Of a DNA stretch of 64,000 bases, positions 1 to 64,000 are shown one piece after another. The notes beneath the pieces were generated by a model. The model searched no databases. It saw only the letters and a list, made by a program, of their open reading frames with translations, and was not told where the DNA came from. The stretch is from Felis catus (lineage: Eukaryota). The stretch lies in contig NC_058382.1 of NCBI RefSeq assembly GCF_018350175.1, positions 51,958,001-52,022,000 on the forward strand, read 5' to 3'. Within the stretch, counting starts at the first letter, position 1. The number at the start of each line of letters is the position of its first letter. The translations under genes were made by a program, and so were the position numbers.

Positions 1-809
1 GAGGTCAAATTAGAATGGGAAATTTGCTCAGCTTCTTTCCACAACGCCCTCAAATGTCTACCCACCCGTAGACGGCCCAAATCAGTATGAGGAGCCTGCG
101 TTATAAGTAAAACCTTCATTCTTTATTTCCCACTTACTAAATTATGTCAGACTTTTCTCTATCAAGCGGTTTTACTTTGGTGTCAATACGTGGGAAGGGT
201 ACAAAGAGGCTGTGACGGGAAGGCAATGAAGACAGATTCGACTGGTTTTCCCAAGATCCAGAAGGAACCAATCACCCCTTGGTTTTTCCTGTATTGTCTG
301 AAAGAAAGAGAGAGCGAGCGAGAAAGACAGGAAGGAAGGAAGGAAGGAAGGAAGAAAATAAATAAATAATGGAAGTCTGGAAGTCCCTTGCTTTTCATAC
401 GAAAGCCTATCTGGTCCCCGGTACTTGTCCTAAAAAGCCCATTGTTAAGGTAAGAATAATCACACCGAGTCTTCCAGTTTATTCTTCTGTTAATTTCTAT
501 CTTCCCTTCGAAAGTATTTTTTAAGCATTTGGGGTAATTGCAAGGAAAAAAGTGTTGGCCGATGGGGGTCTGCAAAATAGCTGTAATTGATATTCTACAT
601 TAATTCTTACGGAAATAAGTCACTGTCTTAATTTTCTTTTCATTCTGAGGTGTGTTTCCCCCAAATACAATTCTTGGTTAATCCACAAAATCCTAATAGA
701 AAGGCTTCTCCTTTATCACGGACTCTCCACTCTAGCCATCGCTGTGAGTGAGTCATTCCCAAGTCCCACTGGAGCTGTATAGACACTTGAGCATGTGTAG
801 ACTCTGATG

Positions 810-810
<1 letters not shown>

Positions 811-852
<42 letters not shown>
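811..852. repeat. (CA)n microsatellite about 390 bp upstream of the CLEC3A TATA box
   Basis: About 21 uninterrupted CA units. Confidence 0.95.
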
Positions 853-856
<4 letters not shown>

Positions 857-1238
857 GTAGCTTTCCTAGTTTTTTGTGTGTGCCTTTTTTTTTTTTTTTT
901 TTTTTGCCCTGAAAACCGAATTGAGTTTCCTAGAACATTAAGTGAACTTCGGAGGTCCAAAGCAAGGGCTTACAAACTGAGGTCCTCACAGAGAGACTCC
1001 AAACTTCCTGAACTTTAAAAAAAGAAAAGAAGAAAGCAGGTAAAACCCTTAAGCTCTTAGTTAACTCTCATACACTCTGAAAAGGCAAGTCAAGTAGAAA
1101 ATGTAACCGGAATATTTAAAAAAAAAAAAAAAAAGTCTAACCCGAGACGCAAGAACAAGGGGACACCTTATGCTGTGGCCAGCCGAGGAATTGAAACATT
1201 TCGTCAGCAGGACGCCAGCCAACCTTCACACGCACTTT

Positions 1239-1244
1239 TATAAA
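1239..1244 (+). promoter_or_regulatory. TATA box of CLEC3A
   Basis: TATAAA (context ttttataaag) about 105 nt upstream of the CLEC3A ATG. Confidence 0.7.
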
Positions 1245-1347
1245 GCTGGCCCACGCCCTCCAGAGCAAGATGAGGCTGCCCAGTCCACTCGCCTCTTAGC
1301 TACTCCAGAGGAACTGGCAGAGTGGTCATCAGACTTACCCAAGAGCC

Positions 1348-1462
1348 ATGGCAAAGAACGGGCTTGTAATTTACATCCTGGTTATCACCTTACTCCTGGA
1401 CCAGACCACCAGCCACACATCCAAATTCAAAGCCAGGAAGCACAGCAAACGCCGAGTGAAAG
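1348..1462 (+). CDS. CLEC3A: CLEC3A (C-type lectin domain family 3 member A) coding exon 1: signal peptide and basic N-terminal segment
   Basis: ATG at 1348 in a strong Kozak context (GCCATGG). Translates MAKNGLVIYILVITLLLDQTTSHTSKFKARKHSKRRVK, recognisable as the CLEC3A N-terminus. Donor AAG|gtaatg after 1462; 115 nt, phase 1. Confidence 0.97.
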
Positions 1463-2166
1463 GTAATGGGGCTTTTCACTCCAGCAAAATTCTAGGATTG
1501 CTCAGGGTGGGGAGGGACTGGGCAGTGTTCATTTCCCAGTTCTGCCGGGAAAACTGTCTCCGGTGATCGTGCCATGCCATCATGTGGATATGGCATTTCA
1601 GAAAACAGAGTGACCTTTTAATTCTCTGGGACAGTTTGACACTTCAAGGAATCAGCAGTAGGCCTTTTGTTTTTAACAGAAAAAGTTTCTGTATTGTACA
1701 TCCTTTGTCAAGCGAGCTCAGCCACACAGAATGTTCTTTAGAGAGAGTCAACATAGATACGTGGATATCTGGTATTATGAATGAGGGATCGAGTAGAATA
1801 GACTGATTAATAGAGTATACTGTCTCATTCTTAGATACTGTATAACTGTTCAAATGTATTTGTAAGAGAGCTATACTCTTATCAAATGTATAGGTAAGGA
1901 CAGAGTTATTGTGATATGGCTTCCGTTTCGTCATTGGTTATCACGTGCGCATGTCTTCGTACCCCTGACAACATAAGGACAGTCTATGCAACACATTTAA
2001 GCTTTTTCACATCAGAGAGAAATTGAACCTCTTTTTAAATTTAAAAATATTTCTTCATGCGAAGTCACATCATGTTCGAAAACACTGTAATGCAAAACTG
2101 AATCTCCTAGCAATCCCCAAACCTGGGTGGCTCGAATTGAGTGAAGAGGTAAGAAAGAAAAAAACA

Positions 2167-2354
2167 GGGGCACCTGGGTGGCTCGGTTGGTAAAGCGTCC
2201 AACTTTGGTTCAGGTCACGATCTCACAGTTTGTGGGTTCGAACCCTGCATCGGGCTGTCTGCTGTCAGGAAAGGGCCCGTTTTGGATCCTCTGTACCCCT
2301 CTCTCTCTGCCCCACCCTTGCTCTCTCTCTCTTTCTCTCAAAATTAAAAAAAAA
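2167..2354 (+). mobile_element. CanSINE (tRNA-derived SINEC) in CLEC3A intron 1
   Basis: ggggcacctgggtggctcgg head, (CT)n region and A tail. Confidence 0.9.
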
Positions 2355-2946
2355 GTCCTGCAAAGAACAAAGACAACAGTAACTTATTTGCAATATGCTG
2401 AACCATAGCAAGAGGAAAAAAGTATTAAGAGAGAAGCAGAGTGATGTTTTAGCTCATCCCCTGAGTTATTTTCATTTTCCTCTCAGGATATTTCAGGGTG
2501 AATATAATGACACCATTTCCTTCTCAAGTTCACTGCCTTAGTAACAGAACATACCAAGCGTACCCATGGAGTTCAAGCCTGGATTTGACACACAGCATGG
2601 CCGGGGGGTTGGGTAAAAAGGAGGCTTGTCTTGTGTCCTGCTCTGAATATATTACAAAGTGCCCTTTTCAGGGGGCATTTATTTCTAAGATTTAGGTCTG
2701 ATGCAAGGTTTCTTCAGGGGGAATCTCTTTTCCTTATAAAATACTCCAGTTTCCTGTTCCCTCTATTGGATGGAAGGTTAAAATACTTCTCACGAATGAT
2801 AAAACATTTGGTGAAGATGAGAACAGGGAGAGCAAAGACACTGCGTGATGGGGCACTTTCATTGCTAGAGTCTCTTCACCGCTGGGAGGCAATGGCAAAG
2901 GGGTGACCGTGGGGGGAGGGGTGGGGGATGGGGCGTGAACACGCGG

Positions 2947-2949
<3 letters not shown>

Positions 2950-2977
<28 letters not shown>
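2950..2977. repeat. (TG)n microsatellite
   Basis: Directly visible. Confidence 0.95.
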
Positions 2978-2980
<3 letters not shown>

Positions 2981-5714
2981 ACGCGTGCTGTGGGGGCATT
3001 TCTAAAGCCATTCAGCTCAGGTGGTGCCGAGCTCCCCCAACCCACCCCCACCCACTCGCAAGAGCTCACTTAAGCTTCTTTCCGTGTGCCTTTTAACTGA
3101 CTGCGGACACCGTGTAAACATCAGCCTCCCCGAGGAATTTTTGCTGTTAGGTCAGAACGCAGATTCTAAACCAGTAAGTGAAGCAATAACCGTGAACTTT
3201 CCGAACACTTCTCTTTCCACCAACACGTACAATTTTAAAATCTTTTAAGTACCTGGGAATGATACCAAACCATAGAAATGCAAAAGGGAAAGCCATTTTT
3301 TTCTCTCCCAACCCTCTCCACAGAATTACCCACTGTTACCGGTCGGGAAATAGTATTACCAGAGTTTTTCTAATGCACAATGAAAACTTGATATTTTTAA
3401 ACAAATAAGTATTGGCTATTAATTTCTTTCATCTATTGGATCCTGGCTATCCACATAAGGCATACGCCCGTCCCTTTTACAGCCGCATAATCTTCCATTG
3501 CAAGGCTGGATCGTGATTCATGTACTCTGTTCTCTCTTGGTGAACTTCTGTCTGGTTTCCATCTTTTTTGATCCGATGCCTCGGTGAATGGCTTTGATCA
3601 CATATATGGACCCCATGCTAAGGTAGGACGTTAGGATACACCTCTAGGAAACGCAGGTTTAGCACACTCTCCAATCGTCTCCCAAAATAATGGCATCAAC
3701 CCAGGCCGCCTCGGTCTTCAGAGTATGAGAGTAACCCCCACACACACCTAACATCGCATCATCGGCTGAAGCTCTGCTAACCTAACCCCAAAACAAAACA
3801 CGTCTCTTAATTTGCATTTCTCTGATGGTTAATAAGGTTGACAAATGTTCCTTTTTTGGTTGTTAATGAGATTGAGGTAGAACTCCTGTGTGTGTTTCCT
3901 GGTTGCTTCCCAGGAATTATTTTTGCATTTCTGTACTGAAACTACTTTTGGAGAAAAACATCAAGAAAATGAAAGGAAGCTTTTTTCTTTTTTTTTTCTT
4001 TTTTAACTCAAAAGGGTTATTGAGTGATTTAACTCCAAAAACAAAATTTCCGTGGTATTTAAGCCATAGGTCTTAATAAATTATGTGTCATAGAAATGAA
4101 TAAAATATAATTTTTACAGTGAAATAATTGTTCCCTGCATTCAGTGTATACAAAACACATCCACGTTTGTCACAAAGGACAGAAGGCAAAGCCAAGCGAC
4201 CTGGATAATGATTGCCATAATGGACTCTCAGGAGTATAATATTATTCATGTGTCTTCATGTTAATTACAGTTTACAGCTTCCCTGTGGAGGGCACTTATT
4301 TATACAGAATGGAGCAGGAAGCTGAGAGGGAAGGGTGGTGACATTTGTATGGTTGACAACTTCAAACTTGGAAGCAAGTCTCCCGTGGTCTTTGCAAACC
4401 TGGCCTCCAACAAACAGTCGAGGGGCTTGCCTTCTGAATGCACCCTTATATTTACTCTGGATTGAATGGTCTCCTTGAGCAAATTCATGGGTTACTGTAT
4501 TTCTGAGCTGAGCTACTGGATGCTTTGAGGACTGATGTGCACTATCAAGTGAAAAGGAGGTGGGGTACACTCCCGGGTACCCCAGAAAGCATTTTCCTAA
4601 CCCAAATGTGGGACCACCTGGCTGGCAGATTGCAAGGTTAAGAGGAGGATGAATCAGCGTGCGTGGATTTGGGACCGTCCTGAAAAATCCAGGACAGAAC
4701 ACAGATTCCCCATATGGCATGTACATAAGGAGGCAGCTGGGGACAGTTGATACCAAGCTTCAAGCATCTCCTCTAAGGCCATGTGCCAGGGCCCAGGCAA
4801 TTACTGTGCAAGAGCAGATCAGAGTGATGTGAAGAGAACATACTTGGAGGGAGAGAGATTCAAATCCCAGCTGCACCGTAGCGGCTGGCTGACGTATGGC
4901 AGATTAATTCGGCTTTCTGTGCCTCTATTTCTTCTGTGAGCGGAGGATAGTGATGGTGTCTGTTTCATGGGAATATTGAAAGAATTAAGCTCCTGGTGCA
5001 CAGTATATGCTGGCTCTCAATATTGTTTTTTTTTTTTATTATTTCTTACAATTTATTATAATTCCTGCCTTTGAAGAGCTCAAACTGTCAATATCTAAGG
5101 CAGTCCCTATCAGTCCTAGGATCTTGTTTATTCATTCTATTAAGCATCAGAAGCACCATGGACAGGAAGATGTATGAAAGTGCAAGTAAAAAATAATTAT
5201 GGATTAAAGTGCTCTCAAGAAAAGTGAAAGGTTCAAAGAAAGAGATTAGTCAGATAGATGCTAATACAGAGAAAATACGGAGAAGAGGCGTCTAGAAGAG
5301 ATATTTCAGCTCAATAAGGAAATGGACAAGAGTTGGGGCAAGTGTATTCCAGGTGGGAGGAACCCAAAGGAAAGCGTCTGGAGATGACATACGTTGCTCT
5401 AAGATGCTCTGAAAGTCAACAGGTTGGATGCCTGATGGAGGGCGAGTCCCACAGGATGGGGCTGGCGAGGCATAGCAGCCCTGTCTCACAGAAGGACCTT
5501 CTGGTTTTATTAGCACAACCAAGCTCTATGCATCTTCCTGGCCGACTTCCTTTCATGCGTTACTTTTCATGTACACTGGGGTCAGTTTCATCAAGACCAC
5601 CCCCACCTTACATTCTGGATCCCAAAGTTTTATTTTGTTTTACTTTTATCTTACTCTAATCACATACTTTTCATTCCTCCTTCCCCACCCCACCCCCTCG
5701 AAAATATCCCCCAG

Positions 5715-5798
5715 AAAAGGATGGAGACCTGAAGACTCAAGTTGAAAAGCTCTGGAGAGAAGTCAATGCCCTGAAGGAAATGCAAGCCTTACAGACAG
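5715..5798 (+). CDS. CLEC3A: CLEC3A coding exon 2: coiled-coil trimerisation neck
   Basis: Acceptor ccccag|AA at 5714/5715 and donor ACAG|gtaaga after 5798; 84 nt, phase 1-1. Translates (E)KDGDLKTQVEKLWREVNALKEMQALQT, the tetranectin-family neck. Confidence 0.97.
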
Positions 5799-5914
5799 GT
5801 AAGACCCGACCCATCCCCATCGATGCTTTGTCTCAAAAGAGACAGGAAAAGAAATTGTGATTTGCCAGCAATTCAAGCCACGCCTAGAGTACATGTCAAG
5901 TCCTAGGTAACACC

Positions 5915-6139
5915 TTTTTATTTTTATTTGTTTACTTATTTTGAGAGAGAGAGAGAGAGAGGGAGAGAGAGAGAGTGAGACAGAATGTGAGCAGGGGAGG
6001 GGCAGAAGGAGAAAGAGAGAGAGAATCCCAAGCAGGCTCAGTGCTGTCAGTGCAGAGCCCGACATTGGGCTGGATCTCACAAACTGTGAGCTGAAATCAA
6101 AAGTCAGACGCTTCACCTACTGAGCCACCCAGGCACCCC
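5915..6139 (-). mobile_element. CanSINE in CLEC3A intron 2
   Basis: Reverse SINE ending tgagccacccaggcacccc; TSD cctaggt(a/g)aca. Confidence 0.9.
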
Positions 6140-7180
6140 TAGGTGACATCGTTTTGAAAGAGACATTGGCAAGCCAGAGGTGTGTCCAGGAGAGAGGATT
6201 CAAACGCAGGGGAGACAACTGTTTTTGGGAAATCAGCTTGGTTTTCCACTCCCTTCTCCTATATATGGCTGGTATAGAAATAAAAACAGGCGTGTCAATA
6301 ATGCATTTTAAAAGTGTGTTCATAATTCTTCTCTGATAGGCAATGAAACAGAATTGAAGCAAGTATTAATGGGTGAAAATAATTAGCATTCATCAGATGT
6401 TTATTACGTGCCCATCGGGGAGATCTGCTGAGGTTCAACTAAATACAGCATCACAGGACTCACTCGGGCCACACTGTGCATCAGATGCAAATGGAAGGAC
6501 ATTGGTTAGAACCACAGCTCTGCCAAAAGAGGGCAGCATTTAACACTCCTCTTTGCAAGGGGCTAGGGCTCCCAAGCAGTGGATGCAGCTGTCCAAGCTG
6601 CTGTCCCAGAGCTACCCTTCTTGGCTCCCAGGCGTAAGGGAAAGGGAGCCACACTGCGTGGGTTCAAGAATAGCCCTTGCTCACAAGACTCATACCCCCG
6701 CGATCCAATACCTCACATAACAACTCCAGAAGCAGAATTTCAAGGGTTCTGCAAGAGACCTGTCCGGTTACAAGAGTTAGCACTTTCAGGGAAAACTAAA
6801 GTTATGGCTTCCTATCAAGGATTTATAACTCCCAGGCCAGCTAAATGTTACCAGTTCAAGGTTATTTTTACCATAAGCGATGTTACTTGATACTACTACT
6901 GACGTATTCCCTTTATCGGGCTTCCAGGAACAGAATTCGAAAGTTAAAGGAACGTCAAATGCCCATGCAGGAAGCAAAAGGGTTTTATTAATGCTTTGCC
7001 CACAATTGGGCACTGTAAATGCTTCATAAACATTAACACATTAATCCTCCAACAGTTTATGAGATAGGTGCCGTTATTATTATCGTCATTTTATACATGA
7101 GGAAACTGAGGCACAGATAAATTAAGTATTTTCTCCAACAGTTACACACCTAGTAACTGTCAGAGCGAGGTTCTCCAATG

Positions 7181-7397
7181 CTTTTTTTTTAATGTTGTTT
7201 TTCACACTTACTTATTTTTGAGAGACAGAGTGTGGGCAGGGGAGGGGCAGAAAGAGAGGGAGACACAGAATCTGAAGCGGGCTCCAGGCTCCGAGCTGTC
7301 AGCACAGAGCCCAACGCGGGGTTCAAACCCACGAACCGTGGGATCATGATCTGAGCCGAAGTCGGACGCTTAACCGACTGAGCCACCCAGGCAACCC
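7181..7397 (-). mobile_element. CanSINE in CLEC3A intron 2
   Basis: Reverse SINEC; TSD ctc(c/t)aatgcttt. Confidence 0.9.
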
Positions 7398-8008
7398 TCT
7401 AATGCTTTGCCCTAAAACTATCTTTATGTTTGGTTTATCCTGGATAACCTAAACAATATTACCAGGGCTGAGTTATCTATGTAACAAAATCACTGTCTCT
7501 CCATATGTCAGCTCAGACTTTTGTCTGTTTTGTGTTTTAAATCATTATGAAATACCACCCAGTCCCAAAAGTTCCAAGGAAATTCAGCACACAATGGAGC
7601 TATACAAACTAGCAAGTAGGTATATATCAAAGCAGCATGAGACTAAAAACCATGTTTTGAGGGTGGGGTGGGACAGAGGTGGGTTTATGTAATTGTGATC
7701 ATCTATACTACGTAAGTTACATTTTTACACACTAAGTTGTTACAATAACAACTTCTATAAGCCTCAATAGTAAAGACAAGAGCAATACAATCTCATTTCA
7801 TGGGACTGCTGTGATTTTGACACAAATTCATTATTATAAAGTGCTTGGCATAGGGTCTGACACATACAAAATCTCCAATAAATGTTAACTCAGCATTATC
7901 ATCACATATCATTCATTCCACAAATATTAATGGCCGTTTTCCAAGTCCAGCCCTAGATGTCTAACATTCAAAAAGCCTCTTAATATATCCAATTTCACAT
8001 CTTTACAG

Positions 8009-8400
8009 TCTGTCTCCGAGGCACAAAGTTTCACAAGAAATGCTACCTTGCTTCGGAAGGCCTGAAGCACTTCCATGAAGCTAACGAAGACTGTATCTCC
8101 AAGGGAGGAACCCTGGTGGTCCCCAGAAACTCTGACGAGATCAACGCCCTCCGAGACTATGGTAAAAGAAGCCTGCCAGGTGTCAATGACTTTTGGCTGG
8201 GCATCAATGACATGGTCACCGAGGGCAAGTTTGTTGATGTCAACGGAGTCACCATCTCCTTCCTCAACTGGGACCGTGCACAGCCTAATGGCGGTAAGCG
8301 CGAAAACTGTGCTCTGTTCTCCCAGTCAGCTGAGGGCAAATGGAGTGACGAGGTCTGTCGTAGCACCAAGAGGTACATATGCGAGTTTATCATCCCTTGA
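8009..8400 (+). CDS. CLEC3A: CLEC3A coding exon 3: C-type lectin domain to the stop codon
   Basis: Acceptor ctttacag|TC. Translates (V)CLRGTKFHKKCYLASEG...DFWLGINDMVTEGKFVDVNG...QPNGGKRENCALF...GKWSDEVCRSTKRYICEFIIP* with TGA at 8398-8400. The three exons sum to 591 nt = 196 aa + stop. Confidence 0.98.
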
Positions 8401-9597
8401 TACACCCTTTGCAAGCTCGGTCACGATTTATAGGCTGATGGTTCACAAGAGGAAGTCAGAATTGTCACATGGGCATCTGTGCCCGTAGGAATACAAGAGA
8501 TACCCAATTTCTCTATCACGTTTCATTGTGATGTTGCCCTCTGTGGGCTACAGATCAGAAAATAATGATCCACCTACGTGCACACCGTTAATGTGGCTTC
8601 TGCAAAATGGGCTCTCAAATCCTCCCCAATTTCCTAGGCCCTCTCCCTTATCCAGAAACCAGGTCTGTGTTAAAAATACAAAATCCAGAAAAACAAGCTT
8701 AGGCTAGAAGATTTTCTCTTGGAAGTTTAGCAGACATTTTATTGATGAGAATTCTCTAAATCAGAGATTCAGGGTGCGGTATAATCTAGAAACCTCTCCG
8801 CCTGATGCCCCATCTGTTCCATCCCAGTCACAGCCCCTTGCTGGCCCGTTAACCTTTCTGAGTGGCTGCATCCCCTGGTGGGACTTGTACTGTGTCTGCC
8901 ACTTCAGAATACACATTTCTCAGAAGTGTTCTGATTTAACTTTCTTTTCTTCAAGACCCTCTTCCTGCACCATATATACACGCTGATTCTGAAAATGCTC
9001 AGTCATGATCTGAAAAGGAGTATATTTGGTCAACTTCTAGCCCCAGCATTACGTTACAATTTATGACTTGAATGAGTAACCCAAAGGCAGACTGTATGGG
9101 GAAATAAAATAGGAAAAAGAAAATATGTCTACTTTTCCCTTGCTTCCGTATCATTATCCTCCTGGATGAAATGGAGAGCTGATATTAAATATGTCAGCTT
9201 CCTTTTTTTATATACTTTATATACTTACATATATTTCAACAAGCATATATTTAAGTTTATTAGGGGCAATCTATCTTTGGAGGTTGAACATTGGATTTCA
9301 ATAGTACTATTTTGGAGTGATACATCTATGCAATATTTTATTCTGTCAAATGCTATTTCCATTAACTAGTTTAACCAGATTGTGTAAAATAACCTCATTG
9401 CCTAATAAGAAATTACAAAGCTTAGGCTTCTGGGAAATGGGCTTCTTAGAATCCAACAATTTTAAGTATATTATGTTCTTCAAGTAAGTGTCATTTTTTC
9501 CCTTAAATATTGGGTATGTCTTATGAGCAATATCCTTCTCTGCAAACATCAATTACGTGTGCTTGGAATTAAGTTTTAGTTTCTTTTACTGCATAAT

Positions 9598-9603
9598 AAT
9601 AAA
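9598..9603 (+). terminator. Probable CLEC3A polyadenylation signal
   Basis: AATAAA followed by a GT/T-rich downstream element (gttctgattgatgtg...tttggatgttg). An alternative AATAAA lies at 9103-9108. Confidence 0.55.
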
Positions 9604-10236
9604 GCCTGAGTTCTGATTGATGTGAAGGTATTTGGATGTTGATTATAGTTATTCAAACTATGTTGGTTTATATCAAACTTGGCACAATTTGGGGGGAGGA
9701 AATACCCCGTATCTGATTGAACTGGTGATTTAGATGTCTTAGGAGAATAACTTTATATGACAATAAAGACTTAAAGTCTGGAGGGAGGAGGGGAATATTA
9801 AAGAGAAAATTGTACCTACAACTGGTTTTGGTTGACCCTGACCAACTCTTTCCAACACAACCAGAATCTCCTTAAAGATTATGACAATAATGAAATTAGT
9901 AGACATTCATGGTATTCCATTCTCATCATATCCCAGGTACTGTACCAAATTTTACATGATTCTCATTAACCTCCAGAACAACCCTGGGAGTTAGGCTCCA
10001 GAATTGTTTCATTCCGCAGAAGAACAAAGTGAAAAAAGAGAGATGTGGTGACATGCCCCACATCACCTGCCAGGAAGTAGTGGAGTTATGAGCAGAATCT
10101 AAAACGTTGACTCAGATCCTACATCCTTGGTAACTATGGGGGAACTGAAATAATATCAAGCCTGTTCAAGTGGGCAAGGAAGTGGACTCTAATCGTTTTC
10201 TTTTTTGGGCTACCGTTTTAGTCAAACAGATGGCCT

Positions 10237-10737
10237 TTTTTAAAAAAAAATTTTTTTTAATATTTATTTATTTTTGAGAGACAGAGTGAGACAAAATGAG
10301 ACTGGGGGAGGGGCAGAGAGAGAGGAAGACACAGGATTGGAAGCAGGCTCCAGGCTTTGAGTTGTCAGCACAGAGCCTGACGCGGGGCTTGAACCCACAG
10401 ACTGTGAGATCATGACCTGAGCTGAAGTCGGACGCTCAACAGACTGAGCAACCCAGGTGCCCCGAAACAGATGACCTTGATAAGTCTGAGATTGTTTCAA
10501 AAGGGTGAATAGGGGCGCCTGGGTGGCGCAGTCGGTTAAGCGTCTGACTTCAGCCAGGTCACGATCTCGCGGTCCGGGAGTTCGAGCCCCGCGTCAGGCT
10601 CTGGGCTGATGGCTCGGAGCCTGGAGCCTGTTTCCGATTCTGTGTCTCCCTCTCTCTCTGCCCCTCCCCCGTTCATGCTCTGTCTCTCTCTGTCCCAAAA
10701 AATAAATAAACGTTGAAAAAAAAAATTAAAAAAAAAA
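10237..10737. mobile_element. Two CanSINEs head-to-head (minus about 10237-10463, plus 10512-10737)
   Basis: TSDs aaacagatg(g/a)cc and aaaagg(gg)gtgaata; the second copy is young and CpG-rich. Confidence 0.92.
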
Positions 10738-12266
10738 GGGGGTGAATAAAGACAACCAGCGATCATCTAAATCAGTGTCAGAGTTTGGGTTCCCAGGAGA
10801 AGAGACTTACAGATACTAAGATGATCCTTCTCCCAAGTACCCCAACCAGAAAGAGCAAGAGAAGACACTTAATTCAAAAGACTGGATGAAGGTTAGTGAT
10901 GGGAAATCAAAATGAGTTCAGCATGAGGAAGAGCAAGCAGATGGACAGGAGACAGAACAAGACAGAAAGGAGTGGATGAAGAAATTATCTGGTTTGCCCA
11001 AGGCCAAATTCATGATCTTGATTTCATTACCTCCCCAACAAATTATCCCAAAGCCACACCCACAAGATTCCCTAACCTAGGTTTCCCTTTGGTCTGTTTG
11101 GCTTGTGGGGCACTATTTAGGAAAAAACAATTGGTCCTCAGGCAAGATTCATAAATAGGTCTTAACTCTTAGGCCAACTTTTCTGTCTCCATGAAAGCTA
11201 CCAGACTAGGTAGAGAATGTGGACAAGCATCCTAAAGTCTGGTGGAAAGGGCAGCCTGAGAAATTAGTAATGTCTCTCACAAGTTCATGGTAGGAGGCCA
11301 TCAACATTCATTAACATTGTCATCCCTCGGGTTAACACTTAGGCTTCCTGAAGATATCAATTATATTCAAAGCCCAACAGTCAAGGCCCTACAAGTTTTC
11401 CCAGGAAGCTGATTCTCATCTCTAGAGCGGTGCTTCTCGAACTTTGTTGTGCTTCCAAATCACCTGGGAAATCTGTTAAATTGCAGATCCCAAGGATCGG
11501 GGCTAAGGTCCCAACTTCAGCACTTCTACCATGAAGTGAAACCACGCCCACTAGATCACGCACCGCAGTCTGACTGCAAGGGCCTGAAGCTTTAGTTACT
11601 TGCCCAGAGAATCTCTGATGGATTCCTGAAAGTTTGTTTCACTTTAGCTCAAATGTCAAGGGTAAGATCTACAGTTCATCTGAGCGAAGAACAATACTGA
11701 GAGCAATTTTTTTACTTACCACAGATGCCATCCATATCATTAAATGAGGTACAAGGTAAAAATCAATTAATTCAAGGAAACATCAATAAGAGAGGCTCAA
11801 ATTCATGATGTGAAGGAGAACTTATTGCAATGCTTAATGATTTCTTTCTCTTCCCTAGCATTGCTGAATAGCATTTCTTAAACTAAAAATAAAGTTATAG
11901 TCTTTCCTGCTCTGAGGGTAGTGAAAACTAATCATATCCTCAAATAAAGCACATACAATGAATGAAGAAGCCACAAATTCAGCTAGTTAAGCAGAGAATT
12001 TAATCTGATGTCAGAAATTCAGAGGGTACCTACTGACTAGGTATTTGCTAGGCAATATTGGAGGAACAGAAAGGAAGTTATGGTACCTACACTCAAGGAT
12101 ATAAAAACATAGCACACAGGAGGAGAGCAAGACTATCCACTGGAATCTCAGAAGAAAATACTAGTACTTCTGTTCACATATGGAAGCTATGTGGATTTAC
12201 AGCTTATTAATATGTAGTTTAAATAGAACACCACAAAATGGTCAATGATTTAAATAAGTTTTTTTA

Positions 12267-12455
12267 GGGGCACCTGGGTGGCTCAGTCGGTTGAGTGGCC
12301 AACTCTTGTTTCGGCCTGGGTCCTGGTCTCGTGGTTCGTGAGATTGAGCCCCACATTGGGCTCTGCACTGGCACCATGGAGCCTTCTTGGGATTCTCTCT
12401 CCCTGTCTCTCTGCCAACCCGTAAAATAAATAAAATAAACACTTAAAAATAAATA
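12267..12455 (+). mobile_element. CanSINE
   Basis: ggggcacctgggtggctcagtcgg head with A-rich tail. Confidence 0.88.
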
Positions 12456-13631
12456 ACTTTTTGTGGAGAAACACCAAATTGAATATACACTAATGATTAA
12501 AAAAAAAAAAAAAACACATGCACACACAAGAGCAAGCACAGATGACAATTCTACTCCTAGCGTGACTGGTTCCAAGAGTCATACACAACCCAAGAAAAGC
12601 CCAGTAGAATCTTTTCCAGTGGTTGCCCTCTGACACCGAACAACGAAACTCTTTCTGCCGGAGATGCTACATTGGAACAGTGAATTTAGGGCTTCTGGCA
12701 GAATTCTTCCCTTCCAGATGGATGCAATGTGCAGAATGAAGGAAAACAAAGATGGTGATGATAGGAAATGATGAGGTGGGGTTGGGGTGGGGGGAGAAAT
12801 AAGCATGTGTATGTGTGTTCACATCATGCTGAGTTCATCATCTCTCAGGTCCCGGTTTCCGTTTCTGTAAATCCTGTGAGCTACTCCAATCCCTTCAAGC
12901 CACACAAGACAAGATGAGTTATCTTTTCCATTTGAACTAGTCTATGTTGGCTTATCGCCCAGGTTAGGCTATGATCTCACAGAGCTTCCCTCTAGATAGG
13001 CAAAATACACAAAAAATAAACAAGGTCTTTTCTGAAAAGGACATCACAAAATGTGGAAAGATCGACATGACAAGATGGCATCACTAAATGACATAATGAA
13101 AATAGCAACAGAAGGAAATGAAACAGGCAGATGGAAGATGGAGTGACCAGAGGGGGCAGTATTGGACATGATGGTCACCCCTTTCTCAGACAGCCCTCTC
13201 TCCACTGAAAGAGGGAATGGAAAAGAAAGCCACCTTAGATCAGCAGCAGGGCAAAAGTCCAAGAAAGAGAGACCCTGAGAGAAGTGAGTTACCCAAATCA
13301 CCCAGCAAGCCAGGGACAGGGTAGGGACTACAATTCACTTTCCTGTCTCCTAATTCAGAGTCTGGAACATGGCAGTCCAGGTCAAGGTCAGGTAAGGTCA
13401 TGCAACTTGGAGTCCCAAGACCCAGACTCTACACTTAGGACATATGGGATTCCAAGAATAAACTTTGGGTCCCTACACCTTATCTATCAGTAGGAATGAT
13501 AAATCATTCACAGCACTGTGAGCTGATTTGCAAATACAATTTATAAGCAAGCAAATATTCTAGATATGGCATCTTTATAGTTTTGCTACATTATAAAACC
13601 AAAACAACTCACCATAGAAAGAAGTTGAAGA

Positions 13632-13860
13632 GGGGCGCCTGGGTGGCTCAGTAGGTTAAGCACCCAACTTTAGCTCATGTCATGATCTCAGGGTTCATGA
13701 GTTCAAGCCCCATGTCAGGCTCTGTACTGACAGCTCAGAGTCTGGAGCCTGCTTCAGATTCTGTGTCTTCCCCTCTCTCTGCCCTTTCCCCCTTCTCACA
13801 CTCTGTCTCTCTCTGTCTCTCAAAAATAAATAAACATTAAAAAAAATTTTTTTAAAGAAA
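13632..13860 (+). mobile_element. CanSINE
   Basis: ggggcgcctgggtggctcag head, (CT) region, A tail. Confidence 0.9.
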
Positions 13861-15109
13861 AAAAATGAAGAGTAGAAAAAACATTTTAGAAATTATCCCT
13901 TATCTCAGTCTTTTTCATTTATTTATCCATTTAATATTTATTGGGCATATGTATCCAGCAGGGCCTAATTCTACCAACACCCATGCAAAATTGTAGAGAA
14001 TACTTCATTAACCAATGTTATATACTGCTGTATTTTACTTATAAATATAACCATTTTCCTAGCCTTTTCATAACGTACTTTCCATGGTTCTATAATATTC
14101 CAGTGTGTTATTCTTTGAGGACATACATGATTGCAATTTTCCAAACACATTTTTGTTTGGAATTTTACTTGAACAACTAAATATAAATGTTTTATATTTA
14201 TTTAAATAAATGGAAATTTTGCTTTTACTTTTTCTTTTTCTGTAAACAATGCTGCAATTAACATCTTTGTGGTGATTTTTTCTTCTTCTTCTTGACTTTG
14301 GATTTTCCTGCCTTGTTAATACAGATTTCCAGAGTGGAATTATTGAATCAAAGGGTAGGAATAACTTTAGACACGTTCCAACATGGCGCTAAGTTGCTTT
14401 CTAAAAAGTTGGTACACACTTAAGCAAAAGCAGGCCCTGTAAATGCCACTAACTTTGGAGTCAGTCTGTCCCGGGTTTGAATACCAGCATTTATGTGCTC
14501 ACTAGCTTTGTGACCTGGAAGATGTCATCTTACCTCTCTGAATACTTCACCAATCTGTAAATAAACCAGGGTAAAACAATAATGTTCATAATATCCATAA
14601 TATTTAACTCATAAAACTGTGAGGATTAAAAATAAACAGTTCAATTTTTTTTTTTTTTTTTGGTAATGGTTCATGTGACAAACATTCATTACTCTACTGA
14701 GCTAAAAATAAATAAATTAAAAAAACCCAGATGCTGGCGCCAGACGGGCAGCACTGGTAAGAAGCCTCACGCGTAGCAGGTAACATTATTATTACATCTG
14801 GTATGCTCATTTGGGTTACACAAATGGCAAGGTGTGCTAAGAACTGGGCCTACAGTAAAGAACGAAAACATAGAGGAGACCGACATTAAACTGAAAAGTT
14901 ACCAAAAGAACAGAATGACAAACAACGACAAACCTGTCGTTGGGGGTAAAACAACAAGGCTTTAGAAGGTCTCAAGAAGTGACATCAGGATGTCTAAGGG
15001 TGACCACGGCCTTGAGCCCGATGAAGGGGTATACTTATCAGCAACCACTTCTGGAACTATTTACGTGTTTGGGCGGTCTGTCTGCTGACACCACAGAAGT
15101 CGGAGAGAG

Positions 15110-15700
15110 GTGTCAAGGGGCGGGGAGGGGGGGTGGGCGGTGTGTGCAGGCTGGAGGGGAGGGGCCCTGCCCCGGGGTAGCGTAGTGGTTGCAGCAGCGC
15201 AAGATCCCTGGAAGGGATGGGCGCGGAGACCACGGGGCCCAACGGCAGCGCCTCGGCGCGGACACGGTGCTGGGCACGCGGCTGGCAGGGCTGCTGGTGG
15301 TGCCGGCCCGGGCGGCCGCGGACCGGCCGCGGAGGCAGCGCGCCTGCTGGGCTCTGCTGGTGGTAGGGCCCAGGCCGGTGGGGCTGACACGGCACTCGTC
15401 GCTGTCCGCTCGCGCGGGTGCTGAAGCTGACCCCGCAGGACGCGCTCGTCGGGCTCGCCGCAGGGGCGCCCGCAGCAGATGGCGCTGGACCCCGCCAATG
15501 TCCGCTACCTCTGGCCGAGAGGAGTGGATTTCGGCAACATGGAGGGCTGTTGGCGCAATGGTCACTTTTTCACTACTGGCGCTTCCAGGAGCCCCTGCTC
15601 GGCCTCCTGGAGAGGAAGGGGCAGCGGCCTAGTCTCTGCCTTCCCCTGCGCACCAAGGTGACGAGAGGCCTGGGAAAACATATCGCCCCTCGACCACCCC
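15110..15700. promoter_or_regulatory. Orphan CpG island over exon 1 of the pseudogene
   Basis: Very GC- and CpG-rich (e.g. gccggcccgggcggccgcggaccggccgcgg) within AT-rich surroundings; GC boxes (ggggcggggag, gggcgg) at about 15117-15140. Confidence 0.8.
15217..15657 (+). pseudogene. Exon 1 of a decayed FAD-dependent oxidoreductase/monooxygenase gene (Rossmann GxGxxG region)
   Basis: Strong Kozak ATG (GGGATGG) at 15217 in a CpG island. Across several frameshifts it reads ...ALLVVGPRPVGL/TALVAVRSR/VLKLTPQDALVG/RPQQMALDPANVRYLWPRGVDFGNMEGCWRNGHFFTTG/FQEPLLGLLERKGQRPSLCLPLRTK. VVGPRPVGL at 15360-15386 is two substitutions from VVGAGPVGL. Phase-0 donor AAG|gtgacg after 15657. Confidence 0.75.
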
Positions 15701-16299
15701 CAGCTCCAACACCAGCTGACCACAGGGGGCCAGTGACAACTGATGGACACGGCTGTCTTCTTTTCTTGCCAAATCAGCTTTTTGACAGACAGAAAGCAAT
15801 TCTATAACATTTGAAGATAGCTAGAAAGTGGAATAATACCCTTACTTCATTAAAGTTTATGTGGCAATTTTATGAGACAGTGCAGGTAGAAGGGCATGGC
15901 AGTCTGTTACTTATAGGAGAGGCTTAGAAAGTGAAAATTATCACCAGCTGCAAACTGATTTCCAAGAACTTAAGATAAAAGGGGCCTCATCTTTTTAGAA
16001 GCAAATGCTCAAAAATCAAATGACACGTGGCTCTGAGAAAAGAAATTTCCTGGGTATTCAGAGAACAAGGAGAAGAAGATTAAAATGACAGTAATTTTCC
16101 AAGGTGTAGATTTAGCCAGAATGAGCAACCCAAATCAGCCCATCAGCCCTAGAGTTTCTCTTTGAAGACTGAATGCTCAATTTTAATATTTGTCATCTTT
16201 TAGCATGGTTCATTTGGGGAAAAAAAAATCTAGGGTACTATTTAATCTTATAACAGTATGGCTTTTCCACTTATAAAAATTTACATGGCACAAGCCATG

Positions 16300-16548
16300 T
16301 TTTTTTTTTTAAGTGTTTTTATTCATTTTTGAGAGACAGAGACAGAGTGTGAGTGGGGGAGGGGCAGAGAGAGAGAGGGAAACACAGAATCCAAAGCAGG
16401 CTCCAGCCTCTGAGCCGTCAGCACAGAGCTCCATGTGGGGCTTGAACTGGTGAACCACGAGATCATGACCTGAGCCAAAGTTGGATGCTCAACTGACTGA
16501 GCCACCCAGGCGGCCCAAGCCATGTCTTCTTTAAAGGATTGTTTTAAT

Positions 16549-16600
<52 letters not shown>

Positions 16601-16726
16601 CCTAAACAAGCTCTGCACTGTCAGCACAGAGTCTGACACAGGTCTCAAACACACAAACCATGAGATCATGACCTGAGCCAAAATCAAGAGTCAGACACTT
16701 AACTGACTGAGCCACCTAGGCACCCC
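16300..16726 (-). mobile_element. Two tandem reverse CanSINEs
   Basis: Heads end at about 16516 and 16726; (GA)n tract at about 16555-16598; TSD caagccatgt around the first. Confidence 0.88.
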
Positions 16727-18366
16727 AAGAATTTTCTTAAAACAATTTTTTTCATTAAAAAAAAAAGAATTTTCTGAGTCCCAGTGTGGGCCATTCAAAT
16801 TTATTTAGTGATTTTTTTTTCCTTGTACATATTTTCATCTCACAATAACCATAGGATATGTGTTTTTACTATGTCATTTTAGCAATGGGGAAATTAAGGC
16901 TCAAAGAGATTAAGTAATTTGTTGAGGCCGCAAAGGTTGGAAGGTAATCAGTCAGGATTAAAATCCCTATCTGCATGGCTTCAGGGTCAGTTCTCTAACA
17001 CCACATGCTACCACTCCCTTCTGGGGGCATACTACAGGTTAAAATTAATATTAACATTAACATGGGGCTATATTATCTAACTAAGCTATTAGCACCCTTA
17101 ACATGTACTACCATATTTATGTAGATAAATCTGGAGAGCAGGCTCTCAAGGTCAAACACCCAAAGGAAATCAAGTACCAAGCAGGAATAACTCAGAAGAG
17201 ATTAATGTTGCTTATAGCTATAACTGACAGAACATTCACAGTAGTCAAAACCCAAACAGACTCTGGTCACATAAATCATCCTGTTCACATACCACAAATA
17301 GTTACTAAGTTTACAACAGAGCAGACACTATTGTAGATTTTTAGACACACAGCCATTAGCAAGCACATGAGATTGAAAAGGAATGCATTAAATTGTTAAT
17401 AAGCTGTTACTTCTGGATGAAGGATTTTATGGGTGAATTTTATTTTCTTCTTTGTGTTTTCCCTCTTTTACACACTTTCTAAAATGAGCAGATATATTAC
17501 TTTTAAATTGAGGAAAATGTTTTATATATGTAAGTGGACTTTAATGGACCAACTTATTTTGATACTTTTGTGCTTGTCAAACACATTTGACAGTTATACC
17601 CCCGACTCACTTGAGAGCTTAATATTTCAGTAACCAAGATTTCCATTGACCTAAGTGGCAGCCCACTTTGTAGAAAAAACAAAGACATTTTTAACAACCA
17701 CAGTGCAGCTACAGAGAAAGGGAAAAATAATCACGTGAAGCAGAGACTAGGTCTTAAGAACTTTTTCTTTTGCCAGTAACATGGATCTAGCCCCCAGAGA
17801 CCAGCTTCCACCCCAACTTACAACGTAGGGAGAAGGTTATAACCATGGAAACTCAACCTCAAAACAGTGGAGGAAAAACAGTCTACACGTATATAAATTT
17901 AATGAGAAAATTCTGACCAGAAGCAAAGTATCATACTCATTCTTCCCTCCTTTCGATTCTTTCAAGTATTTCCCACCAAGTTACTTCTGCCTAGCAATCT
18001 GTACACCACCAAAGAATAAGAGGTCAATCAAGAGATTTAAGTAAAGAATAAATGGATATATGGATTTGTAAGAAAACTTACAAAATCCAAGAGTCTTTTC
18101 CTAAATCCAAGAATTACCAAAGAAATTGACCCTACTTCTAGGCATCTTCCAAGAAGGACGTTCTTGCGAAATAACAATTTGAAACCTCATTAGACGTCTC
18201 CAATTTCCAACAAGGTGGAAATCTTCTTTTATGCTTAATTTACATTCTTTCTGCTGTCTTTGTAGCCCCCTCTCCCCGTCCACTACAGAAGCTTTCTGTT
18301 GCCTTTCTGTATTATAGAGTACCATTAACATGGCATTAGCTTTCTTTGCTGAGAAAGTATACATAG

Positions 18367-18367
<1 letters not shown>

Positions 18368-18400
<33 letters not shown>
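18368..18400. repeat. (TG)n microsatellite
   Basis: Directly visible. Confidence 0.95.
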
Positions 18401-18402
<2 letters not shown>

Positions 18403-18835
18403 CTTAATTGGGATGAGATCTGTGTAGTACCAGTAATGCAGAAAATGTGAAAAGCATAAGGCGCAAAAGTTTGCCATTGGAAAAATCAAAGCTCGGGGGC
18501 AAGTTAAGATCGGTATGTTAGCAATAACCCAATGATAGTAAAGATTGTGTTGGGGTCATAAATGTCTCTCTACAAATGTCAAGGGCATAGGCAGACATTT
18601 TATAAGCTCTGTGGTTATTTATTCAAGCATGTCTGGCCTGGCTGACCTAGAGCTTTTGGTATTTGTTGGCAATTTTCTATGTTAAGAAAATATTTTTTAA
18701 TCAGATGAACTTTATAGTGGTCAAAGGTCAAACAACTAATTAAAATTAACAGCAGCCCCAGTGAATGACTAACCAAAAACAAACTAAAGAGGGAGGTTAT
18801 CTCAAGTTGGCAGCTCTCTAAATGAAAGCGCTCTT

Positions 18836-19070
18836 GGGGCGCCTGTGTGGCTCGGTCGGTTAAGCGTCCAACTTCGGCTCAGGTCATGATCTCACGGTCC
18901 GTGGGTTTGAGCCCCACGTCAGGCTCTGTGCTGACCGCTCAAAGCCTGGAGCCTGTTTCGGATTCTGTTTCTCCCTCTCTCTGACCCTCCCCCGCTCATG
19001 TTCTGTCTCTCTCGTTCTCAAAAATAAATAAACGTTAAAAAAAATTAAAAAAATACTTTATAAAAAAAGA
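18836..19070 (+). mobile_element. CanSINE
   Basis: SINEC body; TSD gaaagcgctct on both sides. Confidence 0.9.
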
Positions 19071-21310
19071 AAGCGCTCTGACATTAGGCAATTAAACTTA
19101 CTTAACTGAACTGCCCAGAAATAAAAGGTTTTTGCAGTTTAGCAGAGGCTGGGATTTGGGTACAGAAAGAATAATTGCTCTTGATATTAGATGCAAAGCA
19201 ACAAAGTGATTAAGGCTCTGAGGTCAGTCAGACCTAGGTACAAAGTAAGGTTCCTAACTTGCTAGTTAACTAGCAAACTTGCTTAGTTAACTGGGGCAAG
19301 GTAACTTCTACAAGGTTCATCTTCTTATCTGTAGGTCTGTACCTGCCTCTATTGGTCATTATGACAGTTGAATTAGACAATGTCCATAGGGTCCTTAGCA
19401 GATGTCCGTAAGTATGCAATGGATGTTAGCTCTATTTTGTTCTTCATCCATCGTGAGCACATTTTCCCAACTGTAGAGAAGATGACACCCATACCCACAC
19501 ACACATACTCCACCCTGGGTATCTGCTGGATTCCCCAAGGGGCACAGAATAAAAGCCAAGCCCCTGGAGAGCATTCTCAGCTCCCCTGTAGCCAGGTGCT
19601 CAGATCCCAATCCCTGTGTGCTAACCTGCTAGGACAAGCATCCACGTAGAGGGGGAAAGTAGGATTCGTCAACCTGATCTCACACGTGGGCTCCACCAAT
19701 GACTAATTACCAGATGAAATAAAAGAAATTTCTTAACTTCTCAGGTACTCAGTGTCCTCCACTAAAAATTGGATATCCTTGGACAAAGCTCAAAGGATTA
19801 TTGTTGGAGATGAAATGGAATAAGATGTGTGGATATGTCAAGTACAATGTATGGCACGAAGTAGACATTTAGCTAGCACTGGTCAGTTTCCTGACACTGA
19901 GCGTTGGGGTAGCCCTGTTCTGAGGTCTCCCTATGCAGACCATGCACCTTTGGGGTGTTTCTAGTATAATCCACTAAGTGGAAACATATGCAGAACGTAG
20001 TAGTTTTATTTCCGCAAACACATAGCATGTGTGCTTAGTACACAGCAAATAATCATGCATTCTTAGTGTTAGACTTGAAAGTTAGGACTACAGAGGCAGC
20101 AGGGACAGAAATATGCTTTCATGCTATCATGTGAAGGCAGGCTGAGAAGACCACAAGGATGGAATACTCTATTAAATCATCTGAGTGGCACTGATAATCT
20201 CCTCGCTTCAGTTTCCTTTCCAGGAAAAAGAAGGAAGCCTAACTATTCTTCCCAGGCCTCTCAACTCTGAAAATTATTCCATGCTAGTCAGAGTTGACCT
20301 TTTCTTTCAAACAAATGGGGTGGGGAAACAGGGTAAAGTGGAGAGCCCTTATTTCAGCTCTGTCTTCTCTCCCTCATCCTCCTCTGATACTGTTGTTGCT
20401 GGGATAGGAACAGTCCTCCTCTCCCATGCTTAAAGTTAAAAGGAACTTCTAGGGTCTTGCTTGACCACTCACTGAGAATCCCTTACAAGAGAAAAGAGGA
20501 AGAGCCCCGATGTATAAGCAAGAACAAGTGCATGCATGGCATTTCTTAAATATGCTTCACCACTCATTTTCTATGTGACCAAGGACAAGTTCTTCAAATT
20601 CTCTGAGCCTTGGTCTTCTGGTTCATAAAAAGAATTGCCAGTTGAGGGAATGGACAATAGCAACCTCAGATTGTTGAGAGGCAAACAGGATAATATGTGC
20701 TTTTAGCCTCCTGACAAAACAAAAATGCTCAATAAATGTCACTTCCCCTTCCTTCTATTTAAGTCTCAAACAGACTGAAGACCTATTGAGATTATAGGTT
20801 ACCTTTTGTACACCACATAGACTCTGCATATCGCCTAGTAAAATACAGTATAGAAATATTTGTGGGATAGATGAAAATGCAAATAAGTATTTTAAAGCAA
20901 GGCAAAAGCTCTCAGCACAATGCCCAACTCTCCGATGCGCAGAAAAGACCAGAGTTGGGCCACCGGTGTATGGTTTAATCACCAGATGCATGGTAGTATG
21001 ATGGATTGCGATTTTCCATCTTGTTATCCTCATGGCATGCCAGAGATCCAGATTATCAACCCAAGACCAATTTTCAGCAAGATCAGGAAAAACTAAGAAG
21101 TGGATATATAAATGAAAAAAAAAAAAAGGTGGGGGGAGAGTTCAGGTTTGTTTTTTTTTTAAACCAATGGTCCTGTATTTTGTGGGGGGTTATGACGTCT
21201 ACCAGGGAAGCTTGAGTCTTCCTCCCATAAAACACTTATATTCACATACACTAACCATTTCAGGGGCCTTAGGAGCTCAAGTTGAGAATCCTCTATTTCG
21301 ATCTTTGGAA

Positions 21311-21396
21311 CTCTAAATCTAAATTTCGTAGCCATATATCAGATGTTTGTCAACTCTAAATCTAAATTTCGTAGCCATATATCAGATGTTTGTCAA
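21311..21396. repeat. Perfect 43-bp tandem duplication
   Basis: ctctaaatctaaatttcgtagccatatatcagatgtttgtcaa occurs twice (21311-21353, 21354-21396). Confidence 0.95.
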
Positions 21397-22159
21397 CGCA
21401 TTACGGACTTCTGGCAAAACATGACCAAATGGTTAAATTGTATTGTTTGTGGAGACTCAGCTGTGCCCTGAAAAGCAACCTAAAGCTCCCAGAGTACAAG
21501 ATTTGTAGGCTTGCCATGCTGACAGTCAAGGAAAGATGAGTCCTTATTAAATTGCTCAGACTCTTTGCATTTCACATGTCAATTGCTGGGAAAGAGAGTG
21601 TTTACAGGCTCCTCTTCTGGAAGTCAGGTGAGCTGAGGAGCAGGGACGGCCATCAGAAAGATCCTACCTCAGTGAGCCCAGACCACCGAGACAGCATCCA
21701 CACTTTCACTAAACACAGTTAGTGAGGCAAAGCTTTAGCTTTAGCTTCCTAGAGTTTATTTCTAAGACTATGGAGTCTTGCCTCAGTTCTGGGATCGGCT
21801 GAGACCTCTGTTGTAACCGCATCTCATTTCAACTGCTCTCTCCACCCAACACGGCTTCCCTCCTGCCCTCCAGATGTTAAGCCTGCGGACCCACCTCAGT
21901 GAACCTGCTGCATGAAAATCTTGTCTCTGAATCTGTTTCTCGAGAAACTCGACTTCTGACACTCTAAAAGCCTCACTGTCCTCATGTATAAAATGGGCAT
22001 GGTCACTGTACCGATATATATCATAAGGTTCTTGGAGGATGCAGTGATATAATGCCAGTGAAATGCTTAGCATAGGGCTGCACACAGGGTGAGCCCTTCC
22101 CAGAAGCCACAAATTGATCCAGGGAACCAATGCTATCAGGATCAAACTCCAAGCTGGCT

Positions 22160-22875
22160 TCTTGGCAGAAATAAAAAAAACATAAGACATATAGAAAATG
22201 ACAAGCTTGATCCCAAAATTCATATAGAAGTACATGAAACCAGAGTCGACAAAACAATCTAGAAACAAAACAAAACAAAACAAAAAATTAGAGAACTCAC
22301 ACATCCCAACTTCAAAAGTTGCTACAAAGCTAGAGTAATCAAGACAGCATGACACTGGCCTGAGGACAGATACAGAACAATGGAATAAATTGAGAGTCCA
22401 ACAATAAGCTTGTATATTTACGGGCAATTGACTTTTGTCAAGGGTGCCAAGAACATTCAATGGGGAAACATAATCTTTTCAATAAATGGTACTGGGACCA
22501 CTGGATAGCTAGATGAATTAGAATCAGTTTGGCGCCTTTCCTCCTACCATGTACCAAAGTCAACTCAAAATGGGTCCAATCTCTAAATGTCAGAGCTCAA
22601 ACTATAAAACTCTTAGAAGAAATCATAGGTGTAAGTCTTTGTGACTTTGGGTTAGGCAATGGTTCAAGCAACAAGAGAAAAAAAATGGACAAATCACACT
22701 TCATCATCAAAATTATAATGTCTGCGCTTGAAAGGAAACCACTAAAAAAAAAAAAGGCAATCAACAGAATGGGATAAAATCTCTGCAAATCATGTATCTG
22801 GTTTGTAGCTAGGATATACATAGAACTCTTTATAATTCAACAATAAAAAGACAACGCTACTTAAAAGTGGGTGAA
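22160..22875 (+). mobile_element. Old, degraded L1 ORF2 fragment (L1M-type)
   Basis: Diverged ORF2 3'-region sequence (PCTKVNSKWVQSLNVRAQTIKLLEE; ttcaataaatggtactggga) with many disruptions. Confidence 0.8.
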
Positions 22876-23421
22876 AGATGACATTCTACTCTGACAATTA
22901 TTTCTGCAAATGAGTCATGTAACTTTCTAGGTTTGAGGGCAGACACTATGTTGTATTCCCTTCTGCCTCTCTAGTACCTACTGGAGGAGTGGCAAAAAAA
23001 AAAACCCAAAAAACAAAACAAACCCCGTGAGCTTTGAAGTAGGAGACCTGTGTTCAGTTAGGACTGCCACGTATTAGCTCTTTGATACTGGACAGTAAGT
23101 TCACTTCTCCAATCCCTGTTTTTCTCATCTATAAAATGGACTTAACCAGAACACCTCCCTCATAGAACTGTTGACGCTGAATGCCAGCATACACCTACAA
23201 CTCTCAGTTCATCCCGAGAATAATAGATAGGTCCTAAATTGCAGCTATGATTCTAAGCGTTGAGACAGTTATGTGAATGATAACATCGTGAATACTTGTA
23301 GCACCAGCAACAGCAAACAGAACAGCAAAGTATGTTTGCTTGCCACCACCTCAGTCATCAACAGAAACCATCCGTGTCATGGGTACATGTTTGTGCAAAC
23401 GCTGCTCACTTTGTGTCTTAG

Positions 23422-23599
23422 TTTACAGCTGATTTGATGAGGAAGGGTGTAGTGCTAGGCTGGCCCAAAATCATTGTGGTGGCTGATGGCTCCCATGGGG
23501 GAGACCTGCCGTGTGCTGGGGCTCAGTCCACATTACGTGGTCGAATCCTGCAACGCTTACGGAGCTAATGCCACCATCACAAGACTGGACCAGAGACAG
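23422..23599 (+). pseudogene. Exon 2 of the decayed flavoprotein gene (DG motif)
   Basis: Acceptor ctcactttgtgtcttag| and donor CAG|gtaagc. Length 178 = 59 codons + 1, explained by one extra G in the G5 run at 23497-23501. Reads FTADLMRKGVVLGWPKIIVVADGSHG/ETCRVLGLSPHYVVESCNAYGANATITRLDQRQ; IIVVADG...CRVLGL is the monooxygenase DG fingerprint. Phase 0-0. Confidence 0.8.
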
Positions 23600-24224
23600 G
23601 TAAGCTGTGGAGGGTCTTTCACACTGTCTTCCCCACTCCTTCCATTCTAAGCGGTCAGGTTGATTATTAGTTCATTTATGGTCCGCAGACAAGTCTGTTC
23701 TGCCTCCGGGAGCTCATTTACAAAAAGCACTCAACCAGGTGGTTTCTGGGATATTTGTCCCGGTGATCGCCCCGCCTGACTGCACAACAGCAGCTCCACA
23801 GGCTGAATCATCGACATGGAGAGTGTTAGGGAGGGTGACTTCTCTAATCAATCTGTATCATGCTAACGATACGATGAACATGATTTGGCATCAACCGAGA
23901 ATGCTCAATCTTTGGGCCAAAAAACATGGATCATCGAAAACGAAACTGGTCAGAGAATCCACTACTGACTATGCTAGGAACTGATCAGTTATCTTACACA
24001 CATTGGGCATGAACCAGAGTGGTCCAGACTGAGATATGGCAGGCACGTCAGCCATTCATAACCAGGATGAAAAGAGCCAACCTTTCACTGTAAAAATGAA
24101 TTACTTGGGCCTACCTGCCTTATCCCGAAGTCTCCCGCTCGAAGCCTCACTTTTCCAATCTTGCAAGAGTCCAAAGGGGTTGGGGAGTGTCAATCTAGAT
24201 AACTCGACTTAACAGAAGTCCTGG

Positions 24225-27200
24225 GGGCAGGGGTGCCTGGGTGGCTCAGTCGGTTGAAGGTCCAACTTCAGCTCAGGTCACGATCTCGCAGTCTGTGAGC
24301 TCAAGCTTCATGTGGAGCTCTGTGTTGACAGCTCAGAGCCTGGAGCCTACTTTGGATTCTGTGTCTCCCTCTCTCTCTGCTCCTCCCCTGCCCACGCTCT
24401 GTCTCTCTCAAAAATAAATAAACATAAAAAAACTTTGAAAAAAAAAATAGAAGTCTTTGGCGCATCTGGATGGCTCAGTTGGTTGAACGTCTGCTTGGGA
24501 TTCTCTCTCTCCCTCTCTCTGCCCCTCCCTGACTCTGTGCACACGCACGTGCATGTGTGCACAGGGACCCTCACATCTCAAAGTTATTTTGAGATCAAAA
24601 AAACTCCATTGAGAACATGATTTGGGGAAGTTGCCGGAGTGCCAAAAGATGCCAACATTGGCCTAAATAGGATCTCAGATCATTATGAAGTTATGTTTAT
24701 CTATTTCACTAACATGACAATAGACAATGTTAAAGGCGAATGGAGAAGGTTATACAGCTGTGAACAAAACTTCGTTCTTCTAACATTGAGAAGACTGGGT
24801 TTTCTTATGTAATCAAAGACCCGATAAAGACAACGTGAAGCACAGTAAATTATTTTGGTAAGACATGGAATCTTTGCTTTCCACGTAGGTTACCCAAAAG
24901 GTAAAAAAACACCTTTCACAATCTCTTACCAAGCGCAGGCTAATAGTCCAGGAAAACTTAGTCCTTTTAACAGAGAGAAAACTAAATTCTAATATTCTAC
25001 AAGTATACTTCTGATATTAAAACTCATTCTTGGGGACGCCTGGGTGGCTCAGACGAAGGGTAAGCATCTGACTTCAGCTCAGGTCATGATCTCACAGCTT
25101 GTGGGCTTGAGCTCCACTTCCGGCTCTGTGCTGACAGCTTGGAGCCTGGACTCTGCTTCAGATTCTATGTCTCCTTCTCTCTGCCTCCCCTCTGCCTGCA
25201 CTCTGTCTCTCTCAAAAATAAATAGACATAATAAACAAACAAACAAATAAATAAATAAAATTCATTCTTGGAGCGTCTGGGTGGCTCAATCGGTTGAGTG
25301 TCTGACTCTTGATTTTGGCTCAGGTCATGATCTCACTGTCCTAAGATCGAGCCCCATGTTGGGCTCTGCATTGAGCTGGAAACTGGTTAAGATTTTCTCT
25401 TTCCCTGGGTGCCTGGGTGGCTCAGTCAGTTAAGCGTCTGACTTTGGCTCAGGTCATGATCTCACGGTCCGTGAGTTCGAGCCCCGCATCAGGCTCTGTG
25501 CCGACAGCTCAGAGCCTGGAGCCTGCTTCATATTCTGTGTCTCCCTCTCTCTGCCCCTCCCCCATACACACTCTATCTCTCTCTCAAAAACAAATAAACA
25601 TTAAAAAATAAAAAAAAATAAAAGATTTTCTCTCTCCCTCTGCCCAGCCCCTGCTCATGGTCTCTCTCTCTCAAAATAAATAAACATTAAAAAAATTAAA
25701 ATAAAATCATTCTTTAAAAACTTAAGTAAACTCATTCCCATTTTAGTTAGTCTGGCCAAACATAAAATTCCATTTCCAAGATTTGTTTCCTGTAAACCTT
25801 CTACAACTTTTTCAGATCCATTCTGATTCTGTCTGGGTGTTTTTCCTGTTTCTAATTCTGGAACAAACACTCATTCTACTTTCCTTACCTATTTTTTGTA
25901 TGCAGTTGTTCTCATATTTATTATTTCTAAGTGTTTTTTTTTTAATGTTTATTTTTGAGAGGAGAGGGGCAGAGGGGGGGGGACAGAGGATCCAAAGCGG
26001 GCTCTGAGCTGACAGCAGACAGCCTGACACGGGTCTCAAGCTCACAAACTGTGAGATCATGACCTGAGCCGAAGTTGGACGCTTAACTGACTGAGTCACT
26101 GAGGTGCCCTCCAAGTAGTTTTAACTACATATATTGATAAGAGCTCTTTGTCCTTAGAATCCTTAATTCCAGTTAAAACTAAGAAGAAAGCAATGGTAGA
26201 CTGTTGCACCAGCATTCTGTGGATTGGCAAATTTATAAAAATACATTTCACAATTCCTAGAAGTATATTCTTCCCCGTAATAAACTTTTCAATGTGGCAC
26301 AAAACATGTTTACTAATAGACCCGAGTATCTTTAGTTCCTCTGTAAAAGGAAACCAAAGAGTAGATAAGCCTATGTCCAGTAATTAATGTTTTGGTATTT
26401 TGTCTTTTTGGGAAACGATCTAGATATTCAATAAATATTCCCCCTTTAACTTCCAAAAGGACTTTGGAAACTATTTTTAGATAGGCATACCATAAAGACT
26501 CATTATTGTTGAAAAGTTTCTTTATAATAAACTTTTATCTTACTTCTATCTATTGTTCTTAAGTACTATTCTCAGACTACTCATAAAAATTTCATGAGAC
26601 ATTAAACAGCTAACCATCACCTTATCTTTTTGGCTGACAAATTTATAATAGAGATAACCTGACTTTCATTAAACTAAATAAAATGAAAATATTATATTCA
26701 ATGCTGGTAACTCTAAAGATATGCCTGTTTTAATTAAACCAACAAATTAAAACTAGGTTTTATTTTGTGATTATCCTAGATCCCATTAAATTGAAAAAAA
26801 CATTTGGGTTCATTTCTATATTTCTGAAAGTGTACTTAATTTATGTAAATGTTTATTTGTCTTTAAGCCAATCTAGTAGAACTCTTTACAAATCAATTTT
26901 AGTTATAGGTTATACAGTCCAAGGGTAGAAAAATATCACATATCTATAGTATATATACATAAAAATACAGAAATGTATATAGACTCAGATCTTACCACTT
27001 CCATTTTAAAATTTAGCAGGGATACAAGTACAGTAATGCAAACCTCACTAGTTTATAAATGAACAGTTGGGGGCGCCTAGGTGACTCAGTCTGTTAAGCA
27101 TTTGATTTTGGCTTAGGTCATGATCTCACTGTCCATGAGTTTGAGCCCCACGTTGGGCTCTGTGCTGACAGCGTGGAGCCTAGAGCCTGCTTTGGATTCT

Positions 27201-27310
27201 GTGTTTCCCTCTCTCTCCGCCCCTCCCCTGTTTATGCTCTGTCTCTCACTCTCTCTCTCTCTCTCTCAAAAATAAAGAAACGTTAAAAAAAAAATAAATA
27301 ATAAAATAAA
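24225..27310. mobile_element. Cluster of about 7 CanSINEs inserted in the ERV remnant (about 24225-24450, 24459-24590, 25032-25700 nested, 25933-26110 minus, 27069-27310)
   Basis: Repeated gcctgggtggctcag heads, CT tracts and A tails. Confidence 0.85.
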
Positions 27311-30300
27311 ATAGACTGTGGGGATAGTTGTACTTTATAAACAAACAAACAAACAAATTAACAGTTGGATCCAAATTGTGTTTCTGACAGATAAAATAAG
27401 TTTACCTGCTCAGATGGCTGAAGTGTTTACTAATAATTATGGGAAAGACTTAAAGATTTTTCATCCACCTGAGTAGTTTTTTGTTTTTTGGACAAGAAAT
27501 ACCTCCCTGAAGTTTGCATTTCAAAGCTGGCTCTGGGTGCCTACGATGACATCTCAAAGGCACAGAGAAAAGATAAAAGTTCCTCCAAGAAGGGCTTTTG
27601 TTTCCTAAATCCCACTCTTTCACAATATTTGCAGGTCTTTGGAAATGAAGTGGGGAAGTCTGGAGATTGGTAAAGAGGATGGGTTTGCTTGAAAATGTGT
27701 CTATGGCCACATTTCTGTTCTTGTAAAGACTCGATTTGTAAGACCAGTACAGTTATTTTAATTCCTCAAAACACTGGTTTGCAACTGAAATCATATCCCA
27801 TCAAGACACTGGCCTGCCTACCCAACTACATTAGCCTTGATTTTGTATCAAGGAGAAGTTCTTCAACTAAGATGGAAATCAAAAGATCCCATGGTCCAGG
27901 GACACCTGGCTGGCTAGCTTCGTAGAGCATGTGACTCTTGATCTTGGGGTCATGAGTTCAAGCCTCACATTGGGCGTGGAGCTTACTTACAAATAAAAAA
28001 TTAGGGGATTGGATGGGGAGAAGATGGCAGCGACCGCGTCCTGCTGATCGCTTAGATTCCACCCACATCTGCCTAAATAACCCAGAAAACCGCCAGAAGA
28101 CTCGCAGAACGGACTCTCTGGAGGCATGTGTAGACAAAGGACCACGGAAGAGGGTAGGAAGGGCGGAGAGGCGGTGCGCGCTACCTGGACTGGCGGGAGG
28201 GGGCCGGCCGGTGGAGGGGCAGCCGGCCCTGCAAGGCAGAGCCCCCAAGTCTGGCTGGCAAAAGCGGAGGGGCCGGACTGTGTGAGTTCTGACAGCCAGA
28301 GGGACTTAACATCTGGAATGTTAAAAGTCAACAGCTCTGCTGGGAGAGCGGGAGGGCGAGAGGACAACAGGAGGGAGAGGTGTTGAGCCCCGGAAGACAG
28401 AACTCAGCTCGGCGGGGAACAAAGGTGCTCGCCAGCGCCATCTCCCTCTCCCATCCCCCAGCCAAAATCCCAAAGGGAACCAGTTCCCAGCAGTGAACTT
28501 GCTTGCACAGTGCAAACACCAACGCTGTGCTTCTGTGGATCCATCCCTCCGACGGATCTGCCTGCCTCCCTCCCGGTGCTGCTGGGCCCCTCCCTTCCCT
28601 GTGCACCTTGCAGATCCACCCCGACTAATACACCAGATCCCATCAAAGCAGCACCACAAGCCTGGGAGTGTGCAAGTAGCCCAGACAAGGGCCACACCAC
28701 TCCACAGTGAGTCCTGCACCTGGGAGGGGGGAAGATAAGGTACACACCAGTCTGACCGTGGCCCCAGCGGTGGGCTGGGGACAGACATCGGGTCTGACTG
28801 TGGCCCCGCCCACCAACGCAAGTTACTCCAGACAGTTTGGAGCCACCGCAGGGACTACTCAAAATGACACAACTGAAGAATTCTCCTCAAAGGAAACTCC
28901 AGGAAGTAGCAACAGCTAACGAATTGATCAAAAACGATTTAAGCGATATAACGGAACAAGTATTTAGAATAATAGTCATAAAATTAATCGCTGGGCTTGA
29001 AAAAAGTAGACAGGACAGCAGAGAATCTATTGCTTACAGAGATCAAGGGACTAAGAAACAGTCATGAGGAGCTAAAAAAATGCTATAAATGAGGTGCAAA
29101 ATAAAATGGAGGCAACCGCAGCTCGGATTGAAGAGGCAGAGGAGAGAATAGGTGAATTAGAAGACAAAATTATGGAAGAAGAGGAAGCTGAGAAAAAGAG
29201 AGATAAAAAAATCCAGGAGTATGAGGGGAGAATTAGAGAACTAAGTGATGCAATCAAATGGAACAATATCCATATCATTGGAATTCCAGGAGAAGAGAGA
29301 GAGAAAGGGGCTGAAGGTATACTTGAACAAATCATAGCTGAGAACTTCCCTGATCTGGGGAAGGAAACAGGCATTGAAAGCCAAGAGGCACAGAGAACTC
29401 CCTTCAGACGTAACTTGAATCGATCTTCTGCGCGACATATCATAGTGAAACTGGCAAAATACAAGGATGAAGAGAAAATTCTGAAAGCAGCTAGGGATAA
29501 ACACGCCCTAATTTACAAAGGGAAACCCATATGGCAGGCCAGAAAGGAATGGCAGGAAATATTCAATGTGATGAGCAGTAAAAATATGCAGCCGAGAATC
29601 CTTTATCCAGCAAGTCTGTCATTCAGAATAAAAGCAGAGATAAAGGTCTTCCCAAACAAACAAAAACTGAAGGAATTCATCACCAGTAAACCAGCCCTAC
29701 AAGAGATCCTAAGGGGGATTCTGTGAGTGAAATGTTGCAAGGACCACAAAGTACCAGAGACATCACTACAAGCATGAAACCTACAGACATCACAATGACT
29801 CTAAACCCATATCTTTCAACAATAACACTGAATGTAAATGGACTAAATGCTCCAACCAAAAGACATAGGGTATCAGAATGGATAAAAAAAACAAGACCCA
29901 TCTATTTGCTGTCTACAAGAGACTCCTTTTAGACCTGAGGACACCTTCATATGGAAAGTGAGGGGATGGAGAACTATCTATCATGCTACTGGAAGTCAAA
30001 AGAAAGCTGGAGTAGCCATACTTATATCAGACAAACTACACTTTAAATTAAAGGTTGTAACAAGAGATGAAGCAGGGCATTATATAATAATTACAGGGTC
30101 TATCCATCAGGAAGAGCTAACAATTATAAATGTCTATGCACCGAATATGAGTGCCCCCAAGTATATAAAGCAATTAATCACAAACATAAGCAACCTTATT
30201 GATAAGAATGTGGTAATTGCAGGGGACTTTAATACTTCACTTACAACAATGGATAGATCATCTAGACACAGGATCAAGAAACAAGGGCCCTGAATGATAC

Positions 30301-33300
30301 ATTGGACCAGATGGACTTGACAGATATATTTAGAACTCTGCATCCCAAAGCAACAGAATATACTTTCTTCTTGAGTGCACATGGAACATTCTCCAAGATA
30401 GATCACACACTGGGTCACAAAACAGCCCTTCTTAAGTATAAAAGAATTGAGATCATACCATGCATACCTTCAGACCACAATGCTATGAAGCTTGAAATCA
30501 ACCACAGAAAAAAGTCTGGAAAACCTCCAAAAGCATGGAGGTTAAAGAACACCCTACTAAAGAATGAATGGGTCAACCAGGCAATTAGAAAAGAAATTAA
30601 AAAATACATGGAAACAAATGAAAATGAAAATACAACAATCCAAATGCTTTGGGATGCAGCAAAGGCAGTCCTGAGAGGAAAATACATTACAATCCAGGCC
30701 TATCTTAAGAAACAAGAAAAATCCCAAATACAAAATCTAACAGCACACCTAAAGGAAATAGAAGCAGAACAGCAAAGACACCCCAAACCCAGCAGAAGAA
30801 GAGAAATAATAAAGATCAGAGCAGAAATAAGTAATTCATAATCTAAACAAACTGTAGAGCAGATCAATGAAACCAAGAGTTTGTTTTTTGAAAACATAAA
30901 CAAAATTGATAAACCTCTAGCCAGGCTTCTCAAAAAGAAAAGGGAGATGACCCAAATAGATAAAATCATGAATGAAAATGGAATTATTACAACCAATCCC
31001 TCAGAAATATAAGCAATTATCAGGGAATACTATGAAAAATTATTTGCCAACAAACTGGACAACCTGGAAGAAATGGACAAATTCCTAAGCATCCACACAC
31101 TTCCAAAACTTAAACAGGAAGAAATAGAAAACTTGAACAGACCCATAACCAGCGAAGAAATTGAATCAGTTATCAAAAATCTCCCAACAAATAAGAGTCC
31201 AGGACCAGATGGCTTCCCAGGGGAATTCTACCAGACATTTAAAGCAGAGATAATACCTATCCTTCTTAAGCTGTTGCAAAAAATACAAAGGGAAGGAAAA
31301 CTTCCAGAATCATTCTATGAAGCCAGCATTACTTTGATTCCAGACAGAGACCCAGCAAAAAAAGAGAACTCCAGGCCAATATCCCTGATGAATATGGATG
31401 CAAAAATTCTCAATAAGATACTAGCAAATTGAATTCAACAGCATATAAAAAGAATTATACACCATGATCAAGTGGGATCCTGGGCTGCAGGGCTGGTTCA
31501 ACATTTGCAAATCAAGCAATGTGATACATCACATTAATAAAAGAAAAGATAAGAACCATATGATCCTGTCTATCAATACAGAAAAAGCATTTGACAAAAT
31601 TCAGCATCCTTTCTTAATAAAAACCCTCAAGAAAGTTGGTATAGAAGGAACATACTTAAACATCATAAAAGCCATTTATGAAAAGCCCACAGCTAAGATC
31701 ATCCTCAATGTGGAAAAACTGAGAGCTTTCCCCCTGAGATCAGGAACGCGACAGGGACGTCCACTCTCACCGTTGTTGCTTAACATAGTGTTGGAAGTGC
31801 TAGCATCAGCAATCAGACAACAAAAGGAAATCAAAGGCATCAAAATTGGCAATGATGATGTCAAGCTTTCACTTTCTGCAGATGACATAATTTACATGGA
31901 AAACCTGATAGACTCCACCAAAAGTCTGCTAGAACTGATACATGAATTCAGCAAAGTCGCAGGATACAAAATCAATGTACAGAAATCAGTTGCATTCTTA
32001 TACACTAACAATGAAGCAACAGAAAGACAAATAAAGAAACTGATCCCATTCACAATTGCACCAAGAATCATAAAATACCTAGGAATAAACCTAACCAAAG
32101 ATGTAAAAGATCTGTATGCTGAAAACTATAGAAAGCTAATGAAGGAAATTGAAGACATACAGAAATGGAAAAACATTCCATGCTCATGGATTGGAAGAAT
32201 AAATATTGTCAAAATGTCAATACTACCCAAAGCATCTACACATTCAATGCAATCCCAATCAAAACTGCATTGGCATTCTTCTCGAAGCTAGAACAAGCAA
32301 TCCTAAAATTTGCATAGAACCACAAAAGATCCCAAATAGCCAAAGTAATTTTGAAGAAGACCAAAGCAGGAAGCATCACAATCCCAGACTTTAGCCTCTA
32401 CTACAAAGCTGTAATCAAGACAGCATGGTACTGGCACAAAAACAGACCCATAAACCAGTGGAATAGAATAGAAACCCCAGAATTAGACCCACAAAAGTAT
32501 GGCCAACTAATCTTTGACAAAGCAGGAAAGAATATCCAATGGAAAAAAGACAATCTCTTTAACAAATGGTGCTGGGAGAACTGGACAGCAACATGCAGAA
32601 GGATGAAACTAGACCACTTTCTCACACCATTCACAAAAAAAACCACATCAAAATGGATAAAGGACTTGAATGTGAGACAGGAAACCATCAAAATCCTAGA
32701 GGAGAAAGCAGGAAAAAACCTCTCTGACCTCAGCTGCAGCAATTTCTTACTTGACACATCCCCAAAGGCAAGGCAATTAAAAGCAAAAATGAACTATTGG
32801 GATCTCATGAAGATAAAAAGCTTCTGCACTGCCAAGGAAACAATCAGCAAAACTAAAAGGCAACCACCGGAATGGGAAAAGATATTCGCAAATGACATAT
32901 CGGACAAAGGGCTAGTATCCAAAATCTATAAAGACCTCACCAAACTCCACACCCGAAAAACAAATAATCCAGTGAAGAAATGGGCAGAAAACATGAATAG
33001 ACACTTCTCTAAAGAAGACATCCAGATGGCCAACAGGCACATGAAAAGTTGCTCAACATCACTCCTCATCAGGGAAACACAAATCAAAACCACACTGAGA
33101 TACCACCTCACGCCAGTCAGAGTGGCTAAAATGAACAAATCAGGAGACTATAGATGCTGGTGAGGATGTGGAGAAAAGGGAACCCTCTTGCACTGTTGGT
33201 GGGAATGCAAACTGGTGTAGCCGCTCTGGAAAACAGTGTGGAGGTTCCTCAGAAAATTAAAAATAGATCTAACCTATGACCCAGCAGTAGCACTGCTAGG

Positions 33301-35580
33301 AATTTACCCAAGGGATACAGGAGTACTGATGCATAGGGGCACTTGTACCCCAATGTTTATAGCAGCACTTTCAACAATAGCCAAATTATGGAAACAGCCT
33401 AAATGTCCATCAACTGATGAATGGATAAAGAAATTGTGGTTTATATACACCATGAAATACTACATGGCAATGAGAAAGAATGAATTATGGCCTTTTGTAG
33501 CACCATGGATGGAACTGGAGAGTGTTATGCTAAGTGAAATTAGTCATAAAGAGAAAGACAGATACCATATGTTTTCACTCTTATGTGAATCCTGAGAAAC
33601 TTAACAGAAGACCATGGGGGAGGGGAAGGAAAAGAAAAAGGTTAGAGAGGGAGGGAGACAAAACATAAGAGACTCTTAAAAACTGAGAACAAACTGAGGG
33701 TTGATGGGGGGTGGGAGGGAGGGGAGGGTGGGTGATGGGTATTGAGGAGGGCACCTGTTGGGATGAACACTGGGTGTTGCATGGAAACCAATTTGACAAT
33801 AAATTTCATATTTAAAAAAAATTTTTAAATTAAAATAAAAAAATTAAATTAAAAAAAAAGAAATACTTAAAAAAATAATTCTATGCTCTAGATTTAGAGT
33901 TGTGTTTCTTCAGAATTTTTAGTAAGTACTTCCACAAGGCTTTCCCTCTGGGTATAGAGTTTCATTTTAGCTTAAGGGAGAAGGCTTAAGAAAAGTTCCT
34001 ACAGGCTCTGAATATCAGCTTCCAATCCGGCCAATTTATGACCCTAGAGCTACTTAAAAACAACAACAACAACAACACCTTTTGAACATATTGGAATACA
34101 TTGTCAGGTTTCACCTGGGACAAACAGTAAATATTCCTGGCAATAGTGAACAACCCCATGGACACAGGGGAAGGTGCAAGAGAAGGTCCCCAAAGAAGAT
34201 GCAAAGGATACTGCCCTCGCAGATGCAGAGCCAGTCCTAGAGAAAACTGAAAGACCAAGGAATTCCTCTTGAGAGCTGGCAACGGTTGGTAGGACCCTGG
34301 CCACAAACGGGCTACCGTCCCCATTTCTGTCTGGCCGTATTTTGGGAGCCTCCAATCTGACAGCACCCAAACCAAATTCTCGGCACACAAAACGAGACAG
34401 CAAGAGCCGTCCTTGGGAGAGAAAGGATTGATAACCAATATTTTTTTCCTGCCAATTCGAATTTGGAAAGGAAGAGACAACATGAAATTTTACCTTCCTC
34501 TCTCGACCACGCACTACAGGTAGGGATCTGGGATCCCTGCCTTTGATAAGAATTCTTACCCTTTGCTGTCTTCTGCCAGTTTTCCAAGGATGCTGCCTTC
34601 AGGCTCCAGAGTGAGTGGGGTATCCCAGCAAGTCTCATCCTGGTCACCAGAAACTACAGAGAAGGAAAAAATAATTTTCCCTCTACCCTTTATACTGAGG
34701 GCCTGACTGAGACCCTTTTTTTCCTCCCGGAGCACCTTGTAACTGGTAAGCCTAGGTTAAAAGTTCTCCCTCGTGGCCACTGTAATTCAAAATTATCTTC
34801 GGTGCGGTTAATCGGCTTGTTCAGTCTTAAAACAAAATGTTAATACCTGAGGACCCACACTGGACCCAGGTCACTCTGACTTGGAACCAGTCTGATTCTA
34901 GATTCAGTGCAGTTTCTAACCAGAAGCAGTCCAGCCCTGGAGCCAGTCTGACCCTGGACCCAGCTGGTTTCTAAGTCAGAACCAGTCTGACACCGGACCT
35001 ATCCAGTTTCTAAATCAGGTTCGGTCTGACTCCAGGGGCTTTCCGGATTGTCTGGAAAAAAAAAAAAAAAAAGCTCAAATAGCCTGAAAGCTCTTAACAC
35101 AACAGGATCCAAGTGGGATGGGCCCACCACCTCCGGGGCAGCCACAGCAGCGAGCTCAAGGGATCCCGCAGGTACCATCATCTGGTGACTCTTGGTCCCA
35201 GGGGATGTTGGGGATCTCCTTGGGTTCCCTGACACTAGAACTATTAAAAGATAATGTGAGGCACATTAACAATTTTATGACTTTTATTTGAGCAAAACTG
35301 CTTTGAGTGGGCGGTGTGAAACCAGGTGTGGCTAGGAGCACTTTAATGGGAGCTCAGAGAGGCTTGGGTAGAGCAAAGGTGGACGCAGGGTAAGGCTGTG
35401 GTCGATTGGCTAAAGCTTAAAGCTTACAGCCTCGTGGGCTGTTTGTAGGTAGGTTGTCCTTAGTGTTTTGACTTCCTAACCCCGAGGCAGTTACAAGCTT
35501 AGATTTTGATTTGCTTACCTAAAGCCGCCAAGGCTTCAGAGCCAATTCGGTGTCATGGCCTCCTTGTTCCATGAACGCTG
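24590..35580 (-). mobile_element. Degenerate ERV internal and LTR sequence (ERV1/MER4-group-like) on the minus strand, interrupted by SINEs and the L1
   Basis: AT-rich non-coding ERV-internal-like sequence on both sides of the L1. PBS-like motifs on the minus strand at 34632-34649 (TGGTGACCAGGATGAGAC) and 35221-35237 (TAGTGTCAGGGAACCCA), each followed on the + strand by LTR-like sequence. Family and boundaries are approximate. Confidence 0.55.
28004..33846 (+). mobile_element. Full-length LINE-1 (carnivore/felid type), retrotransposition-incompetent
   Basis: GC-rich 5'UTR from ggggattggatggggagaagatggc. ORF1 remnants 28864-29726 (coiled coil, RHIIVKLAKYKD, QPRILYPA). ORF2 remnants 29795-33595 (endonuclease [38 protein letters not shown]-terminal cysteine-rich region) broken by several stops and frameshifts. 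A-rich tail; near-identical TSD aaataaaaaatta (27991-28003) / aaataaaaaaatta (33833-33846). Confidence 0.96.
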
Positions 35581-36670
35581 GTAAAACCTAAGTAAAGTGT
35601 TTTCCAGAGTTCCGGGAGCCGTTCCAGCAAACGTTGAACCTGAGAGGGGATCGTGGGTCAGGAAAAAGTGGGGGTAGCCTGGGCACCCCGTTTGTGGCTG
35701 GTGTCCCAAGTGGGGTCAGTCTAACGGGCTATGGAGCCCTTGAGGTGCGGCTTCTGTGTGAATCCTGGGAGTTTTGATGAGGGAACAGAAGGCAAGCTGA
35801 CACCCACGAAACCACCCCCCTGCAGGTGGGGTAAGTCTGACAGTCCTCAGTCACTTCCGGCTGCCCAAGAACAAAGGAAAGGCCCAAAAACAAATGGTTA
35901 AACTGATAGAATCTCCATCAGTTTAGAAGAAAAGGGCAATCTTATCAATAGCCTAAAGTCCAGTAACTCCCTACTGTCTTAATGTTAATGCATTGCTAGA
36001 GGGGAAAACAACCTTAGTTTGTCAATAGCTAGGCCTCCAGTAATCTGAGTCTTATTTAACATATGGAAACCCCATTAAGAAACTTCCTTTTGGGGCACTG
36101 GGCTGGCTCAGTGGGTAGGGCATCCGACTTCAGCTCAGGTCATGATCTCTCGGTTCGTGGGTTTGAGCCCCGCATCGGGCTCTGTGCTGACAGCTCAGAG
36201 CCTGGAGCCCACATCAGATTCTGTGTCTCCCTCTCTCTCTGCCCCTCCCCTGCTGGTGTTTACTCTCTCTCAAAAAGAAAGTAAACATTAAAACAAATAT
36301 CAACAACAACAACAAAAAAAGAAAGTTCCTCTTGACTTTAACCTCCCCCAACTCTGTACTATATAACCAGTCTTCACAACCCCAGGGCAGCTCTTTCTGC
36401 CCACGGGTTTGTCTCTCTCAAAAATAAACATTAAGTGTGTGTGTGTGTGTGTGTGTGTGTGCATATATATATATATATATATTATATTATATGAACAAAG
36501 GAAATTAAGAGTCACCTCTTTGCACCAAAGACATCTTCAAGAAGTCTTTCTTGGCCGCCCACTCTGAACTTCCCATCACTCCAGAACCTCATGGGGTTAG
36601 CATCAGAATGGAGTCGAATTGTTGGATGCCCAGTGGGTGTTGGGGAGTTGACCCGTGTTAGGAAAACGCC
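35580..36670 (+). mobile_element. LTR fragments (MER21-like) interrupted by a second LTR (about 35776-36590) that itself contains a SINE
   Basis: MER21-like text (ccagagttccgggagccgttccagcaaa...gtggctggtgtcccaagtgggg) resumes at about 36595 (gttagcatcagaatggagtcgaattgttggatgcccag). The intervening block starts tgatgagg and has TATA-like and polyA-like motifs. Confidence 0.5.
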
Positions 36671-37269
36671 TCAGAGAGAAGCCCACACGCCGTCAGCAGC
36701 TCAGCCCTTTGCCCGTCTCCCCGTGCACACGGTGTCTGGAACCGCAGAAGCCCTACCTCTCTTTGGTCGAGGAGTTTCCTTCTCTTCCCTGCTGGGTCTG
36801 TGGAAGACAGCAGACGGCATTCCAGATTTCAGGTGTCTGATCACACAAAGCTGAGTTCTCTGGGCTTCACTCAGTTTACAGGAAAAAGACTGTTTCCGGC
36901 TTCATCTCTGGAACAGAAAAGGATTCGTTAACCTGTACAACCCCAGAGGCGAATCGGACTGTCAGTGGCCAGTTTCTTCCCCCATTTCTTGCTGGTCCTT
37001 GAGGTTGCGGTGGCTCAAGTCCCGTGCAGAGCCAGGCAGAGGGAGGGGACTCCTCAGCTGCTAAAGAGAGAGAGAGACTGAGCAGACCAGCAAGGGCCCC
37101 TCCAGGGAGGGCAGTCCCTCTCCTCCAGCACTGAGCACCTCGGAGCACACCCTCCGTGTCTGTTCTCAGTGCTTAGTTCACTCAGTATCCCCAACAATGG
37201 GGCTGCCCTCCACCCCACCCTCCAGCCAGACTGGTTCTAGGGTCCACCTTCTTTGGAACTGGGGCAGCT

Positions 37270-37797
37270 TGCTCTTTCTTTCTTTCTTTGTTTCTTTGTT
37301 TCTTTTTCTCTTTCTTTCTCTTTATTTAATGTTTATTTATTATTGAGAGAGAGAGAGAGAGACAGATTGTGAGCCAGGGAGGGGCAGAGAGAGACGGAGA
37401 CACAGAATCCGAAGCAGGCTCCAGGCTCTGAGCTGTCAGCACAGAGCCCGACGCGGGGCTCGAACCCACAAACTGCGAGATCATGACCTGAGCTGAAGTC
37501 GGACACTCAACTACTGCACCACCCGGGCGCCCCTGTTTTTGTTTTTGTTTTTTAATAGCTCATTGAATTTCTTCTTTTTTTTTTTTTTAGTTTTTTTAAG
37601 TGTTTTTATTTATTTTTGAGACAGAGAGAGACAGAGCATGAGTGGGGGAGGGGCAGAGAGAGAGGGAGACACAGAATCCAAAGCAGGCTCCAAGCTCTGA
37701 GCGCTCAGCACAGAGCCTGACACAGGGCTCGAACCCAGGAACGGTGAGATCGTGACCTGAGCTGAAGTCGGACGTTTAACCGACTGAGCCACCCAGC
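37270..37797 (-). mobile_element. Two reverse CanSINEs
   Basis: T-rich tails followed by reverse SINEC bodies ending at about 37533 and 37797. Confidence 0.88.
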
Positions 37798-40112
37798 CTT
37801 TTCTTTTAAACCCTCCAATCACAAAGGGTCTGATTACATTCTCTTTCTTAAGCGGTAGAGGCTACTATCTCCTTCCAGAAGAGAGTAGTAATACTAAAGC
37901 CGCCATAGGCAATACGCAAACAATGGGCGTGGCTGTGTTCCAGCAAAACATTTTTTACAAAATAGGCATCTGCAGATTTGACCCGTAGACTCTGGATTGC
38001 CAGCCTGAGAGCTACACTGAAGCCCTGATGGCTGCCTTTGGACCGTTCTGATTGTCACCAAAGGATGTCTGGATTTAATTTAATTAAACATGCTACAGGC
38101 TAGTAATAATGTACGACTCCCTCAGTTGTAATTCTATGTATTTAAAGAATTCTGTTATTCTCTCCCTGTCCTTATATGTCCGTTTGCTCTATTGCATGAT
38201 TTGTACGTAGGCAAAAAAAAAAAAAAAAAAAAAAAGATGATTTTTTAATGGCTCACTCTTTGAGTGTATTAGCAAAGCATTTAAAATATGACAAGTAAAA
38301 GAGGTAATCGGTTATTCTTAATGACTGTCTTCATTCCAATAAGCTAATCCTGTGATTGTATATTTAGAACTTCCAAAGATCACCGGTAATCACATCAATG
38401 TAATAGGTTTCCATCGGGGTTACTACGTTTTAAAATTCTGTTCTGTTTAATTTCAGACTATAAGGAAGATTGGTCTTTTATGAGAACTTCTATAAAAATG
38501 TCTCTTACAGCAAGTCAGTGCATACCTCAAACTTTTCAGGACCTCCTTTCTGTCCAAGAATCGCTTAAACATTTAACATTTAAGTCTCAGCTGAATCACA
38601 GGGCTTGAAGTCCCTTGGAAATTGGCCACAAGCTCCAAGCCGTGTTGGATTCTGTTGCTTCCTTTTGCCAACTTGGGCTGGTGCATGTGTGCTTCTCATG
38701 CAGGTGCCCAGAAGCCGTCTGATAAGCGCTCTCCTTGCAGAAGCGGAAGGAGAGGTAATCGTGGCCTCAGAAGCTTTCTCTTGGATTCAGTCTGCCACAG
38801 ATTCACTGAAGGGCTCAAGGGCAAGTCACATCTTTTTTGGTTTCAATCTCCTCATCTCTTAAACGGGCAAAGAGGACCAGGTATCTGATTTTCCTTGGAC
38901 ACCTGTTTTAGCAATATATTCTACCCAAGCTCTCAGAGTGGCTTTCTTCTTACCTACTGAACATCGTCTAGAAGCAATGTTTCTCAACTTTTTTCTCCAT
39001 TATCACCCTCTGCCCCAGGAGTATTTTTAGACCTTTCCCCCCTTGATTATAACCCTCCTTCCCTGCCACATAACTTTCACTCAATTTCCGCTATGGTAGT
39101 ATCTTACATAATATAGCACAATTTCAAAACCAGAAAAATGGTTACTGATCAAATTTGGGTTGAGATGCAAGAAAAAACATACCAATTTTAAAATGTTGTC
39201 AGACTCCCCACTTTTAGTTTGCCAGACCCTACCCCACAAAGACAGCTAGGCCTGGTTTCTGCCCTTGAAGGCTTATACACTCACAAGGCATCCATAGTTC
39301 AGAGACAAAACGTCTCTTATATACTGTTGGTTCAGGAGAAATGAATGAGGGGAACCAAATGCTAGGTCTAATAATGTTTCCTTATTCTTTCATTCAGAAA
39401 CATTTCATAAACCTTTATTATTTGCAAGGAACTAGAAAGGAAACAAAAAAATGTTTGGAAATGTCTAGAATGTTCCAGATAATGTCTGTATGTACTCTGT
39501 CCTCAAGGAGGCGAAGCATCTCTCTCACTGCTTAGGTGTGGGCTGCGCACAGTGACTGCCTTCCAGAGAGGACTGTATGGAAAAGGGCCAAGCAGGGAGG
39601 GGAGCATAGCCACAGTGGAGAAACCTGACAGACATGACCTCAGGCGGGAGATCAAGGTTAACATCAACCTTGATCATAAGTCATGGTAGTAGGAGGTACC
39701 CTTGAGATGATGTGATGAGAATGGCACTTTATATCTGTGGCCTCTTCCCAAACACCATTACCCCAAACTAACCATGATAAAGATATCAGAGAATTCCCAT
39801 TTGAGGGACATTCTACAAAATAACTGATTAGCACTCCTCAAAATGGTCATGGTCATTAAAAGCAAGGAAAGGCACAGTCTTGAGGACCTAAGGAGACATG
39901 ACTACTAAATAGACAGTGGTGTCCTCGGTGAGCTCACAAGACAGAGAAAGGACACTGGAGGACATATCAGTAAATAGAAATAAACTTTGGACTTTAGTTA
40001 GTCATAGTGTATGGATGTTGATTTGTCTCAAAAAAAAAAAAGAGGAGTTTCTAGAAATCTGACTGTAAGAATTCTTTCCAACTAATGAATGTCTTTCAGC
40101 AGACTTGTTTGT

Positions 40113-40149
<37 letters not shown>

Positions 40150-40152
<3 letters not shown>

Positions 40153-40349
40153 AAGCTTACTTATGTATTTTGAGAGAGAGAGGGCAAGAAGGGGAGGGGC
40201 AGAGAAAGGGAGAAAGAGAGGATCCCAAGCAGGTTCCACATTGTCAGCACAGAACCCAGTGTGGGGCTCGAACCCAGGAACCATGAGATCATGCCCTGAG
40301 CTGAAACCAAGAGCCAGACATTCAACCGACTGAGCCACCCAGACGTCCC
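40150..40349 (-). mobile_element. CanSINE preceded by a (TG)n microsatellite
   Basis: Reverse SINEC; (TG)n at about 40110-40150; TSD gcagacttgt. Confidence 0.85.
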
Positions 40350-40986
40350 TGCAGACTTGTGTTCTAACAAATAATTTTGCTTTTATCAAGTTTAAAGGAA
40401 CTGAAGGTTATCATGGGGGGCTGAAATCTAGAGCAAATCCAAATCCTTATTAACAGTTATATTCATCTTTTGCTCTCACCTGTTTTTCCCCCAAAGTGGA
40501 TAAGGTGGAACAAAAAAAAGTATGCGAAGGTAAAGAACAGGTTCTAGAACCAGACTGGCTCCGCCCTTTACTGGGTGTTCAACCCAGACAATTTCCTCAG
40601 CTTCTCTAAACCTTAGTCCTGAAACCAGAAACCAGGCTTAGTTCCGCCATCTTAAAATAGGGATAATAATGCCTTCCCAGAGGCCTTTGCACATATTGTG
40701 CAATCAGCTCTTAATTCATATGGTTATTCACCATGGTTTACCTTTCTCCACTATGTGTCAGTTCCTTCAAATGTAGAATGTCACTCACCTTAGTACCTAC
40801 TTCAATTTTTATTATAAGAATTTGGTCGGATAATGTATGCAAAAGTCTCGGCCAATGCATGGTATCTATTATATACTGAATGAATATTAGCTTTCATGGT
40901 TTAGAACTTCCTCTCTGCAGCCCTGGGTGGAAATATATATTAGCAATTGAATCTGAAAGTCAAAAAGTAGAAGAAAATGCTAGAGA

Positions 40987-41400
40987 GCAGTGGTTCTTAA
41001 TTGGGGATGATTGTACTCTGGGGACATTTGATAATGTCTGGAGACATTGTTGGGTGTCACACAAGGAGGAGAATGTGCTATGGCATCTAGGGGATAGAAG
41101 CCAGGATTTTTACTAAATATCCTGTGACGCACAAAAGACCACCAACCCTATCCCGAAGGATTATCTGGGTCCTGTGTCAAGAGCACCGAAGCTGAGAGAC
41201 CCACGGGCAGTTCCGTGGTTCTCAAAGTACGCTCCCTGGACAAGCGGCATTGGCATGACCAGGAACTAGTTGAGATGCCAATTCTCAGGGCCTACTCCAG
41301 AGCCCCAGAATCAGATACTGTGAAGAATGGGTCCCGACAGTCTGTGCTTCGACGAGACCCTTGGGTGATTCTGGTACTTGTTAGAGGTTGAGAAACACTG
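40987..41400. mobile_element. MER20-like and MER5A-like hAT DNA transposon relics
   Basis: cagtggttcttaa...ggacatttgataatgtctggagaca (MER20 type) and cgtggttctcaaagt...gttgagaaacactg (MER5A type) terminal inverted ends. Confidence 0.7.
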
Positions 41401-41968
41401 GAGTAACACATGAGATGGCATGAGTCACCGAACTTCTGCCAACTGCTTCATCTGTTTATGGAGGACTACGTTGCTCACATCCCAGACTCAATCTGCTACT
41501 ATTGCCAAAGGCTCGTTTCCCTCCCCCTCCAAAGATAGTATAGAATAATTCAGAGAAGAAAACGCCTGACTTTATTAATGCTTAGGCAGAACAAGTATCT
41601 TCCAACTGGTGGGTTAAATGTACACCTACAGATTAAAATAAAATTGGAAGAGACACAGTACTTGATACAATTTGAGCAAGAAATCTGTTCAATTTTAACA
41701 TTGTGAAAATAAGCATTTAAATAACTAGGTTATATTTAAGGAACATAGGAATTGTTGATTATTACCTAACTACCCGTACTATATCTTATGTATATTAATA
41801 ACTATGCACTCATCCACTCATTGAGCCTTTATTGAGTGCCTACTATTTTCTAGGTACTACTCTAAGAAGTGGGTGTGGGAAGATACTATATCTTCCAGCC
41901 CCCAAAGCAATGGTTCACAATCGTATGGCATTCTGTAGCTGCTATGTGATCTTGAGGGAAAATGTTTC

Positions 41969-43345
41969 TGGCACAAAAACAGACACTCAGATCAGTGGAA
42001 CAGAATACAGAACCCAGAAAGGGACCCACAAACACATGGCCAACTAATCTTTGACAAAGTAGGAAGGAATATCCAATGGAATAAAGACAGTCTCTTCAGA
42101 AAGTGGTGCTGGGAAAATGGGACAGCAACATGCAGAAGAATGAACCTGGACCACTTTCTTACGCCACACACAAAAATAAACTCAAAATGGATGAAAGACC
42201 TCAATGTAAGACAGGAAGCCATCAAAATCCTTGAGGAGAAAGCAGGCAAAAACCTCTTTGATCTTGCCCGTAGCAACTTCTTACTCAACATGTCTCTGGA
42301 GGCAAGGGAAACAAAAACAAAAATGAACAATTGGGACCTCATCAACATAAAAAGCTTCTGCACAGCAAATGAGACAATCAGCAAAACTAAAAGGCAACCA
42401 ACGTAATAGGAGAAGATATTTACAAATGACATCTAGAAAGAACTTATCCAAGTCAACACCCAAAAAACAATCCAGTGAAGAAATGGGCAAAAGACATGAA
42501 TAGACACTTTTCCAAAGAAGACATCCAGATGACCAACCGACACATAAAAAATGCTCAACATCACTCATCGTCAGGGAAATACAAATCAAAACTACAATGA
42601 GATACCACCTGACACCTGTCAGAATGGCTAACATGAACAACTCAGGCAACAACAGATGTTGGCGAGGATGTGGAGAAAGAGGATCTCTTTTGCATTGTTG
42701 GTGGGAATGCAAACTGGTGCAGCCACTCTGGAAAACAGTATGGAGGTTCCTCAAAAAACTAAAAATAGAACGACCCTATGACCCAGCAATTGCACTACTA
42801 GGCATTTATCCAAGGGATACAGGTATGCTGTTTTAAAGAGACACATGCACTCCAATGTTTATAGCAGCGCTACTGACAATAGCCAAAGTATGGAAAGAGC
42901 TCAAATGTCCATCGATGGATGAATGGATAAAGAAAATGTGGTGTATATATCTCCAATGGAGTATTACTTGGCAATCAAAAAGAATGAAATCTTGCCATTT
43001 GCAACGACGTGGATGGAACTGGAGGGTATTATGCTAAGCGAAATGAGTTCAGAGAAAGACAAGTATCATATGACTTCACTCATAGGAGGACTTTAAGATA
43101 CAAAACAGATGAACATAAGGGAAGGGAAGTGAAAATAATATAAAAACAGGGAGAGGGACAAAACAGAAGAGACTCTTAAATATGGAGAACAAACAGAGAG
43201 TTGCTAGAGGGGTTGTGGGAGGGGGGATGGGCTAAATGGGTAAGGGGCACTAAGGAAGCTACTCCTGAAATCACTGTTGCACTATATGCTAACTAACTTG
43301 GATGTAAATTAAAAAACAAATTAAATTAAATAAAAGGAAAAAGAA
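41969..43345 (+). mobile_element. 5'-truncated LINE-1 (ORF2 3' end, 3'UTR, A-rich tail)
   Basis: ORF2 C-terminal peptides [63 protein letters not shown]-rich end at about 43310-43345. Confidence 0.93.
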
Positions 43346-43454
43346 AAGGCTTCCTGTGAATTTTGTGGTTTTGTGTCTTCTCTCCCTGCTCTTTCTTTTT
43401 CAGTAGGAGCTAATTTTCACATTGTCCGTCTTAGACAGGCTTCAACTTTTTCAG

Positions 43455-44216
43455 CACAGGGGTTGAACTGTGTGTCCCCCTACCTTCAAATTCATGTGTT
43501 GAAGTCTAAACCTCCACTTCCTCCAAATGTGGCTGTGTTTGGAATCTTTAGAGAGGTAATTAAGATAAAATGAGGTCCTATATGTGGCCTGAATCCGATA
43601 GGACTGGTGTCCTCATAAGAAGAGATTAATGGGGCGCCTGGGTGGCACAGTCGGTTGAGCATCTGACTTCGGCTCAGGTCATGATCTCACGGTCCATGGG
43701 TTATAGCCGCGTGTCGAGCTCTGTGCTGACAGCTCAAAGCTTGGATTCTGTGTCTCCCTCTCTCTCTGCCCCTCCCCCGCTTATGCTCTGTGTCTCTCTC
43801 TCAAAAATAAATAAATATTAAAAAAAAAGAAGAAGAAGAGATTAAGACACAAGACACACTGACCGAGAGGCAATCTTGTGAGGACACAGTGAGAAGGTGG
43901 CCATCTGTATGCCAAGGAGAGGGGCATCATTAGAAACCAACCTGCCAGGACTTTGATCTTAGAATTCTAGCTTCTAGAATGGTGAGAAAATAATTAAAAA
44001 AAATTTTTTTTAATGTTTATTTATTTTTGAGAGAGAGAGAGTGAGAGAGAGAGAGCAGGGGAAGGACAGAGAAAGAGGGAGACATTGAATCTGAAGCAGG
44101 CTCCAGGCTCTGAGCTGTCAGCACAGAGCCCCACACGGGGCTCAAACTCACAAACTGTGAGATCATGACCTGAGCCTAAGTGGGACGCCTAACCGACTGA
44201 GCCACCCAGGTGCCCC
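43455..44216. mobile_element. MLT1-type MaLR LTR interrupted by two CanSINEs (43631-43840 plus; 44004-44216 minus)
   Basis: gggttgaactgtgtgtcccc...aaattcatgtgttgaagtc...gaggtaattaag and gaaggtggccatct...ccaaggagagg are MLT1 hallmarks. Confidence 0.75.
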
Positions 44217-44501
44217 AAACTCAAACACATCTTGACTCTTTATCCACTTTACTGAGCCACACTGGTAACTCTGGTTTGGGGCCTAGACTTAGGGTTCTAG
44301 ACTGCACCCTTTCTCTCTTGGTATCCACAGAGCCTAATGCCACGTCTAGCACATGCTGGGCTCTCAGCCGATGCTAGTTGAAATAACAAGCAATAACCAT
44401 GTGAGTCGATCCGTGCCAGACCTGTGGTCAGAATCAACTAGAAAGCTCTGTTGTCATAACTGTTTTTCTCCACCATCTCCCTAACCTGCTTCTGCCTCCA
44501 G

Positions 44502-44735
44502 ATGCCCACACCAGAAACCTGAGCCCACAGCCTCTACCTGGATCTCTCTCTGCCTATGGGGTCGAGGTCACCTATGTAAGGAAGGAATCCCCGAGCTCAC
44601 ATCAGGCAGTCAAACAGCTGGGTTTCCACCCGAAAACCTATGGAACCTTCTGCCACTGATATATGGCTTTGGCGTGTCCGGCTTCTGATTCCAATGTTGT
44701 GAGATTTCTCTGCCATACTCTCTCTCAGCCCCTCA
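44502..44735 (+). pseudogene. Exon 3 of the decayed flavoprotein gene
   Basis: Textbook acceptor (ctaac branch point, pyrimidine tract, tccag|). Reads MPTPET*AHSLYLDLS/AYGVEVTYVRKESPSSHQAVKQLGFHPKTYGTFCH*YMALACPASDSNVVRFLCHTLSQP. TGA stops at 44520 and 44657 are consistent with CGA>TGA; +2 slip in a (CT)n run at 44550-44551; a further shift near the 3' end is needed for a phase-0 junction. The donor appears mutated (ataagt at 44736-44741). Confidence 0.72.
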
Positions 44736-46895
44736 ATAAGTACAAGGAGAACAGGGTAGAGACGTCTTTGCTCTTCATTGTCTAAGAAACTCTAGAGTAC
44801 TTTAAACTTCCCTTTGTGTGTCTTTCATTTTCAAATAAACATTGTCATCAACACTTCTGTTATATAAAAATATGTCAGTGGCATTTATTGATTTCTAACA
44901 AGCAGTTCTGTAACTCTGCCCCCAGAGAGGAAAAAAAAAAGTGTTTCCAGGCACAATATTGGTAAATACAACCTTGACGATGTCTCAGTGTCTGTGGGTC
45001 AGGGATCTAGGTATGGCTTAGCTGATTCCCTCTGGCTCAGCATGGCTCTCAAGGCTGTAGTGAAGGTGGAGGCTGGGCCTGCCCTCATCTCAAGGCTTAA
45101 CTGGGGTCCGTGTGTGGATGTGTGGTTGTGGAGTGTGAATCAAGCTCCCTTGTAAGGCTCTTGTCGGGAGCCCACAGGCCTTCTCATAAGATAGCTCATA
45201 ACATGCCTTCCCTCAGTCAGGGTGACTGAGCAAAGGGGGAGAGAGGCCGGACACCCAGGATGGAAGTCACAGTCTATGACCTAATTCCAGAAGAGACGTT
45301 CCACGTCTTCCGCCATATTGTATTCTTTAGAAGAGAGTTGATCAGTTGAGTCCACATTAAAGGGCAGGTATAACTCAAGACTGTGAATACCAGATGGGGG
45401 TCTTTGAGGCATCTTAGATTCTGCCTTTCATGCCCCGGGAGCACACATCAGGGCTGTCCCTAATCAATACACAAAACTACTACAATGTTAGGCTAAATAG
45501 CTCAAAAGCATATTGGATTATTTTCCTGGGCTTATTGTTAATAAAAAAATCATTAAGAATAAAATATATTTGGGGGGAAGAAAAGGAAAAGGGAAAAAAG
45601 GAATTAGTTTTAATTCCTCTATACGTACCCACTTGTATTTTTGCCTCGGTTCTTATCCAAATGTATAAATATTTTTACATGCTTACAATTCTCTTGGTGC
45701 CCTGTGTTTTTACACATAGCATCATATAGCATCATATACCCATAGCATCATAAAGCATGTTTCTAGAGACTCTTCGTAATCATGATTTTAGCAGGCTGGA
45801 AGTCCTTATTACCCCAAGATCGTTTGGTGTCTTAAAATGAGGACTTCGGCCCCATTGATAAGTAACCAAAATTGTGTTATCAATGGAGGGGAAGCTGTGG
45901 CTATAAATTATGACAGTAAGTTCATTGTATGTGATATTTGCCCAAATGTAGGCCATGATAGCAACTCTGCAGAATTTTAGAAAGAAAAATGAGTCAAATG
46001 TTAATTTGGAGGGGGGGAGGGATGGTTAATTTTCCTGCAAAATTATACAACAGCATTACCAACCTTGTCCTTCACAACTGTCTTCCACATTAGGAACACA
46101 AAGAAGGTCTCACTGGCAAAAATGATATTCAAGAACCTCATGAATTTTGATCAGTAGTCTTTTTTTTTTTTTTAGCCCCATAATCCAATATATTTATTTG
46201 TTAACTCAATTGTTAACTAGTGTGCTTCTGTGGGTTCCTTTGCCCACACTTGAAGCAGATCTCTGAAATAACCGGCATAGATTTCATGAAAGCTCACACT
46301 TTTGGGAAGACTTGCAATTCTGCTTTGTAAAAAATTTCCATTGATTGTGTTTGCCTCATGCTGTTAGAGATTCACTACGGCTGACTATCAGTCAGATCAA
46401 CCAAAAAGATATGGGGGGTAGGCAGGGATAAGTTAGAAGTCACTGTTAATGAGGAAGCAACACTTAAATGGTATTTTATAAGTGCTGAATTCATTACTGA
46501 ACATTTTCATAGCATGATGTTTTTTCCCTTGGAATCACACTTGTCTCCCTTGGCTGCACACCGTATTTTTGGTGCCAGTATTTCTTCTAATGTATTTCCT
46601 CCTGTGGATGCACCATGAGAGTGGGTGGCCAGGCGTTCTTTGATGCCTAGGAAACTTCTCTTTTCCTCACTCAGCATCGGCACCACACAAGCACACACAC
46701 TCAGCTTCCTCCTTGCTAATGCAGTCATGACTGTGTTCATGGGATTTTTGGAACTGGCTTCCCCCTGGCCCTAGGGTGAGGGTGAATCTCCTTCAGTCTA
46801 ACTCAAAAATCAGAATGCTGTCCCCCTTGCTAGTCAATGGTCAATTCAAGGATGAATATGTGGTGTGATTCTGGCCAGGGAGGGGTGTCCTGGAC

Positions 46896-47144
46896 GATTT
46901 CCCTCATTCTTTTTTTTTCAACGTTTTTTTTTTTTTTATTTTTGGGACAGAGAGAGACAGAGCATGAACGGGGGAGGGGCAGAGAGAGAGGGAGACACAG
47001 AATCGGAAGGAGGCTCCAGGCTCTGAGCCATCAGCCCAGAGCCCGACGCGGGGCTCGAACTCACGGACCGCGAGATCGTGACCTGGCTGAAGTCGGATGC
47101 TTAACCGACTGCGCCACCCAGGCGCCCTGATTTCCCTCATTCTT
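46896..47144 (-). mobile_element. Young CanSINE with a perfect 16-bp TSD
   Basis: TSD gatttccctcattctt at 46896-46911 and 47129-47144; CpG-rich body. Confidence 0.93.
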
Positions 47145-47389
47145 GAGTGGGGACACAAGAAAAGGGATGCTCTCTTTTCCTGCCTCTGCATATTCTCGCT
47201 TTCGGGCAGTGGCAGCAACCTCGGAACCGGGAATGGACCCAGTGCAAGAAGAGAAGCTAATGTTCCGAAGAGGACAGCAGACTGAAAAGATAAAAAGAAT
47301 GTGGGTCCTTAAATTACCAGCCCTGAAACCACTCCAAATCAGGCATTCTGGTTACCAGAGATATTTTTGTCCTAACTGTATAAGCAGCT

Positions 47390-47631
47390 TCTTTCTTTCT
47401 TTTTTTTTTTTTAAGTTTGTTTATTTTGAGAGAAAGACAGCGCGAGCGGGGGAGGAGCAGAGAGAGAGAGAGAGAGCAGGAGGAGGGGCGGGGAGAGCGA
47501 GAATCCCGAGCAGGCTCCACACCATCAGTGCACAGCCTGACACGGGGCTTGAACTCAGGAACGGTGGGATCACGACCTAACCTGAGATCAAGAGTCTGCC
47601 GCCTAACCAACTGAGCCACCCAGGTGCCCCC
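47390..47631 (-). mobile_element. CanSINE
   Basis: Reverse SINEC ending gagccacccaggtgcccc. Confidence 0.87.
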
Positions 47632-49277
47632 AAGATCCAGGCTCTTCTGTTCGTCTGTCCAGCCAGGTCCAGTGTCCCCGTAGTATCTCCGTCCTGCTGC
47701 CTCAAGTCCACACACCAGGCCCTCACATCACAGACTTCCAAGTAGAATGCAAACTCTCTTTTCCAAAGCCCCTCTCTTTCCGGGAGGAAAAACCTCTTCA
47801 GAAATTCTCAAGAGACTTTCCCTCATATCTCATTGGCCAGAACTGGGTTACGTGCTGATCCACTGACCTATCACTAGCAAAGAGAAGGCGTGACCTTGAT
47901 TAACTTGGATGATGGAGGTTTACTTGCTGGGGTGGTGCACTTTGCTTCCAGATAAATGCTGGGTTCCCTGAGCAAGGAGGAGGGGAATAGCTATTAGTGT
48001 GTGTCCCGCTAGAATCTGCACTGACGTGAATCGCAACGCGCCTGCAAAAATGCTTCACCTTGGAAGCTCCTCTTACCTGCTAACAGAAGACACCGAATCG
48101 GAGGCCAGTGTCCCTGGCAGATGCATTTTTAGGTTATCCCCAGCTCCTTTTTCTCCCCTTCTTGCTTTAGCTCTTGATACTGTAACACAGAGACGGGTTC
48201 TTTGCTGAGCGCGGATGAAGATTTTTCCCTCCTGGGATGAAGTGTACTGGTGTCTACAGAAGAAAATTTCTCAAATGAGTCACCTCAAAATGTAATGGGC
48301 CTGTGTAGGCTGTCGCCCAGCTCATCCATTAAATCTTTAATTCTGGGCCAAAGTAATCCACGCGTAGGATAAGTTAGTTTAGGTGCCCTTTCCACCCAGG
48401 GTCTGCCGAAGACAGTTTCAGACACGTGAAACCATTCTCAATACACAATCTGCAGTTAATGAAAATGCGTCTACCTTTATTTTTTGTGTGATGCGCTAAG
48501 AGACAGAGAAACTTTCCTCGGATGGAGGTAGGGAAGGAAATGGGAGTTGTATGCAGGATGCAATAAAGCAGGTGCAACAAATACATCTATCTGTCCCAGC
48601 AGATGATAAATTCCTTAAAGGCAGGGACTACGTCTAAGAGGCCACTGAACGTTGGGGCCTGATTTCAAAGGCAAGTTTTGCCGCTTACGGTGTGATCTTT
48701 GGAAACTGGCCTCCCCTCTCTGTATCTCAGCTCATCTCAATAATCAGGACAGAAAAAAGCACGAACTTCATAGGGGGATTCTTTTATAGGAAGTAATGTC
48801 AGAAACAAACTATATGAAATAGACATCGAATCTGAACCTGTTTTGTATAGAGGACTTTGACAGTCTGAGAAACCTACAGAAACCCTCTCAGGATTGTGCT
48901 TTTAAAATACAGTTATCAATTAAAAAAAATGCACGAGTAGAATATATGTGCTTCTTTCACAATGCATGATATAAGATCTAGCGACATAAGATATAAGTTT
49001 TATAACTTGGTTAATTTCAAAGATGTGATAAGCATACACAATGCTTGGGATTTCTGCACCAACCATGATGTCATTTGAAAACACCCAGCATTTTTATTGG
49101 ACATGAAGTTGTGGGTATCACAGTGACTACATTCACAATGGAAGGAAAAGCTACATTCCATTTAGAGGCTGTATCAAAAGAGTTGTAATTTTTTTTTCTG
49201 GTGTCACATTAAGAACCAAATACAGACTGGCATTTTCTTTATTATTAACCTATCATAAGCAACATTTTAGATAAGTG

Positions 49278-49870
49278 GGGTACCTGGGTTGTTCAGTGGG
49301 ATAAGCATCCAACTCTTTTTTTTTAATGTTTATTTATTTTTATTTTTTTTCAACGTTTATTTATTTTTGGGACAGAGAGAGACAGAGCATGAACGGGGAA
49401 GGGGCAGAGAGAGAGGGAGACACAGAATTGGAAACAGGCTCCAGGCTCTGAGCCATCAGCCCAGAGCCTGACACGGGGCTCGAACTCACGGACCGCGAGA
49501 TCGTGACCTGGCTGAAGTCGGATGCTTAACCGACTGCGCCACCCAGGCGCCCCTATTTATTTATTTTTAAAAGAAAGAGAGAGAGAGAGAGCGAGCATGT
49601 GTCCAGGAGCAGCAGAGAGAGAGAGAGAGAGAGAGACTCCCAAGCAGGCTCCACGCTATCAGCCCAGAGCCCCACACAGGGCTCGATCTCACAGACCATG
49701 AGATCATGACCTGAGCTGAAATCAAGAGTTGGAGGCTTAACCAATTGAGCCACCCAGGAGCCCCCAGCACCCGACTCGATCTCAACTTGGGTCTTGATCG
49801 CAGGGTTGTGAGTTCAAGCCCCACACTGGACTCTGTCCTGGGTGCAAAGCCTACTTAAAAATTTTTTTTG
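49278..49870. mobile_element. Triple-nested CanSINEs
   Basis: A plus-strand SINE is split at agca(t/c)c(c)(a/g)actc (TSD 49304-49315 / 49766-49777) by a minus SINE whose tail is split by a younger minus SINE. Confidence 0.85.
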
Positions 49871-50043
49871 AGATAACTTTAATTATCATACCCATCCTCC
49901 ACCAGCATCAGTTATGGGAAATTCCATTCATCTCCTGGCTTGTTGTTAAAAATCATGTGGAGGAACATAGTTTTGTCAGCCTGGCTGATGGGTTTCCTGG
50001 AGCAGAGACCCAGGCTCTTAAGTCTCTTGCCTTTTCCTTATAG

Positions 50044-50256
50044 ATAATGAAGACCATCTTCCATCAAGCATTCAACACCTTCAAGATGGATATTGAGCCC
50101 CGCGCACGGGATGCTGCAATGTGTCTGGGGCAGTGTAGCAGAAGGCTGTTTGAGATCACATGGTCCCAGAGGCGGGCCACCGCTGCCTACATCCAGGGTG
50201 AAGCCAGGGTGGTCACCATGGAGGGGGTGCAGCTCAAGTGCTCAACTTTGACACGG
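50044..50256 (+). pseudogene. Exon 4 of the decayed flavoprotein gene (GD motif)
   Basis: Acceptor gtctcttgccttttccttatag| and donor CGG|gtaagc. Reads IMKTIFHQAFNTFKMDIEPRARDAAMCLGQCSRRLFEITWSQRRATAAYIQGEARVVTMEG/xAAQVLNFDTG. Restoring one base at 50227-50228 (GT>GAT) gives VVTMEGDAAQVLNFDTG, the GD fingerprint. Phase 0-1. Confidence 0.8.
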
Positions 50257-51475
50257 GTAAGCTGCTGTGCGGGGCAGTTTCTGAGCGTGGAAGAGGTGGG
50301 GGAAAGTGAGGGAGCGGGGACACAAGTAGGGATATTGCAGGTGCAAGGGGCTACCTTCTCGGGCAGATTACAAGTTTCTTAAGGGCAGGGACCATGTCTT
50401 CAGAGGCAGCATGATATCAAGGTATGAGTTGGGGCACCAGATCTCTGCCACTTGCTACTTCTTCATACTCAACCTCTCGGCCTCTGTTTTCACATGTGTA
50501 TAATGGGGATATGAAGAGTCTCCTCCTCCAGGGGTCATTGTGAGATTCAATGAGTTAATTGTCTAGAGTGTTTGGTAAGAGCTGAATGAATGATATTGGC
50601 CATTATTTTCTATACTTGGCCCAGAAGACAAACATAATAATTTCTTAATGTTTTTAAATTGATGCAAAAAATTGAAGAAAGTGCAACAATCAGTTAATTA
50701 CCTTCAGCACAAAGGCTGATTCAGATCGGTGCCGCAGAGTAGTGGAGAAGACAGTAACGGATGGGGCAGATTTACTTAGTTCAAACCCAGGTTGCACCAT
50801 TTTTTAGGCTCTACAGATAAATTAGGAAAGTTCCTACCCTTTGCCTACCTTGCTGGCAAAATGGAGAAAATAATAGTATCGGTCTCTTAGGGTTTTTGTG
50901 ATAAGCAAATAACCCACAGAAAGTTTTTAGCACAGTGCCTGCAACATAGTATCATTTGCTCACAGTTACTAGGGAACATGCAGCAGTCCCTGTTCTAAGC
51001 ATTTGCAGGCATTATCTCATGCAATCTTTCCCTCACCCTTCCAAGAGGCAGGCATTAACGTTACCGGCACTTTCTGGTTGGGGAAACTGAGATCTAATTG
51101 CATTAGATCTTAGGGGCAGAGCCTGACTTGGATAGGCTCCTGACTTGCATAAGCGGCCATTATGCCGCCTCCAGCTGGGTTGTAGGGCTATTTTTAGCAG
51201 TCCCTAGAGATGGAGAAAGCACTGGGACAAAGAGAAAGGCAAAGATGAAAAGATTAGAACTGTTGTGGGTTTTTGGTGTTTTTAAAAGGAGATTTGGAGT
51301 TTGAAAGAGGAAAGAAAGAAATTACCCTTGTGTTTTCAGCTGAAGAAATAGAGGTTGAAGTTCAGATTTTTACCCAAACACCCGCTGGAAATAGGGGGTG
51401 AAATGAGCATTCAGTTCTGTCAGACCCTGGGACCCAGAGCCCCCTCACCGCCCCCATCACCTTCTGCATCTCATG

Positions 51476-51610
51476 CACACACATACACACACACACACAG
51501 ATTCACACAGGCGCGCACACACACACACACACACAGACATGTACATACAGATATACACACACACACAGAACAGACATAAACACAAAGACACAGACACACA
51601 CAGACGCACA
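51476..51610. repeat. Imperfect (CA)n low-complexity tract
   Basis: Interrupted CA/CAGA repeats. Confidence 0.9.
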
Positions 51611-52846
51611 GTGTTGAGGAAAAGACCTGGTACGTCTCTCTCTGAACTTTCTTGTAAGAATTTGATCACAGTTCTAAGGACCTAGCCCATGAGGAAGGGA
51701 GATGGCAGGGGAATGACTTCTTTGCATGTGATCCATTTTATTTCTGCTAAGTCAACAAAACATGCTGGATTGCCTAGGGGAGCTAAACCAGGCTGTTTAA
51801 GTTTCCCTGTCACAACAAATATTCTCTTGATTTATGAAAAAATAATCAATAAACGTGTGCTGATTTAGATTAGCACAACTCCAAAATATATGCATGGCAT
51901 GGGGCGTTTTGTTTTTTAATTTACATCTACTGTGGCCTTTAGATAAGAGCACCAGAGAAAGCATTTGAAAAAATAACATGATAAGAGAGACACATGATAA
52001 TATGATAAGAGAGACACAATAATTGTGGGCATTTAATGAGTGCCTGCCCTGGGTTAGGCATTATACTAGGAACTTCCTACTCATTACACCGTCTAATTTT
52101 CTCAAAAAAATTATGAGGGTAAACTTCAAGACAGTAGATTGGACATATACATTTATAGCCACTTTCTCCCAAAAACTCATTAAAATGACAAAAAAGTAAT
52201 ACTTTTATCTTGCTTTGGTAAATAAATATTTAAGGAGAAAGGAAGAAGGAGAGGAAATTATAAAAAGAACATTTTGGAATCTGGAAAGCAAAGTAAGTTG
52301 GTGTTGGTGAACTTCTTCGATTAGGCTTGGGTCAAGCGGCAGGAACACCCACTTTAAGAGTGGTTGAAACCCGTGCAGTTTATTTCTCTCAAATAAATAT
52401 GAAATTGGGAGTAAAGAGTTGACATGAGAGTTCTATAAAGTTGTCAGTCAGCCTTTTTTTGTGGCTTTCTTCATTTCCCTGGATGCAAGTGTTACCTCAT
52501 GGCCCAAGGAGGCTGCTTAAGCTCCAGGCATCACATCCATTTTCCAGCTGGCAGTGAGGAGGACGGGGGGGGGGGTGCAGTTGGCGTGCACCTTCCTTTA
52601 AAGACTCTTTTGTTTTAGGTTTTTATCCTATGTCTTTCACCCAAGACACCAATCTCTATTAAAGATAGATGTTATCCGGCTTGAGTAAGCCATTTTAGTA
52701 TCTATCTTTATGATTAACCAGAGCCTAGTGAACTGACATTTATTAAACAGATGTTGTACCTGAAATTTACTCAGCTTTGGAGTCTAAAGCACCTAGCCTT
52801 GTGCTAAATACTTCTTAGGAATGCTGGCTCCAGGAACAGCTTTGGA

Positions 52847-52871
52847 GACACATACACACACACAGACAGAT

Positions 52872-52932
<61 letters not shown>

Positions 52933-52940
52933 CACACACA
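52847..52940. repeat. (CA)n microsatellite
   Basis: Long, mostly pure CA tract. Confidence 0.95.
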
Positions 52941-53899
52941 GACCATAGCCATGTAATTTTATGCCCTTCGTCTGGGCGTGCTTGTCTGCATTAAGGGGGA
53001 GGTGAGACTGGAAGCATGAAATGAGATGCTGTGTATAAACCTGAGCAGCGTAAGTATCATTGCAGATTCCAGTCTCCTTTCTTCCTTTCACCCTTCTGGG
53101 GGCCCCAGGAGGGCACACTGACAAACAGCAGTAAGGATCCTTTGTCTAAAAATGGGATTTTTACAGTCTGCAAGTTCACTACCGTGATTTCGTGCGGAGC
53201 CTGCGGTGAAGAATCAGAGAAAACCAGGTTCTAGTGGGGCGTTGCACGTCTCTGATTTGGAGGCAAGCTTTTTACCTCTCTAAGCCTCAGTTCTCCCATC
53301 CGTAAAGCGGGGATTATAGCTATCCCGGCCTCATCAGGTGGCTGGTAGAATGACATAATTCGTCGTGAGTGCTTAGCGCAGTGCTTGGAACGGAGTATGT
53401 GTTCGATGAATGCCAGCTGTAATTTCTCCGTGGGGGCTGTTAGTCCCATTAGGGGGAAAAACTGAAGTTTGGGGAATCCACAAAGACTTATTAGTAACTA
53501 GTATCAGCAATAATCATTTAGGGAAAACTTACTATGTGTGTGAACTCACATAATCTTTATCTCAGCCCCAAGAGGCAGACGTTGACAACCCCCATTTTCC
53601 AGATGGGGAAACTGAGGCCTAATGTAGTTACCCTCACGTTGAGATATGATAGTGGCTGCCAACCCTTTGATGTTCAACAAGCTTTGACTAAAATCTACGT
53701 GGGCGAAGGTCTGTGCTGGACTTCATACTTGGAAGCCAGGGACTGCAGGATGAGTGGAGTTGGGGGCACAGCATGTAAGCGGATGGTTCTTACAGACATA
53801 GAGGAAATGGACATAATCAGACGGTTTCAATATTACATGCTAACAGCTACGTGGAAGGAGACACGGGATTCCACCTGTGTGAAGGCCAAAGGAGGGTGT

Positions 53900-54430
53900 A
53901 CCAACGACAGAAGCTATGGCTGCTAACCCAATGACCCCCAACATACACCAACAGTGAGTCTGTCTTTCCTCACGCAGTTTCTGAGGGTCAGGCTTTCAGG
54001 AATGGCTTAGCAGGATGGTTCTGGCTCAGGGTCTCTCATGAAGTGACTTTAAGGTGTCAGTCAAGACTGCAGGCACCCGAAGGTTTTGATCAGGGCTGGG
54101 AGCTGCTTTCATGGTGGTTTGCTCACGGCCAGCAAGGCGAGGCTGGCTACTGGCTGGAGACCTCAGCTCTTCCTCCTGCGGGCCCCTCCACTTGCCTGTT
54201 CCACGTCATCCGGCCGGTTTCCCCGCAGCAAGTGACCCAAGGGAGAACAAGGAGGCAGCCACAACATCTTTTATGATGAAGGCTGGCAAGTCCCGTGTCC
54301 TTGCCGTGACACTCGACACAACACACAGACGGTCCTATTTAGTGTGGGAGGGGACTGCATGAGAGCGGGAACACCGGGGTGGCCGTGGGGGGTCACCGGG
54401 CCACCTTGGAGGCTGGTTACCACAGTGGTC
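53900..54430 (-). mobile_element. MLT1-type MaLR LTR
   Basis: ctcacgcagtttctgagggtcagg...ggcttagcaggatggttctggctcagggtctctcatga...ggaggctggttaccaca; a similar copy lies at about 44960-45430. Confidence 0.7.
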
Positions 54431-54889
54431 GGTTAGCTCTGTTGGGAATTCAAGGAAGACTTTCTGGAGGCGGTCATGCCTGAAACAGCGAAGTTGGGAA
54501 CGAGGGTTCATACCCCGGGATGCACAGAACTCAAGGAGTCTGTGACCTTGGATGGAGGAAAATTGCTTCTTGACTTTCACAAACCTATGCCTGAAGTTGA
54601 GCATTTCCTTCCATTATAAATGCAGGAAACTAACACAGTACCTGTGATTTTCGTCATCAGTAGAAATCCCAGATATTTTCTCCCATGACTACTGTTGAAG
54701 ATACCTTCAAATATTATTAGCGCTAATCAGTACTTTAAAATCATGGTGATTGATAGACCTACCAGCAGATCTTGATATTTCATGCATGTTAATGAAGCAC
54801 AGGTATTATTATCTAACAATTTTGTTACTATTTTAATAATTGTCTTTCAATATACTTGCGTTTACAATTCTATGTATTTTATTTTATTT

Positions 54890-55062
54890 ATTTAGTTTTT
54901 ACGTTTTGATTTACCCTAACAGGGGGCTCGAACTCACAACCCTGAGATCAAGAGTCACATGCTCTTCTGAATGAGCCAGCCAGGTGTCGCTCTATGTATT
55001 TTTTTTTTAATTTTTAATGTGTATTTATGATTGAGAGACAAGAGTGTGGGCATGGAAGGGGC

Positions 55063-55101
<39 letters not shown>

Positions 55102-56175
55102 GAGACACAGAATCTGCAGCAGGCTCCAGGCTGTCAGCCGTCAGCACAGAGCCCAATGCGGGGCTCGAACCCACAGACTATGAGATCATGACCTGAGTGG
55201 AAGTCTGACGCTCAACCGACTGAGCCACCCAGGCGCCCCTGTATGTATTTTATTTTATCCACTTACAGATGTTATTCTGAGAAAGAACCATAGAGGTCAC
55301 TGACTGCCGAGCAGGTCCGTAAGACACACACAAAGGGGCGTGAAGCAGGAGACTAGGAATCCTGCGGTTGGGGAAGGGCATTAGAGGCAGAGAACACCAC
55401 GAGACAACGTGCAGGCCTCTGTGTATGTGTATTGCTAACAGCCTCAAGAAGGGGAAGGAGGCAGATGAGGCTGTGAACGCAAACATGGACCAAGTTCACA
55501 AAAATTCAGGTTGCAGAACGTGCACGTGATACCACTGTGGTAGTAAAGGCCTGAGATACGGGGGCCCCGGAAATGTTAGTTTTATTTATGTACTTACTCA
55601 TGCATTTAGTTAAAAATGAGCTTTTGAGAATACATAATCCGTGCACAAATTGCAACATTGCAAGTGGGAACAGTGAAAGCCTTCCTCTCGTCACTCTGGG
55701 CTAGGACTTTGGAATGCTCTCTCATCTGGAAGCCACCCCTAGCTTCTTTTATAGCCTCAAGAAAGGGAGGGTAAAGAAAGGGCTGTTTGGAGTTGCATTT
55801 TAAACAGCTGGCTGTTGATCTACGTGCCCACAGAAGACAGGCTTTATGGAGAAGCTGTGGGGAGGGTGAGAGGCAGGGCTAGGAATGTCTGGGAGGGTAT
55901 GTGACTCTTTCCTTTCCAAAAGAATTTACCACAAATGTGCTGGAACATCCCACGAGTGCGAGTAAACACAGTTCATCTGGTTGAGTTCAGATTTCCTATG
56001 CTAATCATGGGAGGCCGTAGAGAAAGGTAATTAATAGAATACAGACCTCATGGGGTGTCTGGGTGGCTCAGTGGGGTAAACATCCGACTCCTGATTTTGG
56101 CTCAGGTCATGATCTCAGTCTGTGAGTTTGAGCCCCACACTGGGGGCTCCAGTGACAGCGTAGAGCCTGTTTGGG

Positions 56176-56223
<48 letters not shown>

Positions 56224-58683
56224 CCTCCCCCACTGTCTCTCTCAAAATAAATAAATAAACTTAAAAACAAAAGAGACTTCTGGGGTGCCTGGGTGGCTCA
56301 GTCGGTTAAGCGTCCGACTTCGGCTCCGGTCAAGATCTAACGGTTCATGAGTTTGAGCCCCATGTCGGGCTCTGTGCTGACAGCTCAGAGCCTGAAGCCT
56401 GCTTCCAGTTCTCTGTCTCCCTCTCTCTCTGCCCCACCCCTGCTTGTGCTCTGTCTCTGTCTCTCAAAAATGAATAAACGTTTTAAAAAAATAAAAAAAA
56501 AACAGACTTCAGAACTCAGAGAACTGGGTATAGTCTCTGCTCTATCTGTGGCCAAATCTGTGATGTATTTGCTAATCTGAACCTTAGTTTATCTCTTTTT
56601 TTTATTAAAAAAGATATTTTTTTTACATTTATATATTTTTTGAGAGACAGAGAGAGACAGAGATAGCACAAGCAAGGGAGGGGCAGAGAGAGAATAAGAC
56701 ACAGAATCCGAAGCAGGCTCCAGGCTCCGAGCTGTCAGCACGGAGCCCAATGCGGGGCTTGAACTCACAAACTGCGAGATCATGACCTGAGCTGAAGCTG
56801 GACGCTTAACCGACTAAGCCACCGAGGCGCCCCTGAACCTTAGTTTATCTCTTATAGAGTGAGGCCAATGATACCCAGCTCTACATGTTTGTCACAATGG
56901 CGTATGTGATAATGTTTGTGAAAACCTTCATGTAATTATGCATATGCTTCAAAGTCAGATATAAAAGCAAAGTTGTGCTTCCTGGTTGAGTTTTAAAGTT
57001 CTTAAAGTCCTTTGGGCATCTAGCCAGCTCAGTGGGAAGAGCACGCTACTCGATCTCAGGGCTGCAAGTTCCAGCCCCATGTTGGGTGTAGAGCTTCCTT
57101 AAAAATAAAAACCTTAAAAAAAATAAAATTCTAAAAGTTCACTTCAGTTCACTCATAACAACAATGACAACAGCTAACGCAATAATCTTGCCTTGTGCCC
57201 GACACTTGAAGCAGGGGGCGGAGGACTTTAAGCAGAACAGCCTCCTCACCACAGTTTTCCAGTGACTGGGACATCGGGACCGCCTCCCTGGAGGGTAATT
57301 CTTCTCCCTGTGGGGCAGAAGGTAGCCAGGCATGAAGTTAGGCTGAAGTAGAATTCTGAGAATGGTCAGAGGTGAGCAGTTATATACTAAGGCGACATTG
57401 AAACTTGAGACCTTGGCAAGTAAATACAACAAATAAAATTTCCAAAGGTGAGGATCTGATTTCGAGAGGTCACCGCAGTGGAAATGCAATCACCAGGGGA
57501 GAGTGCCTAGCTGTGGGCTGGAGACAATGAGTCTGATCACTTAGTCCCTGAGTCTGATCACTTAGTCCCAAGGACTTTGATAATACAAAGCAATCAGTGT
57601 CTCCTAATGCCTCAGGGAATCAGGTTCTCTCTTTAAAGCACATGTTGCAGGAGGTTAACAATGACTATACGGAGGTGTGCGTGTTGGGGGGGGGATGGTA
57701 ATATAGACATTCACTGTACTTGTGTCAAGTTTTCTCCATGTTTGAGAAATTTCATAAGAAGACAGGTTGGGAGGGGCACCTAGGTGGCTCAGCCGGTTGA
57801 GGGTCCCACTCTGGATTTCAGCTGAGGTCATGATCTCATGGTTGTGAGATCAAGTCCTGCATTGGGTTCTGAGGTGAGCGTGGAGGCTGCTTGGGATTCT
57901 CTCTCCCTCTCAAAATAAATAAAGACATGCTGAGTAAAAGGAACAAAACAGACCACCAGAAAATAAATAAAAGTAGAACAGATATAATATTACAAAAAAT
58001 AGTACTTTAAGTGAAATATGTTCAGTTTCATGAAAAATTCATTTCTTTTACTTTATTTTTCTCACTTTCCCCTGGAAGAGTGGCAATCCCTGGGCACCCA
58101 TCTGTGGACCAGCACAGGGGACCCCTTGTGGTGGAAAGAAAGCACAGGGGGAAGGTGGTTGAGAGGGTGAGTTTGGGGGCTAGTCCTCTTGTCTGGATTC
58201 TAATTCCAGCACCTGCTGGCTCTCGCTCTCTGAGTGACTGTGGGCAAGTTACTTAAATTCCTTGTGACCCAGTTTCCTCATCTGTAAAAACAGAGCTTGA
58301 TAAGAGAATAAGGGAAGTTAAGTGACTTGGCCACTATAAGTGACGTTGGCTGAGTTTGGTCCCAAAGAGAATTATAGGAAATCCTATCCCTGAAATTTCC
58401 CCTTGTCTCAGTACACCTGTACATTTTGGTTCAAACTTCTCTTAAAACCCTCAAACCATAGTTCTTTGCCTGTAGGTGGGTTTTTTTTTTTTTTTTTTTT
58501 TGTATAATGTTTCTTTATTTTTGAGTCAGAGAGAGACACAGCATGAAAGACACAGAATCTGAAGCAGGCTTCAGACCCTGAGCTGTCAACACAGAGCCCA
58601 ACACAGGGCTTGAACCCACGAACCATGAGATCATGATCCGAACTGAAGTTGGAAGCTTAACCGACTGAGCCACCCAGGTGCCC
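54890..58683. mobile_element. Cluster of about 8 CanSINEs upstream of WWOX (about 54890-54990, 55000-55238, 56052-56270, 56282-56505, 56595-56833, 57014-57130, 57774-57922, 58480-58683)
   Basis: SINEC heads and tails in both orientations; several have TSDs (e.g. tgaaccttagtttatctc). Confidence 0.85.
57528..57569. repeat. Perfect 21-bp tandem duplication
   Basis: tgagtctgatcacttagtccc occurs twice. Confidence 0.95.
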
Positions 58684-60182
58684 TGTACGTCTGTGGGTCT
58701 TATCCTAACCGACTGGTTTCTAGATGCAGGGGATGTTTTGTTTTTCTTGTTGTTTTTTTTTTTTTCCTCAGACACATGGCATAGTTTTTTCTCACTCATT
58801 GTGTGTTTGAATGAGTAAGTGAAATACAAACACGCCTTACTATGTAAGGCCACAATGCTCAGGACAGTGTCGCCTGAGAATCCTGCCTAGTATTCTTCCT
58901 TATTGGTTACCTCCCACGAGAAGTTTGTCAGGAGTCAGGAAGCTTCCCAAGTCTCATTAGCCTATGGAGTTTGGCACAAAAACATGAAGCTTAATTTCTC
59001 AAAGAATGGCGATTTCAGGTGTACCCGGCTTGCAGAATTGTTGGGGTGTTTGTGTGTGCGTTTGTGGGGGCAGGGATGGCCAGCATCACAGTAATGACAT
59101 GACCTAATGACATGTGGCCCTGGGGATATTACACTAAAACTTGTGTCCCCTGCGAGTAATGACAAAACCGCTCTTAGCAACAATGCATCGATCTATGGTC
59201 ATAAATTGTCACTTCCTGCATAAATGGTCACTCAAAGAGGAAAAGACAATTCAAATATAGAAATCCTTGTCAGAAAGGGTGGGGGGTGGTCTTTGGCCTT
59301 TCAAATCGTGGGCAGATAGGGCCATCTGGTGTGCAGTTACAGAACCACACGTTGAATTTTCCTTTAATCTCCTCACCACCAATCAATGTGATTTAGTTGG
59401 CTTTACCAGAACAAACCGCTCTTTAGGCTTCCTTAGGGGTACATCTTGAGGACCGTGGCTCATTCCCAAACCTAAGGCTCTCCAAACCCATAATAATCGT
59501 ATACACTAACTAAGCTTGCCCTCTTATAGATCCTTGTGAGACCAAAGACAAAGCCATGTGTAAGCTGGAGTTCAAGGGGCACGGAACTGTCAGTAAATAG
59601 AGGAAGCCTGCAAAGAGGGAGCAGAGCAGACAGAGGGGGAGCAAGGAACTGTGAAATCCAAGAGAGGAAAAAGACGGACCTGTCCTTGGGCTCTCAAAGG
59701 CCCTAATAACATTTAATTGAGCTCACATGCACCCTGCATATAAACTTTTGAATTGTTGCTCGCAATCAAGTAAGTATCACCAAAACAGTAGCAGTTTGAG
59801 TGAAGCTAAAAGACTGTAAACTCTAACGTGTGGCAGGCCTACCCTCACAAGTCCCCAAATGCCCGCTTGTCTTACTTCTTTAGCTTTCTGACAGAGGCCA
59901 CAGAGAGGAATAAAATGAGGTCACCATAACCATTTGGGGCCATTAGTATTGTCTGGGCCACTCAGCCTGACTTCTGTCAGCTCATGTCTCTCACCTGTTT
60001 TGAGGGACTAGGAATCGAAGAAACCAGCGCCCTTGGGGAATGCTAGAGAAGGGACAATCTGAGCCAGCAGCGTCTGCCCACCTTGCGAATCTCTGCCCAG
60101 GAAGGGGCTGTTCCATGTCTTAAGTAAATCTCAGCATTTAATTTGTGAGTTAGTAATTTTCTGGCTTCCTGTCAGCGTAGAT

Positions 60183-60388
60183 CAGTGTTCTCAAGCGGGC
60201 ACACGGTTGGCAACAGCCTGGAGACTTGTTAGTTGTTACAGCTTGGGGGAGAGGGATGCCATTGGCATCTAGCAGGTAGAGGCCAGAGATACTGCTAAAT
60301 ATCCTACAACAGGACAGACCTCCCCCTCCCTCCCAACAAAGAATTATCTGGCCTCAAATGTCAGTAGCGCTGAGGTTGAGAAACCCTG
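60183..60388. mobile_element. MER20-like DNA transposon relic
   Basis: cagtgttctcaagc...ggcatctagcaggtagaggccagagatactgctaaatatcctaca...gttgagaaaccctg. Confidence 0.75.
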
Positions 60389-61849
60389 ATGTTCATGGCA
60401 CGAGAAGCCCTGAGGGCATAATTTAAGTAGTAGGAAGAACAGATCGTTGGCCTAGAGGTGGAGAATTTTACCAAGGGGACCACCACCAAGTTTGGGGAAG
60501 ACGCCATACTCTATCACTACCGGTGGCCTGATGCTGAGTCGTAGGTAACAGGTGCCAGCAGAGGTTGTGGTGAGGGCAACCTGAGAGAAACCTAAGCAGT
60601 CATTCCTTGAACAGAGATACAGATTATGATCGGGGGGGACTAAGACTAATCAACTCATTCCATTTATTCTCCTCCCCATCATGAGGAGGCATTGTGACCT
60701 AATCTCTACTTATATGGAAGGAATGAATAGACTTGGGTGACAGAGACGAGGGTTTAAATTGGGGTGAGCAGAAGAGCAGCTCATTAATTAACTTATTTAA
60801 ATGCACATGGATTGGAGAGTGATGTTTTGGTAAATCTGAGATGTGACAGACCTGTGAAAAGTAACATATACTTTCACTAGGTTAGTTCTTGGTTGGGCAC
60901 CTTCAAAGGAAAGCAAGTCTCTTCCCCAAAGAGCATGCAGAGCAGGAATCCCAAAGCCGTATCAATTTTAGGACTTGAACAAGACCAAAAACAACACAGG
61001 CCCCTGCCTCCCCATCCTCCCACCCCCTTAAATACGTAATTTCTCTGATGGGAGGCTTACATACTTCCAAGACCTAGGCCACAGAAATCCTGGTCAGTAG
61101 ACTTCCCTGGAATGCTGAGTTGGGGAGCAAGTTGCAACTGGGGAATGTTCTGGAAAACTCCTTAGGCAAGGCCAAGTTAAAGATACACTTCCAGTTTTTG
61201 ACACAGGACATTTACGGAATACCTGTAGGTGCTCCAAGAGGAATCGAGAGAGCCATTTTGTAAATTGGGAATTTCATTTTAAACTAGGTCGATTTGTCGA
61301 GGGCCAAACCTAAGAAATCACATTGATTCATTCATTTCTTTCCTTCAATAAACTTGTCGGTCTAGGCATTTTACTAAGCGCTGGCGATAGAAAGAAGCGT
61401 AAGACGTGGTGGTGCTCTGTGAGTTCCGTCAGGAGTACGCAGATAAAATAAATAATTGTAATATAAGCAATACAGTCTCCACTGTCGGTCATTCCTCTGT
61501 TCTTTCTTCTAACTCTGCCCACGTGTCCGGTACATGAAAAAGATAAGTCAATGAATTTTTGGCCCATAATTAAGCCCTTTATAAACGTTAGCCTTTTATT
61601 TATAAGCAGTATCTTGCTGTGCCTGGAAAAAACTTTTCCAAGTCTGGGTCATTAGAAGGTGCGGGAGTTCGCATTTTTTAACGCTCCCAGCGTTACAGCG
61701 TTACGATTCCATGTACAAAGAAGTTTGTGAATCAGCCTGGGTGATGGTAAGCTCTGGAAGGTTTCTAAGCAGGAACGTCCACTCTTTATAACGTTCTAGA
61801 AGAAGGAGAGGCCAGAGGCCAGAAAACCAGCAGCCGCATCCCTCCTTTC

Positions 61850-62780
<931 letters not shown>

Positions 62781-64000
62781 TTATTCCCTCGAAAAAAAAA
62801 AAAATCAGGAAAAAAAAAACAACACACAAAAAACCGATGCCTCGGGGGTCTGGGCAGGGAGGGAGCTGGAAGTATGTATTTTAAATAAATCTAATATAGT
62901 TATGTATGTGTGTGTGTATGTACATATATCTATATACACACATATACATCTGTATGCATATATAATAGAGCTCCAGCAGTTTCCCAGCAAAGTTTTGGAA
63001 ACACTAGTAGCAGGCCCTTTCTGCCGTTATTAAGCGTGTGACTTTGGGCCATTGAAAGAACTCTCAGTCTTTTTCATCTGTAAAATGGGTTGACAGGGTT
63101 TTAATTCAGGCCGCGTACATAAAGCACTTAGCACAGATCTCATAAGTACTCCATGCTCAATGATTTCACTTACCCCCAACTACCCTGCAGCCGTGACAGC
63201 ACTGAAGCCTGATATTAGAATCACCTGCCAATGGCCCCAAATACAGATTTCAGAGACCCTCGTGCCGCAGACACCCACCGTGGTTCGGAATCTGTGTTTT
63301 CTAGGCTTTCCACGTAAGGCAGGTTATCAATTGGCTTTGAGAAACGTGGATGTAAATCTGATTTTCAACATCTGGAAAATGTAGAAAATATCTTTTCTTT
63401 AGTTCCTCCTCCAGCGCTTCTCATTTAACTGGTTTGGGCTCTCCCTGCCTCCATTGGTATGTTGTCAAATCCGACTAGGCGAATCTTATCTACCCCAGGT
63501 TGTGAGCCACTGCTGTCTTTGGTTGCTTGGTAGAAAGAAAACCAGAAAAGAAAAAAAAAAAAAAAAAAGGAAGACCTTGGAGAGTTGATTTATTCATGAC
63601 ACATTGGGGTTTTATCACATGCCAGGCTTTTTGCTGGGCGCTGGTTATACTGAGATAAATAAGGCCCAGTTGTCACCCGTTGTTACATGGCAGAGTGACG
63701 CGTGGGCGGTTCCCGTGCAGTCTTTGTATAGTGAGCGGCAGCCTGCTGGCAGGAGGCATGTGTGGGGAGGTGGGGGACACCGCAGGTGAGCCCGAGAGTT
63801 GGCCTCCCAACTCCTGGGCGTGTTCGGGACCGGCCCAGGTGGAGGAAACTGAGCGGAGGCCTCCGTGTGGCCTGAGTGCTGCTGGAGGCGTGGGAAGATT
63901 GAGGCGGCAGAGAAAGTCCGCGTTTTGTCGGGGAGCTGGGGCTCCATCGGCAGGACCCGGGGATCCCCCGAAGGCTTGGATCCAGGGGGTGCCAGGGGGT

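Follow-up and report, generated by a model that had tools for sequence, protein, structure and literature searches.

Among described flavoenzymes, the closest to the gene reported here are the group A monooxygenases of the p-hydroxybenzoate hydroxylase type (PHBH/PraI, UbiH, PqsL, and HspB), together with two animal enzymes, MICAL and KMO, the latter with a C-terminal membrane anchor. Among decayed genes, the losses of GULO and uricase are the classical mammalian unitary pseudogenes, and the locus described here is likewise a single-copy ancestral gene for a putative enzyme that has decayed in place with its introns and is intact in some lineages; it differs in that the family has no known function and in that decay seemingly occurred repeatedly. 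The locus lies in a 64-kb stretch of Felis catus DNA (hereafter the window) and is a decayed five-exon gene on the plus strand between CLEC3A and WWOX. It is very probably a unitary pseudogene, long dead and without a second copy in the genome, of the gene named si:dkey-234i14.6 in zebrafish, whose intact form is predicted to be an anchored PHBH-type flavin enzyme. The pseudogene is thus an ordinary kind of object, but one that points to an orphan enzyme family of wider interest.

The segments in the window are collinear, exon by exon, with intact horse and bear proteins (414 to 417 aa) and with fish proteins (~420 aa), and tblastn of bear protein P0006 against the 64-kb window places all matches on the plus strand and in protein order. 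The original prediction of a flavoenzyme pseudogene, which proves largely correct, had proposed four plus-strand segments, and all four lie where it put them, with exon-wise tblastn E values of 1.3e-16 to 4.4e-25 that are far beyond chance; the gene has five coding exons, however, and the remnant of the fifth lies beyond the range proposed. Exon 4 alone as query retrieves horse, bear, and fish proteins at E values of 7e-22 to 1e-11. The features of the window are as follows.

7984-8397, plus strand: C-type lectin exon, closest to tetranectin (E 6.7e-43)
15000-15800, no strand assigned: CpG-rich island over dead exon 1 (15200-15599: GC 0.68-0.77, CpG observed/expected 0.83-0.92)
15217-15657, plus strand: exon 1 remnant; 100 of 144 aligned codons identical to bear P0006, with five frameshifts and three single-codon deletions
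23422-23599, plus strand: exon 2 remnant; 52 of 59 codons identical to bear (tblastn E 3.4e-22)
44502-44731, plus strand: exon 3 remnant; 55 of 76 codons identical to bear (tblastn E 1.9e-23)
50044-50258, plus strand: exon 4 remnant; 58 of 71 codons identical to bear (tblastn E 4.4e-25)
57020-57130, plus strand: SINE, presumably tRNA-derived, with an A-rich tail, immediately 5' of what remains of exon 5
57200-57265, plus strand: exon 5 remnant; the last 21 codons (RHLKQGAEDFKQNSLLTTVFQ) and a TGA stop, 16 of 21 codons identical to bear
62347-62454, plus strand: start codon and half of a WW domain

The lectin exon and the half-WW exon both fit the flanking genes, which we take to be CLEC3A and WWOX, a naming that also draws on the label of a bear record.

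Exon 1, whose best piece gives an E value of 1.3e-16 with bear P0006, holds the start ATG, the N-terminal membrane-anchor helix, the Rossmann GxGxxG motif (now GPRPVG), and a QQIALDP...FL segment. Its frameshifts lie near 15259, 15390, 15413, 15442, and 15581; the actual open frame from the ATG ends at a stop at 15366, and the GT donor is kept at 15658. The DG motif (IIVVADGSHG) is carried by exon 2, which has a +1 frameshift (a one-base insertion at 23497) and keeps both its AG acceptor and GT donor. Exon 3 holds an animal-specific conserved segment (VPTPEIRAH...HLKIYGTFRNRY) with TGA stops at 44520 and 44657, where bear has Arg at both sites, and a +2 frameshift (a two-base insertion at 44544); its AG acceptor is kept and its donor is lost (CT at 44732). 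Exon 4 ends in a GD-type motif (MEG-AAQVLNFDTG), has a -1 frameshift (a one-base deletion at ~50227), and keeps its AG acceptor and its GT donor, the latter in phase 1. Neither the acceptor of exon 5 nor its first 37 codons can be recognized anywhere in 50259 to 57200. We note that the SINE at 57020 to 57130 occupies the place expected for the 5' portion of exon 5 and, separately, that an intact CpG island over exon 1 is unexpected for a long-silent locus. The predicted frameshift and stop counts agree with a frameshift-aware alignment to bear, in which only the placement of the fourth exon 1 frameshift is ambiguous, and the splice-site reading bears out the single mutated donor (exon 3, CT) and the phases 0, 0, 0, 1.

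The AG/GT borders coincide with those implied by exon-skipping isoforms: bear P0002 and P0003 and horse P0001 differ from the full protein precisely by the absence of either exon 2 or exon 3. As had been proposed, the gene has several exons, and the introns present at these borders show that it is not a retrocopy. P0006, searched in six frames against the 2.43-Gb assembly, gave 11 scored candidates and five matching places, all within the pseudogene locus; no second copy was found by this search in the same genome, although it scored best candidates only and a very divergent copy could escape it. The segments are not a repeat, because the family matches one place in the genome only. Chance assembly of motifs by free choice of frame, a transposon origin, and a retrocopy were all considered and are refuted by the exon-wise matches, the shared borders, and the single locus. 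Single fragments give no Pfam match and no flavoprotein match in the PDB, and the interval is crowded with SINEs and L1 pieces, but with exon-wise E values of 1e-16 to 4e-25 against bear (69 to 88% identity), splice borders identical to those of the bear and horse isoforms, and introns in place, any such origin of the match is vanishingly improbable.

In total, the window copy has eight frameshifts, two TGA stops, and one lost splice donor, and it lacks the first 37 codons of exon 5. At the 111 columns that are invariant across 41 intact orthologs, it keeps 86 residues, changes 14, and lacks 11; left out one at a time, bear and horse each change 0 of the invariant columns, and two turtles change 0 and 1. 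One of the changes is at the second glycine of GxGxxG (G55R). With a turtle outgroup, 51 replacements are unique to the window versus 9 unique to bear, and the corresponding comparison of horse with bear gives 15 versus 10. The lesions and the excess of unique replacements over bear thus confirm that the gene is broken in the Felis catus lineage. Purifying selection ceased in this lineage, after which frameshifts, CpG-type nonsense mutations, loss of the splice donor, and partial exon loss accumulated, so that no enzyme can be made from the window copy. That a metabolic function was lost with it is something that we infer, the family having no known enzymatic activity.

It is very unlikely that the gene still functions and that errors of sequencing or assembly in GC-rich DNA account for its lesions. 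Of the eight frameshifts, five do fall within GC-rich exon 1 (GC 0.68 to 0.77), and the frame is restored at the end of this exon because they sum to -6 bases. However, both TGA codons stem from substitutions that hit conserved Arg sites, exon 3 has CT for its donor, exon 5 is short of 37 codons, 14 of the 111 invariant residues are replaced (including G55R in GxGxxG), and there are 51 lineage-unique replacements against 9 in bear; these speak against sequencing error because indel errors cannot create them. In addition, 14 DNA runs from five studies contain 0.96 to 0.97 of the sampled words from 44300 to 50400, the exon 3-4 region, in a run index whose resolution does not reach single-base lesions; a sixth study comes in with a 15th run, whose kind is unrecorded.

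Intact orthologs extend from sharks to turtles, horses, and bears, with further members in starfish and mollusks, which upholds the view of an ancestral, uncharacterized gene. There are 193 near-length family matches, and the 120 listed include sharks, turtles, squamates, amphibians, and fishes at 59 to 73% identity to bear; bear and shark proteins are 65 to 67% identical. Full-length members outside vertebrates are those of starfish, snail, and scallop. Averaged over alignment columns, identity among 41 species from sharks to bears is 73%, and by this measure the family is among the more strongly conserved vertebrate proteins. An intact ortholog of about 400 aa with the same exon boundaries at the syntenic site had been named as support; the horse and bear proteins (414 to 417 aa) agree in length, borders, GxGxxG, and DG, and vertebrates have GE in place of GD. 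The proposed picture of loss was incomplete, in that some mammals retain the gene: intact proteins are present in four Equus species, one rhino, and two bears. The gene models of seal, fox, and sugar glider also look decayed, and decay seems to have occurred several times.

The intact bear proteins are filed by NCBI under the WWOX gene as "isoforms." No WW or dehydrogenase sequence is present in them, and judged by sequence they are a different protein from WWOX; the label suggests that the intact gene may also lie next to WWOX in the species that keep it. Pfam assignments are absent on most family members listed. The literature searched holds no data on activity, cofactor, location, or expression for any family member, and the single paper that names si:dkey-234i14.6 does so merely as the gene nearest a methylation site.

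A fold model built from a 49-sequence alignment scores a pLDDT of 81.1 and a pTM of 0.79; an earlier model from orthologs only was poor (pLDDT 57). Foldseek with the 49-sequence model gives at least 500 matches at E values of ≤1e-3, of which the 50 listed are group A/E flavin monooxygenases, including VibMO1 (1.7e-13), StyA, KMO, MICAL, and UbiH. With VIA-align, 980 of 1,000 re-aligned chains score Z values of ≥8, and the best rows are one-component PHBH-type enzymes at Z values of 21 to 22 (PraI/PHBH: Z 22.1, rmsd 4.4, 297 residues aligned). The class A flavoprotein monooxygenase fold that had been predicted is recovered by the model over ~297 residues, and the intact protein is, as modeled, an enzyme resembling group A flavoprotein monooxygenases, with its anchor at the N terminus. 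Its ~415 aa would form a single hydrophobic anchor helix at the N terminus and, after it, a compact flavin domain of the p-hydroxybenzoate hydroxylase type that carries GxGPxGL, an acidic residue ending the second strand, and the DG and GD/GE motifs. Most probably, the enzyme would be membrane tethered, bind FAD, be reduced by NAD(P)H, and use O2 to hydroxylate or epoxidize a small, probably hydrophobic or aromatic, substrate.

The predicted fold is like that of the group A enzymes over family residues 47 to 413, the catalytic part is similar in size (~370 aa), and GxGxxG and DG are shared with them, with GD in distant relatives. Identity is only 13 to 17%, however, the FAD_binding_3 threshold is reached only on the N-terminal 60 to 100 residues of some animal members, and animal members add the anchor helix and an invariant insert, with GE for GD in vertebrates. 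KMO shares the predicted fold (Foldseek E 1.7e-12 to 3.4e-12, TM 0.51 to 0.54 for rat KMO; VIA-align Z 20.6 for bacterial KMO) and is, like the family as predicted, a single-pass, membrane-anchored, stand-alone animal flavin monooxygenase, but the family anchor is N-terminal. MICAL, also an animal enzyme, belongs to the same flavoenzyme class, and its monooxygenase domain has the same predicted fold (Foldseek E ~1.4e-11 to 3e-11, TM 0.53; VIA-align Z 20.0 for mouse MICAL); the likeness is at the class and not the family level, the family being without CH, LIM, or other MICAL domains. PDB profile searches gave no KMO sequence match at E values of ≤10 and no sequence-level match to MICAL, only weak N-terminal Rossmann matches (E ≥ 0.022), which bears out the earlier view that the gene is not KMO, COQ6, SQLE, or MICAL.

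Sequence links of the family to known families are weak. Pfam FAD_binding_3 scores are 22.5 bits for horse, 21.3 for bear, 20.7 for P0008, and 19.5 for Gadus against a cut-off of 22, and these marginal matches of animal proteins are N-terminal, spanning only the first 59 to 108 profile positions; the starfish, snail, and scallop proteins have no FAD_binding_3 match. The distant relatives P0251 and P0277 pass the cut-off of 22 (30.3 and 26.1 bits) over 255 to 307 positions, and hhalign joins the vertebrate profile to P0251 with a probability of 99.3 and an E value of 2.5e-20 over 335 columns. The best 19-residue hydropathy window (1.9 to 2.7) lies ahead of GxGPxGL in eight of nine animal members scanned; in turtle P0011 the maximum is on the Rossmann strand itself, and three distant relatives begin at the Rossmann motif, without a hydrophobic N-terminal segment.

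The predicted fingerprints hold in part. In GxGxxG, G53, P56, and G58 are invariant in intact orthologs and G55 is present in at least 90% of the 49 sequences; the pseudogene itself (GPRPVG) fails this feature because its second glycine is Arg. D174 and G175 of the DG motif are invariant in the 49 sequences, distant relatives included, and the window keeps ADGSHG. At the third site, distant relatives and starfish have EGDA[AV]R, which in the distant relatives continues as ...F.SG.G.N, but in snail, scallop, and vertebrates the site reads EGEAAR (EGEAARVLNFDTGCGVN in vertebrates), so that position and surroundings fit and the defining Asp is Glu.

The fold does not fix the chemistry, because group E styrene monooxygenases and flavin halogenases also match. 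The family might instead consist of two-component (group E-like) monooxygenases, of halogenase-like enzymes, or of noncatalytic flavin-fold proteins, and the top Foldseek rows include the two-component StyA styrene monooxygenases and VibMO1, the halogenases CmlS and CndH score VIA-align Z values of 20.8 to 21.1, GE replaces GD in vertebrates, and the animal-only invariant insert DQRQVPTPEIRAH is modeled at low confidence. We regard this as fairly unlikely, however, in that one-component PHBH-type enzymes head the VIA-align ranking (Z 21 to 22) and GxGxxG and DG are invariant in 49 of 49 sequences. Halogenase-type enzymes have a tryptophan-rich motif, and none was seen in the alignment by eye.

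In a bolder reading, si:dkey-234i14.6 would represent an unrecognized family, spanning the bilaterians, of flavin monooxygenases that are anchored in the membrane and act on an essential, conserved small-molecule substrate, an enzyme that mammals have repeatedly discarded; we put this at somewhat short of an even chance. The animal-only invariant loop would then belong to a novel substrate or partner site, and the enzyme would be lost in Felis catus, seal, fox, one marsupial, and perhaps the majority of the remaining mammals and kept by horses, rhinos, and bears, such that a metabolic step differs, unnoticed so far, between mammalian orders. This patchy survival (intact in Equus, rhino, and Ursus; decayed in Felis catus, seal, fox, and sugar glider) is a natural experiment, and comparing presence and absence with diet or metabolism across mammals could hint at the substrate.

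The CpG island may still act as a promoter. CpG observed/expected of 0.83 to 0.92 is preserved over exon 1 despite the coding decay, and the WWOX labeling of the bear proteins hints at transcripts joining both loci, as would be expected if the coding function is dead and the island drives a long noncoding RNA or an upstream alternative WWOX start. We consider this unlikely, in that the bear label may be purely an annotation artifact and the RNA runs with the region are metatranscriptomes holding 57 to 80% of a mostly intronic 6.1-kb stretch, a coverage that fits DNA carry-over or unspliced RNA.

The stretch contains the remains of five exons, all on the + strand, and the evidence supports the locus as the unitary pseudogene of an enzyme among the group A flavin monooxygenases, a fresh example of a recognised class. 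Lesions and codon identities come from a frameshift-aware alignment to P0006, the intact full-length ortholog of the American black bear, together with inspection of the exon borders.

Exons and lesions of the pseudogene
15217-15657, +, exon 1; ATG and donor GT kept; 100 of 144 codons identical to bear
Near 15259, 15390, 15413, 15442, and 15581, +, exon 1 frameshifts of -1, -1, -1, -2, and -1, respectively
15217-15657, +, three single-codon deletions in exon 1
23422-23599, +, exon 2; AG and GT kept; +1 insertion at 23497; 52 of 59 codons identical to bear
44502-44731, +, exon 3; AG kept, donor now CT; +2 insertion at 44544; 55 of 76 codons identical to bear
44520 and 44657, +, TGA stops in exon 3; Arg in bear at both
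50044-50258, +, exon 4; AG and GT kept, phase 1; -1 deletion near 50227; 58 of 71 codons identical to bear
57200-57265, +, exon 5 remnant; last 21 codons and stop; 16 of 21 codons identical to bear

The frame opening at the exon 1 ATG closes after 49 codons. The first 37 codons of exon 5 and its acceptor were not found in the six frames of 50259-57200 (best local score 30, on the wrong strand), and a SINE with an A-rich tail lies immediately upstream of the remnant. In a run index, 14 DNA runs from five studies contain 0.96 to 0.97 of the words sampled from 44300-50400, a measure that does not resolve single-base lesions, and a further run, the 15th, whose type is not recorded, brings the number of studies to six. 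The RNA runs containing words from this interval are metatranscriptomes and the words are mostly intronic, and these are not counted as expression.

A chance assembly of motifs was initially favored over a real gene by somewhat more than two to one, because the original prediction, a four-segment flavin monooxygenase-like pseudogene, depended on changing frame eight times and reading through two stops. Pfam reports no family for its 11 single-frame fragments, even at E ≤ 10, and phmmer searches of the PDB with four window fragments give only chance matches (E ≥ 0.17), none to a flavoprotein. This reading was overturned by protein matches to exon 4, for which residues 1 to 72 of the frame at 50044-50382 were searched among longer proteins. 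The query finds 10 proteins, including an "uncharacterized protein" of horse and donkey (80% identity, E about 8e-22), American black bear proteins named "WWOX isoform" (80%), an arctic fox hypothetical protein (66%), and the fish protein "si:dkey-234i14.6" (59 to 61%). The previously joined peptide has, exon by exon, a near-exact likeness to these same proteins. A tblastn search of the window with bear P0006 yields collinear + strand matches (E 1.3e-16 to 4.4e-25) that bear out all four proposed segments; the gene extends farther than had been recognized, with an additional match at 57200-57262 having been overlooked. Its exon borders are likewise confirmed by exon-skipping isoforms, namely P0002 and P0003 of bear and P0001 of horse, each of which lacks precisely exon 3 or exon 2 of the full protein. 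The observation of a flavin-enzyme pseudogene is thus confirmed, and its interpretation is supported overall.

The window is carnivore-type mammalian DNA, rich in putative tRNA-derived SINEs and L1-like reading frames. A C-type lectin exon is present at 7984-8397 (+; Pfam Lectin_C, E 1.4e-17), with tetranectin as its nearest solved relative (E 6.7e-43), and at 62347-62454 (+) a start codon is followed by half of a WW domain, for which the best PDB match is an Itch WW domain (E 3.9e-15). The latter lies within the GC-rich 62000-64000 region and is probably the first coding exon of WWOX, approximately 5 kb 3' of the pseudogene stop and on the same strand. Both features fit the proposed placement between two genes putatively identified as CLEC3A and WWOX. 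A CpG island at 15000-15800 spans the dead exon 1 (GC up to 0.77, CpG observed/expected 0.83 to 0.92), and its persistence suggests a promoter that remains free of methylation and may be active. Intron 2 of the pseudogene contains long L1-like frames at 29076-33600 (+) and 41900-43100 (+) that by eye are endonuclease- or reverse-transcriptase-like.

Loss of constraint is evident from comparison of the conceptual translation of the window with an alignment of 41 intact orthologs. Of 111 invariant columns, the window keeps 86, changes 14 (including R263 to a stop), and lacks 11, and for the columns conserved in at least 90% of the orthologs the counts are 72 kept, 32 changed, and 11 missing; this second class includes G55R, at the second glycine of GxGxxG. 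In leave-one-out controls, the numbers of invariant columns changed are 0 for bear, 0 for horse, and 0 and 1 for two turtles. With a turtle outgroup, there are 51 unique replacements in the window lineage versus 9 in bear (chi-square about 29 by simple arithmetic), and the corresponding control gives 15 in horse versus 10 in bear. Overall identity is 281/369 between window and bear and 333/377 between horse and bear. Assuming typical neutral rates, we infer, to an order of magnitude, that tens of millions of years have passed since the gene was released from selection. Bear P0006 matches the whole source genome (2.43 Gb, 71 contigs) at this locus only, and the pseudogene is therefore unitary.

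The intact family is broadly distributed. A near-length search with bear P0006 returns 193 proteins, with 59 to 73% identity among the 120 listed, which include those of sharks, rays, chimaera, sturgeon, bichir, lungfish, teleosts, caecilians, salamanders, frogs, turtles, and squamates. Intact mammalian proteins of 414 to 417 aa are recorded in four Equus species, black rhinoceros, and two Ursus species. No bird, primate, rodent, bat, or cetartiodactyl names are among the matches listed (120 of 193 near-length and 120 of 152 shorter), an absence at the level of annotation, and an alligator fragment is present among the matches listed. Three other mammalian models look decayed: in that of grey seal (P0147, 214 aa) the GxGxxG segment is gone and some stretches are out of frame, that of arctic fox (P0007, 249 aa) lacks exons 1 and 3, and that of sugar glider (P0153, 426 aa) retains just degenerate parts resembling exons 1, 4, and 5. 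This pattern points to repeated independent loss of the gene in mammals, and as bears retain it intact, we infer that decay within Carnivora happened more than once.

Profile searching of 1.84 billion representatives gives only 239 matches at E ≤ 1e-3, a count that marks the family as isolated in sequence space. The search added full-length members from starfish, snail, and scallop, together with distant proteins of 388 to 599 aa (E 6.6e-18 to 5.5e-14). Four of the distant relatives, P0254, P0260, P0251, and P0277, are full length at 24 to 27% identity and are perhaps from protists; scans of representative genomes of bacteria and archaea, of viral contigs, and of JGI metagenome contigs confirmed no locus for them. 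A search of the ESM Atlas gives chordate clusters of the family itself and generic FAD-binding clusters of bacteria, and no new lead.

Assignment to the class A flavoprotein monooxygenases, as originally proposed, agrees with both the predicted fold and the motifs common to the family. Pfam FAD_binding_3 scores are marginal for animal members (19.5 to 22.5 bits against a cut-off of 22, N-terminal part only), but P0251 and P0277 pass over most of the profile, and P0251 aligns with the vertebrate profile over 335 columns (probability 99.3, E 2.5e-20). Animal members and distant relatives have in common GxGPxGL, RxQQ(I/V)xL...S..FL, DG, and EG(D/E)AAR...G.G.N; of the three fingerprints proposed earlier, the GxGxxG type and DG thus hold for the family, and GD reads EG(D/E)AAR. 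Searched against the PDB as a profile, the alignment of orthologs gives N-terminal Rossmann matches only (E ≥ 0.022). A first structural model, built from the 41 close orthologs only (pLDDT 57, Foldseek TM 0.2 to 0.37), was dropped in favor of a second with distant relatives added to the alignment (pLDDT 81.1, pTM 0.79). Foldseek returns at least 500 matches to this second model at E ≤ 1e-3, those listed being group A/E flavin monooxygenases, with rat KMO and human MICAL1/3 among them, and VIA-align gives Z 21 to 22 to p-hydroxybenzoate hydroxylases over residues 47 to 413. The intact protein as modelled thus shows a flavin monooxygenase fold along with the motifs.

In eight of nine animal members scanned, the best hydrophobic stretch precedes the Rossmann motif and is modelled as a helix at residues 11 to 44 of the bear protein; the three distant relatives scanned have no such stretch. 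The intact protein would most likely be a monooxygenase that is tethered to a membrane, depends on FAD, is driven by NAD(P)H, and acts on a small substrate, with cofactor, chemistry, location, and substrate all predicted; the enzyme is abolished in the source genome. Alternatively, the intact family may use two-component or otherwise atypical chemistry. The segment DQRQVPTPEIRAH (bear P0006 residues 208 to 220) crosses the exon 2/3 junction, corresponding to window positions 23590-23599 and 44502-44531. It is mostly invariant in the 41 vertebrate orthologs, has no counterpart in the distant relatives, is modelled at low confidence, and may be an animal-specific functional loop.

Our literature search, which did not extend to some 1.7 million articles in PubMed Central or to any subscription-only papers, gave nothing relevant on the locus, gene loss, or six ortholog LOC identifiers; the one paper that names dkey-234i14.6, PMC5389146, does so as the gene nearest to an assayed CpG locus. 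The pseudogene brings to light an animal enzyme that is deeply conserved and wholly unstudied, and whose fate among mammals is patchy. We note that four Ursus americanus proteins (P0002, P0003, P0006, and P0131) carry the NCBI name "WW domain-containing oxidoreductase isoform X1/X5/X6/X7." All four belong to the flavin-enzyme family and contain no WW or dehydrogenase sequence, and the label looks like the product of a gene model merged with the neighboring WWOX.
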